DNA from: Podarcis pityusensis
Taxonomy: Eukaryota
Length of the DNA stretch: 64,000 nt
Assembly (NCBI GenBank): GCA_964106645.2
Contig: OZ067038.1
Direction: 5' to 3' (one strand)
Of the stretch, positions 1-64,000 are shown piece by piece. The translations under genes were made by a program, and so were the position numbers. Under the pieces are notes generated by a model that worked only from the letters and a program-made list of their open reading frames with translations, had not been told where the DNA came from and did no database searches. Numbering within the stretch: position 1 is the first letter of the stretch; each line of letters begins with the position of its first letter.

Positions 1-2084
1 CCCCCCCCCCCATCTTAAATTCACTTTGTCATCATCATCTTGCCATTTTTTTAAAAAAAGGGACCCTCCTAAAAATTTGTCTTCATTTTAATGAACATTT
101 CTCCCAATACACACATTTTTGCAAATGGCTCCCCCAAATAGAATGCATTTTTGTATGTCCTTTTCATCATACCATGGGTTTTTATGGGCACTCCCCCTAA
201 TACATGCATTCCTGTACACATTTTTTTGGCTAGAAAACTGAACTGCAAAAACTGAAAAGTGTGAATTTTAAAGGAGAGCTGTGCTTTGGTTTGCATACTA
301 TTTTGGAAAGTTTGAAATGGATAGGTGCACATCAGTGGCATGCGGTGAATTTTTTTTTGTAGGGGAACAGTTAAAGGCAGAGGTGCCAGCTTGCAAAGGC
401 AATTGGGGGGGGGGGGCGACTTCATGCACATGTCTTCCTGAAGTCATGTGTGTGAACATCGTGCTTCCCTCTCTAAGCTGGACAGAAGCTTCCCGGGCTT
501 TGGGAAGGAGGTGCCGGGGAACATTTAGGGGCTAGCCTGGTCCACTGACTTTTACTGGTCCTGGAACTCCCTGTTTTGCTTTGTTTTAAACCTTTGCCAA
601 CATATCATTCCCCTTTCCTTTTACTCCTTTCTGTTGACCCCACGTTCCTTTTCATGTCCACTATTCTTCTGTTTATATCTCAATTGAATTGCAAGCCAGG
701 ATACTTGTCATTTCATGTGTTTGCGCAGTGGCTCATATATTTTAGACCCTCTAGTTAAATGGTAAAGAAAAAAAGTGAAGTTGTGAATCATTTATAATTT
801 TTCTGACTAGTATATAGCCACAACAAAGCAAGGTCAAAGAAGCAAAAGGGAAAGCATATTTTAAAAGGCTTCATCAATTAAACCAGAACATTGCTATTTG
901 TGCTAAAGTAGAAGGAATAAAACTGCATAAGGTCATCATAATTACCAGGGAGCCTCCTTTTGTTTCATCAAATTCAAAGGCACAGTTTTGTTCCGGGTCA
1001 TCTTCTTAATTTTACAGTGGCACAGAACTATCTACAATTATTCCAAAATACCTTCCTTGATTAGCTAGTAGTAAGTAATTCAGTAGTCAGTGGGTTGCTC
1101 AAGATGTGTTCTTTTTTCAAAGTGGAAGTTCAATATAACTTAACTGTTAAAGAAACTCAGTGTTCCAAATAAAATTGCCATGCATCTGTGGCCAAAGTAC
1201 ATGTGACACTAATTACGTATCTTAAGTTGTATGTTTGTCCAGATGCAAATTGATCGGGCTACCAAATCTACAGAGGGTGGAGGAATTTAACTCTCTCATC
1301 CTCTATCACGGTCTAGATGAAAATTGCCCTTCCAAAATTGCTACTTGCATGAGAGGAAAGATTCCATTAGTGCAACACTGGAGGGGGAGGGATTTTTCTG
1401 TGTGTCACCTTTTCTCTTCCCACCACCTCCCCATCACTCCAGAACCTAATTGAGCTCTACTGAGCCTGCTATTTGCATTTGAAAAAAGATTCACACAATC
1501 TAACATTTAGTATGTGCAGTTTGGCCCTGACAAATTCAAATGAAGACAATAAAAGAGAAATATAAAAGTTGCCTTAGTTTTCTGGGAAGGAAGAGAGAAA
1601 TGCACACATTAAGGCACACACAGGTGGATGGTACCTCCCCCTACCCCTTTGCTTCACACCAAATTGATCCCTATAGTTTCAGATAGCAAATGTATTGTTA
1701 AAAGCAAGTACATGTCAAATTATTTTCAGCATCTTAGGGGCTGAAGAAGACTAACTTTTTACTAGTTAGGATGGGGTAGCTATAGAGATTTAATTTGAGT
1801 AAAAAGAACAAGGTTGATTTAACAAGAATGAGGAATTCTATTGAAATACTCTCTGCAACTTCTAGCACCTCCCAAGAATCAGATTTATTTAAACTTTGGG
1901 CTTTGCATGGCCATTTTGGTGGAAAGGGATGTGGGATAGCAACTATCTATCCATATGCTTCTTATTACCCCATGCAAGCTGTAAGTAGAGATGCCATATT
2001 GGAGGGACATATGCACAACTTCCCTCTTGCTACATTGAAGCTCTGCAACTTGCACTTCCTTAAAAAATGCATAGTTGAAATTAT

Positions 2085-2285
2085 TGTACTGTACAGTGCT
2101 TATATTCCACCTTTCATCAAGAACATGAGGCGGCATACTCACCTTTTTATCCTCACAATAACTCCTGTGAGGTAGATTAGGCAGAGAGAGAGTGACTAGC
2201 TCAAAATCAGCCAGAGAACTGAAGAAAGAATTGAATCCTTGACACCCAGCTCCTAGTTCAATCCACTAACTAACAGCTACACCTC
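2085..2285 (-). mobile_element. Degenerate tRNA-derived SINE (Squam3/MIR-like)
   Basis: Reverse complement carries the CORE-like body (CTAATCTACCTCACAGGAGTTATTGTGAGGATAAAA) and a tRNA-like head; boundaries approximate. Confidence 0.55.
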
Positions 2286-3875
2286 ACTGTCTCTCACATT
2301 GAAGATAATTAAAGTAAAATATAATTACAGAGGAATAGAGGAGGTGATGATCTTGTAAATACGTTTGAACCAAGCTAATTTATAGGTCAAAATGTGCACT
2401 TTGAATTGTACCCTGGAGGCTGCAAGCCTGCAAGATGCCACATAAGCAGGGAAGCATGAAGTTAAGACAAAATGCTCGCTATTGCATTCCATGAAAGCAG
2501 AATATGAGAAAAAAAAGTGCTACTGGGAGCCTATCCTGAGCCATCACAACAAAATTGGATAGGAATAATAAGAAATGAATATTCAACCAAAATAATGAAT
2601 GAAGAAAGCGACTGAATGGCTGATTTTCAAGTAATGAGCATAGTCAATTTCCTCACATTTTATACAGCACAAAACAAGTTTCCATCAGGAAAGTCACAAG
2701 GCATATCCCTTTCCAGATGTTTTATTGAATTATTTAAATACATGAGTCTATTAGCACCAATTCATGTCAGCGCTACACTTCAGGTGTGAAACGATCTTAA
2801 ACGAATATCAGATAAAGGATGGACCTGTTGCAGCAATAGATTTACTGTTATGGATTTAAGAGGTCTCCACTGTATTCACATTACTTTATTGCCATTTAGT
2901 GCACTCTAATTAAAAATAAAAAGACTTCTCCTTGCCTTCCCCCCTCTTGTGCATTTCTGGAGTGATTTAGCTTTAAAGCGAAAGAGCAAATGACAGATCA
3001 CAGGAAAATGTTAAACTATAAATCACCTACTTCTCTGGACACACTGACTATTTATGAGGTTGGAGGGTGAATTCTAGTTAAGTTTCCAGGCATTTGGATA
3101 CATTAATTCACCTGCGTCACTGTATCCACCATGCACCATACTTCTGTGGATGTTAGTTGCTGCCTTACTGAAAACCTGCCAAACATTTAGCAGGTCCTTG
3201 CCGGTTCCAACTGAGCCATGTTACAGCCTGGCAGAATGACTGCAGGGGGTCACTGAAACATGCAATGCATAGAGATATCAGTTCAGGTTGCTAGCAATGA
3301 CCTCTGGTCATTGTAAGGGAAGAACAGACAGGAGGACAAATCAAGTTTATCCATATTTTAGAGGTATTTTGGTTAGAGGTGGGCTCTAGCTTTTTCTGGG
3401 GGCGGGGGAACAAAAAGAAGCCGGCTGTAAAGCCAAGGGAGAATGAGAGAAATACTGCCAAGATTTCAGGGAGGAAGGAGTTTGTTTGGCTTACCTTCCA
3501 TCAAGGGCAGAGAACCTCAGGCCTAGGGACTGAATGTGACCCTTCAGGTCGCCACAGGATTCCCATCACACTTCTTCCCCAGGCCCACTGCCTGTTCCCA
3601 GCCACACCCATAAGCAGCCTTGCTTCACAATCTCCTTGACTGTTTATGCCTGACTAAAATATGTCCTTTAATTCCAATAACTGCTTGCCTGGATGAAGAA
3701 TAGTGAAGGGTGTGTGTGTGTATGTAGAAGCTAGCATAGCGTACATGAAACAGTTACATTCATTGTTCTTCCCACTTTTGTCTCTGGTTCCACACACCCC
3801 TGCCATGACTCCTGAAAGGTTGCTCAGAAGGTACTGCACCCCTCAGGCTGAAAAAAGTTAACCACCCCTGCTTTA

Positions 3876-4240
3876 CATAGAGTCATAGAGTTGCAAAGTA
3901 CCCCGAGAGTCATCTAGTCCAACTTCCTGCAATGCAGAAATCCATAACTAAAACATCCATGACAGATGGCCATCTAACCTCCGCTTAAAAACCTCCAAGG
4001 AAGAAGAGTCCGCAACCTCCTGAGGGAGTCCATTCCACTGTTGAACAGCTTTTACTGTCAGAAAGTTCTTCCTGATGTTTAGTCGCAATCTCCATTCTTG
4101 CAACTTGAATGCATTGATTCAAGTCCTACCTTCCAGAGCTTGGTCCATCCTCCACATGACAGCCCTTTAGATATCTGAAGATGACTATTATATCTCCCCT
4201 CAGTGTCCTCTTTTCCAAATGTCTCAAACATTCCTCATAA
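3876..4240 (-). mobile_element. CR1 LINE 3' fragment
   Basis: Starts with CR1 tail repeat (catagagtcatagag); minus-strand translation contains LEKRTLRGDIIVIFRYLKGCHVE, the typical CR1 ORF2 C-terminus. Confidence 0.85.
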
Positions 4241-4287
4241 AGCAGATGAAGGCACCATCCAATTGTGCTGATGCTGAAGTACCATGG

Positions 4288-4367
4288 CTCACCCCGTCGC
4301 AGGGATTCAAACCGCTGACCTACCAATTGGCAAACCCTAGGTGGTTTAACCCACAGCGCCACCCCTG
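4288..4367 (-). mobile_element. Sauria SINE (Squam1) 5' head fragment
   Basis: Matches the head of the copies at 9911 and 13952 (ggtggcgctgtgggttaaacc...ggtttgaatccc). Confidence 0.7.
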
Positions 4368-6204
4368 AAAGCAAATCCCAGTAACCTCTGAAGCAGTGAG
4401 ATTTAGAAAATGTAAATAGGCTTTAATAATAATTAATGAATAGCATCAAGATCCAACAATCAATGTTTATTTTGCTTAATAAGTGGGATTACAGTCTTTT
4501 AATCCTACTTTCCCTTTCTACACTGCTATCTGTGCAGAGCTAGACATGTTTTTAAAAAAGTTAAAATAAGTGATCTCTCAAACGATGTGCAGAGCAGCAT
4601 AATGTTCTGGACAACAGTTATTTTATCCTATGTTTATTATGTTAATTTGCTGCAGATTTTCAGTATATCTGTAGCAAAGTGGATCATTATAAGAGCCTCT
4701 GCTCATCATGGAAAACATTTCTGTTTGTTTTTCATTATCTCTTTCTTGTAGCAGCTGATTTTTCAATATTCATAAAAATAAAAGGTCCATTGTGCAGTGT
4801 ATTATACACTCCTGCCAGAATCTGCTTAGTTTCCCCTCTGAAAGCTGAGCGAATCCTGCTTAGCATTATATGGCTGTCCTTAGCTCTCTTTTTAGCGGTG
4901 GCTGCCAAACCATTTGGAATTACTTGCTGTCTTTGTAACTTACACAAATGCCTGCTGGGGACTGAGATTAATACCAATTCACAGTGTATAACCTTTCCCA
5001 CCTGCTCTCACTTTTACTATTAGGATTGCCTTTTCCTGGGAGGAACAGTAAAAGAGGGTGATTTTCCTTGTTAAAGGTTGTCCTGGTTAAAGGATATTCT
5101 TTCAGCACCATTCCATAGTTTCTTGTTTTCTTTCTCTCCTTTGTTGATCCAGCTGTCTTTACAAGTTCCAAGTGTTGCCTTGTTAGATTAAAGCAGACTG
5201 AACTGAAGGGCGGGGGGGGGGGTACCTAAATGCAAGCATCCCTGCAAGTGTTGCCAGCTCTCATTCACTCTGACTTGAGCAAGCCTATGCCTAGAGATAT
5301 CCACCATGAATTGGGCCGAAAAGGTGGCTTGAAAATAACCTGTTTTCCGTGGAGTATAAAGAGAGGAAAAATTTCCACTAGCCATTAATTGTCCCTTCTA
5401 AGATCTTATGCACCGCTCTTCAGCTCCTCCTATTCAGGAACTGTGACAGGTGTTTAATAATGAATAGTGAAGTGTTAAATTGTATGTATATGAAGTCATT
5501 TTTCCTGATCACCGAAATTCCCCCCCAAAAAACCCTTTAGCAGCTGCACGTTAAATTCTGCAGGTTATGCCGCCAGAAAAGAATAATTCCTAACCCATAG
5601 AGCCATTCATGTATCAATTTAAATGCATTTGTCTGTGTGATGGAATAAAGCAGCTACTCTGTGAATGAAAAGCAGAGGAAAAGAATAATTCATCTAACCT
5701 TCACAATGGAAGAAAGTGGATGAGAATATGGTAATTATCTCAATGAAGTTTGACTGGGGCTCTAGTTTCATTACTCATGGAGGAAGCGGTGATTTCTTTT
5801 ATAAATATAATCGTTTAGAACCATTCTGTTCTTCTTTCGGTTAAGCAAATAATAAAGTGCTTTAAGGAACTTTATGACAGTTTTGTTTTCATGGATGATG
5901 GGAGAGAATCAGGGAAGCATGTGCTTTCTTTCTAGGAAAATGAGGGGTCAAATCTAAAAACAACATTCCGCCCCCTAATCCGATAATGATTGGGTCTTTC
6001 CTAGGCCTGCTCGCAAGATGTAAGTGTGGTTATTGAAATGCATGGAATGGAGGGCAGGATTGCATCCACAAATCCTGCTCCCAACCTCTGTACATGCAGC
6101 TGCAGGTACAGACAGAGGCTGGATCTAGACACATCAAAGAAGTGCTTCAGTTAAAGGCATTGTAAAGTTTGTATGAGAAATCAGATTGGCAAAAACAGAA
6201 CTCC

Positions 6205-6223
6205 ACAGCGCCATCTGGTGTCA
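6205..6223 (-). promoter_or_regulatory. Candidate CTCF binding site
   Basis: Minus strand reads TGACACCAGATGGCGCTGT, close to the CTCF core consensus CCASYAGRKGGCRS; lies in non-repeat sequence; motif evidence only. Confidence 0.5.
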
Positions 6224-7838
6224 CAATGTTAGAATGCATATACAACACATATAAAGTGCTTTTTCTTTGCCAATGTAGCTGAGTCCGGAGCCTGTGCATG
6301 TGTGAACATGCATGCAATTGGGAATGCTGCCATTTTCAGTATTCCCTTTTGCCTGCAGGCTGTGTTCACACCAGCTAGCATGATCTTGCTGCAATCTCCT
6401 ATTCCACACACTCAGAAAACATATCTCTTGTGAGCAGGGCTTCTCTAGTTACACAGCAGCTGGTTTAATATGTTATTTATTTATTTGATAAAATTTACAC
6501 ACCGCTTGAGTGTAAAAAAAAAAATCCTCAAAGCAGTTTATAAAAACAATGAAATAGAGAAAAATTAACAACCATACTGTAAACATACAACAATTAAAAT
6601 GTTAAAACAGATTAAAATTAGCATAACTTTCTAAACATATGGGTAGATGTTATAGAGAAATAGGCTGAGTGTCACCAGCATACTGATGGCGCTCCAAAAC
6701 TCCTAATGTCCACTCCCAACAGCTTCGTAGAAGAAGATGCCAAGGACCACTTTATTCTTATTCCATATTTTTTTCAGGGTTAAAAACACATGAGCAGAAA
6801 TGAGCCTTGGTGACCTCTTGCACAAAGTACACATTGAAGGCTACATGTCAAGCAGATCCAGGGATGTTATGTGGCAGAGGCAGCTTGTCTTGTTTTGCCA
6901 CCGAGGCAAAACAGGAAGGAGCTATCATTTGCCCACTCCCTCTTGCCACTGCCACTGCAGCCTCGCTTACCACAATCTCATGAGGCTTTCATGAGATCTC
7001 CCCAAAACCCAACAGAACCAATTCTCCTTGCTTCTCTGGCGGCAGCCAAAGGGCTTTGGTTTTTGCTTTGTTCCTGTTCCTTTTGTACAGAGGCTTAGAT
7101 TTTCCATTTTCCCACCGAATCTTCATCCCCCCCCTCCCATTTGTAAAGCTTATCTAATCAGTTTTTATAATCGTGCCATCTGAACCAGGAGCGGGGGTGG
7201 TTTCAGCAATAAAATGGTGAGGCGGGGAGACCATGCCATTATTCCTATCCAGGCTGGGAATCCTTGTGGCTTCTTATTGTAAAAGGAAAAAAAGAGTTTC
7301 CCTCACAAAAATTTGATGTCACATCTAGCGTGACCCTTGACAATGCTGCTTTAAGTGCATATATTGAAGCTTTCTTTGTTCCTGCATAGATAGGTACCTT
7401 CCCTTTGTTCTTCACTTGGAAATAACACTGGACAAAAATGAAACGTACACTGAAGAAAGGCCTGAGGATAGCATGTACTCAGCCCAGAACAAATGGAGGA
7501 AATTTCTCAATAAAACTATCATAATTTGCTTTATAACAGAGTTTCCAGACTGGCTTTCTGGCTTGGCTTCTCTCTCATGCCTTTACCTTAACTTTCTTTT
7601 TCTTGGTTAAAAACAAACAAACCCAAAACCAAACCCAAAACCAATCAAAACCAAATCTACTTACAGCTTGTTATCTGACTGGCTGAAGTCCTTACTCTAG
7701 GATAGAGCTATTACAGTTCCAATTTCATTAGACCACTCCCCTTCTCCAGTGGGTGGCACTGCGGACGTGCATCTGGGATCTCCCAGTGACCCGGCAGTGG
7801 GCAGAGGGAATGCTGCCCATGTCATTAGGACTCCCAGC

Positions 7839-7900
7839 TGAGTCACGCCCCCCGGCCAACCAATCAGGTTAGCCAGGGGGCGTGGCCAATGCTGTTTAAA
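7839..7900 (+). promoter_or_regulatory. Compact promoter-like motif cluster (AP-1, two Sp/KLF boxes, two CCAAT boxes, TATA-like)
   Basis: TGAGTCA 7839-7845, CACGCCC 7844-7850, CCAAT 7860-7864 and 7886-7890, GGGGCGTGGC 7877-7886, TTTAAA 7895-7900, within a locally GC/CpG-rich patch. Confidence 0.45.
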
Positions 7901-8451
7901 CTGCAGCGCGGCTGAGGGCAACCTCCATTTGCCTTCTTGTTGGAGCTCTTTGCTGTAGTCATCGCCTTTGTTCATTGCTCTCAAGCAGCCACTTTGCCCA
8001 GGCTCCATCAGCTACAAGGCAGCTATAATCCCCGCGCCCACGAGATCAGCTGTGAAGCAGCTCCTCTGTCCTTGCATTTGTCTTATCGGAGAGCTTGTGT
8101 ACTAGCAAAGCACAGCATGGTCAAGGGCTGGAGAGTGCCATTAAAGTTCCAATATCATTAACAGATTTTCTGCAGTTCTTGAATATAGATCGTTCGAGCA
8201 CTGTGCTTTAAGAATAGCTACCCAACTTTAAGCATTCACTTTATACATGAAAGAGAATGTGCCTTTTGCAATATTTGCACACATACATTTCCCACCACTC
8301 CAAAGCGGGGGGGGGGGGGGAATGCATTTTCTATAATTTGAGTCAGTATCATTATTATTATAAAGACAAGATGGGGTTACTGCAGTAGCCATAGCAACAG
8401 AATCAGGGGAAGGAAGAAGAGAATGGCTAAGATCTCTCTCTGTGTGTGTGT

Positions 8452-8585
8452 CAGGGCTTTTTTCAGCCGGAACTCACTGGAACTCAGTTCCAGCACCTCT
8501 CAGGTGGCCACCATTACTATTATAAGACAACAAGGGGGGTGTTCATGGTGAGTTCCAGCACTTCTTTTTCTAGAAAAATAGCACG
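8452..8585. mobile_element. Non-autonomous DNA transposon (hAT-like MITE) inserted in a (TG)n tract
   Basis: Imperfect terminal inverted repeats cagggctttttttc / gaaaaatagcacg; TG-repeat flanks. Confidence 0.55.
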
Positions 8586-9910
8586 TGTATGTGTGTGTAG
8601 ACAGACAGAGGGGAAGAGAGAGAGGTGTATGAGAGAGGATACGATATTAGAAAAGCCATCCAGACAATTCTAAAACAGCAAGTAATATAATCTGTTGGTC
8701 AATTATTGCTCATATCTCATTTTTATAGTAATTTTGATCCAGAGTTGCACTAAGTGACATAACAAAGGATGCCCCCCATAGGCAGAGGCACGGAGGCAAT
8801 TTTCACCAATTCCTTATTCTTGCTGGATTCCCCTATGCCCCCCTGTCTGCTCCCAGAAATTGAATGACCCTCAGAACACCACAGGTGATTATACTAGGCA
8901 GGGTCAGTCCACCCATGAGACAAGGTGAGGCGCTCACTTCAGGAGGCAGGATCCATAGTGGCAGCAAATCTGGCCTACAAAGGAATGCATCACCAGCTGC
9001 TGTTGCCCCAGTGGCAGTAATGGGGACCAGATCTGCTGCCTCCTCAACAGCCCCCTGCCCAATGCTGCCTCTACAGCAGCCTCTTGGTGAATAGAAGGCA
9101 CTGCTGGTACCCTCCTAGGGAAGAAATAGTGGAGGCTGCCCTCTGGGATCTCTCTTCAAGTATCCCTGCTGCTGAGGAAACATTTCTAGAATTGTGCTGT
9201 TGTTAAGCATGTCACAGCAAAAGAAACAGAGCAGTATGAAGTTGTGATGACATCAGGTTTGTATACCACATTCAAAAAAGTAAAAACGCTAATTAATTCA
9301 AGCTATCTGCTTTGTGTATATAAAGCCTTTAAAAAGGCCAGGCATGGGACCCTAATTAAAATCTATTAAAAACAGTAAAAAATATAGGAAACAATTATGA
9401 CAACATACTAATATATTTTCAAGAGAGCTGAAACTAACAGAAGCTTTAGGTCCGTAATACTTCTTTGTCTATCGGTGAAAACCACCCTCAGTTAACGCCT
9501 TTTGTTTTAAGAACAACTAGAATGAAAATGCTAGACTTCCATGCAGCACATTCTGATCAATGAGCCAAATAATGAAATTCTATTAGCCTTATATAGTAGC
9601 AATAACAGAGGGGCCGAGCAATCTAAATCCTGGCTGGGCAGTGGCAGGGACAGTCCCATCATTTGTACCAGCCAGAGAAGCAGAGGGTAGAAAAAAGGCA
9701 GCTGTGAACTATGTCAGCCTGGAGTTGGCATGCCGACTGGGCCTGTACAGGGCCTGATGCTGTCAAGTGAAAGCAGTGGGGTTGGCTTGGGATCCAGCAG
9801 ATCCCAGGCTGGCTTTGCCCCTTTTTCTGGTTCTTTCCAAAGGCTACCACAAGCAAAATGTGCACCAGCTGTACTTCTGCCGCTACCTGCAGTGAGCAGG
9901 AATTACTCCA

Positions 9911-10262
9911 ACGCGGGTGGCGCTATGGGTTAAACCACAGAGCCTAGGACATGCCGATCAAAAGGTCGGTGGTTCGAATCCCCGCAATGGGGTGAGCTCC
10001 TGTTGCTCGGTCCCTGCTCCTGCCAACCTAGCAGTTTGAAAGCACATCTAAGTGCAAGTAGATAAATAGGTACTGCTCCAGGGGGAAGGGAAACAGCGTT
10101 TCCGTGTGCTGCTCTGGTTCGCCAGAAGCGGCTTAGTCATGCTGGCCACATGACCCGGAAGCTGTACGCCGGCTCCCTCGGCGAATAAAGCAAGATGAGC
10201 GCCACAACCCCAGAGTCGGTCATGACTGGACCTAATGGTCAGGGGTCCCTTTACCTTTACCT
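9911..10262 (+). mobile_element. Sauria SINE (Squam1), near full length
   Basis: tRNA-like head with B-box GGTTCGAATCCC, characteristic body and (ACCTTT)n tail. Confidence 0.9.
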
Positions 10263-10404
10263 ATTTACTGTACTATATTACTAATTCAATAACCAAGCAG
10301 TCTGGTCAAAAAGGGACAGATCACTGTGTCCCTCAACTGTTTGGCAGAAGGTGAGGAGGTTCAATGCTAGTAGCCTCTTAGCAGGCTAATACAAACGTTT
10401 GCAG

Positions 10405-10503
10405 GTTCTGTTGCTCAGCCAAGAACCTCCTGCTCCACAACTGGTCTTTCAAGCAGGGCACTTCCTAATCAACAACTTGAATTGGAATTTGAGGCCTCTG
10501 TAG
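10405..10503 (+). other. Candidate exon A (99 nt) of a putative spliced transcript
   Basis: tttgcag| acceptor (weak pyrimidine tract) and TAG|GTAAGT donor; open in the phase compatible with exon B. Confidence 0.2.
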
Positions 10504-13107
10504 GTAAGTGCCTCCACTTCTGCTCACCATCCTGCCCTCTCATCATGCTCTCTTGCCTTTCACCCAGCTTCCTTTTATCTCCCACCACCAAAGAGGTAAA
10601 GCTAGGCTAGAGATCTGCTTCTCCAGATGTTGCTGAAGTTTACTGTTTAGATTTGCCAAATTCGTGGCCTAAAATTTTGTTTTATATTAAAGCTTTCAAA
10701 CAACCAGTTCCCAAAGGTTTTCACTAAAGGAGATTGGGGAAAAACTTTTACCTTGTGGTAGGTCACAATTGTGCAAATTCCAACTTGACTCATAGTTTCA
10801 CTGGAACCAAGTGCTAAAAAACTTCAACAAGTTATAAGTTTATCTACAGTAGTCTTTATTTTAAGTGGTTTGGTCCTTTGAGTTTTGAAAAAGAAATCTC
10901 CGTATGTAATACAATTGCCAAATGTTGCTCTTAAGAAAATAGCAATTGGTTCAATTTAGCAGTAGGAAGTGTGGCTAATGTGCACCTCACCTTCTGCTAC
11001 AGTCGAAGCAAACAGGGCAGTGATTCCAAATGGCTCTTTGATTAATGATCACAAAAACTTCATGATTCCTTTACTTGGGTGAACAGCTTTAGTGAAAACA
11101 GCAGTCCACAGGACCTCAAAAGCAGCTGGATTTCATTGATTCAGAATGAAATAATAAAGTATTAATTTTACTAAACACAAATCCATCAAATAGCAGATCC
11201 CTAATGATGGGGGCAGGGGATGTTGGGAATCTGCACCTGGTTTTTCAACTGCTAACATAATTTACGACTGCATAATTTATATTAGAAAAATGATATTCAG
11301 AGTAGCTATCAAAGATAAACATATACTGCAGAAGGGTTCTTCCTTCTATTTTAGAATGTTGAACTATTATTTGGGTAATGAAACAACGATAGAATGGTCA
11401 TCAATGTTTCGGAAGGTGGACATGAAAGGCCAGCAAAGAAGACCAGAAGGGAAATAACATTTGTCTCAATATGTCTGATTACTGCATTCAGTGGAAAAAT
11501 TAAGCCACATTTATGATGAGGTAAATGTTTTCCTGTAACTTCAGATAAATAAGTTTGTCCTATTGAATAAGTTTTAGCCAAATTTATGGACAACTGTAAA
11601 AAAACCCATATTTTAGATTCCAAGTGAAGAGGCAGTCCTGATATTTCACACTTTAATCCAACCTCTTAAATGTACACTTGACTAACGAGGCTCAGTATAT
11701 CAACCGAATTCTGCCTGAATGCTGCTGTTTGGAATGGGCGGGGAGAGAGAGAGACTCATATATCAGAGTTTTCCTATTCAATATGTATATACATTTTCAA
11801 AATACAAAGAGCAAAGAAAGCCATATTTGTCAGGGGCAGTGGGGTGTGAGATGAGCTATTTATAAAGTGAGAATCTGAACACAGGACAGGAAAACTAACG
11901 AGTGTTTGTTTACGTGAAGGTTCAAGCAGCTTCACTTGGGTTCTCAGCTCCAAAGTAGAGGATACACAAATACAGTATGTCTCTGGCAACTCAGTTCCTA
12001 ACTGCACACAACAGAGAAGAATAAGGACCCACTCTCTGCCTGCGCAAAAACTCACTCTCTCTCTCAAACTCCTCCTCCCAGCCCCACCCCAGCCTCTACC
12101 TGCATCCCATGATAACTCTTGCTCTCACTCTCGGCTCTCCTCCTCCCACTGAGTCCACCCTCTGCCTGCACATTTTTGAGAAGAAGCGCAAATATGTGAA
12201 AAAAGGTGTCCCGTTTAAAGTCCACACAGGACAGGGAACACTTTTCTCAAAAAAAGGATGATCACATTTTTCTAGGAACAAGTGGCAACCCTAGCTATGG
12301 ATCATCTACTTAGAATAATTCAGACCCTTAATCAGCATTTATACTTGGTTTTAAAAATTTCAGGTCTTAAATGCTCTTAAATAAATGATAGGAGGTAACT
12401 ATAGTGCTGGATTATGAACCTGTCATATCCCACATTTATATTTATGCTAGAAGCTAGAATGGTTTTTTCTTTTTATCTAGACTGATGCCCAAGTGACGCT
12501 GTCATTACCTTTTGTCCTGGTATAAAAATGCTGCATGTTTATCAAAAGCAGGCACCACAAGGAATATAGATAGATACACACATACAGATAGACAGAGATA
12601 CACAGGCAAACAAAATCAGAGGGTGAAATAGAGCAAAGTTTCTTTAAAAACACTCCCTCCCCCAGCAGCAGTTTGTTCTTTTTAAGAGCAAATGGAACTG
12701 CAGACATTAAAATTAAATCAGAGCAATTTCGTGAAAGGAACAAAAAATGTCAAGACCAGTGAAACACATGCATAACTACATAATGAAGAATCCAAAAGGA
12801 AAATTGGCTAGGAAAAAAAGAACATATGTGAAAAAAGACTATTCTTGAAGTCTACTGTGCAGTAGCTATCTCAAAGCCTTAAAAATATATGAAATGAATT
12901 ATCACCCTCTACTCACTTCATACCACTTATAATGAACATCAGGGAAAGGCTTTTTCTAATGCAAGAAAATTCTATCCATCCATCCCTATTATGAGGCTCA
13001 TTCATCTGAGGTAAAATTCATTTTCATTTCTGATTTTGAGAGCTTCATAGGGGAGGATTGCTTATTCATTTAAAGCAGATTCAAAGAATATCCTATAAGT
13101 TATAGTA

Positions 13108-13349
13108 CAGTGGTACCTTGGGTTACATACGCTTCAGGTTACATACGCTTCAGGTTACAGACTCCGCTAACCCAGAAACAGTACCTCAGGTTAAGAGCTT
13201 TGCTTCAGGATGAGAACAGAAATCGTGCACTGGCAGCGCAACGGCAGCGGGAGGCCCCATTACCTAAAGTGGTGCTTCAGGTTAAGAACAGTTTCAGGTT
13301 AAGAACGGACCTCCGGAATGAATTAAGTACTTAACCTGAGGTACCACTG
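13108..13349. mobile_element. Tc1/mariner (Tigger/pogo-like) MITE
   Basis: TIRs CAGTGGTACCT...AGGTACCACTG flanked by TA on both sides; same family at 32731 and 33194. Confidence 0.88.
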
Positions 13350-13773
13350 TAGTTTGTGACAAATTTTGGAACTGGGGCAGTTTCGAAATCACAGGTACAA
13401 TATGAGTGCCCCTAAACCACAGTTGGGCCAGGTTAGTCAAGACGTTGTCACTAGGTAGCTGTTCCTACAACTGCCTGGCCTTTTCAAACAAACCTAACTT
13501 TTGAAGGGCAGGGAGATGGCCAGCAGAAAAGAGCTTGTAGGCCTCATTCCTAAGGCCTGTGTACTCCTGAGGATTTTGTTTTGTTTTGTTTGTTACTGGG
13601 ATACATGGAAATGTAGTTAAGTCACATCCCTATCCATTGCACAGACTTTAAGAATGAAACATACAAGGCCAATAAATGTCATGAGCCAGCCTTGTCCACC
13701 ACCAGTCTCCCGCTCCCTGGCCAAGATCAGTCTCCTTGGGAAGGCTGAGACTGGATGAGGGCAACCGCCCTTG

Positions 13774-14469
13774 CAGACCCTCCAAGTGTCACTATTTTCC
13801 AGGACATGGCTGGATCTACAGAATTCAGTTTCTGATTTGATATTGGAATGTCCCGCTTTTCCTTTGGACGTCCCTATTATCGGAGAAATGTTGGAGGGTA
13901 ATTGAGTTATGCGACCCCTGAGCCAAGAAGATAAGTAACTATACAACCTTTAAAGGTAAAGGGACCCCTGACAATTAAGTCCAGTCGCGAACAACTCTGG
14001 AGTTGCAGTGCTCATCTTGCTCTATAGGCTGAGGGAGCCAGTGTTTGTCTGCTTCCACAGACAGTTTTTCCGGGTCATGAGCAGCGCACGGAAATGCCGT
14101 TTACCTTCCCGCTGGAGTGGTACCTATTTATCTACTTGCATTGCGTGCTATCGAACTGCTAGGTTGGCAGGAACAGGGACCGAACAACGGGAACTCACCC
14201 CGTCATGGGGATTCAAACCGCCAACCTTTCGATTGGCAAGCCCAAGCTGCACAGTAGTTTAACCCACAGCGCCACCTGCCAACCTTTGGAAGACATCTAA
14301 AGGCAGCCCTGTATAGGGAAGTTTTTTAAATGTTTTATTATGTTTTTATATGTCGGAAGCCACCCAGAGTGGCTGGGGTAACCCAGTCAGATGGGCAGGG
14401 TATAAATAATAAAAATTATTATGAAATAGGACGTCCCTATTTTCATCGGAAAAAATGTTGGAGCGTATG
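13774..14469. mobile_element. Composite hAT-like non-autonomous element containing an L2-like 3' tail, interrupted by a Sauria SINE
   Basis: Ends cagaccctccaa...ttggagcgtatg; internal repeated ggacgtccctatt...aatgttggag; L2-like tail at about 14290-14420; related sequence at 28619-28900. Confidence 0.55.
13952..14279 (-). mobile_element. Sauria SINE (Squam1)
   Basis: Reverse complement of the 9911 family; TSD CAACCTTT at 13944-13951 and 14280-14287. Confidence 0.9.
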
Positions 14470-15859
14470 TGATGATGAATCACAATAAATCATAATAATG
14501 CCCTCACCCATGTGTGAATTTCAGTGCCAAAAGCTGAACATTTCCTTCCCCCCCCCCCGTCCCCCCGGATTCATAGACATTATGCACAAGACATCTCTAG
14601 TCAATGAATCTTCAGTCAGATCTAGTTCAACCAAGATGTATCATGAATATTAAGACAAGAGATGGATGAGGTTTGCCTTCCTCATGGAATTGCTGAGTTT
14701 ATTTGCCCCCATCCAGGCATGCACCCCCCCAAAAAAAACTCCCACTGCAGTAGCCTTTGGAAAATACGCAACTCTCGGTGACTACCAGCTCTTTTTGCAC
14801 ACTTAAAGAGGAAGGGATTGGGGGGGGGATCTCTTCTTCCCTTTTTAATGCCACTTCTGCTGTGGTCCAAGTCCAATAAGCAGGTGTTTTCAAGAGAAGG
14901 ACCAGTTCCAGACACACCATGTATTCAGTCTCTTCTGATGACACCACCCCATAATGCATATCAACTAGATAGATCCACACATTTGGGGAAATGGGGCATC
15001 TGAAAACAACTCCAGCCTCAGATTACTCTGGCAGAGGATGAGTAAATCACAGATTATTCAGAATGTGATCTTATACCGATTCCCTATAGAAATGAATTCT
15101 TGATGGTGTGGGCTTGTTGACGCTGCTGTGCTGTTCTTATAAATTAGACCAGGTGAAAAACATTGGGGCTATTTCACCTCTGAGGCAAGTTGACATGATT
15201 CAGTGGAGCTCCAAATTACAGCAATGAAAAGTGATTCCACATGTGTAACTTTCAGGTTAAATTTACAATGCTATAAAGGAGATTTTTAATAATATAAATA
15301 AACTTAAATCCCTCAACCTGCTGTTTTTTGGCCAGGGGGAATGAAGCCCAATTCATTTTCAATGCCATCCAGAGTACATAGCCCCTCAGCAAAGGCACTC
15401 TGGGTAACTTTAAACTTTTTTTTTATCTTTTGAAGTATTTGAGTCTGTTACTAAAATATTTAGATAATTTATCACCATCTGCACTTGGGAGAGATACTGC
15501 CTAAGAAAAACTGAGAAGAAGCCAAGAGGGATTGTTGAATCTCACAAAACTAGCATTTAGCAGAGAACTGCTAAAGAATTTACAGTCAAGATGGATTGGC
15601 AAAAACTTTCCTCCATTCAGGCAGGCATGAGTTGAATTGGTTCCATGTGCTTATTTTTTGGTGACTATTTCCAGATACCATGTCAGTGAGAAGCACCTGC
15701 TTGTCTTGATCACCCAGAGCAATGCAGAAGAAATCCAATATCATCTAATTTGTCCAGTAACCTAGATCAGATGGGGAAAATAGCTGCAAATTACCGGCAA
15801 GGAGGGACTTACTTTGCATTATTCAATATCAGTTACCTCTCTACACAACAGCAAGTATA

Positions 15860-15862
<3 letters not shown>

Positions 15863-15931
<69 letters not shown>
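15863..15931. repeat. Compound microsatellite (CT)n(AT)n
   Basis: Seen directly. Confidence 0.97.
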
Positions 15932-16956
15932 ATTTACAGGGGTAGCCAATGTGGTATCATGCCTGTGTTATTGGACTACATATCTCATTATCAACGGCCA
16001 TGGGGACTGGGGCTGCCAGGAGTTGGAAGAAGATTCCCTACCCCTTCTATTTAGCAATTATGTAAGGAAAGAGGAAGAGTCTCCTCCTAACAATGGAAGA
16101 AGAATGATTACCATGTCCTATGGAGGAAGGAGAAAACCATATCCTGTAAGTACAGATGGGATGAGGAGAGCACAAAAAATACAAGCATTGAATTAAAATG
16201 ACAGATAAACCCATAGCATGCTCCCAAAGTAGTTGGAATGTCATGGAGGTTTCTGTTCATGTACCGTATATGACGGAAGGCAAGGTATCTATTCGTTTTC
16301 TAAGTAGATGAGTGTTAGAAATGTGGCCAGATTCTTAGGAGTGTCCTGGATACAGGCTGTTTGTACAAAGTACTCTTTTCTGTGCAAAATACCCTTTCAC
16401 CTTGTTTATCATTACTAAAATTCCTCATCCTGAGCTCTAAGTTTACATGGCATAGGGACAGAGAGCTATAGATGTATGCTGCAAACCCCCATCAACTTAG
16501 TATTGGTCTTTTTGTGTGGGGTTTATATAGTGGTGGTGCTGTACTGTGACTAGATCTCAACATACACCGTGTTCCATGCTCTCTAGTGACAATGTGGGCA
16601 GCCAGTGTAAAGTTGTGCTATCAGAGAGAGCATGACACAACTCTGTCCTGTTTTAACGGAGTGTTCTGTCAGGGGATCAGTTCTTCTGGAATTCTATCAG
16701 TGGGACATCTGTCAAATCTTTTATCTCATCAGCTGACAGAACCTGATCATAGTATTCTGTCCTTAGAACAAAATCCTAAATACAACCCTCAGAATGGAAC
16801 TTATTCTGAGTAAAGATGTATAGGATTCTGCTGTACCAGAAGGATGTTTCATAGGCCACAGTATTCTATTAAAACGCCTTTATTATCATTCAGCCATTAT
16901 CTCACTGATGTGTCATGGAGGTAGATGAGAATTTAGATTCAGCTCCTATCTTTTAG

Positions 16957-17016
16957 TAAAACCTGCAGTTTCAGTAACTTTACCATTATCTTTGTTAAAG
17001 CTCTGGCATCTTCCAG
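16957..17016 (+). other. Candidate exon B (60 nt)
   Basis: ctcctatcttttag| acceptor, CAG|GTAAGT donor; open reading KPAVSVTLPLSLLKLWHLP. Confidence 0.3.
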
Positions 17017-17199
17017 GTAAGTATTTCCTATTGCAACCATTTCCCTTTCCAGTAAATCTATATACAGTTCAAAATGGCTGATGAATTTGCAGTTTTATAG
17101 AGGTCTTTCTAATTATCTAATTTTTCTCTTGTCGTTTCTCACCCCTGGTAACACTTCTGAGGTTTATCTGTTCAACTTCATGATTTCTTTTTTTCACAG

Positions 17200-17267
17200 A
17201 AAAGAAATTAAGGCCTGAGCTCTCCTTTAATGAGGGCAATGAAGACAAATGGATGGCAAATAATATG
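17200..17267 (+). other. Candidate exon C (68 nt)
   Basis: Strong T-rich acceptor ending ttttcacag|, ATG|GTAAGA donor; open reading KKLRPELSFNEGNEDKWMANNM. Confidence 0.35.
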
Positions 17268-18782
17268 GTAAGAACAATTTCCTAATATAATTTATAGATA
17301 GAAAGGATGGAGTCGCCTCCTTAAAAATACACCTTCATTCTGTTACTTCTATTTTAAGACTTCACGGGAAAAGAATATTGTAAATCCATGTGCTAGGAGG
17401 CCTTGGATAATCATTTATTTTCTTTGGATAAGAGAAATCTTAACTGCAGTAGAATTGAGTAATCCTCCTCCTCCATAAACCTTTTATTGTAGTATACTTC
17501 TGTAGTATTCAGTGAGGGCTACCCTGGGTCAAGTGACCTAACAATTGCAGAACAATGTTTTTCTCATTGAAAATTGTTTTTAGATTGGTTAGAGAGCTCC
17601 TGCTTTATCTACTCTGCAATCTCTGGACGTTAGCAGGAATGGGAGATGGCATAGGGGAGAAACACAGTGCTAGGCCCTGTTTTCTTGGCTTAATAGCAAA
17701 CTGCCAATAGAAAATAGAGTGTGCAGAGTTACCTAGACCTCTGGCATGGCATGGGACGAGTTGCAGATTAAAATAGATGGATGCCTCACTGCCCACCATC
17801 TCTTAATAGTTGGCATTCTTCTTGCTCAGTCCAGACCATTAGGTGGTAATATGGGAGGAACTTGAAACTTCTCAAACCTTTTAACCAATGTACCAGAGAC
17901 TTTTCATTTTTAGTTAAACATCCCCATGTGTAGTTTAGTTAGTACTTTAGTACTTTGGTTAACCCACGGATAGGGACTCCCCTCCCCATTGGTCACACTG
18001 CCTAGGGCTGATGGGAGCTATAGTCCAACACCTGGAGGTCCCCAGATTCTCCTCCTGTGATATAGACATTGATGAACCTATGGAGTCAACTTGAACCTCC
18101 AATGGAGGCTTGCATGGTGACTTTAATTTTAAGCTGTCACAATTTTACAAACGTTAATTAGGAAGTATTACTTTAACACAGGTTTTGAAACAGTCCTGGT
18201 CTCTGCTTGCTCTGTTCTCTGAATAACTCACATTTTGAAAAGTACCTAAAAACTTTATGCAAGGAAACAAATGCAGAACGCAGAAGCTAAAATGCATAAC
18301 TAAAGGATTTGCTTTGTGGTAGGATTTCCAAAAGCAGGAAATGCTTATAGACCACCAGAAAGCTCTGCTAAAAGTGTCCTTTAAAGCATACATGGCTTAA
18401 GAAAATTTAAAATTGGGAGTGGGAAGCTCTTGCAAGCATTAAGAGCATTTGGCGTCACAGATTTCTGGATAGCACACAAATCTAAGTTCCTAGTTTCAGA
18501 ATAATCATGAGCATGCACTGCATTAGTTGTGACCGCCCTGAAATCAAAGCATTAGTTTTGACCTGCTCGTTAATTATAAATGTGGGTCATGCCACATATT
18601 GTTTATTGACCTCCTCAGAATCAATGTAACGTAGATCATACTAATTCAAGGAATCCAGATGGCTGCAGCATGCATGCCCATTGTCTTACCGAGGTGGAGG
18701 GTTGCTACGTGTATTATTTTCTTTTGTGAAATGCTTGCCTGTTCTTATTACTGTAAAATATTGCTTTCGTCTTTTTCTTTAG

Positions 18783-18834
18783 AAGCCCTCTCCCCAGGGC
18801 CATGAGATCTAAGAAGATACTTGATGTGAGGGAG
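18783..18834 (+). other. Candidate exon D (52 nt)
   Basis: ttgctttcgtctttttctttag| acceptor, GAG|GTAAGT donor; in-frame KPSPQGHEI* (TAA 18810-18812). Confidence 0.35.
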
Positions 18835-19508
18835 GTAAGTGTGGGTTTTATTTTTCCTCAGAGCAATGCTCATTTAGAATTCACAGGAAGAACTCAAGGA
18901 GATATTTGCAACTTTTTCCCATCACACAAAGTTAATTTAATTTACTAGGAGTTTGATTTTCATGGCAAGGTACTGAGACACCTGGCATAGTTCTTTCTGT
19001 GATTTAAATTGTATCCACCGGTTCACATGCTATTATTTGCTTTGCTAGTCGTCTTGGTTCACCTACCATATCATGCAACAAAGGGCAATACCTTCCATGC
19101 CTTAAAAAATACCCAGGAATAATTAATCTCCCAAATAGTCCTATATGCTCGTCAGAGAAGAGTTGTTAAACAAATGCAGAAACAAAGGAGGCCTATAATT
19201 AAACTTCACTGAAGGACATTCCTGATATTTTCTGAGCTTCTCTGGGTGCTTTTTGTCAGGCTTTGTCTGTTGCTTTCAGTGCTTTCAGGTTTAGGCAGAA
19301 CTGAATGGAACATTCACATTGCCTTCCAAGCTGTCCTTCCAAGCATTGCCTTCGCAAAAAAAAAAATCTATGTGAGCTGTATTCAACCCACTCAACCTTT
19401 CTTTCTGCTCCATGCAGCCGCCATATGGTGTGACACTTCATCATAACTGCAAAGCTTGTTCTAGGGCAAAAGCTGGGGAAACTTCTTTAGGGAATAATAC
19501 AACGTTAT

Positions 19509-19755
19509 GAGAGCCAGTGTGGTGTAGTGGTTAAGAGCAGTGGACTTGTAATCTGGTGAACCGGGTTTGATTCCCTGTTCCTCCACATGCAGCTGCTGGG
19601 TGACCTTGGGCTAGTCACACTTCTCTGACGTCTCTCAGCCCCACTCACCTCACAGAGTGTTTGTTGTGGGGGAGGAAGAGAAAGGAGATTGTTAGCCGCT
19701 TTGAGACTCCTTAGGGTAGTGATAAAGCAGGATATCAAATCCAAATTCCTCCTCT
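19509..19755 (+). mobile_element. Squam3-like tRNA-derived SINE, full length
   Basis: Head GAGAGCCAGTGTGGTGTAGTGGTTAAGAGC (A-box), B-box GGTTTGATTCCC, CORE-like body, simple-repeat tail. Confidence 0.85.
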
Positions 19756-19984
19756 TATTACAGGTTGGATATTATAGCCCTAAAGTCGGACTGTGATTGT
19801 TCATACTGATAGATTATACTATTCTATTGATTATACTATTCCATTGGATTTCTCCCTGATTTGGATATTATTTTTATTTATTAGATTTGTATACCATTCT
19901 TCATTCGACCATCATAAAATACATAATAAAACAGAAAGAAATGAACAACCCCCCTCCCACAAACACATTTAAAATGCCATAGGA

Positions 19985-20112
19985 CAGTGGTGGCCAAACT
20001 TGGCCCTCCGGCTGTTTTTGGAGCACAACTCCCATCATCCCTAGCTAACAGGTCAGGGATGATGGGAATTGTAGTCCAAAAACAGCTGAAGGGCCAAGTT
20101 TGGCTACCACTG
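19985..20112. mobile_element. Palindromic hAT MITE
   Basis: Whole element is a fold-back (cagtggtggccaaacttggccc...gggccaagtttggctaccactg); 8-bp TSD CCATAGGA at 19977-19984 and 20113-20120. Confidence 0.9.
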
Positions 20113-20488
20113 CCATAGGATGTTAATCAGCCAAAGGCCTAGTTATAGAGAAATGTTTTCACCTGGTGTCTAAACGTATTTAATGAAGGCAACAAACGCA
20201 TTCTCATGTTGCCACCCTTTGGACCTCTTCTGGAGGAGGCACACAAAGAAGGTCCACAGATGATGGTTGCAGGGTCCAAGCTGATTCATATGGGGAGAGG
20301 CAGACCTTGAGGTATTGCAGTCCTGAGCCGTTTAAGTATTAATAGGTTAAAACCAGCACTTTGAATTGGGCCTGGAAACTAATTGGCAGGCAATGCAGTC
20401 GAGCCAGAACTGGTGTAATATGCTGTCTTGCCTCAGTGAGCAATCTGGCCATTGAATTCTGCAACAACCAGCTAATGTTTATGAAGTA

Positions 20489-20656
20489 CCGTATTTTTCG
20501 CTCTATAACACACACCCGACCATAACACGCATGTAGTTTTTAGAGGAGGAAAATCCATAGGCATGCCACCCGTAGGCATTCCCTCCATAACACGCACAGA
20601 CATTTCCCCTTACTTTCTAGGATAAAAAAGTGAGTGTTATGGTGCAAAAAATACGG
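20489..20656. mobile_element. Tc1/mariner-type MITE
   Basis: TIR CCGTATTTTT...AAAAATACGG with TA flanks. Confidence 0.85.
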
Positions 20657-20948
20657 TATCTTCAGAGGCAGCCCTACATATAATGTGCTACAATGATCTA
20701 GGCTTGAGTCAATGAGTTATAGATCTGAGTTAGTTATACCCACTGACTGACTATCATTCAAGAAGATTTTTGTGCTACCAGATTTCTTTTCAGTTGACTA
20801 GGCTCAGCACAGCAAATGCTAAGAATTGGTGGAGAATTTTGGATCTAGAATTACAAGATTCTAAGATACGATATTTAAGAAAATGCATTCACCTGAAGCA
20901 TCAGGTAGAATGTTATCCAAGATGTACATAAATCCTTAAGGTTATAAC

Positions 20949-21404
20949 TGTTGGGGAACTGTGTATGTGCAGCTACTCACACAGAGTCAATTAAGGTTTG
21001 GCAGACAGCCAGAAGGCAATCTGAAGGAGTAAGTCTGCCTGGAGATAACAGAGACATGAAGACAGCTTCCTGATTGGTCAAGCTCTTTCAAGGGAGTGAT
21101 AATTAATGGCCTACTAACTGGAATGTGTTAGTTCAGGAGTTCAGTGTTCAGAGTTCTGTGTATCAGTGTAGGAGTTGAGAGTCGTGTCAGAGAGAGCTAG
21201 CATAAGATCCGTGTTCTGTTCCTGTAAATAGTCCACTGTATATAATAAACACCTAACTACAAGTTCCTGGTTCCTGATTCGTCTATCCTGTCTGCAGCCA
21301 AGTCGCCAATTGCTTCCGTGGATTCTGCTTGTACTCTGCTAGGTCTGGCTAAGGTCCTGCAACTAGTCAGAAAGTTGCGAAACACCAAATAGGTTTTGCC
21401 AATA
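20949..21404 (+). mobile_element. Solo LTR (456 bp)
   Basis: TGTTGG...CCAATA termini, 5-bp TSD ATAAC (20944-20948 and 21405-21409), internal AATAAA at about 21244; second copy inverted at 25083-25528. Confidence 0.8.
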
Positions 21405-22444
21405 ATAACACATGATCTAGAGCGGGGGGGGGGGGGGACGACTGTTTTTTAGATCAAGAGCCACGCTCCCTTAATGGAAACTTTCTGGGGTTAGCACACC
21501 TGTGGTCCTGGGTACCAAAAGCAAAATTTGGTGATGCAACAGGTGTGATTCTTACCTTTGTACATTCCAGTCAGTCAAAATTCAAGGGTTTCTACAAACA
21601 TACACACCACATACACATTTTCCATATTTTATCCAGGCAAGGAAGAAGCATGACCGTACTTCAGTGATGCATTCCAGCCATGCAAAAGCACCTGAGGAAG
21701 GCTGATGAGGGTTGAGGCCTAGGAAGAGTCCCTGGTGGCATAGAGAGAGATCTAGTTATTGCCTTTGGCCTGGGGGTTCCATACCCCTGAATTGAGGAAA
21801 CCTCAGGGGTTTTGACTGTGACATTAACAGAGAGCTGATAAAACAGGCTAACTAAATACAGGTGTAGGTGACTGTATTACATTTAAGCCACTGTTTTATT
21901 TTTCTCCCAACACAGCTTTTGAAGGGGGGGGGGGGGTTGCATGAATATTTGCTTATTTTCCTGTATGGTGCTTTCTAGCACACAAAGATGTGTTCATATA
22001 AGAGAAGACAGATGCATCTCTTTTTAGTATAACACTTCTTGCACGCCAAGTCAGCCAAAAACACCTCCTTGGCTGTTTTTCACAGGTGTTCTAAAAGGAG
22101 ATGTTTTACTAAAAATATACATCATCATCGCCCTGGGCATGTATGCCTCTCCACATGAGATAGAAAGTAAGCCATGCATGAGTGAAACTTTTGGGAAAGA
22201 AGGGCAGTATTAGTAGATCACTTTTCATGAGATTGAGGTTGATGCTATGTTTGAGAGGAATAAGGTAATTTGTACTGGGACAATCATATATATTTCTCAG
22301 GATGAGGTTTGCATAATTGATTCATGTTGAGAAAACAGACATAATCATAATTGCCTAACCAATTCTTGTTGGTAGTTGTATGGAGAGCAGTAGCAACAAT
22401 GTCTATAGAGAATTACCAAATCCTATGACTGGGGGGGGGGGGCG

Positions 22445-22760
22445 GGCATGACAGAGATGTTTAAGATTATTCATGGTGTGGATAGAAAGGAGCTTCTCCC
22501 TCCACTCTCATAATACTAGAACCTTGGCCCAATCAATGTACACAAATGTTGGAAGATTCAGGACAGACCAAAGAGAGTACGCTTTTCACACAGTGCTTAG
22601 TCCAACTATGGAACTCACTCACACAGAAGTAATGATGACTGCCAATATAAATGGCTTTAAAAGAGGATTAGACAAATTCATGCAGTCTAAGGCTATCAAT
22701 GACTACCAATGATTGTCAGAGGCAGTATGCCTCTGTATACCAGCTGCTGGGAATGGCAAG
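22445..22760 (+). mobile_element. Old CR1-type LINE 3' fragment
   Basis: Translation FSLHSHNTRT...GRFRTDQR...NINGFKRGLDKFM resembles the CR1 ORF2 end. Confidence 0.7.
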
Positions 22761-23183
22761 AAGGGAGAATGCTGTTTTTCCCCAGGTCCTGCTTATAGGC
22801 TTCCCCTAGGCATCCATTTGTCTTCTTATGTTCAGAATTGTATTTGGACTTTTATTTGCAGAAATAAAGAGGTGACTGAGAAGGAGGCATTGTTCTGGAA
22901 ATTTGGGAACAGGGGTCTTTTATTTAAAGAAAGAATGGAGTAGTGAAGGGTTGCAGCTTTCTGTTTGATACTGTTGTGGGCATATTTTGATCAGCGAAAC
23001 AAGAATGGGCATTTATGCCTGGATGCAAGACACTGAGGAAATAGAGAACAGTCAAAATTGTACAGGAGACTCTGATAGATATATCATCTTTCCCTCTGGG
23101 CCATTGGAGAGATAAATCTGAAATTTATTCATAATCAAAGCAATTCTGTAGGGAAATAAATGGGTACGAAAAGAAATAGCCTT

Positions 23184-23204
23184 AACAACAACAACAACAA
23201 CAAC
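23184..23204. repeat. (AAC)7 microsatellite
   Basis: Seen directly. Confidence 0.9.
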
Positions 23205-24842
23205 GAGTCAGTAAACACAGAAATTAAGGAAATAACAGATTGTACATTTTATTCATTTATATTAAAGGCCAATCTTAAAAGGAATACCTAGCAAGACCAT
23301 TAACGATGCAGAGCCCTCATTCTGTGATTTTATAGACCCCAAATCATTGCAGCCACTTTTGCTCCATGCAGACAGACTTTAATTTCCAAGCATTCAGAGT
23401 GTACTGCTTGTACATTTTCAAGTGTTTATATGTTAGGAAACCTCATTGTATTCTAAATTGTACACATGTATGGAACCCAGGTGTGCTTGTTGTTGTGATT
23501 TTATAAATATGTGGGGGGGGGGGAGAAGTACTGGGAGAAGTTGCAGTTCTAGATCCAAAATAACTAGCACACCTGGGGTCTATACATATGTGAACAATTG
23601 GGAGATGCATCCTTAAAAATGCACATACAAAAATATATAAAATCCTTATAAAATCATAAGTTTTCCTTAATGGTAAAATGTACAATGCTAATGCATAGCC
23701 TCTCCAATGAACTATTTTAGTGACAATCTATAATAACTGATAAAATCATATATGAAAAAAGTTTTGTGAGGGAGGAGGATAAAAACTACAGTTTTGGTGT
23801 TCTAAAACACAGGGACAGCATCACTTGAAGAAAGCGTGGATTGGGAAGGTTGTGGGACTTTCTAATCCTAATTACGGCTGATACAACTAGATAAATGGAA
23901 CCTCTTGTGTACCAAACAGAAGAACTTGCAATGCAAACACTTCCTTTACTATCCCAGGGATGGCCTTATTACATGTTGTCCCTGTTGCAAAGTTAGAAAA
24001 TAGTAACTCTGTAGAAACCACAAAATTAATGTATCATCATTGTTTCCATTTACAAGCTCCTTCATTTTTTTTCCCTTCAAGACCTTAATTTTAGCACTTA
24101 AATCTTTGGCTACTTTCCTTTAGAGAAATCCCTGGACATACACACTGAAAATGTAATCCTAAGCATTTGTATTGCAGCCAAGAGAACAGGTCATTTTACT
24201 TAAGTCTAAAAATTCATCCTTTAGTCTCCTGGTGTGCATGGATTTTGCAGCACATTAGTTAAAGTCACATATTTTTCAGAGACAAAAAAATAACAGCTTG
24301 TTCTTAAACCACAGCACATTATGGGTTCTTTTAAACAGCAAGAAATATGTGGTTTGATTCATACACAGTTATTTTTTGCAGCTTTGCCAGCATAAAACAC
24401 TTGAGCATGCATCTGCTGGCAAACATTTTGATCTGTTGTAAGAGACAATCAATGAAATGAGTGTCAGAACATTGTTTCCATATTGCTCCCTAGATTACCA
24501 TACCCACTGGCCAAATATTGCAGCCCAAGAGTGGGTGTAAATGTTTATTTTATTTTATTTTAAAATGCATGTCACAAAGCTGCAGAAAGTTTGGCTCTCT
24601 AATGATCTTGCAAAAGTTGTGACATTTCCAAACTGGCTGGTTTTATGAGCAACTACTGTATTGAGGTATTTAGTGTGTGGCAGCCCCGCCTCCCCAAAAC
24701 CCCCACCTTTCTTGGGCCAATAATTACATTATTAGGTACATGAATGAAACAAGTTGTATCTGTTGGGGGAATTGTGCCCATGATTTCACACTCCCTGAGT
24801 TGTTGCCCCTTTCTAACCCCTCAGGAATGGGGTAACTGAAAC

Positions 24843-24983
24843 CAGTCCTTTTTTTCCTTTAAAATTTTTTTAGGGGTACTCTCATTTTCCTACTCATATT
24901 GAAATACTGCCCCAAACTTAGATTCACAAAATGTTTATGGGTATGCATACCCCTGAGTTCCCCCCAGAAAAAAAACAACACTG
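24843..24983. mobile_element. hAT MITE
   Basis: CAGT...ACTG termini with T/A-rich TIR; 8-bp TSD ACTGAAAC at 24835-24842 and 24984-24991. Confidence 0.8.
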
Positions 24984-25082
24984 ACTGAAACCATTAAGTT
25001 GGTAGCACTTGTTGGAAATCATTTTCCTGCATTGTAAAATATCCACTTCAGGATCCCACCACTTCATCTTGCAGCACTGAAT

Positions 25083-25528
25083 TATTGGCAAAACCTATTT
25101 GGTGTTTTGCAACTTTCTGACTAGTTGCAGGACCTTAGCCAGACCTAGCAGAGTACAAGCAGAATCCACGGAAGCAATTGGCGACGTGGCTGCAGAAGGA
25201 TAGACGAAGCAGGAACTAGGAACTTGTAGTTAGGTGGACAGTGGACTATTTACAGGAACAGAACACGGATCTTTTGCTAGCTCTCTCTGACACGACTCAC
25301 AACTCCTACACTCACACAGAGAACTCTAAACCTCTGAACACTGAACTAACACATTCCAGTTAGTAGGACATTAATTATCACTCCCTTGAGAGAGCTTGAC
25401 CAATCAGGGAGCTGTATCCATGCCTCTGTTATCACCAGGCAGACTTACTCCTTCAGATTGCCTTCTGGCTGTCTGCCAAACCTTAATAGACTCTGTGTGA
25501 GTAGCTGCACGTACACAGTTTCCCAACA
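25083..25528 (-). mobile_element. Solo LTR, inverted second copy of 20949-21404
   Basis: Reverse complement aligns end to end with 20949-21404 with scattered substitutions and indels; no matching TSD. Confidence 0.8.
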
Positions 25529-26254
25529 GTTCCATGATTAGGTATGAACTATGTGGAATTATGTCCTTGCCTTATTGGTCTCTTCTGAGTACGGTGCAGG
25601 AACATTTCTACCTCAGCAGCTCTAATGGGCCAGAATGGGCAGGGGATCAGGTACAGCATTTTGTTGATACTGGTACCCTGACAACCTGGTAAACACTTTT
25701 CTGAGTTGCTGTTCCAGTACTGGATTTCATAGGACTGGTCTGTAAGCCAGCCTAACGGTAAATTGCATTGTCTTACAATCTGCTTTCCAGTATCATCACT
25801 GCTTCATGAATCTTCAGTACTCATTTCTTTTTCACCCCCAATCATAAGAGATCCAGCTGTCCCTGGAATTTTTCCACTGAAATTGAGTCAGATCCTTGCC
25901 ATTGTCAATATGTACTTTTGTGAAGGTTTGGAAGAGATTCCTTAAGTGGAATTGGAGGTTTCTAATTTGTATTTTTATATGGCTCATTGTTATGCTAATG
26001 AAATCACAATGAAACAGCACCAGATGCAGTTTTACTGCCATGTACATGGTTCCTATTTCAAGAATATCCCATTGTGCTGAGTGGCTAATTGACTTACAAT
26101 ATGACTGATGAGTGCAGTATGCTTTAGACTCATTTCCAGCAGTTTCAGCTGTTATCACACCATATTTATAGATATTCTGGAAATATATAGGAAGAAATGC
26201 CTGCTGAATTATTAGTAGTCTCCTGCCTATTGTGGTAGTCAATAGAGAGTATGG

Positions 26255-26392
26255 GAACATAGGAGGTTGCCTTATAGCAAGTCAGACCATTGGTCCATCT
26301 AGCTCAGTTTTGTCTACTCTGACTTTTAGCAGCCCTCTAGCATTTCAGACAGGAGGCATTCTCAATCCTACATTGAGATGCTGGGGATTAAA
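26255..26392 (-). mobile_element. tRNA-derived SINE fragment with CR1-like tail
   Basis: gaacataggaggttgccttatagcaagtcagaccattggtccatctagctcag; same family as 46553 and about 28349-28490. Confidence 0.6.
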
Positions 26393-26580
26393 CATAGAAT
26401 CATAGACTTGTAGAGTTGGACCCTGATCGTCATATAGTCCAACCCCCAGAAATCTCAAGCATGCAAAACTGGTGGCCATCCAATTTCAACTTGGAAAACC
26501 ACCAATGAAAGAGTCCACCACCACCTGAGGGAGTCTGTTCCACTGTTGAACAGCTGTTACCATCAGAAAGTTTCCTAAAT
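26393..26580 (-). mobile_element. CR1 LINE 3' fragment
   Basis: catagaatcataga tail; translation NFLMVTAVQQWNRLPQVVVDS. Confidence 0.8.
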
Positions 26581-28618
26581 CAGTATGAGGAAGGAGCATG
26601 TGTTGTTGAGTGTTGTGCATAGGGTGGAAGGAAAGCACCCTCGGTCTCATGTGTATTTCCACATTGAGTTGATCACTGTTCCTTTGAAAGGGAAAAAAAC
26701 AGTAAGTAAGAGGAAACAAGTGAACATGACCCTCATACTGTCTTTTATATGAGAAAAAAAATTCCATACAGTCCCTTTGGTTACTCCCTAATAAATCATT
26801 GCTTACTCACATTACTTCTTCTGCTAGCATGTTAAAACTACAGCAAATCACTGATCTTGCAAGACAAACAATGTGCCATCCATTTTAGAAACTATTATCC
26901 TTTGCTGTTGACAAAAGAGTGCCTTTTGTGTCTGGCTTTTGGAAACCAAGCTACATTGATATGCAATTCATAGAAGTTCAATTATGCCTCTGATGAAAAC
27001 AATTACAGCTGGAATTTAAAAGTACAGATTAAAAGGTTTGAATACTTGGCAAAAGTGATTTTAAGAAATATTAAAAGTAAATGGCTTTTTAATTCTATGA
27101 ATTCATCAATTTGTAAGTTAATGAAATTAATGAAGCAAGAAATGAAATGGAAATTCTAGAAGTTTGCAGGCCTGTACTTAGTTTTCTGTCTATGCAAAGT
27201 CCTAGAATAGGCATTTACCACCACTAAGAGCTAAAGGTAATGAATAGCTTCATTTGAACACTAATTCAATTATACAACTCTCTTCCCTCCCCTTTCCCAT
27301 CCACCAAATAATTTACAAATGTCTGAAGTCGACGATGGATGGACTTTCTTTTCTGACCAGCAGAAATCTGGGAACAAACACAATGGCCCTGATCCAGCAA
27401 AAGTTAGTCCCACTGAAGTCCCACTGAAAGCAATGGAGAAAAGGGAGTTTAGACTAACTTCTATTCTAGTGGTTTTAGTGGGAATTCAGTCACAGTTAAG
27501 TTTAGTTGGATTGGCACAACCATAAATATAAAGGCTGTAATACATAGGTTGAAACTACAGAACTATTGCTAAGGCTTCTGTATGGGTCCACACATTCCCT
27601 CCTTACTCTGAATAACAATATTAGCTAAGTTTTGTGCTTTTTCCTTCATATTGCAATGGCTATACTGAGAGGTGACACTTTCTACATTATGGAGTGTGAA
27701 CAGTAACACAATATCCAGAGAAAAGATTTCTTGCCGCATTTTTATTAGGAAGTGGGGAGTGATGAAGAGAGGTCCAAAGGCGTTTGCTATAATTTCTTAT
27801 TCTTTTCAACTTAGTTGCCAAAGGGAAATTTCGAGAAAGAACAAGAAATAAACTACAAACAGAGCTTCAGATTCATAAAGCCTTGAAGTTGGGGCTTTAT
27901 TTTTCCTTAATTTTGTTCTGATACACAATGTAACCATTTTGTGAATCTAGCCATCATCCACCACTCACAACCACCCCATATATCACAATATCTGCCACAG
28001 ATACTTACTTGTCATGCTGCACTTAAAAAAATGGAAACTATGCATACTTCCACACGTAAATCTAAAGGATTAATTCCAACTGAAGGTAGCAATATTGTCT
28101 AAGGGCAGTATCCAACCAAGCTGTTCTGTTAGAGCAAGGAATTCCATTTATGCAGTGGAACTAACTCTCTCTTTCCCCTCCCTGCATCCTCCTCAAATCT
28201 GCTCCTGGTGGGTTAGGGGAACCCCCAGAAAAGATTTAGAGGTAGTAGCATCAATATCTAATCATATAAGCCTCAAAGCATTAAATATAATTTAAGCTGC
28301 ATGTTGCGTTCATATGTGAAACAAGTGTACTTGAGCAGCAGATGTTCTTCATAGGAGTATATGAGGCTGCCTGATACCTTGTAGGACCATTGGCTTGACT
28401 AGCCCAGTACTGGCTTTCCAGAGTCTCTGACAGACTAGGGTTTTGCTGGCAAAGCATGCTTTCTATCATTGAACTACAACCCATAAACTCCACATGAACT
28501 GAGGCCAAGGTAGGATTCTCAAAAGGAGTAATGAGCTGAAATAACAAAGCAGAGCAAAACCTTTTGCGTTCAACAAATCACCAGGCATGGGTGTGGTCAA
28601 GCCTTCAGACTCAGATGC

Positions 28619-28900
28619 CATACACTCCATTACTTCTCCAATGAAATTAGGGGCATCCTAAGGAAAAACAGGGCATTCCAGGATTAAATTTGAAACTGGA
28701 ATGAGCCAGTGTGGTATAGTGGTTAAGAGCAGTGGACTCGTAATCTGGTGAACCAGGTTCGCACCCCGCTCCTCCACATGCAGCTGCTGGATGACCTTGG
28801 GTTAGTCACACTTCTCTGAAGTCTCTCTGCCTCACTCGCCTCACAGAGTGTTTCAAATCTGGGACTGTCCCTGGAAAATCAAGACACTTGGAGAGTCCGA
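28619..28900. mobile_element. hAT-like MITE interrupted by a truncated Squam3-like SINE (28703-28851, + strand)
   Basis: Flanks resemble the reverse complement of 13774-13900; insert matches the first ~150 nt of the 19509 SINE. Confidence 0.65.
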
Positions 28901-29999
28901 GATGCTCCTTCCTCTGTTCTAGAAACATAGGTAAATGGTATGTGTACACACACACATATGTAATGTAAAACATTGATCTTCGGTTAATGGGTTGTAGTCT
29001 ACAAGTGGTTGACACCAGGTGTAACTACTGTACCAGTTACACCAATAGTTTTAAAGGGGAGAAGGGAGAATAAAAAAAGATAAAGAGAAGTGGCAAATCA
29101 CAGTGGTCCCCATGTTATAAGTTGTGACCGAACATGGCCCTGAGAAGTTTGAAGACTGCTGAGTAATAAAATTAAACTTTATACGAGGGGGAAACTTTTC
29201 AAGTTTGCAGTGGGCTAACTGTACCTAGGCCTATGTATGATGCAGCCAGTAGTACTTCCCATTTTTCATTGCCGTACCTAGATCCTGGCCCTGACGAGAT
29301 TTAGATTTCTAAAACTGGGTAAAATTGCTACTTTGCCCAAAACAAAACACTATTCTAGTTCCAAAGAATATTTCTGTGATGATCTTTCAGATTTTCACAT
29401 TAAAGGAATGTGTTGATCTTTGATGCCTTTGACCATGTTCAGTTTGAAGCAGTCTTCATCCATTTCAAATAATTACAAAAACTGTAATATCTCTTTGTGA
29501 TATTTTCTTTTTTTATTTAAACATTGAAGTCATACATTGTGTCTGACTAGTGCATGACCTAATCTGTGTCTTGCATCTCTGGTTCTCATGTTATTGTTGT
29601 TGCTATTATAACTGTATCTCTCTCTATAGCTTTTCATTCGTATGCCGCATAATCTTGGCAGCAGCAAAGTAATCTCTGTTTTAATCATATAATTAATCTA
29701 CAAGAAAATGTTGTTCTGCATCATCAAAAACTGATAAATATGTATTATAAAAGGGTGTGAGCCGTGGTGTTAAAGTAAATGGAACCTGCACACAATAACT
29801 TGATTAATCATTTTTCTCTCTTTGGTGAATCTTAAAATCGAGTTACTTTTGAAAGAATTTAACCTTGATAGAGAAAATTCTTCTGTAATATTAGTTAAAA
29901 TGCTGTAATAAATGTATTCTATGAGGTTGGATCAAGGGTTCCATAGGATTGTGGTGGGACACTCTGGAACTGGGTAAAGGCTTGCAAGATGAAAACAAT

Positions 30000-30660
30000 T
30001 ACAACAGTAGTCATAAGGAATAAATAGAACATCAGAAAATACACAACCAAACTGAACAATTTCCACATAAATCATAATAAGATTGAAAATAAAGATACAA
30101 AAAATAATATAAAAAGCACCAACAACAACCTCCTCCCCCACAACCAAAAACACTAATAAGCATCTGATTAGTAAGGGAATGAGCAGTCTATTTAATATTT
30201 TTAAAGTATTTTTTGTTGTGGTAATTAGGAACTTAAGAAGCCAAGATATAACGATACAGTACAGAAAATATTTTTCCAAATCTTAAATCAAAGATATTTT
30301 TAAACTGTAATTATTATCACTACCAGCTTTTTTGACATGCACTTGCATTTCTCAACCCCATACAAGTTTTCTTTAAGTATTGCAATTAGCTAAGCTTGAA
30401 TATAAAACTAATTGTGCTGAACTGATAAAGAATTTTGTGTTTAACTTCCACTTGATTTTTTAAAAAAATAAAATAAAAAATGTTTTAAAACAATTTATGG
30501 AGTTTTCAAGAAAATATTACATCATTCCAAGTAATTTGGTATATGTATAGCATACATTTCATGCTTTGTTCCCTCATATAAAATTATTCTTTAAAATCTG
30601 CAGGTAGTATTAGACAGCAGAAGTCAACTCATTTTCACGTTAACCAAAAATGACTCTATA
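30000..30660 (-). mobile_element. Probable degenerate L1-type LINE 3' end
   Basis: Minus strand has a broken FKIWKNIF-like ORF2 end followed by a T-rich 3' UTR-like tract; heavily decayed. Confidence 0.35.
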
Positions 30661-31140
30661 AATTGTTGAAACCAAACAAACTTTTTCCGGTTTGTTGTGA
30701 GAGCAATAGGAAAGGGGATTGCCACTCTGACAGGGAAATAAGGAGATAAGACAGAAATTTGAGTGAAAGTGGGTTGGATTTATTTAATGAAAGATATTCA
30801 GTGAGGTGTGGCTAGTGTAGGAAGTGTTGAAGAGAGTGGTGATGACAGTGCAGGATGCTTAAAAATATATAACTGTGGTGAGCCAACCCTGCAAAGGGAG
30901 GGGGTGGTATTGTTTATCTGCCCCTCCTCTTAAACCCCACCTTCTTAGATGAGCAGGAAGGCCTCCCTGATTAACTTTTCCAAGAGTCCCACAACACAGC
31001 ATGATACAAGTTGAACTCAAAAGTGCACCCTGCCTTGCTGGGGAGTCTCTCAGTCCTGAAGGCAAATCTTGAGATTATTAGACACTTTTAAGGTAGAAGG
31101 GGTAAATTACTACACCCTACCTCCTAAATGTGAGCAAATT

Positions 31141-31199
31141 AATTTATCAGCTCCCACTCACCAACCTATTAATTTAACAGCTCCCACTCACCAATCTAT
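31141..31199. repeat. 30-bp tandem duplication (2 copies)
   Basis: aatttatcagctcccactcaccaacctatt / aatttaacagctcccactcaccaatctatg; also at 53207-53265. Confidence 0.9.
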
Positions 31200-31522
31200 G
31201 TTTATCAAGATAGAGGACTTAAAACAAAACACGGACTAGGCAGAACACATTCAGTTTGTCAGCTGAGCCAACATGATAGCAGGCCAGGAACTCCTACTCA
31301 TCCCCACATGATGCCAAGCAGAGGAGCTTTCTACTCAAAGAGCTTTCACCTCTTAACAGCTATCCTGTTTGAATCTGAATATAGATAGATATAAAAAGAT
31401 ACAAGCTCCCTAAGGAATATTAGTTGCAAAAACTTTTGTCCGCTTCTAATCCTCTTTATGGGAAGCTACCCGAAACCTTTTTCACTAGTGAAGTGATGCT
31501 CAGAAATCTGAATTGCAATGTA

Positions 31523-31689
31523 CCATATTTTTCTGTCTATAAGATGCCCCCATGTATAAGATGCCCCTTATTTGGGGGGACTCAGATTTAAGAAAATGGG
31601 GTGAGACACTATCCATGTATAAGATGCCCCCTAATTTTTGACATCATTTTTTAGGGTGGGGAACTAGTCTAGTACATGGAAAAATATGG
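31523..31689. mobile_element. Tc1/mariner-type MITE
   Basis: TIR CCATATTTTTC...GAAAAATATGG with TA flanks; duplicate at 53589-53755. Confidence 0.8.
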
Positions 31690-32730
31690 TAATTGTCTCT
31701 GTTCAGTAAGTCTCCACATTTAATATTGCTTTCCTATAGCCAGTTACCTGACTGTAAGTAAGCCCCAGTGGGACTTAACTCTCAGTAGACACAAATAGCA
31801 CTTTTAGACTTCCATGGAAGAGTCATATATTGTTTCCAGCTCCTTCAAAAAATCAGTATGGAACCCAACCTGAAATATTTCATACAGTCTTATCAAGAAA
31901 CATTTTTTCTTCCTTCACTGAAGGTTTTGCCCACTTAGAAGACTTTGCACTCATCTTTATTATTATTTTTTTCTAAATTCAATGAAAATACTATAGTTAA
32001 AATGTGTAACATGTGTAGATTTAAGTCAGTCCTCAAGGAAGCCAGCATTCCCTTTCCAATTAAAATACGGCTCTGGAAGTGAGAGAGCATATTGAAGTGA
32101 ATTTTAGTTCCATATAATGAAAGCTATAATAATCTTTGTTTCTGAAAAGGAAGCCACAGTGATTAAATATGTAATCATTATAACAGCATGATCTTAAACA
32201 CTGAATAAAATACCAGCTGGACCCACCTCAGGTGCCTAATTCTTGTGGAGAACGAGAGCCCAGTGAACAATTTAATTTCGAAATTAATAGGTGGTTAGTA
32301 AGAAGCTAGGGACGAGAGCATATAAAGCATTGTACATCAACGAAAAGGTAGGGGGGAGATGCCCCAAGTTTGAGTCCATAATCTACGTAATTTAGGTATG
32401 AATGAATTTGTTCACACATAACAAAATGCAGATTATGGTATTCATAAGACTGTGGTAAAATAGGAATATAAACAAAAAAAATGGGTAAGACAAGGTTAGT
32501 TTTGCTTAATTAGACCAAATTCTTTTTTGAAAAAAGTAAAGCATTTCCCAAAGTGATGGTATTATAACTCACATTAGTGACAGCAAAAACAGATGTAGTT
32601 TTTGTTTCATAATCACTTAATAGAATAATAGAAAGCAAACTTACAGTCATTCCCTTTTAAAAGGGCAGACAGCTTAGTAAAATATTTGGAAATATTTTGT
32701 TGTTATTAATTGATGCTTCATACGGCAGTA

Positions 32731-32971
32731 CAGTGGTACCTGGGTTACACACACTTCAGGTTACATACGCTTCGGGTTACAGACTCCTCTAACCTAGAAA
32801 TATTACCTCAGGTTAAGAACTTTGCTTCAGGATGAGAACAGAAATCGTGCTCTGGCGACGTGGCGGAAGCGTGAGGCCCCATTAGCTAAAGTGGTGTTTC
32901 AGGTTAAGAACAGTTTCATGTTAAGAACAGACCTCCGGAATTAATTAAGTACGTAACCCGAGGTACCACTG
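32731..32971. mobile_element. Tigger/pogo-like MITE
   Basis: TIRs CAGTGGTACCT/AGGTACCACTG, TA TSD; duplicate at 54797-55037. Confidence 0.88.
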
Positions 32972-33193
32972 TATAGAATCAGGACAACATGGGGAGGTCT
33001 TTGCAGACCCCAGACTGTATTTGGACCTGAAAGACCAAAGAAAAGTGTGGGTGCATAGAGAGGAAGTTTTAAGCAAGCATAATTTGTGGTGTTGCACAGC
33101 ACCATAAATGATCATGGGGCACATCTGTAAAGGCATCAACCTTTAGCCTCATTCAGGGAGCTTGAAGCAACATAAAATAGCTTTTTAACTGTA

Positions 33194-33391
33194 CAGTGGT
33201 ACCTCAGGTTACAGATGCTTCAGGTTACAGATGCTGCTAACCCAGAAATAGTACCTCGGGTTAAGAACTTTGCTTCGGGATGAGAACAGAAATCGTGCAG
33301 CGGCAGCAAGAGGCCCAATTAGCTAAAGTGGTACGTCAGGTTAAGAACAGACCTCCAGAACGAATTAAGTTCTTAACCCAAGGTACCACTG
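33194..33391. mobile_element. Tigger/pogo-like MITE (internally deleted)
   Basis: Same TIRs and TA TSD; duplicate at 55260-55457. Confidence 0.88.
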
Positions 33392-33499
33392 TAGTCTTAC
33401 TGGCAGGTTTTTTGATCGTTGGAATTTTCTGGCTTTCGAAAAGGAAATATATTAAGATGCTATAGTCTTCAAACACAGGTGTTTCTGCATCTCAGACCA

Positions 33500-33500
<1 letters not shown>

Positions 33501-33541
<41 letters not shown>

Positions 33542-33542
33542 G
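33501..33542. repeat. (TG)10(AG)11 compound microsatellite
   Basis: Seen directly; same length at 55567-55608. Confidence 0.95.
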
Positions 33543-33816
33543 CAGCAGTGGTCAGCAGGGTGGCAGAGGAAGGGCAGCATTGCACAGCTGGCGTCCCAAC
33601 ACAGAAATCACAGCCCTTTGCTCTGCCCCTCTTGGTAAGCAGCAGCAGTGCTCGCCTTGGAAAGCCACATGGACAACACCACCCTACTTGTACTACCCTG
33701 CAAACAACTACTGTGTTGCAGGATGTGTTTGTGTCAGGGTGTGGAGGTGCATTCACTTCATGCAGCTACAATTGTGCTTCGAGACCCCCAACCACCCCCC
33801 AAAAATCAAGACACAG

Positions 33817-34575
33817 TGACATGGGATTTTAGTTTAAGTTACTGGGCAAAATTTAGGCCACAGCTTTATTGAATACAGAATGTGAGTGGTATTGGCTTAG
33901 GCATTGGAGGCATCATCCAAACTATATCAGACTCCCACCCACATCATGGGGAATCTGATAAAAGGGTGAAACACCGCCAGAGGAAGCCCCACCGATGTGA
34001 ACCGACTTGATTTCATCCCTTGTGCCCCCATGGGGTCCTGGTATGGCCCTAGCCTCTACCACTGGGTTTCGGACAAGACCCAGGCCAACTCCTGATTCCT
34101 TTAACAGAATACCCTTGAGCTTGGAGGGGCAGGTGATGGCTGCACCTCCCCTCCCCACACATTGCTGATCGAATGCCTAACCGCCAAACCTTACAATGTT
34201 GTGACGATTGTTACGTGGTAGGCGAAAACCAAACGGCTCTGCCAATCTGCCAGATGGAAAAATTCCTACCAGGCCCCCATTGCAAAACTGGCGACCAACA
34301 ACGTCCATAGTAAGGCCAACGCACCAGATTAAAGGGGTGAGTGGGTGCGTGATCCGTTGCGCAAAGGCAAAGAGGTCCAGCAAACATTGCACAGGGATTA
34401 AATAATGTTTCGTGGCCACCCTCCAAGCCAAGCCATTGGCTTTAGAGACCAAGTGACCACGAAACGACAAACCAGAGTGGTGCAGGGCATAGCCCTACCC
34501 ACACCAGGAGGTGGGAGATGCCTGGGGGCCTGCGCGCAATGCGTACCCTCCTTGAAGAGGATCTGATTTCCCATA
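33817..34575 (-). mobile_element. Unclassified GC/CpG-rich interspersed repeat (LTR-like?)
   Basis: Abrupt composition shift with about 20 CpGs; minus-strand AATAAA near 33866-33871; boundaries uncertain. Confidence 0.35.
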
Positions 34576-36391
34576 CTGGTTTAACATTCTATACCTCTTG
34601 ACAGGGCACTCTGGCACCTGTAGCTGTGTGAGGGGAAGAGCGGTCACTTAACTCTCATAACCCTTAACAAACTGCAGGTCCCACAGCTCTTTGTAGAAAG
34701 CCATGACTGTTAAAATGGAATTATAATGCTTTAAATCTGTGTATGTCCCTGTCCCCCGTCCCCACTCTTCTCAGGCTAGAAGCAGCAGGGCTTGCTCTTC
34801 GCTGTTTGCTATTACCTCCCAGGAAGCACAACCCACTCAGACTGTATCTACTAATAGGTATTTCATATTATATCCATTCTCTTTTAATGGAATGGAACTG
34901 AACATTACACAATCTTTAGGGTGTTCAGGCCTTCTAATAACTTGCCCATTTCAACTGTGTGGGGGTTCAGCGATGGCATCCTTCAACTGCCATTCTTTGG
35001 TCTCTCTCCTTCCCTGTCCAACAATCTGCCGTGGATAGGACAGATTGCTGTTGCCACAGGTCTGAGCTGATTGCTTGAGGAGGGCTTATGAAATTAGGCG
35101 AAGAGCCATTTGAAATTAGGCTGAGGGCTGCATGTGGCCCACCTCTGATCTAGGCCAATAAAAAATAAGTTGTCCCTTAAAGGTCTGGCAATACCATTTC
35201 ACAGAATAATTCCATACACCACAGTAAAGGGAAGTGTGTAACAAACTAGAAGCATGAATTCTTCAGTTTCTCACAGCGAAATAAATACCCAGTTGTCCAG
35301 TTTATATTATTTTTATCTGAAAGTTTTCTGTAGTTAATAGTTGTTGTTTTGTGGTAGTGGTTGTTTTTTTAGTAGCTTGGTTAAATTCTAAGCTTCATTG
35401 ACCTATCTGATTCCTTCCATTTTTCAGAAATTATTTCTTCTGGGCATATTCTTTTCTGAACATGGTTTACTGCCTGCTCAGACACACACTCCATTGCTTC
35501 TAATCAATTCTGACTATCCTTGTATGATATTTGTATGGAGCGCTGTCAGCTAAAAAGTAGCTGAAGCAGAAGACCTATTTCTTCACAATGGAATGCTAGA
35601 AAACTCATCCCTTTGACTCCCCAAATGCATTTGAAGGTAGACAAATACAGTACTGTACAATGGATTTTCAGTGATGCCTGCTACGGCATGCATACCTATC
35701 TGGTATATCAAAAGATTTTTAGCTGAAAATCTTCACCAAACTGAGTGGTGTGTCTGCACGACATGCACACATTAATTCACTCACACTGTAAACTGTTTTT
35801 TCTTCAGGGGGAAAAAATGGTCTGAGATTATGTTAGGTGAGTAAACATGTTTAGCTCTAGGTCAGGCATTGTAACAATAATAACATCAGCAAATTATTTC
35901 TAGCCCAGTCTCTGTCACGTATTCTCGCTAAGAAACTTGTTGGCAAACATGACCCTTTCTTACACTTCAAGAAACTGAACTCTGTTTGGCTAATTTGCAT
36001 TGTGTTGTCACGTGTTTCCCGCTTTCCTGAGTGGTGAGTAATTTACAGGGTTGGTGCTGTTTGAATTTGGCATCCTAACCTTTGGATGAGAATAGAGGCA
36101 GACTGACAATTTCTACTGTTGACCCACTTTGGAACCCTTTGGGGGAGGCAAAAGGGGGTTCAAATCTACTCACTATGTTCCCCATTTCCACATCTAGGCT
36201 ATTCTTAATGGTTGCTCTGGTGGTGGCTGCTGGTTGATAGACATCATTTGCTACTCTAAATTGCCTCTGTAAGTGACAGTACATTATCACATAGCTTCAG
36301 TCCCAAGGCTATTCTGGGGATAGTAGGGGAGCAAGAACCACCACTTCCCACCTGGAATGCCTTTCTGAGCAAGACTTGGTGCTGATGTAGC

Positions 36392-36935
36392 TGTCAAGAA
36401 TTCTTCTCAATATTGATCCAGAGCAGATTCCAATGTATAGTTAGCAGAGTAAAATAAATGTAGCACGTTGCAGAATTCCAAAAAAATAGACCAGAGGCAA
36501 TTAATATTTCATCCAGCAGAGCTTTACTGCTACTGAAGGCAAATGAGCATAATAGTCACAAATCCATACCTTCAGGATTGGCTCTGTCCATAAGAAATCC
36601 AGTTGCAGCAGTCTTAACTTAAACTTATGATAACTTACAATAGGACTAAAACCTTAACACTAAGCATACCAAGTACAGGACACACCACAAGGAAAGAGAG
36701 ATAGAAACTGAAACTCAGGCTGCTTCTGATCTATTATTGTAGTCAGCATGACTTTGAGTGAAAGAGATAACAGAACCAGTTTAAACCAGCTGTTCAGCTT
36801 CTCTGAAGGAATAACCCAAACATCAGGAACCTTCTGCCTGTTTCTAGGCAGAATATAAACTTGCTTGTCGGTAGAAACTTCCAGCTTGCACTAGCTTGTA
36901 TCACACAGAGAAGCTTCCAGAACCCTCTTGAGTCA
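36392..36935 (-). mobile_element. Possible solo LTR
   Basis: TGTCAAGA... / ...TCTTGAGTCA termini and LTR-like size; no TSD found. Confidence 0.3.
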
Positions 36936-36954
36936 ATAGAATAGGAAAGATCCT

Positions 36955-37048
36955 TGTTGTTGTTTAGTCGTTTAGTTGTGTCCGACTCTTCGTGACCCCA
37001 TGGACCAGAGCACGCCAGGCACTTCTTTCTTCCACTGCCTCCCGCAGT
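36955..37048 (-). mobile_element. BovB (RTE) LINE extreme 3' fragment
   Basis: Minus strand ends GGTCCATGGGGTCACGAAGAGTCGGACACAACTAAACGACTAAACAACAACA; 10-bp TSD GAAAGATCCT at 36945-36954 and 37049-37058; duplicate at 59021-59114. Confidence 0.85.
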
Positions 37049-38333
37049 GAAAGATCCTATTCTATTCTAAATAGGAGAGCTATATTTCAGCTAAGCCCTA
37101 GATGGGAGAGCAGTAGAGACTTGTCATTTCAAAAATATTTATGCTCTCTCTTTGTAGAAATCCAGTGGAATAGTGACACTTTCTCCAAGATCTGATGCAT
37201 CTCATTTCAGATTCCTCGCTATTCCCTAATTATTGGCAGCCATCAGCCAGCCATTGTGGGCTGTTAACTAGCATTCTGTCTCATAAAGGAATTGTAAGGC
37301 AGAAACCACAATAGCATAGTTTGCCAGTAAAGTTTAAAACTCTGCTGCTATATTATCTCTTCTCCCTGAAGACATAACCCAAGATAAACAACTTTACCTT
37401 CACTACTAGCCAGCCTAAGGATTTTATTTCTCCAGTTACTTTTATCCCTTTCTTTCTGTTTTGTTTTCTTTGCACATTTGCATGTGAAATGAGAAAACTT
37501 TGCATTAGCTTGGTGAACTAGCTCCTTGGGACATTTATACCTTGTACTTGGCACTGTGCTGTTGAAGTCTATAAACCATCCACATGATGAGCTATTCAAT
37601 GCATGTCTACCAATTTTAAGATTGCTTCTTAACATCTGTTCAGAATTTGTTCATCCTGATGGCCCAGACATCCTTTGTGCTTGGCTGAACATGGTAACTT
37701 ATGATTACTCCATTTATGCCAGTTAGAAATCTAAACAAGTGCATCAGTGTGCACTCTGGTTTGTTTTCCTTTATGAATATATTGAGTTTAACTTTTTGGT
37801 GCCTTTGGGGTTTCTGTCTGAAATGCAAGAAACTCTTTTAGACAACAGCTACAGCATCATCATATGGGAAGCAAACAAGTGTTCTCCCAAGTCTGTCAAC
37901 CTCCCCTCCAACTTTCTGTTATTACATTATTATCTATCACTTCAAGTTAACACTGGTTCTATATGTAAAAAGGCACTTTATTGCTAGATTAGATTAGGGT
38001 GCCCATATGTACCACTTTCCAGAGGTCAGCTGAAGTGCTTTCCAGTCCGAATCCGGTTTAAAGATGAAGACCTATATAAAAGGGGAGAGGAGATGCCTTG
38101 AAATTGCCCATCTGTACTCAGCATTCCCTGAGCAGGCACTCAGGCCCCACTATGATCACAATCTTCCCCACTATGGTGAGACATATTGTATATCACTTTA
38201 AATTATAGTCACGGTTTCTAAATTTGCATCTGTATATATAAATTAACTTTTTTCAGATCTGTATCCTCTTTGTCTTTTCTTCTTCTGTTCACCCTCTTCT
38301 AAGTGAACAGGGCAACTCTCAAAACCATCAAAT

Positions 38334-38699
38334 TGTTGAGATAAGATGGCGCCCGGCACACTTCCCCTGTGCCGATGGACGCTTGTGCCGATAGAAAAAA
38401 CTTGAGCTCTCTTTGAAGCTCTTAGCAGAGTACTGCAGCGGTAGAAAATGTTGCCTTGTGTGTGGATAATAAATCAGACTGAACGCAGGCTTCTTACTAA
38501 ACTCTAACAGCCTTTAATGAGAAGAAAAACATCATAAATCAGTCCGGCGAGAGAGCAGGCATCCTTCTCGCCTCTCAGCCAAAAACGAAAGGATAACTCA
38601 CACACAAAGTAAGATTCCCGTATGTGAACCAAACCACGCCTCAGAATGTGAGACGTCACACAGAACTGTTTAACCCTGTAAGTTCTGATTCTCCTCACA
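38334..38699 (-). repeat. Copia 3' LTR (366 bp, complete)
   Basis: Minus strand TGTGAGGAG...CTCAACA, directly after the PPT; 38509-38699 aligns to 42517-42695. Confidence 0.92.
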
Positions 38700-38742
38700 C
38701 CCCCTCTCGTCTCGCATCCTGAGGGAAAACTGTGAGTATAAC

Positions 38743-39828
38743 TCACCCCAAACACAGCCCTTCACAGAACTCCCCATGTCGCTGGAAGGTCAAGGGTTTG
38801 GTAAACCCATCAGATAGGTTCTCCCGGCTCGAACAATACTTGAGCCGTATCCAACCTGCTTGGACACTCTGACATACATTCTGGAAACGTATGTCCAAAT
38901 GCTTGGTTCTGGACTTGAACTGTCCAGATTCTGCCAACCTAAGACAAGGTTGATTGTCTCCCCAAACAGTTATGGGCAAGTAACAATCCCCACAGATCTC
39001 TTGGATCAAGCACCGGAAGAAGTCCAACTCCCTGCACAAATCCGACAACGCACTGAACTCAGCCTCAGTGGAAGAAAGTGCAATAAGACTTTGCTTCCGG
39101 GACTTCCACCCAACCAGGGATTCCCCGAACTTTACCACCAGTCCAGACACAGACTTCCTGTCCCCAAGAGATGCCCAATCGCTGTCACTCCAGCACGTAA
39201 GCCATGCGTCACCTTCAACTGACAACGCGAGGCAAAACTCTTTGGTATCCTGCAAATACCTCAACACCCTCTTGATGCCTTGCCAGGCATTCACACTGGG
39301 CTTTGTAGCCTCCCTGCTGAGCAGATTCACAGCAAACGCTATGTCTGGTCTGCTCCACTGAGAGAGATACAACAGACTCCCTAGCGCTGACTGAAACACC
39401 TCAGGGTTTTGGAACTCAGAACGCTCCCCAAGCTGACTGTCCTTCACGAAGTTGGTCTCCATGGGCGTTCTGACCCCTGCACAGTCAGACATCCGGAACT
39501 TCTCAAGCAACTGCTCAATCTTGCTTTTCTGACTGAGCAAGAAACTCCCGTTCTCAGACCTGTCTATCCTAACGCCTAGATAAACCTGAACGAAACCAAG
39601 GTTTTTGAGCTTAAACTTCTTACCAAGCTCTTTGGCAAAACCTTGCACCTGTCTACTTGTCTGTGCCACGTACAGAATATCATCTACGAACACCAGAATC
39701 GCTTCCTGTGTCTCTCCTGACCCCTTCAGGTACAGGCAACTGTCTGCAAGACTCTTCTGGAAACCCAAACTTTCCAGAGCTTCATTCAGGCACATGTTCC
39801 AATTTCTGGCTGACTGTTTCAAACCATA
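38743..39828 (-). pseudogene. Copia pol, RT C-terminal half plus RNase H
   Basis: YGLKQSARNW, ILVFVDDIL, SRPDIAFAV, WSDSDWA, SSTEAEF, DNQPC, RTKHLDIRF, DGFTKPL motifs. Confidence 0.95.
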
Positions 39829-39950
39829 CCAAGAACTAACTCAAGAACTTCAAGCTCATACCAAGAACTAACTTAGTTGGTCTTTAAGGTGCTACTGGAA
39901 GGATTTTTTTTATTTTGATTATGGCAGACCAACACGGCTACCTATCTGTA
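39829..39950 (+). mobile_element. 122-bp insertion, Penelope-like element terminal fragment
   Basis: 16-bp TSD ACTGTTTCAAACCATA (39813-39828 and 39951-39966); aagctcatacc...ttagttggtctttaaggtgctactgg...gcagaccaacacggctacc resembles reptilian Penelope termini from recall. Confidence 0.65.
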
Positions 39951-41874
39951 ACTGTTTCAAACCATAAATTGACTTGTGCAGCTTCCACACAACACCTGGC
40001 TCATTGCCCTCAAACCCTGGAGGAGGTAACATGTACATATCCTCCTTCAGATCCGAGTTCAAATAAGCCACATCCACATCAAAGTGGTGCACTTGGTGCC
40101 CTCTTTGAGCAGCTACTGCTAAAAACACGCACAGAGTCTCACTCCGGGAAGTAGGAGCATACACTTTGGTGTAATGCAGCCCCCTTCTCTGCGTGAACCC
40201 TCTGGCTACAAGCCTCGCCTTGTACTGAGGTTCTCCAGACGTTGTGGGCTTAATCCTGTAAACCCAACGACAGCTCACGGCCTGCTTGCCCTCTGGCAGC
40301 TTCGTGGTGGAGAACACACCTAAGGACCTCATTGAGTTCAACTCCTTTCCCATTGCCTCTTGCCATTTCCTGGCTTCCGCTTCAGGCAACTGTTGAACCT
40401 CCTCAAAACTCTCTGGTTCGCACTGCGCTAAACCAACCCACACGCTGGTGACCTCAAACCTCTCAGGTGGTACCCCCTTTGTAGTGCGTGTGGAACGTCT
40501 GAGCACTGTCTCAGGTGCTCCCTCTGACCCACTGGGGCCAGCAAGTGTGTCCTTGTTATCAGAAGACTCCCCCTCTGACTTACTGCGTCTTCTGGCCTTC
40601 TGCACTTGACTAACGGGAGACGAAGGCTCACTTTTGGGCTCTCTTTTAACAACCTGTGGAGATGCCCCTCCCTGTTCTTGACCCTGGTCAGAGACCTGGT
40701 CCTCATCAACAGGTTCAGCTTCTAACTCTCCCTCCTCAGCAGAATCAGACAGACACTCTGAGAGGACGGCAGGATTCGCATGGATCCTTGACCAACCACT
40801 CTGCTCACAGAACTCATCACTTCTGCTGACTAGAATCCTGGACTGATCGCCTTCTGGATAGGCAAACCTCCACCTTTTTGTCCCAGGCTCGTACCCACAA
40901 AAGATCATTTTCCGGGACCTTGGGTCACCTTTCTTGCGTTGAGCCTTTGGCACAAGCACCCAAGCTTCGCAACCAAACACACGGAAGAAATGCACCTTGG
41001 GCTTCTTCCGCTGCAGCAGAAAATAGGGTGTGTCTCCTACAACAGAGCTATAGGACCTGTTCAAAGTGAAGCTGGCAGCTTTCCAAGCTTCGGCCCAAAA
41101 GCTCTGAGGCAAACCAGCATCAAACAGTAGAGCGTCAGCTGCCTCAGCTAGCGTTCTGTTCCTGCGCTCCGCTACGCCATTCTCCTGAGAAGAAAAAGCA
41201 ACCGTCAACCTGTGACTTATCCCCTCCTGGCGGAAAAAACTCTGCAGAGCAGACCCGGTGAACTCTCCGCCTCGGTCGCTCTGAAAGCTCTGCACCTTGG
41301 TGGAAAACTGTAGTTCCACCGCCGCAACCCAGTCTTTGATCAGTTGCGCCGCCTCGCTTTTCTGTTTCAGCGAGAAGATCCAGCCGTTCCTCGAAAAATC
41401 ATCTGTCAGCGTGAGCACATACCTGGCTCCGCCCAGACTCGGCATGGGTCCACAAAGGTCTGTATGCACTAGCTCAAAAGGCCTTGTGGTTACCCTCTCC
41501 AATCTGGGATAACTGCACCTTTTTATCTTTGCTCTTTTGCATGCCCTACAATCCAAGAATTTATCACATGCTTTCATCTTGCAACCCTCAGTGCATTCTG
41601 GCAACTTCTGGATATATTTCCAACAGCTATGCGACATTCTCCTGTGCCACAAGCGAGCACGCGAATCATGTGTGGGAACGTTAGCACACCGCGCCTGTGC
41701 TGTCTCAGCGTCCCCCTTACCCTCCAGAGGTGTCTCCAGAACAAAGAGGTTGTTCTGACATGCAACATTGGCCAGTTGTTTCCCACCCCTGGAAATAGAA
41801 CAGACATCATTTTCAAAGCAAACCTTATAACCCTCCTTTACAAGAGCAGATACAGATAAAAGACAACACTTCAT
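39951..41874 (-). pseudogene. Copia pol, pre-integrase, integrase and RT N-terminal half
   Basis: HHCC (LWHRRMSH...CRAC), DDE (HTDLCGP, QSDRGGEF, NGVAERRNRT), GKGY-like CGYEPGTKRW, RT YKARLVARGFTQ, DVDVAYLN, LHKSIYGLKQ. Confidence 0.95.
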
Positions 41875-42516
41875 TCCTGGACAACGTAGACTTCCAGCTC
41901 TGCCTGTAAAAAAGAAACAAACACATTGCCAACAGTGGTAAATTGTCTCTGTGAGCCATCAGCAAGAGTGACTGTTTTCCCAGTTGAAACAGCCCTGCAG
42001 TTCCACATTTCGCCACTAGATGGCGATAGCATCAGGTGATGGCTGGCTCCTGAGTCGATGACCCAACGCAGCATGCTGCCCTCACTGGAGTTGTCCTTCA
42101 GCATTGCCATGGAGGCAGCTAGGTGATAAGAAGAACCATCCTTCTCACTTCCTCTGTCACGTCCTCCCTTCGCATTCCCACGCTGGCCTCCTCTCCTAGA
42201 CTGGCTGCCATGGAAACCTGGCTGGCTGCCACGAGGACTTGGCTGACTGCCATGGGAAGCGACCTTGGAGACATCCTGTCCGGCCTCTCTGGCTCTCCTC
42301 AGACAGGACCGACGCAGGTGGTCAACAGACCCGCAGACAAAACAACGATGAGTGGAAAAAGCCTGAACTGTGCCTTCTGGCTTGGCCCCCCCTCTGTTAC
42401 TGGCAGGGCACCCTGCACCAGCTCGGCCCTCTCTGAGACGGCGTTCCTCCTCATCACACAAACGCCCAGTCACATACTGCAGCGTAAAATCAGCTGGATT
42501 CATCGATTCCAAAATT
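41871..42516 (-). pseudogene. Copia gag C-terminus, zinc knuckle and aspartic protease (5'-truncated, frameshifted from pol)
   Basis: CFVCGSVDHLRRSC (CX2CX4HX4C) and WVIDSGASHHL; adding one base at about 41880 restores VYVVPGMKCCLLSVSAL. Confidence 0.92.
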
Positions 42517-42695
42517 AGCCTTTAATGAGAAGAAAAACATCATAAATCAGTCCCGGCATTCTTCTCGCCTCTCAGCCAAAAACGAAAGGAAACTCACACA
42601 CAAAGAAAGATTCCCATATGTGAACCAAACCACGCCTGAGAATGTGAGACGTCACACAGAACTGTTTAACCCTGTAAGTTCTGATTCTCCTCACA
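42517..42695 (-). repeat. Copia 5' LTR remnant (179 bp)
   Basis: Aligns to 38509-38699 with about 4 substitutions and 2 indels; fused directly to gag. Confidence 0.9.
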
Positions 42696-42971
42696 CAAAT
42701 TTCCCATAAACTTCTTTTCTTGTTAATTCTACTTCCTGGAGATGAGACTCCCTGGTTTTTGACATTTGTATGTGTGTGTTTCCCATTGACTAAAAGGGAC
42801 AGCTACTGGTGGGCTTTTGCAAAGCTGTGATAGAACAATATAAGCTTGAGTCCAGAGCAGCCAGCCATGCTCCCCTGTCTCTGGGTTGTAGCTTCTCTAG
42901 TCAGTCTTGGTTGTCCTCTCTTGTTCCCCACCAACCCCTGCTCCTATGACATTCTTCTTCTGTCATCTCAC

Positions 42972-42999
42972 TGTGTGCGTGTGCATGTGTGTGTGTGTG

Positions 43000-43037
<38 letters not shown>
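42972..43037. repeat. (TG)n(CG)n(CA)n alternating purine-pyrimidine tract
   Basis: 66 bp of uninterrupted alternation, seen directly. Confidence 0.95.
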
Positions 43038-43040
<3 letters not shown>

Positions 43041-43865
43041 CACCTTGGTAACCTGCCAATTTCCCTGTCTCTGTGCACTCCTCAGAGCTGGTGAGGGGGA
43101 AAGACAGGTTGCTTTGCATGAGCTGGTCCAGTGATTCCTTGTCTGGTACAGGTCTGCAGCTTGCATTTCTGCTTCTCATCCCAGATACTAGCTAGATTCT
43201 GACTTCTTGGTTTGCAGGGATTGGGGTCCTCATACCTAGCAATATAATGGAACCATTTTGTACAACCGCATCCAGCAACACACAATACCCCAAAAAACAT
43301 GTCTCACCTTCCTATTAGTTTGGTGGTATTTTTAAGGGAATTGCAGGCTGGGGGGTGTGTGGTTGAACCTAGCAGTGAGGTGGCACAGGGGGGCACTCCC
43401 AGCTTCCCAACACAGTGCGTTGCTGGCATTTACCAAGAGGAAGGGGGTAAGGTGCAGGGAGGTCTGTGTTTTGAAGAGCATAAGCAGTATCAGATTGGCT
43501 CCATGGCCGCATACTGTATCACACCAAGCTTCCTGTGCCTTGGCCCTCCCCTCTCCCTCTGAGTAAGCAGCAGTGTCCCACCGTGTTGGGAGAGCAACTG
43601 AGCTCCATCCACACTGCCTCACCGACAGCTAGTGGATGGATTAAACCTTACCCATTTTGACAATCAAAATCCTCCCATCACTTGCTGTTTTTCCACTCCC
43701 AGGAAATCTAAACAGTCACCCTCTTTCTTTTCATTCAAAAGTGGACAGGGTGGGAAGAATGGCCCATGATGAAATGGTTAAGTAACCCCCTTTTGCAGTG
43801 TCACCACTGCAATTGACTTCATTGCTCTTCCCTCTAGCCTGTGCCATGTGTAGTTTGAGCCATTG

Positions 43866-43918
43866 GATTATTAATCAAGACTGCTTCAAATTTGATTATT
43901 AATCAAGACTGCTTCAAA
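43866..43918. repeat. Local direct duplication of 25 bp (period 28)
   Basis: gattattaatcaagactgcttcaaa twice, separated by ttt. Confidence 0.92.
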
Positions 43919-44248
43919 ATGCTGCGCTAGAAGTTATAACGTCCCTCTCCTTCTTCCAACATTGGTCATTGTCTGTCATCAACTGCTTTACATTTCCAGA
44001 AAAAATACACCAGTATTTCTTCTAAATGTCAATTTCATCTGGATGCCTATCTGGACATTTCATGGCTTATATTGGTTTATATACTGGTATATACTCTTGT
44101 GAAACTGCAGGTTATCACAATAATCCTGCCAATGTTTTTATCTGTTTACAGTTTATCTGTAAACATTACATTTTTGTATATTGCTTTCCGCCCTCTTTCT
44201 TATACACAACTTTGTTCCCCCCCCGGACTTCCCCCCCTTTTAAATTAT

Positions 44249-44251
<3 letters not shown>

Positions 44252-44286
<35 letters not shown>
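44252..44286. repeat. (TA)n microsatellite
   Basis: Seen directly. Confidence 0.97.
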
Positions 44287-44289
<3 letters not shown>

Positions 44290-45459
44290 GTGATTAGGCC
44301 CAGTGCAGACTTCTGCTCTCCTCTCACTTCATGTACCCTTTGTTTTCAGCGTCAGTGTGGACATTTTGATACAGCGTGTAGGATGTCTGGCTGATGTATT
44401 TGGGCAAGATCCACAAACAGGAGTCAACATGGCTGCCCCACAAGCACTGCGTGTCTCTGCCTTATCGATGGGCTCAATATGCTCCCAACTCACCAGGGTC
44501 TCCAAGGAAGCAGCACAAAACAGTTTGTGGGACTGCACAAACACCCCACTTGTTAAATTTCCTCAGTCCTTCCCCTTTCCTGCTGGTCTTCAGAGCACTG
44601 AAATAGTAGGGGAGATGGTGGCTTAACAATCAGCCCCTCTCCCCATGGAGCTCTGGAAATTATAGCTCTGTGAAGGGAATAGGGGCTTTCCTAACAGCTA
44701 ACTACAGCTCCCAGGATGCTCTGGGGGCAGCCATGATTGTTTAAAGTGGGATGATACTGCTTTAAATGTGTACTGCAGATGGGGAGGGTCTTACTAGGCT
44801 GGCTTTGTCAGCTGTTGTAGAAAGAGCAGCACTATATGAAAAGACAGAAGTGGGTGACTGTATACTTGAGAGAAAGGATATATACGTTAAGATTGATGTG
44901 TTGATGCTTATTATATTCATCTTAATGTGAGATTATGGGTTTTTTTCTCCTTTATCTGTCTTTCACTTTTCTTTTATTCTTTCTTTCTCTGTTAAATATG
45001 TTATAAAATTAAAAATCATTTTCAAAAAATAATCATCAACCCAAACAAAAGACCTCTGAGCTGATGTTGGGAGGAAGGCCCACCGTCATTGCAGTTGATG
45101 CAATGCAATGCATTCCTTCCAAGGCAAACAGCAGCATCTGAAGAATGATTTTTCACCAGGATTGCAATTGTGGAGAAGCGGATTAAATGTTTGTTCCCCT
45201 TCCCACTTGATTTGCTCCCAGTGGCTGCTGTCTTCATTTTTTTAACAACACTGTGAACATTATATACAAATACATATTTAATGTCATGTCCAGCTTGGCT
45301 GTCAGTTTGTAGCAAAGGTCTATCTAATCAAACTACCCCATTCAATCCCTGCCCAGTCCAAAGCCATAATTGCTTTGAGAAATTGCTAAACGGAACTCAC
45401 TTGTGTGAAAATGCAAATTATGCAATGCATTTTTTAGCCTTCCAAAGTTGTAAACTGGA

Positions 45460-45605
45460 NNNNNNNNNNNNNNNNNNNNNNNNNNNNNNNNNNNNNNNNN
45501 NNNNNNNNNNNNNNNNNNNNNNNNNNNNNNNNNNNNNNNNNNNNNNNNNNNNNNNNNNNNNNNNNNNNNNNNNNNNNNNNNNNNNNNNNNNNNNNNNNNN
45601 NNNNN
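45460..45605. other. Assembly gap (146 N)
   Basis: Run of N. Confidence 1.
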
Positions 45606-46650
45606 CTATGCTTCAATCATACCCCTTCTTTATTTTTCAATAGCAGCAGTGCTTTATGACACAGTGATTCATGCCATCCTCACTACTGAGTTCAAGCTGC
45701 TTCACAGCAGTTTTCAGCAATGCAAAATGAAATATAAGTGGTAATTTCAGACAGTAGGGAATGGTTCATTCAGGATCTCGGGTAAGCAGGTGTGACCTAG
45801 GCAGGCCTACATGATAAACTAAACATTTTGTCTGGGAGTAGTCTTAAGTCTTTGCTCTAAATCTTCAGACAGTTTGTACCAAACAATTATATCCCAATTA
45901 AACACTGAAATGCATCTTTCTTACCAGCAAACCCTTACACAAACTCTTCCTGTACCCTATTAAGGTCTTTTCCTGGTGCCAGAGCAGCACTGCCAAAAGC
46001 TGCTTCTGCCTTGGCAAGGGGATGGGCGAGGTCTGGCTCCCAGCAGTAGAAGCTGAATCTGGGATCCCAGCATTCAGTTTTATATTCCGATGGTGCTGTG
46101 CAGAGGGGGCATAGAATTAGACTCCTACTTTCATAGACTTCAATGGAAAAAAGGCAGCTTAAATGTAAGGATGTCACTTTTAGTTATTCATGGCTCTCAT
46201 TGTACATTCTCAGCTGCCGTCACATCAGAGATGCTTTCCTCTAAAGAGATTTAGCCGCTTACATGCTTTGCTTTATATACAGACCTTGAGCATCATAATG
46301 CAATCTGATGGTGAATGTTACCAACTATTGTTATAATGATAGAAGTCACAAAGTTGTATATCCAAATTGCATATAATGCAGCACACTAATACAGTGGATA
46401 ATGCCTTGACCTAAGAAGCAATATGTGTTCACAGAGCCAGACTTTCATGCACACTTTTATTTCTATGATTCAGACTAGGGGTTGAAGAGCTATGTATCAC
46501 ATTGCAAAGTATGACAAGTCATCTGGTGGGAGTGTATAACTCCCATCTACAAGAACATAGGAAGCTGCCTTTTATTGAATCAGACCATTGATTCATCTAG
46601 CTCAGTATTGTCTACACTGACTGGCAGTGACTCTCCAGGCTTTGGAGACA

Positions 46651-47853
46651 AGTCTTATCAGTCGCTGACATATGAGCAGATTTTATTTTCTGCTATTCTG
46701 TTCTTCTGTTGGACCAGGGTTTACATCAGCATAATACTGAATGAATGAATTTATTAATACGGTCACAGACCAGCGTCAACACACACAATATCACAGATCA
46801 TTAAAAAAAAAAACAGAAATACAGAGGACAATATGAGTATAACAAGGATTTAAATATAAAAAATTAAAATTAATTATTAGCGTGCCCCCTGTAATTAACA
46901 TTTGGGGGTTTGGTCATTATGGGATACCACTTGCTTCCTGCGATTAATTGCAGACGCACAGAATTTGGCTACATTTAATGTAGTCTTGGGATTCTTGTCC
47001 TCTAGCAGTAGTTTTAAACTATGGTGTTCCGATTCTTTCCTGGACTTTTGCAAAACAGGTGTAATAAAAGTCAAACGTATATCCTCATAAAGATGACAAC
47101 GTAATAGTACATGTGAAGCAGTTTCAACTTCCAACGAGCCACAGGGGCAAACCCGTGCTGTGTATGGTTTACCCTCAAATCTGCCCTGAAGTAAGGCAGA
47201 AGGGAGAACGTTGAATCTGGCGAGGGTAAAAGACCGTCTGTATTTGGGTACCTGAAGATCTGACAGATAGTTAGCTGGAGAGAAACCTCTCCCATGGTCC
47301 CTTATTGCTGGATGTTTGATCATTTCACTCATGTGGCATTGTAATTCTACGTCCCAGATACGCTGGCGAATTGTAGTCCTAGCTTTCTCGAAGCCTGTCG
47401 CTATCAGGGTCTGCTGTGGGATCCCCAAGCCTTTAAGCTTTTCCAGCAGTGTAGCTTTCCAGCATAATAGAGTTGGCCAGGATGCCAGAAGGGATACAAT
47501 TTATGAGCTTTCTCCATTATCTGGCCTGCAGGGGGTGTTCAGTCAACAGTGCAAAGGCTGAGCTGAAGTATTCCCTGCTGGTTACCTGCTTTCAGCAATA
47601 GGAGTCGCTGTTTGGTAGTGCCCAATTGGTTAGCTGTCAGATTCTAGAGCTCCCTATTGGTAGCTCTTAGGTAATTCACAAAATACAGAGTCTATTCATA
47701 AAACACAGTATTCATTCATAAAGCAGTAACATAAATCTCCATTGCTACATATTGGGTGTATACATTATTTCAGTGGTTGAACGTACAAGCTTATGGCCAT
47801 GCTATAGTGTCGTGCTTATGAGACTGTGAATAAAAGGTGACTGGGCTCATTGT
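46651..47853 (+). mobile_element. Unclassified ~470-bp element, itself interrupted at 46737-47459
   Basis: Bounded by the 11-bp TSD CTTTGGAGACA; AATAAA near its right end. Confidence 0.55.
46737..47459 (-). mobile_element. RTE-X-like LINE 3' fragment
   Basis: ORF 46895-47428 with RRSFTLARFNVLPSALLQGRF...RVCPCG...ETASHVLLRC (C-terminal CCHC), AATAAA plus (ATTC)n tail, 10-bp TSD CAGCATAATA at 46727-46736 and 47460-47469; clade assignment from recall. Confidence 0.75.
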
Positions 47854-48368
47854 CTTTGGAGACAGAAGTATCTTCCAGACCTTCCTGGAGATATCTGCAG
47901 AGCTCTACTACTGAGCTAAGGCCCTTCCATATTGAAATGTGGATAGGATGGATAAGAATGAACATTGCTGCCTATGACTTGGGCCACTAATCATGCACAA
48001 CACCTTGTTTCGTGTAAGTACAGCTGGACTGGAGCCAGTAAATATATTCTAATATCACAGCACTTGAAGAAAGACATTTAAGACAACATAAAGAAAAGGG
48101 GAATATTGATATAAAAGATGTAGATTTCAGCATCTTACAAGTGTGTTGTGCTTTTATACTTCTTTATCATCTGCAGAATGATTGTTAACAAAGGCTTTCC
48201 CCAGTAGCTTGTAAGCAAAATGAAAGAGAAGATTTAATATGGATAATATGAAGCTCTTACCTATGTGCCAGAAAGCAGCTGATAAGGTTTTTCTTTGTGA
48301 AGTGCTGTTTATATTCACAGGTGAGAGAGTTCAGGCCATTTCCTCTGAGGACGGATTCATCTTTGTGG

Positions 48369-48685
48369 ATAGAATCACAGAATTGTACAGTTAAAAGGCA
48401 CCCCCAAGGGTCATCTAGTCCAACCTCCTGCAATGCAGGAATCTCAGCTAAACCATTCATGAAAGATAGCCATCCAACCTCTGCTTACAAACGTCCAAGG
48501 AAGGAGAGTCCACCACCTCCCAAGGGAGTCTGTTCCATTGTTGAACAGCTCCTACCTTCAGAAAGTTCTTTCTGATGGTTAATCAGAATCTCTTTTGCTG
48601 TCACTTGAATCCATTGCTTCAGGCCCTATCCTCCAGAGCAGGAGAAAACAAGCTTGCTCCATCTTACATGTGGCAGCCCTTTAGA
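48369..48685 (-). mobile_element. CR1 LINE 3' fragment
   Basis: Same family as 3876-4240; atagaatcacagaa tail. Confidence 0.85.
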
Positions 48686-49006
48686 AATGTGCTAATTTTT
48701 TATTTTACTTGGGATGCCAAACACTGACCAAGATCCAAAGGGGTCCCGTCCTCCCCAGAAGTTAGCTTCTACAGGTAAACTACTCCTGAAGCTTTAATTC
48801 TGAAGTGGCTTGCTGGACATCATGGGTGAAAAGGACTGCCTTGGAAAGAGAGTCTTCAAGAGCCCAACGTCCCCCATTCCCATTATGGTTAGGGAAATAC
48901 TTTTTCTATGAATCTTAGCATAATACAATTGCTAAATTTTAGTTGGACCCAGCATCCCAGAGCAGCAGCAGAATATAGGAGCAGCTCATCGTTGTTGCTG
49001 CTAGCC

Positions 49007-49134
49007 CAGGCATAGGCAAACTCAGCCCTTTTGGGACTACAACTCCCATCATCCCTAGCTAACAGGACCAGTGGTCAGGGATGATGGGGGTTTTAGTCCC
49101 AAAACTTCTGGAGGTCTGAGTTTGCCAATGCCTG
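49007..49134. mobile_element. Palindromic hAT MITE
   Basis: caggcataggcaaactc...gagtttgccaatgcctg; core related to 19985-20112; imperfect TSD (ctagcc). Confidence 0.8.
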
Positions 49135-49321
49135 TCTAGCCTGACACAGGATGGAGGAGAGTAGTCGTAGTCATCACTCGAACACTTCATGTCTCAATGA
49201 GCCATCAGAGAGCAGAATATTCACATAATTGGACATCACCTCAACAAACACAATGTTTTTCAACTGAGTTACATTTTCAGCTGTAAGTCATAAAATGATG
49301 ACAAATCCTGATGTAGTGATT

Positions 49322-49495
49322 GAAATCCCCACTCAGCTGTGAAATTTGCTGGGTGATTGGGCCAGTCATTGTCTGTCAACCTAACCTACCTCATAGGGTT
49401 GTTGTGGGGATAAACTAAAGGGTGGGAAAGCCATATATTATTATAAGCTGCCCTGAGTTTCTTTGAGGAAATGTGGGATAAAGATGTAATCTAAA
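49322..49495 (+). mobile_element. Squam3/MIR-like SINE fragment
   Basis: aaatccccactcagctgtgaa...ctaacctacctcatagggttgttgtggggataaa. Confidence 0.65.
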
Positions 49496-50738
49496 AATAA
49501 GGTGATGTACATGCAGTGTATTCCCCACCCCCCGGGCAGTATGCTGTGATATGGAGTACCAGCACCTTGTGGGTGGGGGTGGTATCTTTTAAGATATGAG
49601 TACTAACACCTCATTTTAAAAAGCACTTTGTACATGTATGTATAAAATAGCCTATCACCCTTTTGTATCTTTTAAGCACCTCTACATATCACAATTAATT
49701 ATCACACAAAAGAAAAGCAGGTGTAAATACATATATATTTTCCAAGCTCCAAAACCTGAGATAAAGCAACGGTCAAACAGTAGTCAAATAAAACCATTCA
49801 TGTGTAATGTATCTGCCAAGTGGTAGTTGTCAAAAACTCAAAAAGAGAAATTTGAACTGCCTTGTGGTAAGTTTTGTTTACCAAACACAGCCCCCAGCCC
49901 CATAGCCTCCAAAATAATATTATTCTTTTCTATAATTGTCATTTATTCTGTCTACTCTGATTGCAAAATCTTTTAAAGTATGTTAGTAAACTGAAACATT
50001 GAAAGCAGACACAAAATCTAATTATCCATTGTTTCAAAATACCATATGTTTCTTTTAACATCAAACAATGAAGTAGAACACATGCATATTTCAAAGAAGT
50101 CTTTGATAGTAATGGATAAGGAGAAAAGGCATTATCTTGGCCTATATACAGCACGTATGTTAAAATTTTTATTGAATGCTTTTATCTTGGCCAAATGTTT
50201 TACTTTTCCTCATACAAAAGGGTAAAAGAAAGCAGGCAACGTGGCTTGTCACTTCTATGGTAGACATACTTTTGGATCCAGTTATGGTCCTGTAGACTAT
50301 TTTTGGCATGTTGATCCTTCTTACAAAATGGCCAGATGTTCTTACCGACAGTATGAAGGAGCGGGGAGACGTTGAAATAAAACATATATCGATAGCATCA
50401 GGAATAACCCAATTCTTTCTGAGTTGCGTAATCATTCCAAAATGCAAATGAAAGCAATTGCTTTTAATGCTGGAAGAAAAACTTATCTGCTGGTTGTGTG
50501 TTTTTTTTAACCAGCTGGAAAAAGGAATAATTCCAATCACAGCATACAACCAAAGTATACCCTTTCTTCACATTCAAGTAAATGGATCTTGAATAAGAAT
50601 TTAAATGTCAGTAAGAGGGGTCTAAAGAATCCTTTGCCAAAATAAGCCAAAAGATTGCCCATGTGGCTCTGGGAAAACAATAATTGCACAGGAGAGAGGA
50701 GAGGTAATGTGTACACTCACTCCGCCCCTGCCTTTGTC

Positions 50739-51079
50739 AGCCATGTTCAAATATATAAAAGGATGTCACATAGAGGAGGGAGAAAGGTTGTTTTCTGCTG
50801 CTCCAGAGAAGCGGACACGGAGCAATGGATCCAAACTACAAGAAAGAAGATTCCACCTAAACATTAGGAAGAACTTCCTGACAGTAAGAGCTGTTCGACA
50901 GTGGAATTTGCTGCCAAGGAGTGTGGTGGAGTCTCCTTCTTTGGAGGTCTTTAAGCAGAGGCTTGACAACCATATGTCAGGAGTGCTCTGATGGTGTTTC
51001 CTGCTTGGCAGGGGGTTGGACTCGATGGCCCTTGTGGTCTCTTCCAACTCTATGATTCTATGATTCTATGATTCTATGA
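50739..51079 (+). mobile_element. Young CR1 LINE 3' fragment
   Basis: Uninterrupted ORF2 end (FKYIKGCHIEEGERLFS...FKQRLDNHMSGVL*), (ATTCTATG)n tail, possible TSD CCATGTT at 50741-50747 and 51081-51087. Confidence 0.93.
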
Positions 51080-51138
51080 ACCATGTTGTCCCTTCCCAAA
51101 GGCTGTTGAGAGGTTGAGAGCACATCTGCAGTAGAGAT

Positions 51139-54100
51139 AAAAAAGATAAAGAGAAGTGGCAAATCACAGTGGTCCCCATGTTATAAGTTGTGACCGAACA
51201 TGGCCCTGAGAAGTTTGAAGACTGCTGAGTAATAAAATTAAACTTTATACGAGGGGGAAACTTTTCAAGTTTGCAGTGGGCTAACTGTACCTAGGCCTAT
51301 GTATGATGCAGCCAGTAGTACTTCCCATTTTTCATTGCCGTACCTAGATCCTGGCCCTGACGAGATTTAGATTTCTAAAACTGGGTAAAATTGCTACTTT
51401 GCCCAAAACAAAACACTATTCTAGTTCCAAAGAATATTTCTGTGATGATCTTTCAGATTTTCACATTAAAGGAATGTGTTGATCTTTGATGCCTTTGACC
51501 ATGTTCAGTTTGAAGCAGTCTTCATCCATTTCAAATAATTACAAAAACTGTAATATCTCTTTGTGATATTTTCTTTTTTTATTTAAACATTGAAGTCATA
51601 CATTGTGTCTGACTAGTGCATGACCTAATCTGTGTCTTGCATCTCTGGTTCTCATGTTATTGTTGTTGCTATTATAACTGTATCTCTCTCTATAGCTTTT
51701 CATTCGTATGCCGCATAATCTTGGCAGCAGCAAAGTAATCTCTGTTTTAATCATATAATTAATCTACAAGAAAATGTTGTTCTGCATCATCAAAAACTGA
51801 TAAATATGTATTATAAAAGGGTGTGAGCCGTGGTGTTAAAGTAAATGGAACCTGCACACAATAACTTGATTAATCATTTTTCTCTCTTTGGTGAATCTTA
51901 AAATCGAGTTACTTTTGAAAGAATTTAACCTTGATAGAGAAAATTCTTCTGTAATATTAGTTAAAATGCTGTAATAAATGTATTCTATGAGGTTGGATCA
52001 AGGGTTCCATAGGATTGTGGTGGGACACTCTGGAACTGGGTAAAGGCTTGCAAGATGAAAACAATTACAACAGTAGTCATAAGGAATAAATAGAACATCA
52101 GAAAATACACAACCAAACTGAACAATTTCCACATAAATCATAATAAGATTGAAAATAAAGATACAAAAAATAATATAAAAAGCACCAACAACAACCTCCT
52201 CCCCCACAACCAAAAACACTAATAAGCATCTGATTAGTAAGGGAATGAGCAGTCTATTTAATATTTTTAAAGTATTTTTTGTTGTGGTAATTAGGAACTT
52301 AAGAAGCCAAGATATAACGATACAGTACAGAAAATATTTTTCCAAATCTTAAATCAAAGATATTTTTAAACTGTAATTATTATCACTACCAGCTTTTTTG
52401 ACATGCACTTGCATTTCTCAACCCCATACAAGTTTTCTTTAAGTATTGCAATTAGCTAAGCTTGAATATAAAACTAATTGTGCTGAACTGATAAAGAATT
52501 TTGTGTTTAACTTCCACTTGATTTTTTAAAAAAATAAAATAAAAAATGTTTTAAAACAATTTATGGAGTTTTCAAGAAAATATTACATCATTCCAAGTAA
52601 TTTGGTATATGTATAGCATACATTTCATGCTTTGTTCCCTCATATAAAATTATTCTTTAAAATCTGCAGGTAGTATTAGACAGCAGAAGTCAACTCATTT
52701 TCACGTTAACCAAAAATGACTCTATAAATTGTTGAAACCAAACAAACTTTTTCCGGTTTGTTGTGAGAGCAATAGGAAAGGGGATTGCCACTCTGACAGG
52801 GAAATAAGGAGATAAGACAGAAATTTGAGTGAAAGTGGGTTGGATTTATTTAATGAAAGATATTCAGTGAGGTGTGGCTAGTGTAGGAAGTGTTGAAGAG
52901 AGTGGTGATGACAGTGCAGGATGCTTAAAAATATATAACTGTGGTGAGCCAACCCTGCAAAGGGAGGGGGTGGTATTGTTTATCTGCCCCTCCTCTTAAA
53001 CCCCACCTTCTTAGATGAGCAGGAAGGCCTCCCTGATTAACTTTTCCAAGAGTCCCACAACACAGCATGATACAAGTTGAACTCAAAAGTGCACCCTGCC
53101 TTGCTGGGGAGTCTCTCAGTCCTGAAGGCAAATCTTGAGATTATTAGACACTTTTAAGGTAGAAGGGGTAAATTACTACACCCTACCTCCTAAATGTGAG
53201 CAAATTAATTTATCAGCTCCCACTCACCAACCTATTAATTTAACAGCTCCCACTCACCAATCTATGTTTATCAAGATAGAGGACTTAAAACAAAACACGG
53301 ACTAGGCAGAACACATTCAGTTTGTCAGCTGAGCCAACATGATAGCAGGCCAGGAACTCCTACTCATCCCCACATGATGCCAAGCAGAGGAGCTTTCTAC
53401 TCAAAGAGCTTTCACCTCTTAACAGCTATCCTGTTTGAATCTGAATATAGATAGATATAAAAAGATACAAGCTCCCTAAGGAATATTAGTTGCAAAAACT
53501 TTTGTCCGCTTCTAATCCTCTTTATGGGAAGCTACCCGAAACCTTTTTCACTAGTGAAGTGATGCTCAGAAATCTGAATTGCAATGTACCATATTTTTCT
53601 GTCTATAAGATGCCCCCATGTATAAGATGCCCCTTATTTGGGGGGACTCAGATTTAAGAAAATGGGGTGAGACACTATCCATGTATAAGATGCCCCCTAA
53701 TTTTTGACATCATTTTTTAGGGTGGGGAACTAGTCTAGTACATGGAAAAATATGGTAATTGTCTCTGTTCAGTAAGTCTCCACATTTAATATTGCTTTCC
53801 TATAGCCAGTTACCTGACTGTAAGTAAGCCCCAGTGGGACTTAACTCTCAGTAGACACAAATAGCACTTTTAGACTTCCATGGAAGAGTCATATATTGTT
53901 TCCAGCTCCTTCAAAAAATCAGTATGGAACCCAACCTGAAATATTTCATACAGTCTTATCAAGAAACATTTTTTCTTCCTTCACTGAAGGTTTTGCCCAC
54001 TTAGAAGACTTTGCACTCATCTTTATTATTATTTTTTTCTAAATTCAATGAAAATACTATAGTTAAAATGTGTAACATGTGTAGATTTAAGTCAGTCCTC

Positions 54101-55565
54101 AAGGAAGCCAGCATTCCCTTTCCAATTAAAATACGGCTCTGGAAGTGAGAGAGCATATTGAAGTGAATTTTAGTTCCATATAATGAAAGCTATAATAATC
54201 TTTGTTTCTGAAAAGGAAGCCACAGTGATTAAATATGTAATCATTATAACAGCATGATCTTAAACACTGAATAAAATACCAGCTGGACCCACCTCAGGTG
54301 CCTAATTCTTGTGGAGAACGAGAGCCCAGTGAACAATTTAATTTCGAAATTAATAGGTGGTTAGTAAGAAGCTAGGGACGAGAGCATATAAAGCATTGTA
54401 CATCAACGAAAAGGTAGGGGGGAGATGCCCCAAGTTTGAGTCCATAATCTACGTAATTTAGGTATGAATGAATTTGTTCACACATAACAAAATGCAGATT
54501 ATGGTATTCATAAGACTGTGGTAAAATAGGAATATAAACAAAAAAAATGGGTAAGACAAGGTTAGTTTTGCTTAATTAGACCAAATTCTTTTTTGAAAAA
54601 AGTAAAGCATTTCCCAAAGTGATGGTATTATAACTCACATTAGTGACAGCAAAAACAGATGTAGTTTTTGTTTCATAATCACTTAATAGAATAATAGAAA
54701 GCAAACTTACAGTCATTCCCTTTTAAAAGGGCAGACAGCTTAGTAAAATATTTGGAAATATTTTGTTGTTATTAATTGATGCTTCATACGGCAGTACAGT
54801 GGTACCTGGGTTACACACACTTCAGGTTACATACGCTTCGGGTTACAGACTCCTCTAACCTAGAAATATTACCTCAGGTTAAGAACTTTGCTTCAGGATG
54901 AGAACAGAAATCGTGCTCTGGCGACGTGGCGGAAGCGTGAGGCCCCATTAGCTAAAGTGGTGTTTCAGGTTAAGAACAGTTTCATGTTAAGAACAGACCT
55001 CCGGAATTAATTAAGTACGTAACCCGAGGTACCACTGTATAGAATCAGGACAACATGGGGAGGTCTTTGCAGACCCCAGACTGTATTTGGACCTGAAAGA
55101 CCAAAGAAAAGTGTGGGTGCATAGAGAGGAAGTTTTAAGCAAGCATAATTTGTGGTGTTGCACAGCACCATAAATGATCATGGGGCACATCTGTAAAGGC
55201 ATCAACCTTTAGCCTCATTCAGGGAGCTTGAAGCAACATAAAATAGCTTTTTAACTGTACAGTGGTACCTCAGGTTACAGATGCTTCAGGTTACAGATGC
55301 TGCTAACCCAGAAATAGTACCTCGGGTTAAGAACTTTGCTTCGGGATGAGAACAGAAATCGTGCAGCGGCAGCAAGAGGCCCAATTAGCTAAAGTGGTAC
55401 GTCAGGTTAAGAACAGACCTCCAGAACGAATTAAGTTCTTAACCCAAGGTACCACTGTAGTCTTACTGGCAGGTTTTTTGATCGTTGGAATTTTCTGGCT
55501 TTCGAAAAGGAAATATATTAAGATGCTATAGTCTTCAAACACAGGTGTTTCTGCATCTCAGACCA

Positions 55566-55607
<42 letters not shown>

Positions 55608-58600
55608 GCAGCAGTGGTCAGCAGGGTGGCAGAGGAAGGGCAGCATTGCACAGCTGGCGTCCCAACACAGAAATCACAGCCCTTTGCTCTGCCCCTCTTG
55701 GTAAGCAGCAGCAGTGCTCGCCTTGGAAAGCCACATGGACAACACCACCCTACTTGTACTACCCTGCAAACAACTACTGTGTTGCAGGATGTGTTTGTGT
55801 CAGGGTGTGGAGGTGCATTCACTTCATGCAGCTACAATTGTGCTTCGAGACCCCCAACCACCCCCCAAAAATCAAGACACAGTGACATGGGATTTTAGTT
55901 TAAGTTACTGGGCAAAATTTAGGCCACAGCTTTATTGAATACAGAATGTGAGTGGTATTGGCTTAGGCATTGGAGGCATCATCCAAACTATATCAGACTC
56001 CCACCCACATCATGGGGAATCTGATAAAAGGGTGAAACACCGCCAGAGGAAGCCCCACCGATGTGAACCGACTTGATTTCATCCCTTGTGCCCCCATGGG
56101 GTCCTGGTATGGCCCTAGCCTCTACCACTGGGTTTCGGACAAGACCCAGGCCAACTCCTGATTCCTTTAACAGAATACCCTTGAGCTTGGAGGGGCAGGT
56201 GATGGCTGCACCTCCCCTCCCCACACATTGCTGATCGAATGCCTAACCGCCAAACCTTACAATGTTGTGACGATTGTTACGTGGTAGGCGAAAACCAAAC
56301 GGCTCTGCCAATCTGCCAGATGGAAAAATTCCTACCAGGCCCCCATTGCAAAACTGGCGACCAACAACGTCCATAGTAAGGCCAACGCACCAGATTAAAG
56401 GGGTGAGTGGGTGCGTGATCCGTTGCGCAAAGGCAAAGAGGTCCAGCAAACATTGCACAGGGATTAAATAATGTTTCGTGGCCACCCTCCAAGCCAAGCC
56501 ATTGGCTTTAGAGACCAAGTGACCACGAAACGACAAACCAGAGTGGTGCAGGGCATAGCCCTACCCACACCAGGAGGTGGGAGATGCCTGGGGGCCTGCG
56601 CGCAATGCGTACCCTCCTTGAAGAGGATCTGATTTCCCATACTGGTTTAACATTCTATACCTCTTGACAGGGCACTCTGGCACCTGTAGCTGTGTGAGGG
56701 GAAGAGCGGTCACTTAACTCTCATAACCCTTAACAAACTGCAGGTCCCACAGCTCTTTGTAGAAAGCCATGACTGTTAAAATGGAATTATAATGCTTTAA
56801 ATCTGTGTATGTCCCTGTCCCCCGTCCCCACTCTTCTCAGGCTAGAAGCAGCAGGGCTTGCTCTTCGCTGTTTGCTATTACCTCCCAGGAAGCACAACCC
56901 ACTCAGACTGTATCTACTAATAGGTATTTCATATTATATCCATTCTCTTTTAATGGAATGGAACTGAACATTACACAATCTTTAGGGTGTTCAGGCCTTC
57001 TAATAACTTGCCCATTTCAACTGTGTGGGGGTTCAGCGATGGCATCCTTCAACTGCCATTCTTTGGTCTCTCTCCTTCCCTGTCCAACAATCTGCCGTGG
57101 ATAGGACAGATTGCTGTTGCCACAGGTCTGAGCTGATTGCTTGAGGAGGGCTTATGAAATTAGGCGAAGAGCCATTTGAAATTAGGCTGAGGGCTGCATG
57201 TGGCCCACCTCTGATCTAGGCCAATAAAAAATAAGTTGTCCCTTAAAGGTCTGGCAATACCATTTCACAGAATAATTCCATACACCACAGTAAAGGGAAG
57301 TGTGTAACAAACTAGAAGCATGAATTCTTCAGTTTCTCACAGCGAAATAAATACCCAGTTGTCCAGTTTATATTATTTTTATCTGAAAGTTTTCTGTAGT
57401 TAATAGTTGTTGTTTTGTGGTAGTGGTTGTTTTTTTAGTAGCTTGGTTAAATTCTAAGCTTCATTGACCTATCTGATTCCTTCCATTTTTCAGAAATTAT
57501 TTCTTCTGGGCATATTCTTTTCTGAACATGGTTTACTGCCTGCTCAGACACACACTCCATTGCTTCTAATCAATTCTGACTATCCTTGTATGATATTTGT
57601 ATGGAGCGCTGTCAGCTAAAAAGTAGCTGAAGCAGAAGACCTATTTCTTCACAATGGAATGCTAGAAAACTCATCCCTTTGACTCCCCAAATGCATTTGA
57701 AGGTAGACAAATACAGTACTGTACAATGGATTTTCAGTGATGCCTGCTACGGCATGCATACCTATCTGGTATATCAAAAGATTTTTAGCTGAAAATCTTC
57801 ACCAAACTGAGTGGTGTGTCTGCACGACATGCACACATTAATTCACTCACACTGTAAACTGTTTTTTCTTCAGGGGGAAAAAATGGTCTGAGATTATGTT
57901 AGGTGAGTAAACATGTTTAGCTCTAGGTCAGGCATTGTAACAATAATAACATCAGCAAATTATTTCTAGCCCAGTCTCTGTCACGTATTCTCGCTAAGAA
58001 ACTTGTTGGCAAACATGACCCTTTCTTACACTTCAAGAAACTGAACTCTGTTTGGCTAATTTGCATTGTGTTGTCACGTGTTTCCCGCTTTCCTGAGTGG
58101 TGAGTAATTTACAGGGTTGGTGCTGTTTGAATTTGGCATCCTAACCTTTGGATGAGAATAGAGGCAGACTGACAATTTCTACTGTTGACCCACTTTGGAA
58201 CCCTTTGGGGGAGGCAAAAGGGGGTTCAAATCTACTCACTATGTTCCCCATTTCCACATCTAGGCTATTCTTAATGGTTGCTCTGGTGGTGGCTGCTGGT
58301 TGATAGACATCATTTGCTACTCTAAATTGCCTCTGTAAGTGACAGTACATTATCACATAGCTTCAGTCCCAAGGCTATTCTGGGGATAGTAGGGGAGCAA
58401 GAACCACCACTTCCCACCTGGAATGCCTTTCTGAGCAAGACTTGGTGCTGATGTAGCTGTCAAGAATTCTTCTCAATATTGATCCAGAGCAGATTCCAAT
58501 GTATAGTTAGCAGAGTAAAATAAATGTAGCACGTTGCAGAATTCCAAAAAAATAGACCAGAGGCAATTAATATTTCATCCAGCAGAGCTTTACTGCTACT

Positions 58601-61600
58601 GAAGGCAAATGAGCATAATAGTCACAAATCCATACCTTCAGGATTGGCTCTGTCCATAAGAAATCCAGTTGCAGCAGTCTTAACTTAAACTTATGATAAC
58701 TTACAATAGGACTAAAACCTTAACACTAAGCATACCAAGTACAGGACACACCACAAGGAAAGAGAGATAGAAACTGAAACTCAGGCTGCTTCTGATCTAT
58801 TATTGTAGTCAGCATGACTTTGAGTGAAAGAGATAACAGAACCAGTTTAAACCAGCTGTTCAGCTTCTCTGAAGGAATAACCCAAACATCAGGAACCTTC
58901 TGCCTGTTTCTAGGCAGAATATAAACTTGCTTGTCGGTAGAAACTTCCAGCTTGCACTAGCTTGTATCACACAGAGAAGCTTCCAGAACCCTCTTGAGTC
59001 AATAGAATAGGAAAGATCCTTGTTGTTGTTTAGTCGTTTAGTTGTGTCCGACTCTTCGTGACCCCATGGACCAGAGCACGCCAGGCACTTCTTTCTTCCA
59101 CTGCCTCCCGCAGTGAAAGATCCTATTCTATTCTAAATAGGAGAGCTATATTTCAGCTAAGCCCTAGATGGGAGAGCAGTAGAGACTTGTCATTTCAAAA
59201 ATATTTATGCTCTCTCTTTGTAGAAATCCAGTGGAATAGTGACACTTTCTCCAAGATCTGATGCATCTCATTTCAGATTCCTCGCTATTCCCTAATTATT
59301 GGCAGCCATCAGCCAGCCATTGTGGGCTGTTAACTAGCATTCTGTCTCATAAAGGAATTGTAAGGCAGAAACCACAATAGCATAGTTTGCCAGTAAAGTT
59401 TAAAACTCTGCTGCTATATTATCTCTTCTCCCTGAAGACATAACCCAAGATAAACAACTTTACCTTCACTACTAGCCAGCCTAAGGATTTTATTTCTCCA
59501 GTTACTTTTATCCCTTTCTTTCTGTTTTGTTTTCTTTGCACATTTGCATGTGAAATGAGAAAACTTTGCATTAGCTTGGTGAACTAGCTCCTTGGGACAT
59601 TTATACCTTGTACTTGGCACTGTGCTGTTGAAGTCTATAAACCATCCACATGATGAGCTATTCAATGCATGTCTACCAATTTTAAGATTGCTTCTTAACA
59701 TCTGTTCAGAATTTGTTCATCCTGATGGCCCAGACATCCTTTGTGCTTGGCTGAACATGGTAACTTATGATTACTCCATTTATGCCAGTTAGAAATCTAA
59801 ACAAGTGCATCAGTGTGCACTCTGGTTTGTTTTCCTTTATGAATATATTGAGTTTAACTTTTTGGTGCCTTTGGGGTTTCTGTCTGAAATGCAAGAAACT
59901 CTTTTAGACAACAGCTACAGCATCATCATATGGGAAGCAAACAAGTGTTCTCCCAAGTCTGTCAACCTCCCCTCCAACTTTCTGTTATTACATTATTATC
60001 TATCACTTCAAGTTAACACTGGTTCTATATGTAAAAAGGCACTTTATTGCTAGATTAGATTAGGGTGCCCATATGTACCACTTTCCAGAGGTCAGCTGAA
60101 GTGCTTTCCAGTCCGAATCCGGTTTAAAGATGAAGACCTATATAAAAGGGGAGAGGAGATGCCTTGAAATTGCCCATCTGTACTCAGCATTCCCTGAGCA
60201 GGCACTCAGGCCCCACTATGATCACAATCTTCCCCACTATGGTGAGACATATTGTATATCACTTTAAATTATAGTCACGGTTTCTAAATTTGCATCTGTA
60301 TATATAAATTAACTTTTTTCAGATCTGTATCCTCTTTGTCTTTTCTTCTTCTGTTCACCCTCTTCTAAGTGAACAGGGCAACTCTCAAAACCATCAAATT
60401 GTTGAGATAAGATGGCGCCCGGCACACTTCCCCTGTGCCGATGGACGCTTGTGCCGATAGAAAAAACTTGAGCTCTCTTTGAAGCTCTTAGCAGAGTACT
60501 GCAGCGGTAGAAAATGTTGCCTTGTGTGTGGATAATAAATCAGACTGAACGCAGGCTTCTTACTAAACTCTAACAGCCTTTAATGAGAAGAAAAACATCA
60601 TAAATCAGTCCGGCGAGAGAGCAGGCATCCTTCTCGCCTCTCAGCCAAAAACGAAAGGATAACTCACACACAAAGTAAGATTCCCGTATGTGAACCAAAC
60701 CACGCCTCAGAATGTGAGACGTCACACAGAACTGTTTAACCCTGTAAGTTCTGATTCTCCTCACACCCCCTCTCGTCTCGCATCCTGAGGGAAAACTGTG
60801 AGTATAACTCACCCCAAACACAGCCCTTCACAGAACTCCCCATGTCGCTGGAAGGTCAAGGGTTTGGTAAACCCATCAGATAGGTTCTCCCGGCTCGAAC
60901 AATACTTGAGCCGTATCCAACCTGCTTGGACACTCTGACATACATTCTGGAAACGTATGTCCAAATGCTTGGTTCTGGACTTGAACTGTCCAGATTCTGC
61001 CAACCTAAGACAAGGTTGATTGTCTCCCCAAACAGTTATGGGCAAGTAACAATCCCCACAGATCTCTTGGATCAAGCACCGGAAGAAGTCCAACTCCCTG
61101 CACAAATCCGACAACGCACTGAACTCAGCCTCAGTGGAAGAAAGTGCAATAAGACTTTGCTTCCGGGACTTCCACCCAACCAGGGATTCCCCGAACTTTA
61201 CCACCAGTCCAGACACAGACTTCCTGTCCCCAAGAGATGCCCAATCGCTGTCACTCCAGCACGTAAGCCATGCGTCACCTTCAACTGACAACGCGAGGCA
61301 AAACTCTTTGGTATCCTGCAAATACCTCAACACCCTCTTGATGCCTTGCCAGGCATTCACACTGGGCTTTGTAGCCTCCCTGCTGAGCAGATTCACAGCA
61401 AACGCTATGTCTGGTCTGCTCCACTGAGAGAGATACAACAGACTCCCTAGCGCTGACTGAAACACCTCAGGGTTTTGGAACTCAGAACGCTCCCCAAGCT
61501 GACTGTCCTTCACGAAGTTGGTCTCCATGGGCGTTCTGACCCCTGCACAGTCAGACATCCGGAACTTCTCAAGCAACTGCTCAATCTTGCTTTTCTGACT

Positions 61601-64000
61601 GAGCAAGAAACTCCCGTTCTCAGACCTGTCTATCCTAACGCCTAGATAAACCTGAACGAAACCAAGGTTTTTGAGCTTAAACTTCTTACCAAGCTCTTTG
61701 GCAAAACCTTGCACCTGTCTACTTGTCTGTGCCACGTACAGAATATCATCTACGAACACCAGAATCGCTTCCTGTGTCTCTCCTGACCCCTTCAGGTACA
61801 GGCAACTGTCTGCAAGACTCTTCTGGAAACCCAAACTTTCCAGAGCTTCATTCAGGCACATGTTCCAATTTCTGGCTGACTGTTTCAAACCATACCAAGA
61901 ACTAACTCAAGAACTTCAAGCTCATACCAAGAACTAACTTAGTTGGTCTTTAAGGTGCTACTGGAAGGATTTTTTTTATTTTGATTATGGCAGACCAACA
62001 CGGCTACCTATCTGTAACTGTTTCAAACCATAAATTGACTTGTGCAGCTTCCACACAACACCTGGCTCATTGCCCTCAAACCCTGGAGGAGGTAACATGT
62101 ACATATCCTCCTTCAGATCCGAGTTCAAATAAGCCACATCCACATCAAAGTGGTGCACTTGGTGCCCTCTTTGAGCAGCTACTGCTAAAAACACGCACAG
62201 AGTCTCACTCCGGGAAGTAGGAGCATACACTTTGGTGTAATGCAGCCCCCTTCTCTGCGTGAACCCTCTGGCTACAAGCCTCGCCTTGTACTGAGGTTCT
62301 CCAGACGTTGTGGGCTTAATCCTGTAAACCCAACGACAGCTCACGGCCTGCTTGCCCTCTGGCAGCTTCGTGGTGGAGAACACACCTAAGGACCTCATTG
62401 AGTTCAACTCCTTTCCCATTGCCTCTTGCCATTTCCTGGCTTCCGCTTCAGGCAACTGTTGAACCTCCTCAAAACTCTCTGGTTCGCACTGCGCTAAACC
62501 AACCCACACGCTGGTGACCTCAAACCTCTCAGGTGGTACCCCCTTTGTAGTGCGTGTGGAACGTCTGAGCACTGTCTCAGGTGCTCCCTCTGACCCACTG
62601 GGGCCAGCAAGTGTGTCCTTGTTATCAGAAGACTCCCCCTCTGACTTACTGCGTCTTCTGGCCTTCTGCACTTGACTAACGGGAGACGAAGGCTCACTTT
62701 TGGGCTCTCTTTTAACAACCTGTGGAGATGCCCCTCCCTGTTCTTGACCCTGGTCAGAGACCTGGTCCTCATCAACAGGTTCAGCTTCTAACTCTCCCTC
62801 CTCAGCAGAATCAGACAGACACTCTGAGAGGACGGCAGGATTCGCATGGATCCTTGACCAACCACTCTGCTCACAGAACTCATCACTTCTGCTGACTAGA
62901 ATCCTGGACTGATCGCCTTCTGGATAGGCAAACCTCCACCTTTTTGTCCCAGGCTCGTACCCACAAAAGATCATTTTCCGGGACCTTGGGTCACCTTTCT
63001 TGCGTTGAGCCTTTGGCACAAGCACCCAAGCTTCGCAACCAAACACACGGAAGAAATGCACCTTGGGCTTCTTCCGCTGCAGCAGAAAATAGGGTGTGTC
63101 TCCTACAACAGAGCTATAGGACCTGTTCAAAGTGAAGCTGGCAGCTTTCCAAGCTTCGGCCCAAAAGCTCTGAGGCAAACCAGCATCAAACAGTAGAGCG
63201 TCAGCTGCCTCAGCTAGCGTTCTGTTCCTGCGCTCCGCTACGCCATTCTCCTGAGAAGAAAAAGCAACCGTCAACCTGTGACTTATCCCCTCCTGGCGGA
63301 AAAAACTCTGCAGAGCAGACCCGGTGAACTCTCCGCCTCGGTCGCTCTGAAAGCTCTGCACCTTGGTGGAAAACTGTAGTTCCACCGCCGCAACCCAGTC
63401 TTTGATCAGTTGCGCCGCCTCGCTTTTCTGTTTCAGCGAGAAGATCCAGCCGTTCCTCGAAAAATCATCTGTCAGCGTGAGCACATACCTGGCTCCGCCC
63501 AGACTCGGCATGGGTCCACAAAGGTCTGTATGCACTAGCTCAAAAGGCCTTGTGGTTACCCTCTCCAATCTGGGATAACTGCACCTTTTTATCTTTGCTC
63601 TTTTGCATGCCCTACAATCCAAGAATTTATCACATGCTTTCATCTTGCAACCCTCAGTGCATTCTGGCAACTTCTGGATATATTTCCAACAGCTATGCGA
63701 CATTCTCCTGTGCCACAAGCGAGCACGCGAATCATGTGTGGGAACGTTAGCACACCGCGCCTGTGCTGTCTCAGCGTCCCCCTTACCCTCCAGAGGTGTC
63801 TCCAGAACAAAGAGGTTGTTCTGACATGCAACATTGGCCAGTTGTTTCCCACCCCTGGAAATAGAACAGACATCATTTTCAAAGCAAACCTTATAACCCT
63901 CCTTTACAAGAGCAGATACAGATAAAAGACAACACTTCATTCCTGGACAACGTAGACTTCCAGCTCTGCCTGTAAAAAAGAAACAAACACATTGCCAACA
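51139..64000 (+). repeat. Segmental duplication, copy 2 (runs off the window end)
   Basis: Matches 29073-41934 at constant offset 22,066. Confidence 0.97.
60400..64000 (-). mobile_element. Ty1/Copia retrotransposon, copy 2 (part of the duplication, cut by the window end)
   Basis: 3' LTR 60400-60765, RT/RH ORF 60809-61888, same 122-bp insertion 61895-62016, IN/RT ORF 61985-63940, same frameshift and same flanks as copy 1. Confidence 0.95.

Follow-up and report, generated by a model that had tools for sequence, protein, structure and literature searches.

Background

Tandem duplications that depend on polymerase theta have been described in brc-1/brd-1 and tnsl-1 mutants of C. elegans and in Arabidopsis tonsoku (PMC7368036, PMC13031629). 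Their size classes are reported as mostly 10-20 kb and as a median of about 25 kb (PMC7368036, PMC13031629). In one of these studies, the templates of junction insertions were assigned from insertions of 5 bases or more (PMC7368036). For joining by SD-MMEJ, three criteria are set out in PMC5728401: a repeated motif of at least 4 bases, a distance of at most 30 bases, and a primer plus microhomology of at least 1 base. Adjacent identical sequences can also be produced by the assembly itself. According to PMC9516828, such false duplications can be recognised by a gap or by unsupported sequence that separates the copies, by haploid depth and by allelic differences.

Here we describe a duplicated segment in a window of 64,000 nucleotides (the whole stretch of DNA). 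The contig that carries it is the largest in a genome of 1.515 Gb. The original prediction, which was made from the letters of the window, left two options, a very recent tandem duplication or a false duplication in the assembly. We found that the locus is likely a real, young and polymorphic tandem duplication without a detected host gene, that is, an ordinary copy number variant of a well-known kind.

Sequence of the duplicated copies

An exact comparison at an offset of 22,066 showed that 29073-41934 equals 51139-64000 without a break. All of the 12,862 bases were identical (12,862/12,862), with no mismatches and no gaps. This bears out the expectation of a perfect direct duplication of at least 12.9 kb that continues to the end of the window. 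When the neighbouring genome stretches were added, the identity reached the ends of the two copies that are given in Table 1. The duplicated unit is 22,064 bases long and had no differences over its comparable bases; the remaining 146 positions are N in copy 1. The unit had been predicted as 29073-51138, with the second copy ending near 73204. Both ends have to be corrected slightly: the real end is 73202, and the bases at 51137-51138 belong to neither parental end.

The two copies are arranged head to tail with one novel junction. We searched a unique 3.4-kb piece of the unit against the whole genome. Its only full-length matches were these two copies, and this search found no third copy or haplotig. 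No N was found at the junction in the comparison of the copies. The N run within copy 1 has no counterpart in copy 2, where 67526-67671 is not N, and the sequences to its left and right stay in register. It therefore behaves as a letter-for-letter mask, not as an assembly gap or a copied gap. An identical N gap at 67526-67671 had been proposed as a sign of an artefact. It is not there, and the N run says nothing about whether the duplication is an artefact.

Table 1. Features of the duplicated locus, in window coordinates.
Feature	Position	Strand	Basis or remark
Copy 1 of the duplicated unit, 22,064 bp	29073..51136	+	matches copy 2 at 21,918/21,918 comparable bases
(GT)10(GA)11 microsatellite	33500..33541	+	equal length in both copies
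Broken Ty1/Copia LTR retrotransposon	38509..42696 (second copy 60575-64762)	-	Pfam RVT_2, rve, SH3_retrovirus, gag_pre-integrs
N run, 146 bases, copy 1 only	45460..45605	.	register kept on both sides
Young 5'-truncated LINE, 3' end	50739..51079	+	many contigs carry copies at 98-100%
Two inserted bases AT at the head-to-tail junction	51137..51138	+	X19 contig 51107-52131, 0 differences; junction 34-mer occurs once in the genome
AGATAAA, likely template of the junction insertion	51144..51150 (29078-29084 in copy 1)	+	longest motif among 16 dinucleotides
Copy 2 of the duplicated unit	51139..64000, onward to window-equivalent 73202 (G000:C1:99707202)	+	exact comparison

The junction in public sequencing runs

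Four of 24 listed public DNA sequencing runs (X19, X1, X2 and X3), all as Logan contigs and not as raw reads, were aligned on 47900-52450. This region takes in the junction and neither of the outer boundaries. X19 and X1 share one species label (organism A), and X2 carries another label. The junction was bridged in one of the four runs, X19, whose label is that of the species of the assembly. Contig 16 of X19 agreed with the assembly at 1025 of 1025 letters, at a depth of 28.6. Of its letters, 32 lie to the left of 51139, and its start falls exactly 30 bases (k-1) ahead of 51136. This start is as predicted by a branch in the 31-mer graph, where the unit end leads either to the junction or to the right flank. 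Logan drops 31-mers seen once and keeps each 31-mer once (PMC12424806), so the junction must have been present in at least two reads of X19. The junction exists in the DNA of X19, outside the assembly, and the contig that bridges it exactly supports the option of a very recent tandem duplication.

The other runs gave a different picture. Contig 7 of X1 and contig 23 of X2 both started at 51139, with 209 further letters of other sequence, a length that reaches 28864, just past the left-flank repeat. The contigs of X2 and X3 continued for 167-168 letters past the unit end (51136). X3 had no coverage of the junction and gives no evidence either way. From the lengths and the depth sums, we infer that the loose letters of X1, X2 and X3 are flank. 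When the contig depths were summed in the junction bin, the remainders were 3, 0 and 0 for X1, X2 and X3. The remainder was 649 for X19, as much as a single additional branch of 30 bases would contribute at a depth of about 21.6. X19 has the junction, and in X1 and X2 the unit start is preceded by different sequence, as long as would be expected of the left flank in a single-copy allele. Therefore, the duplication is polymorphic and the single-copy arrangement occurs in other animals (X1 and X2), with the flank letters assigned from lengths and depth. In X1, which carries the single-copy allele, we also observed a 14-base A-rich insertion at 51230, 92 bases inside the unit start.

Contig 16 of X19 crosses the unit start unbroken, although a left-flank path, had it been kept in the graph, would have interrupted it there. 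We explain the missing break by Minia dropping the short (239-base) left-flank path beside the repeat. Presumably the removal of such short paths is a default of that program. The X19/X1 depth ratio in the unit was 1.17, a weak gain, or 1.21 (1.12-1.41) when normalised on repeat bins, bearing in mind that contig depth is not the same as copy number. The latter ratio lies between the values for two and three copies; the value for three copies is 1.5. Taking 21.6 as the depth of two copies, one would expect a depth of 32 for three, and the depth of the X19 unit was 27-31. The library type of X19 is not on record. Its independence is limited by the possibility that it came from the source animal of the assembly.

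Near the end of the unit, X19 has a haplotype of its own. Its dominant sequence at 49230-50738 was unlike the assembly at nine sites, in seven separate bubbles, and the LINE was absent. It matched the assembly at 47900-48424 and 51107-52131. Contig 13 of X19 aligned at 49385-50738 and had 58 additional unaligned letters. This is the distance from 51079 to 51136, so that without the LINE the contig would end at 51136. If two assembly-type copies stood against a single different allele, a bubble would go to the minor path in 4-8% of cases (150-base reads assumed). Because the minor path seldom wins bubbles, X19 has another haplotype at 49230-50738, in no fewer copies than the assembly type. X19 is probably not the assembled animal. 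This other haplotype is a hint of either later recombination or assembly collapse. It is most simply read as the result of a single crossover, later than the duplication, in which copy 2 and a single-copy chromosome took part. If the recombination rate is assumed to be 1-2 cM/Mb, several thousand generations would pass for about one such crossover.

Breakpoints and joining

The left breakpoint reads GGGAGAATA before and AAAAAAGATAAAG after the break, and the right breakpoint reads GTAGAG before and CTGCC after it. The junction reads GTAGAG AT AAAAAAGATAAAG. In this exact register, no bases are common to both parental breakpoints and two bases are inserted. A simple microhomology-mediated join has shared bases in register and no insertion; here, none were shared at shift 0. 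The sole parental match was GAG, of 3 bases, at a shift of -4, and its use then needs two separate 1-base homopolymer losses. Microhomology had been noticed at the junction from the letters alone. This holds only in part. The likeness that was quoted for it (AAAAAAG) lies mostly inside the duplicated unit, and the proposed microhomology-mediated mechanism has to be corrected, since in the true register the ends have no base in common and two bases were inserted.

The inserted bases have a candidate source nearby. The motif AG-AT-AAA, which spans the junction at 51135-51141, is repeated by AGATAAA 7 bases away. Among the 16 possible 2-base insertions, AT gives the longest repeated motif, and all three of the SD-MMEJ features described in PMC5728401 were found at this junction. 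It seems likely that the inserted AT was templated from AGATAAA, a motif that was found after the fact and in A-rich sequence. As a control, we surveyed random junctions. A motif of 7 bases or more was reached by 125 of 2,745 (4.6%), and 1,337 of the 2,745 reached the 4-base criterion. An insertion of 2 bases is too short for a reliable template; PMC7368036 used insertions of 5 bases or more.

If the duplication is real, another joining route is possible, though we regard it with some doubt. One form of it is classical NHEJ with two untemplated bases. The background of 4.6% for the 7-base motif, which is higher in A-rich sequence, leaves room for this form, but AT is the best-templated of the 16 dinucleotides. 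Other forms are GAG annealing, or a blunt join at 29070, together with slips in the A run. GAG is indeed common to both ends at the 4-base shift, but its two separate 1-base losses must both fall within 10 bases. The blunt join at 29070 needs just one lost A. Against these forms, the alignments of X1 and X2 begin exactly at 51139, a start that is also consistent with a longer A run as the normal allele.

Longer homology was not found at the breakpoints. Among the 70 longest matches in a self-comparison of 124 kb, no pair of direct repeats lay across 29072 and 73203. The repeats nearest to the breakpoints stop about 220 and 57 bases short of them, and these repeats were not listed as alike. Non-allelic homologous recombination was rejected because these 70 matches contained no homologous direct repeats at the breakpoints. 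A duplication made by a transposon was also rejected, as no element ends at either breakpoint. An extrachromosomal circle seems unlikely at the observed depth.

Repeats and coding potential

The microsatellite that had been reported as (TG)10(AG)11 is present as (GT)10(GA)11. A (CA)16 and a (TA)17 microsatellite are likewise unchanged in length between the copies. In the Copia element, pol is split over three frames. The LTRs at 38509-38700 and 42517-42696 are 91.1% alike, and the claim that they differ from each other thus holds. Members of this family elsewhere in the genome are 94-98% alike. Many of the family's best copies are on one contig, C19: among the 31 further matches listed for the query from 1443 onward, 13 are located there. 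As a guess, this enrichment might reflect a non-recombining sex chromosome. About 120 bases of the element in the window (query 1321-1442) were left unaligned by the other copies.

The LINE stops about 57 bases short of the unit end. We take it to be of the CR1 type from its TTCTATGA tail. It is present in the assembly and in X1, and apparently absent from the contigs of X19, X2 and X3. The insertion appears to be polymorphic. Its 5' end, AGCCATGTT, resembles the target, AACCATGTT. The unit also carries older short repeats. To the left of the unit, an inverted pair at 20946-21406 and 25081-25531 (about 460 bases, 92% alike, 3.7 kb apart) possibly represents the terminal repeats of a transposon or two copies of one element. 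A Gypsy-type (chromodomain) LTR retrotransposon of 5,619 bp was found in the neighbouring stretch L014 (L014:3185-8803), about 11-17 kb left of the window. It has identical 619-bp LTRs, an open gag-pol frame of 1,623 aa and 23 other listed copies at 99-100% identity. Judged from these sequences, its family has expanded very recently.

We searched for host genes with Pfam. There are 98 stop-to-stop frames of at least 62 aa in the unit. Of these, 69 were searched, the others being 24 overlaps with Copia in other frames and five frames that cross the N run, and the only matches were three Copia frames. All 170 frames of 38-61 aa in the unit gave six weak matches, every one below the curated cut-offs. 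In the flanks, 158 of 225 frames of at least 58 aa gave one reverse-transcriptase fragment and one sub-threshold match. A 281-aa frame in the neighbouring stretch L011 was considered as a host gene and rejected, because it is repetitive: 39 further copies at 98-99% were listed. Such a search is insensitive to short exons, to exons without a Pfam domain and to the 146 masked bases. An Rfam search of 124 kb gave one weak tRNA-like match, outside the unit (L011:7567-7625, 30.4 bits), which is probably the head of a SINE. No CpG island was found outside Copia in 1-51000 of the window. As no host gene was found in the unit, the duplication is probably neutral.

Discussion

We consider it quite probable that this locus arose by a recent head-to-tail duplication of 22,064 bp, in which the sister chromatid was copied again after a fork break and the ends were joined with a likely templated 2-base insertion. 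A replication fork would have broken, and 22 kb would have been copied a second time from the sister chromatid. The 3' end, terminating in AG, may then have primed on a nearby AG followed by ATAAA, been extended by AT(AAA) and paired again within the A run. That the joining step was of the SD-MMEJ or polymerase theta type is an interpretation that we favour slightly. Between the assembly and conspecific runs there are about 2.5-2.8 differing sites per kb. Over the unit, this corresponds to about 55 expected differences; none were seen. Since two random alleles would differ at that many sites, both copies would derive from one chromatid. X19 would be another animal, with the duplication on one chromosome, which has since recombined with a single-copy allele. 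With the reptile mean mutation rate of 1.17e-8 per site (PMC9995274), the 95% upper bound on the age is 5,849 generations (3,802-12,816 across the rate interval). If the identity in the assembly is faithful, the duplication would be younger than about 6,000 generations.

It is also conceivable, though unlikely, that the junction is real and the perfect identity was made by the assembler. The true copies would then differ, either because the event is older or because one copy came from the homologous chromosome, and one collapsed consensus would have been emitted twice, with X19 as the source animal. In favour of this reading, the unit is longer than many long reads, and the three dinucleotide microsatellites are unchanged. 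X19 has the junction, yet its dominant haplotype at 49230-50738 is unlike both copies (nine sites and the LINE). However, a collapse should emit the majority haplotype, and the majority haplotype of X19 is not that of the assembly. If X19 were the source and had two assembly-type copies, a minor allele that wins a bubble in 4-8% of cases would not be expected to win at seven separate bubbles. In addition, the 341-base LINE adjoins the junction and the right flank, and polishing would not easily have made it.

A false duplication, in which overlapping contigs or haplotypes were joined unmerged or a library chimera arose and each chromosome has one copy, is very improbable: the zero divergence and the depth gain of X19, which is not clear-cut, would suit it, and a chimera would be visible twice if X19 and the assembly came from one amplified library, but the junction has no gap, the N run was not duplicated, the copies do not represent two alleles (at 0.25%, about 55 differences would be expected, and 0 were seen), the junction is found letter for letter in X19 contigs, and the hallmarks named in PMC9516828 (a gap or unsupported sequence between the copies) are absent, so that the second option of the original prediction is now unlikely. 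For this locus, the artefact question is thereby largely settled, and it appears that long-read assemblies of vertebrates can contain a perfect duplicate of 22 kb that is genuine. It also seems that public contig graphs can show a real duplicate through one contig that spans the junction.

Returning to the recent duplication from one chromatid, a further reading has somewhat less than even support from us. The 22-kb duplication would be still segregating and would represent the first step of paralogue divergence, with the end of one copy already swapped in another animal. The copies would have been born identical a few thousand generations ago, and the swap, with a single-copy allele, would have brought in nine SNPs and the presence or absence of the LINE. 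If this is true, it is standing allelic variation, and not new mutation, through which the copies diverge, and the locus preserves a natural record, open to dating, of a polymerase-theta-type duplication in the germ line of a wild reptile. In a wider sense, the locus would be one data point on the rate and the junction signature of tandem duplications in the germ lines of non-model vertebrates. It could further be used to study the speed at which duplicated chromosomes recombine with single-copy alleles.

A limited search of the literature on tandem-duplication polymorphism in lizards found no such locus, which is no proof of its absence from print. Compared with the false duplications of vertebrate assemblies described in PMC9516828, the locus is similar in being an adjacent duplicate on one scaffold and of about long-read size. 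It differs in having no gap, no allelic differences and a junction that a sequencing run supports. A better likeness is the true allele-specific tandem duplication, which the same source presents as a counter-example.

Like the SD-MMEJ junctions of PMC5728401, the junction combines a primer (AG), an insertion (AT) and a microhomology (AAA), with a direct repeat within 30 bases. However, those criteria were built on induced breaks in Drosophila, and about half of the random junctions in our control reach the 4-base threshold. The locus shares with the theta-dependent products of worms and Arabidopsis (PMC7368036, PMC13031629) a head-to-tail arrangement, a size of 22 kb that fits their classes, a short insertion that matches the flank, and an origin of both copies from one chromosome. 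It differs from them as a natural variant in a wild-type vertebrate with an insertion of only two bases and with a putative dependence on theta.
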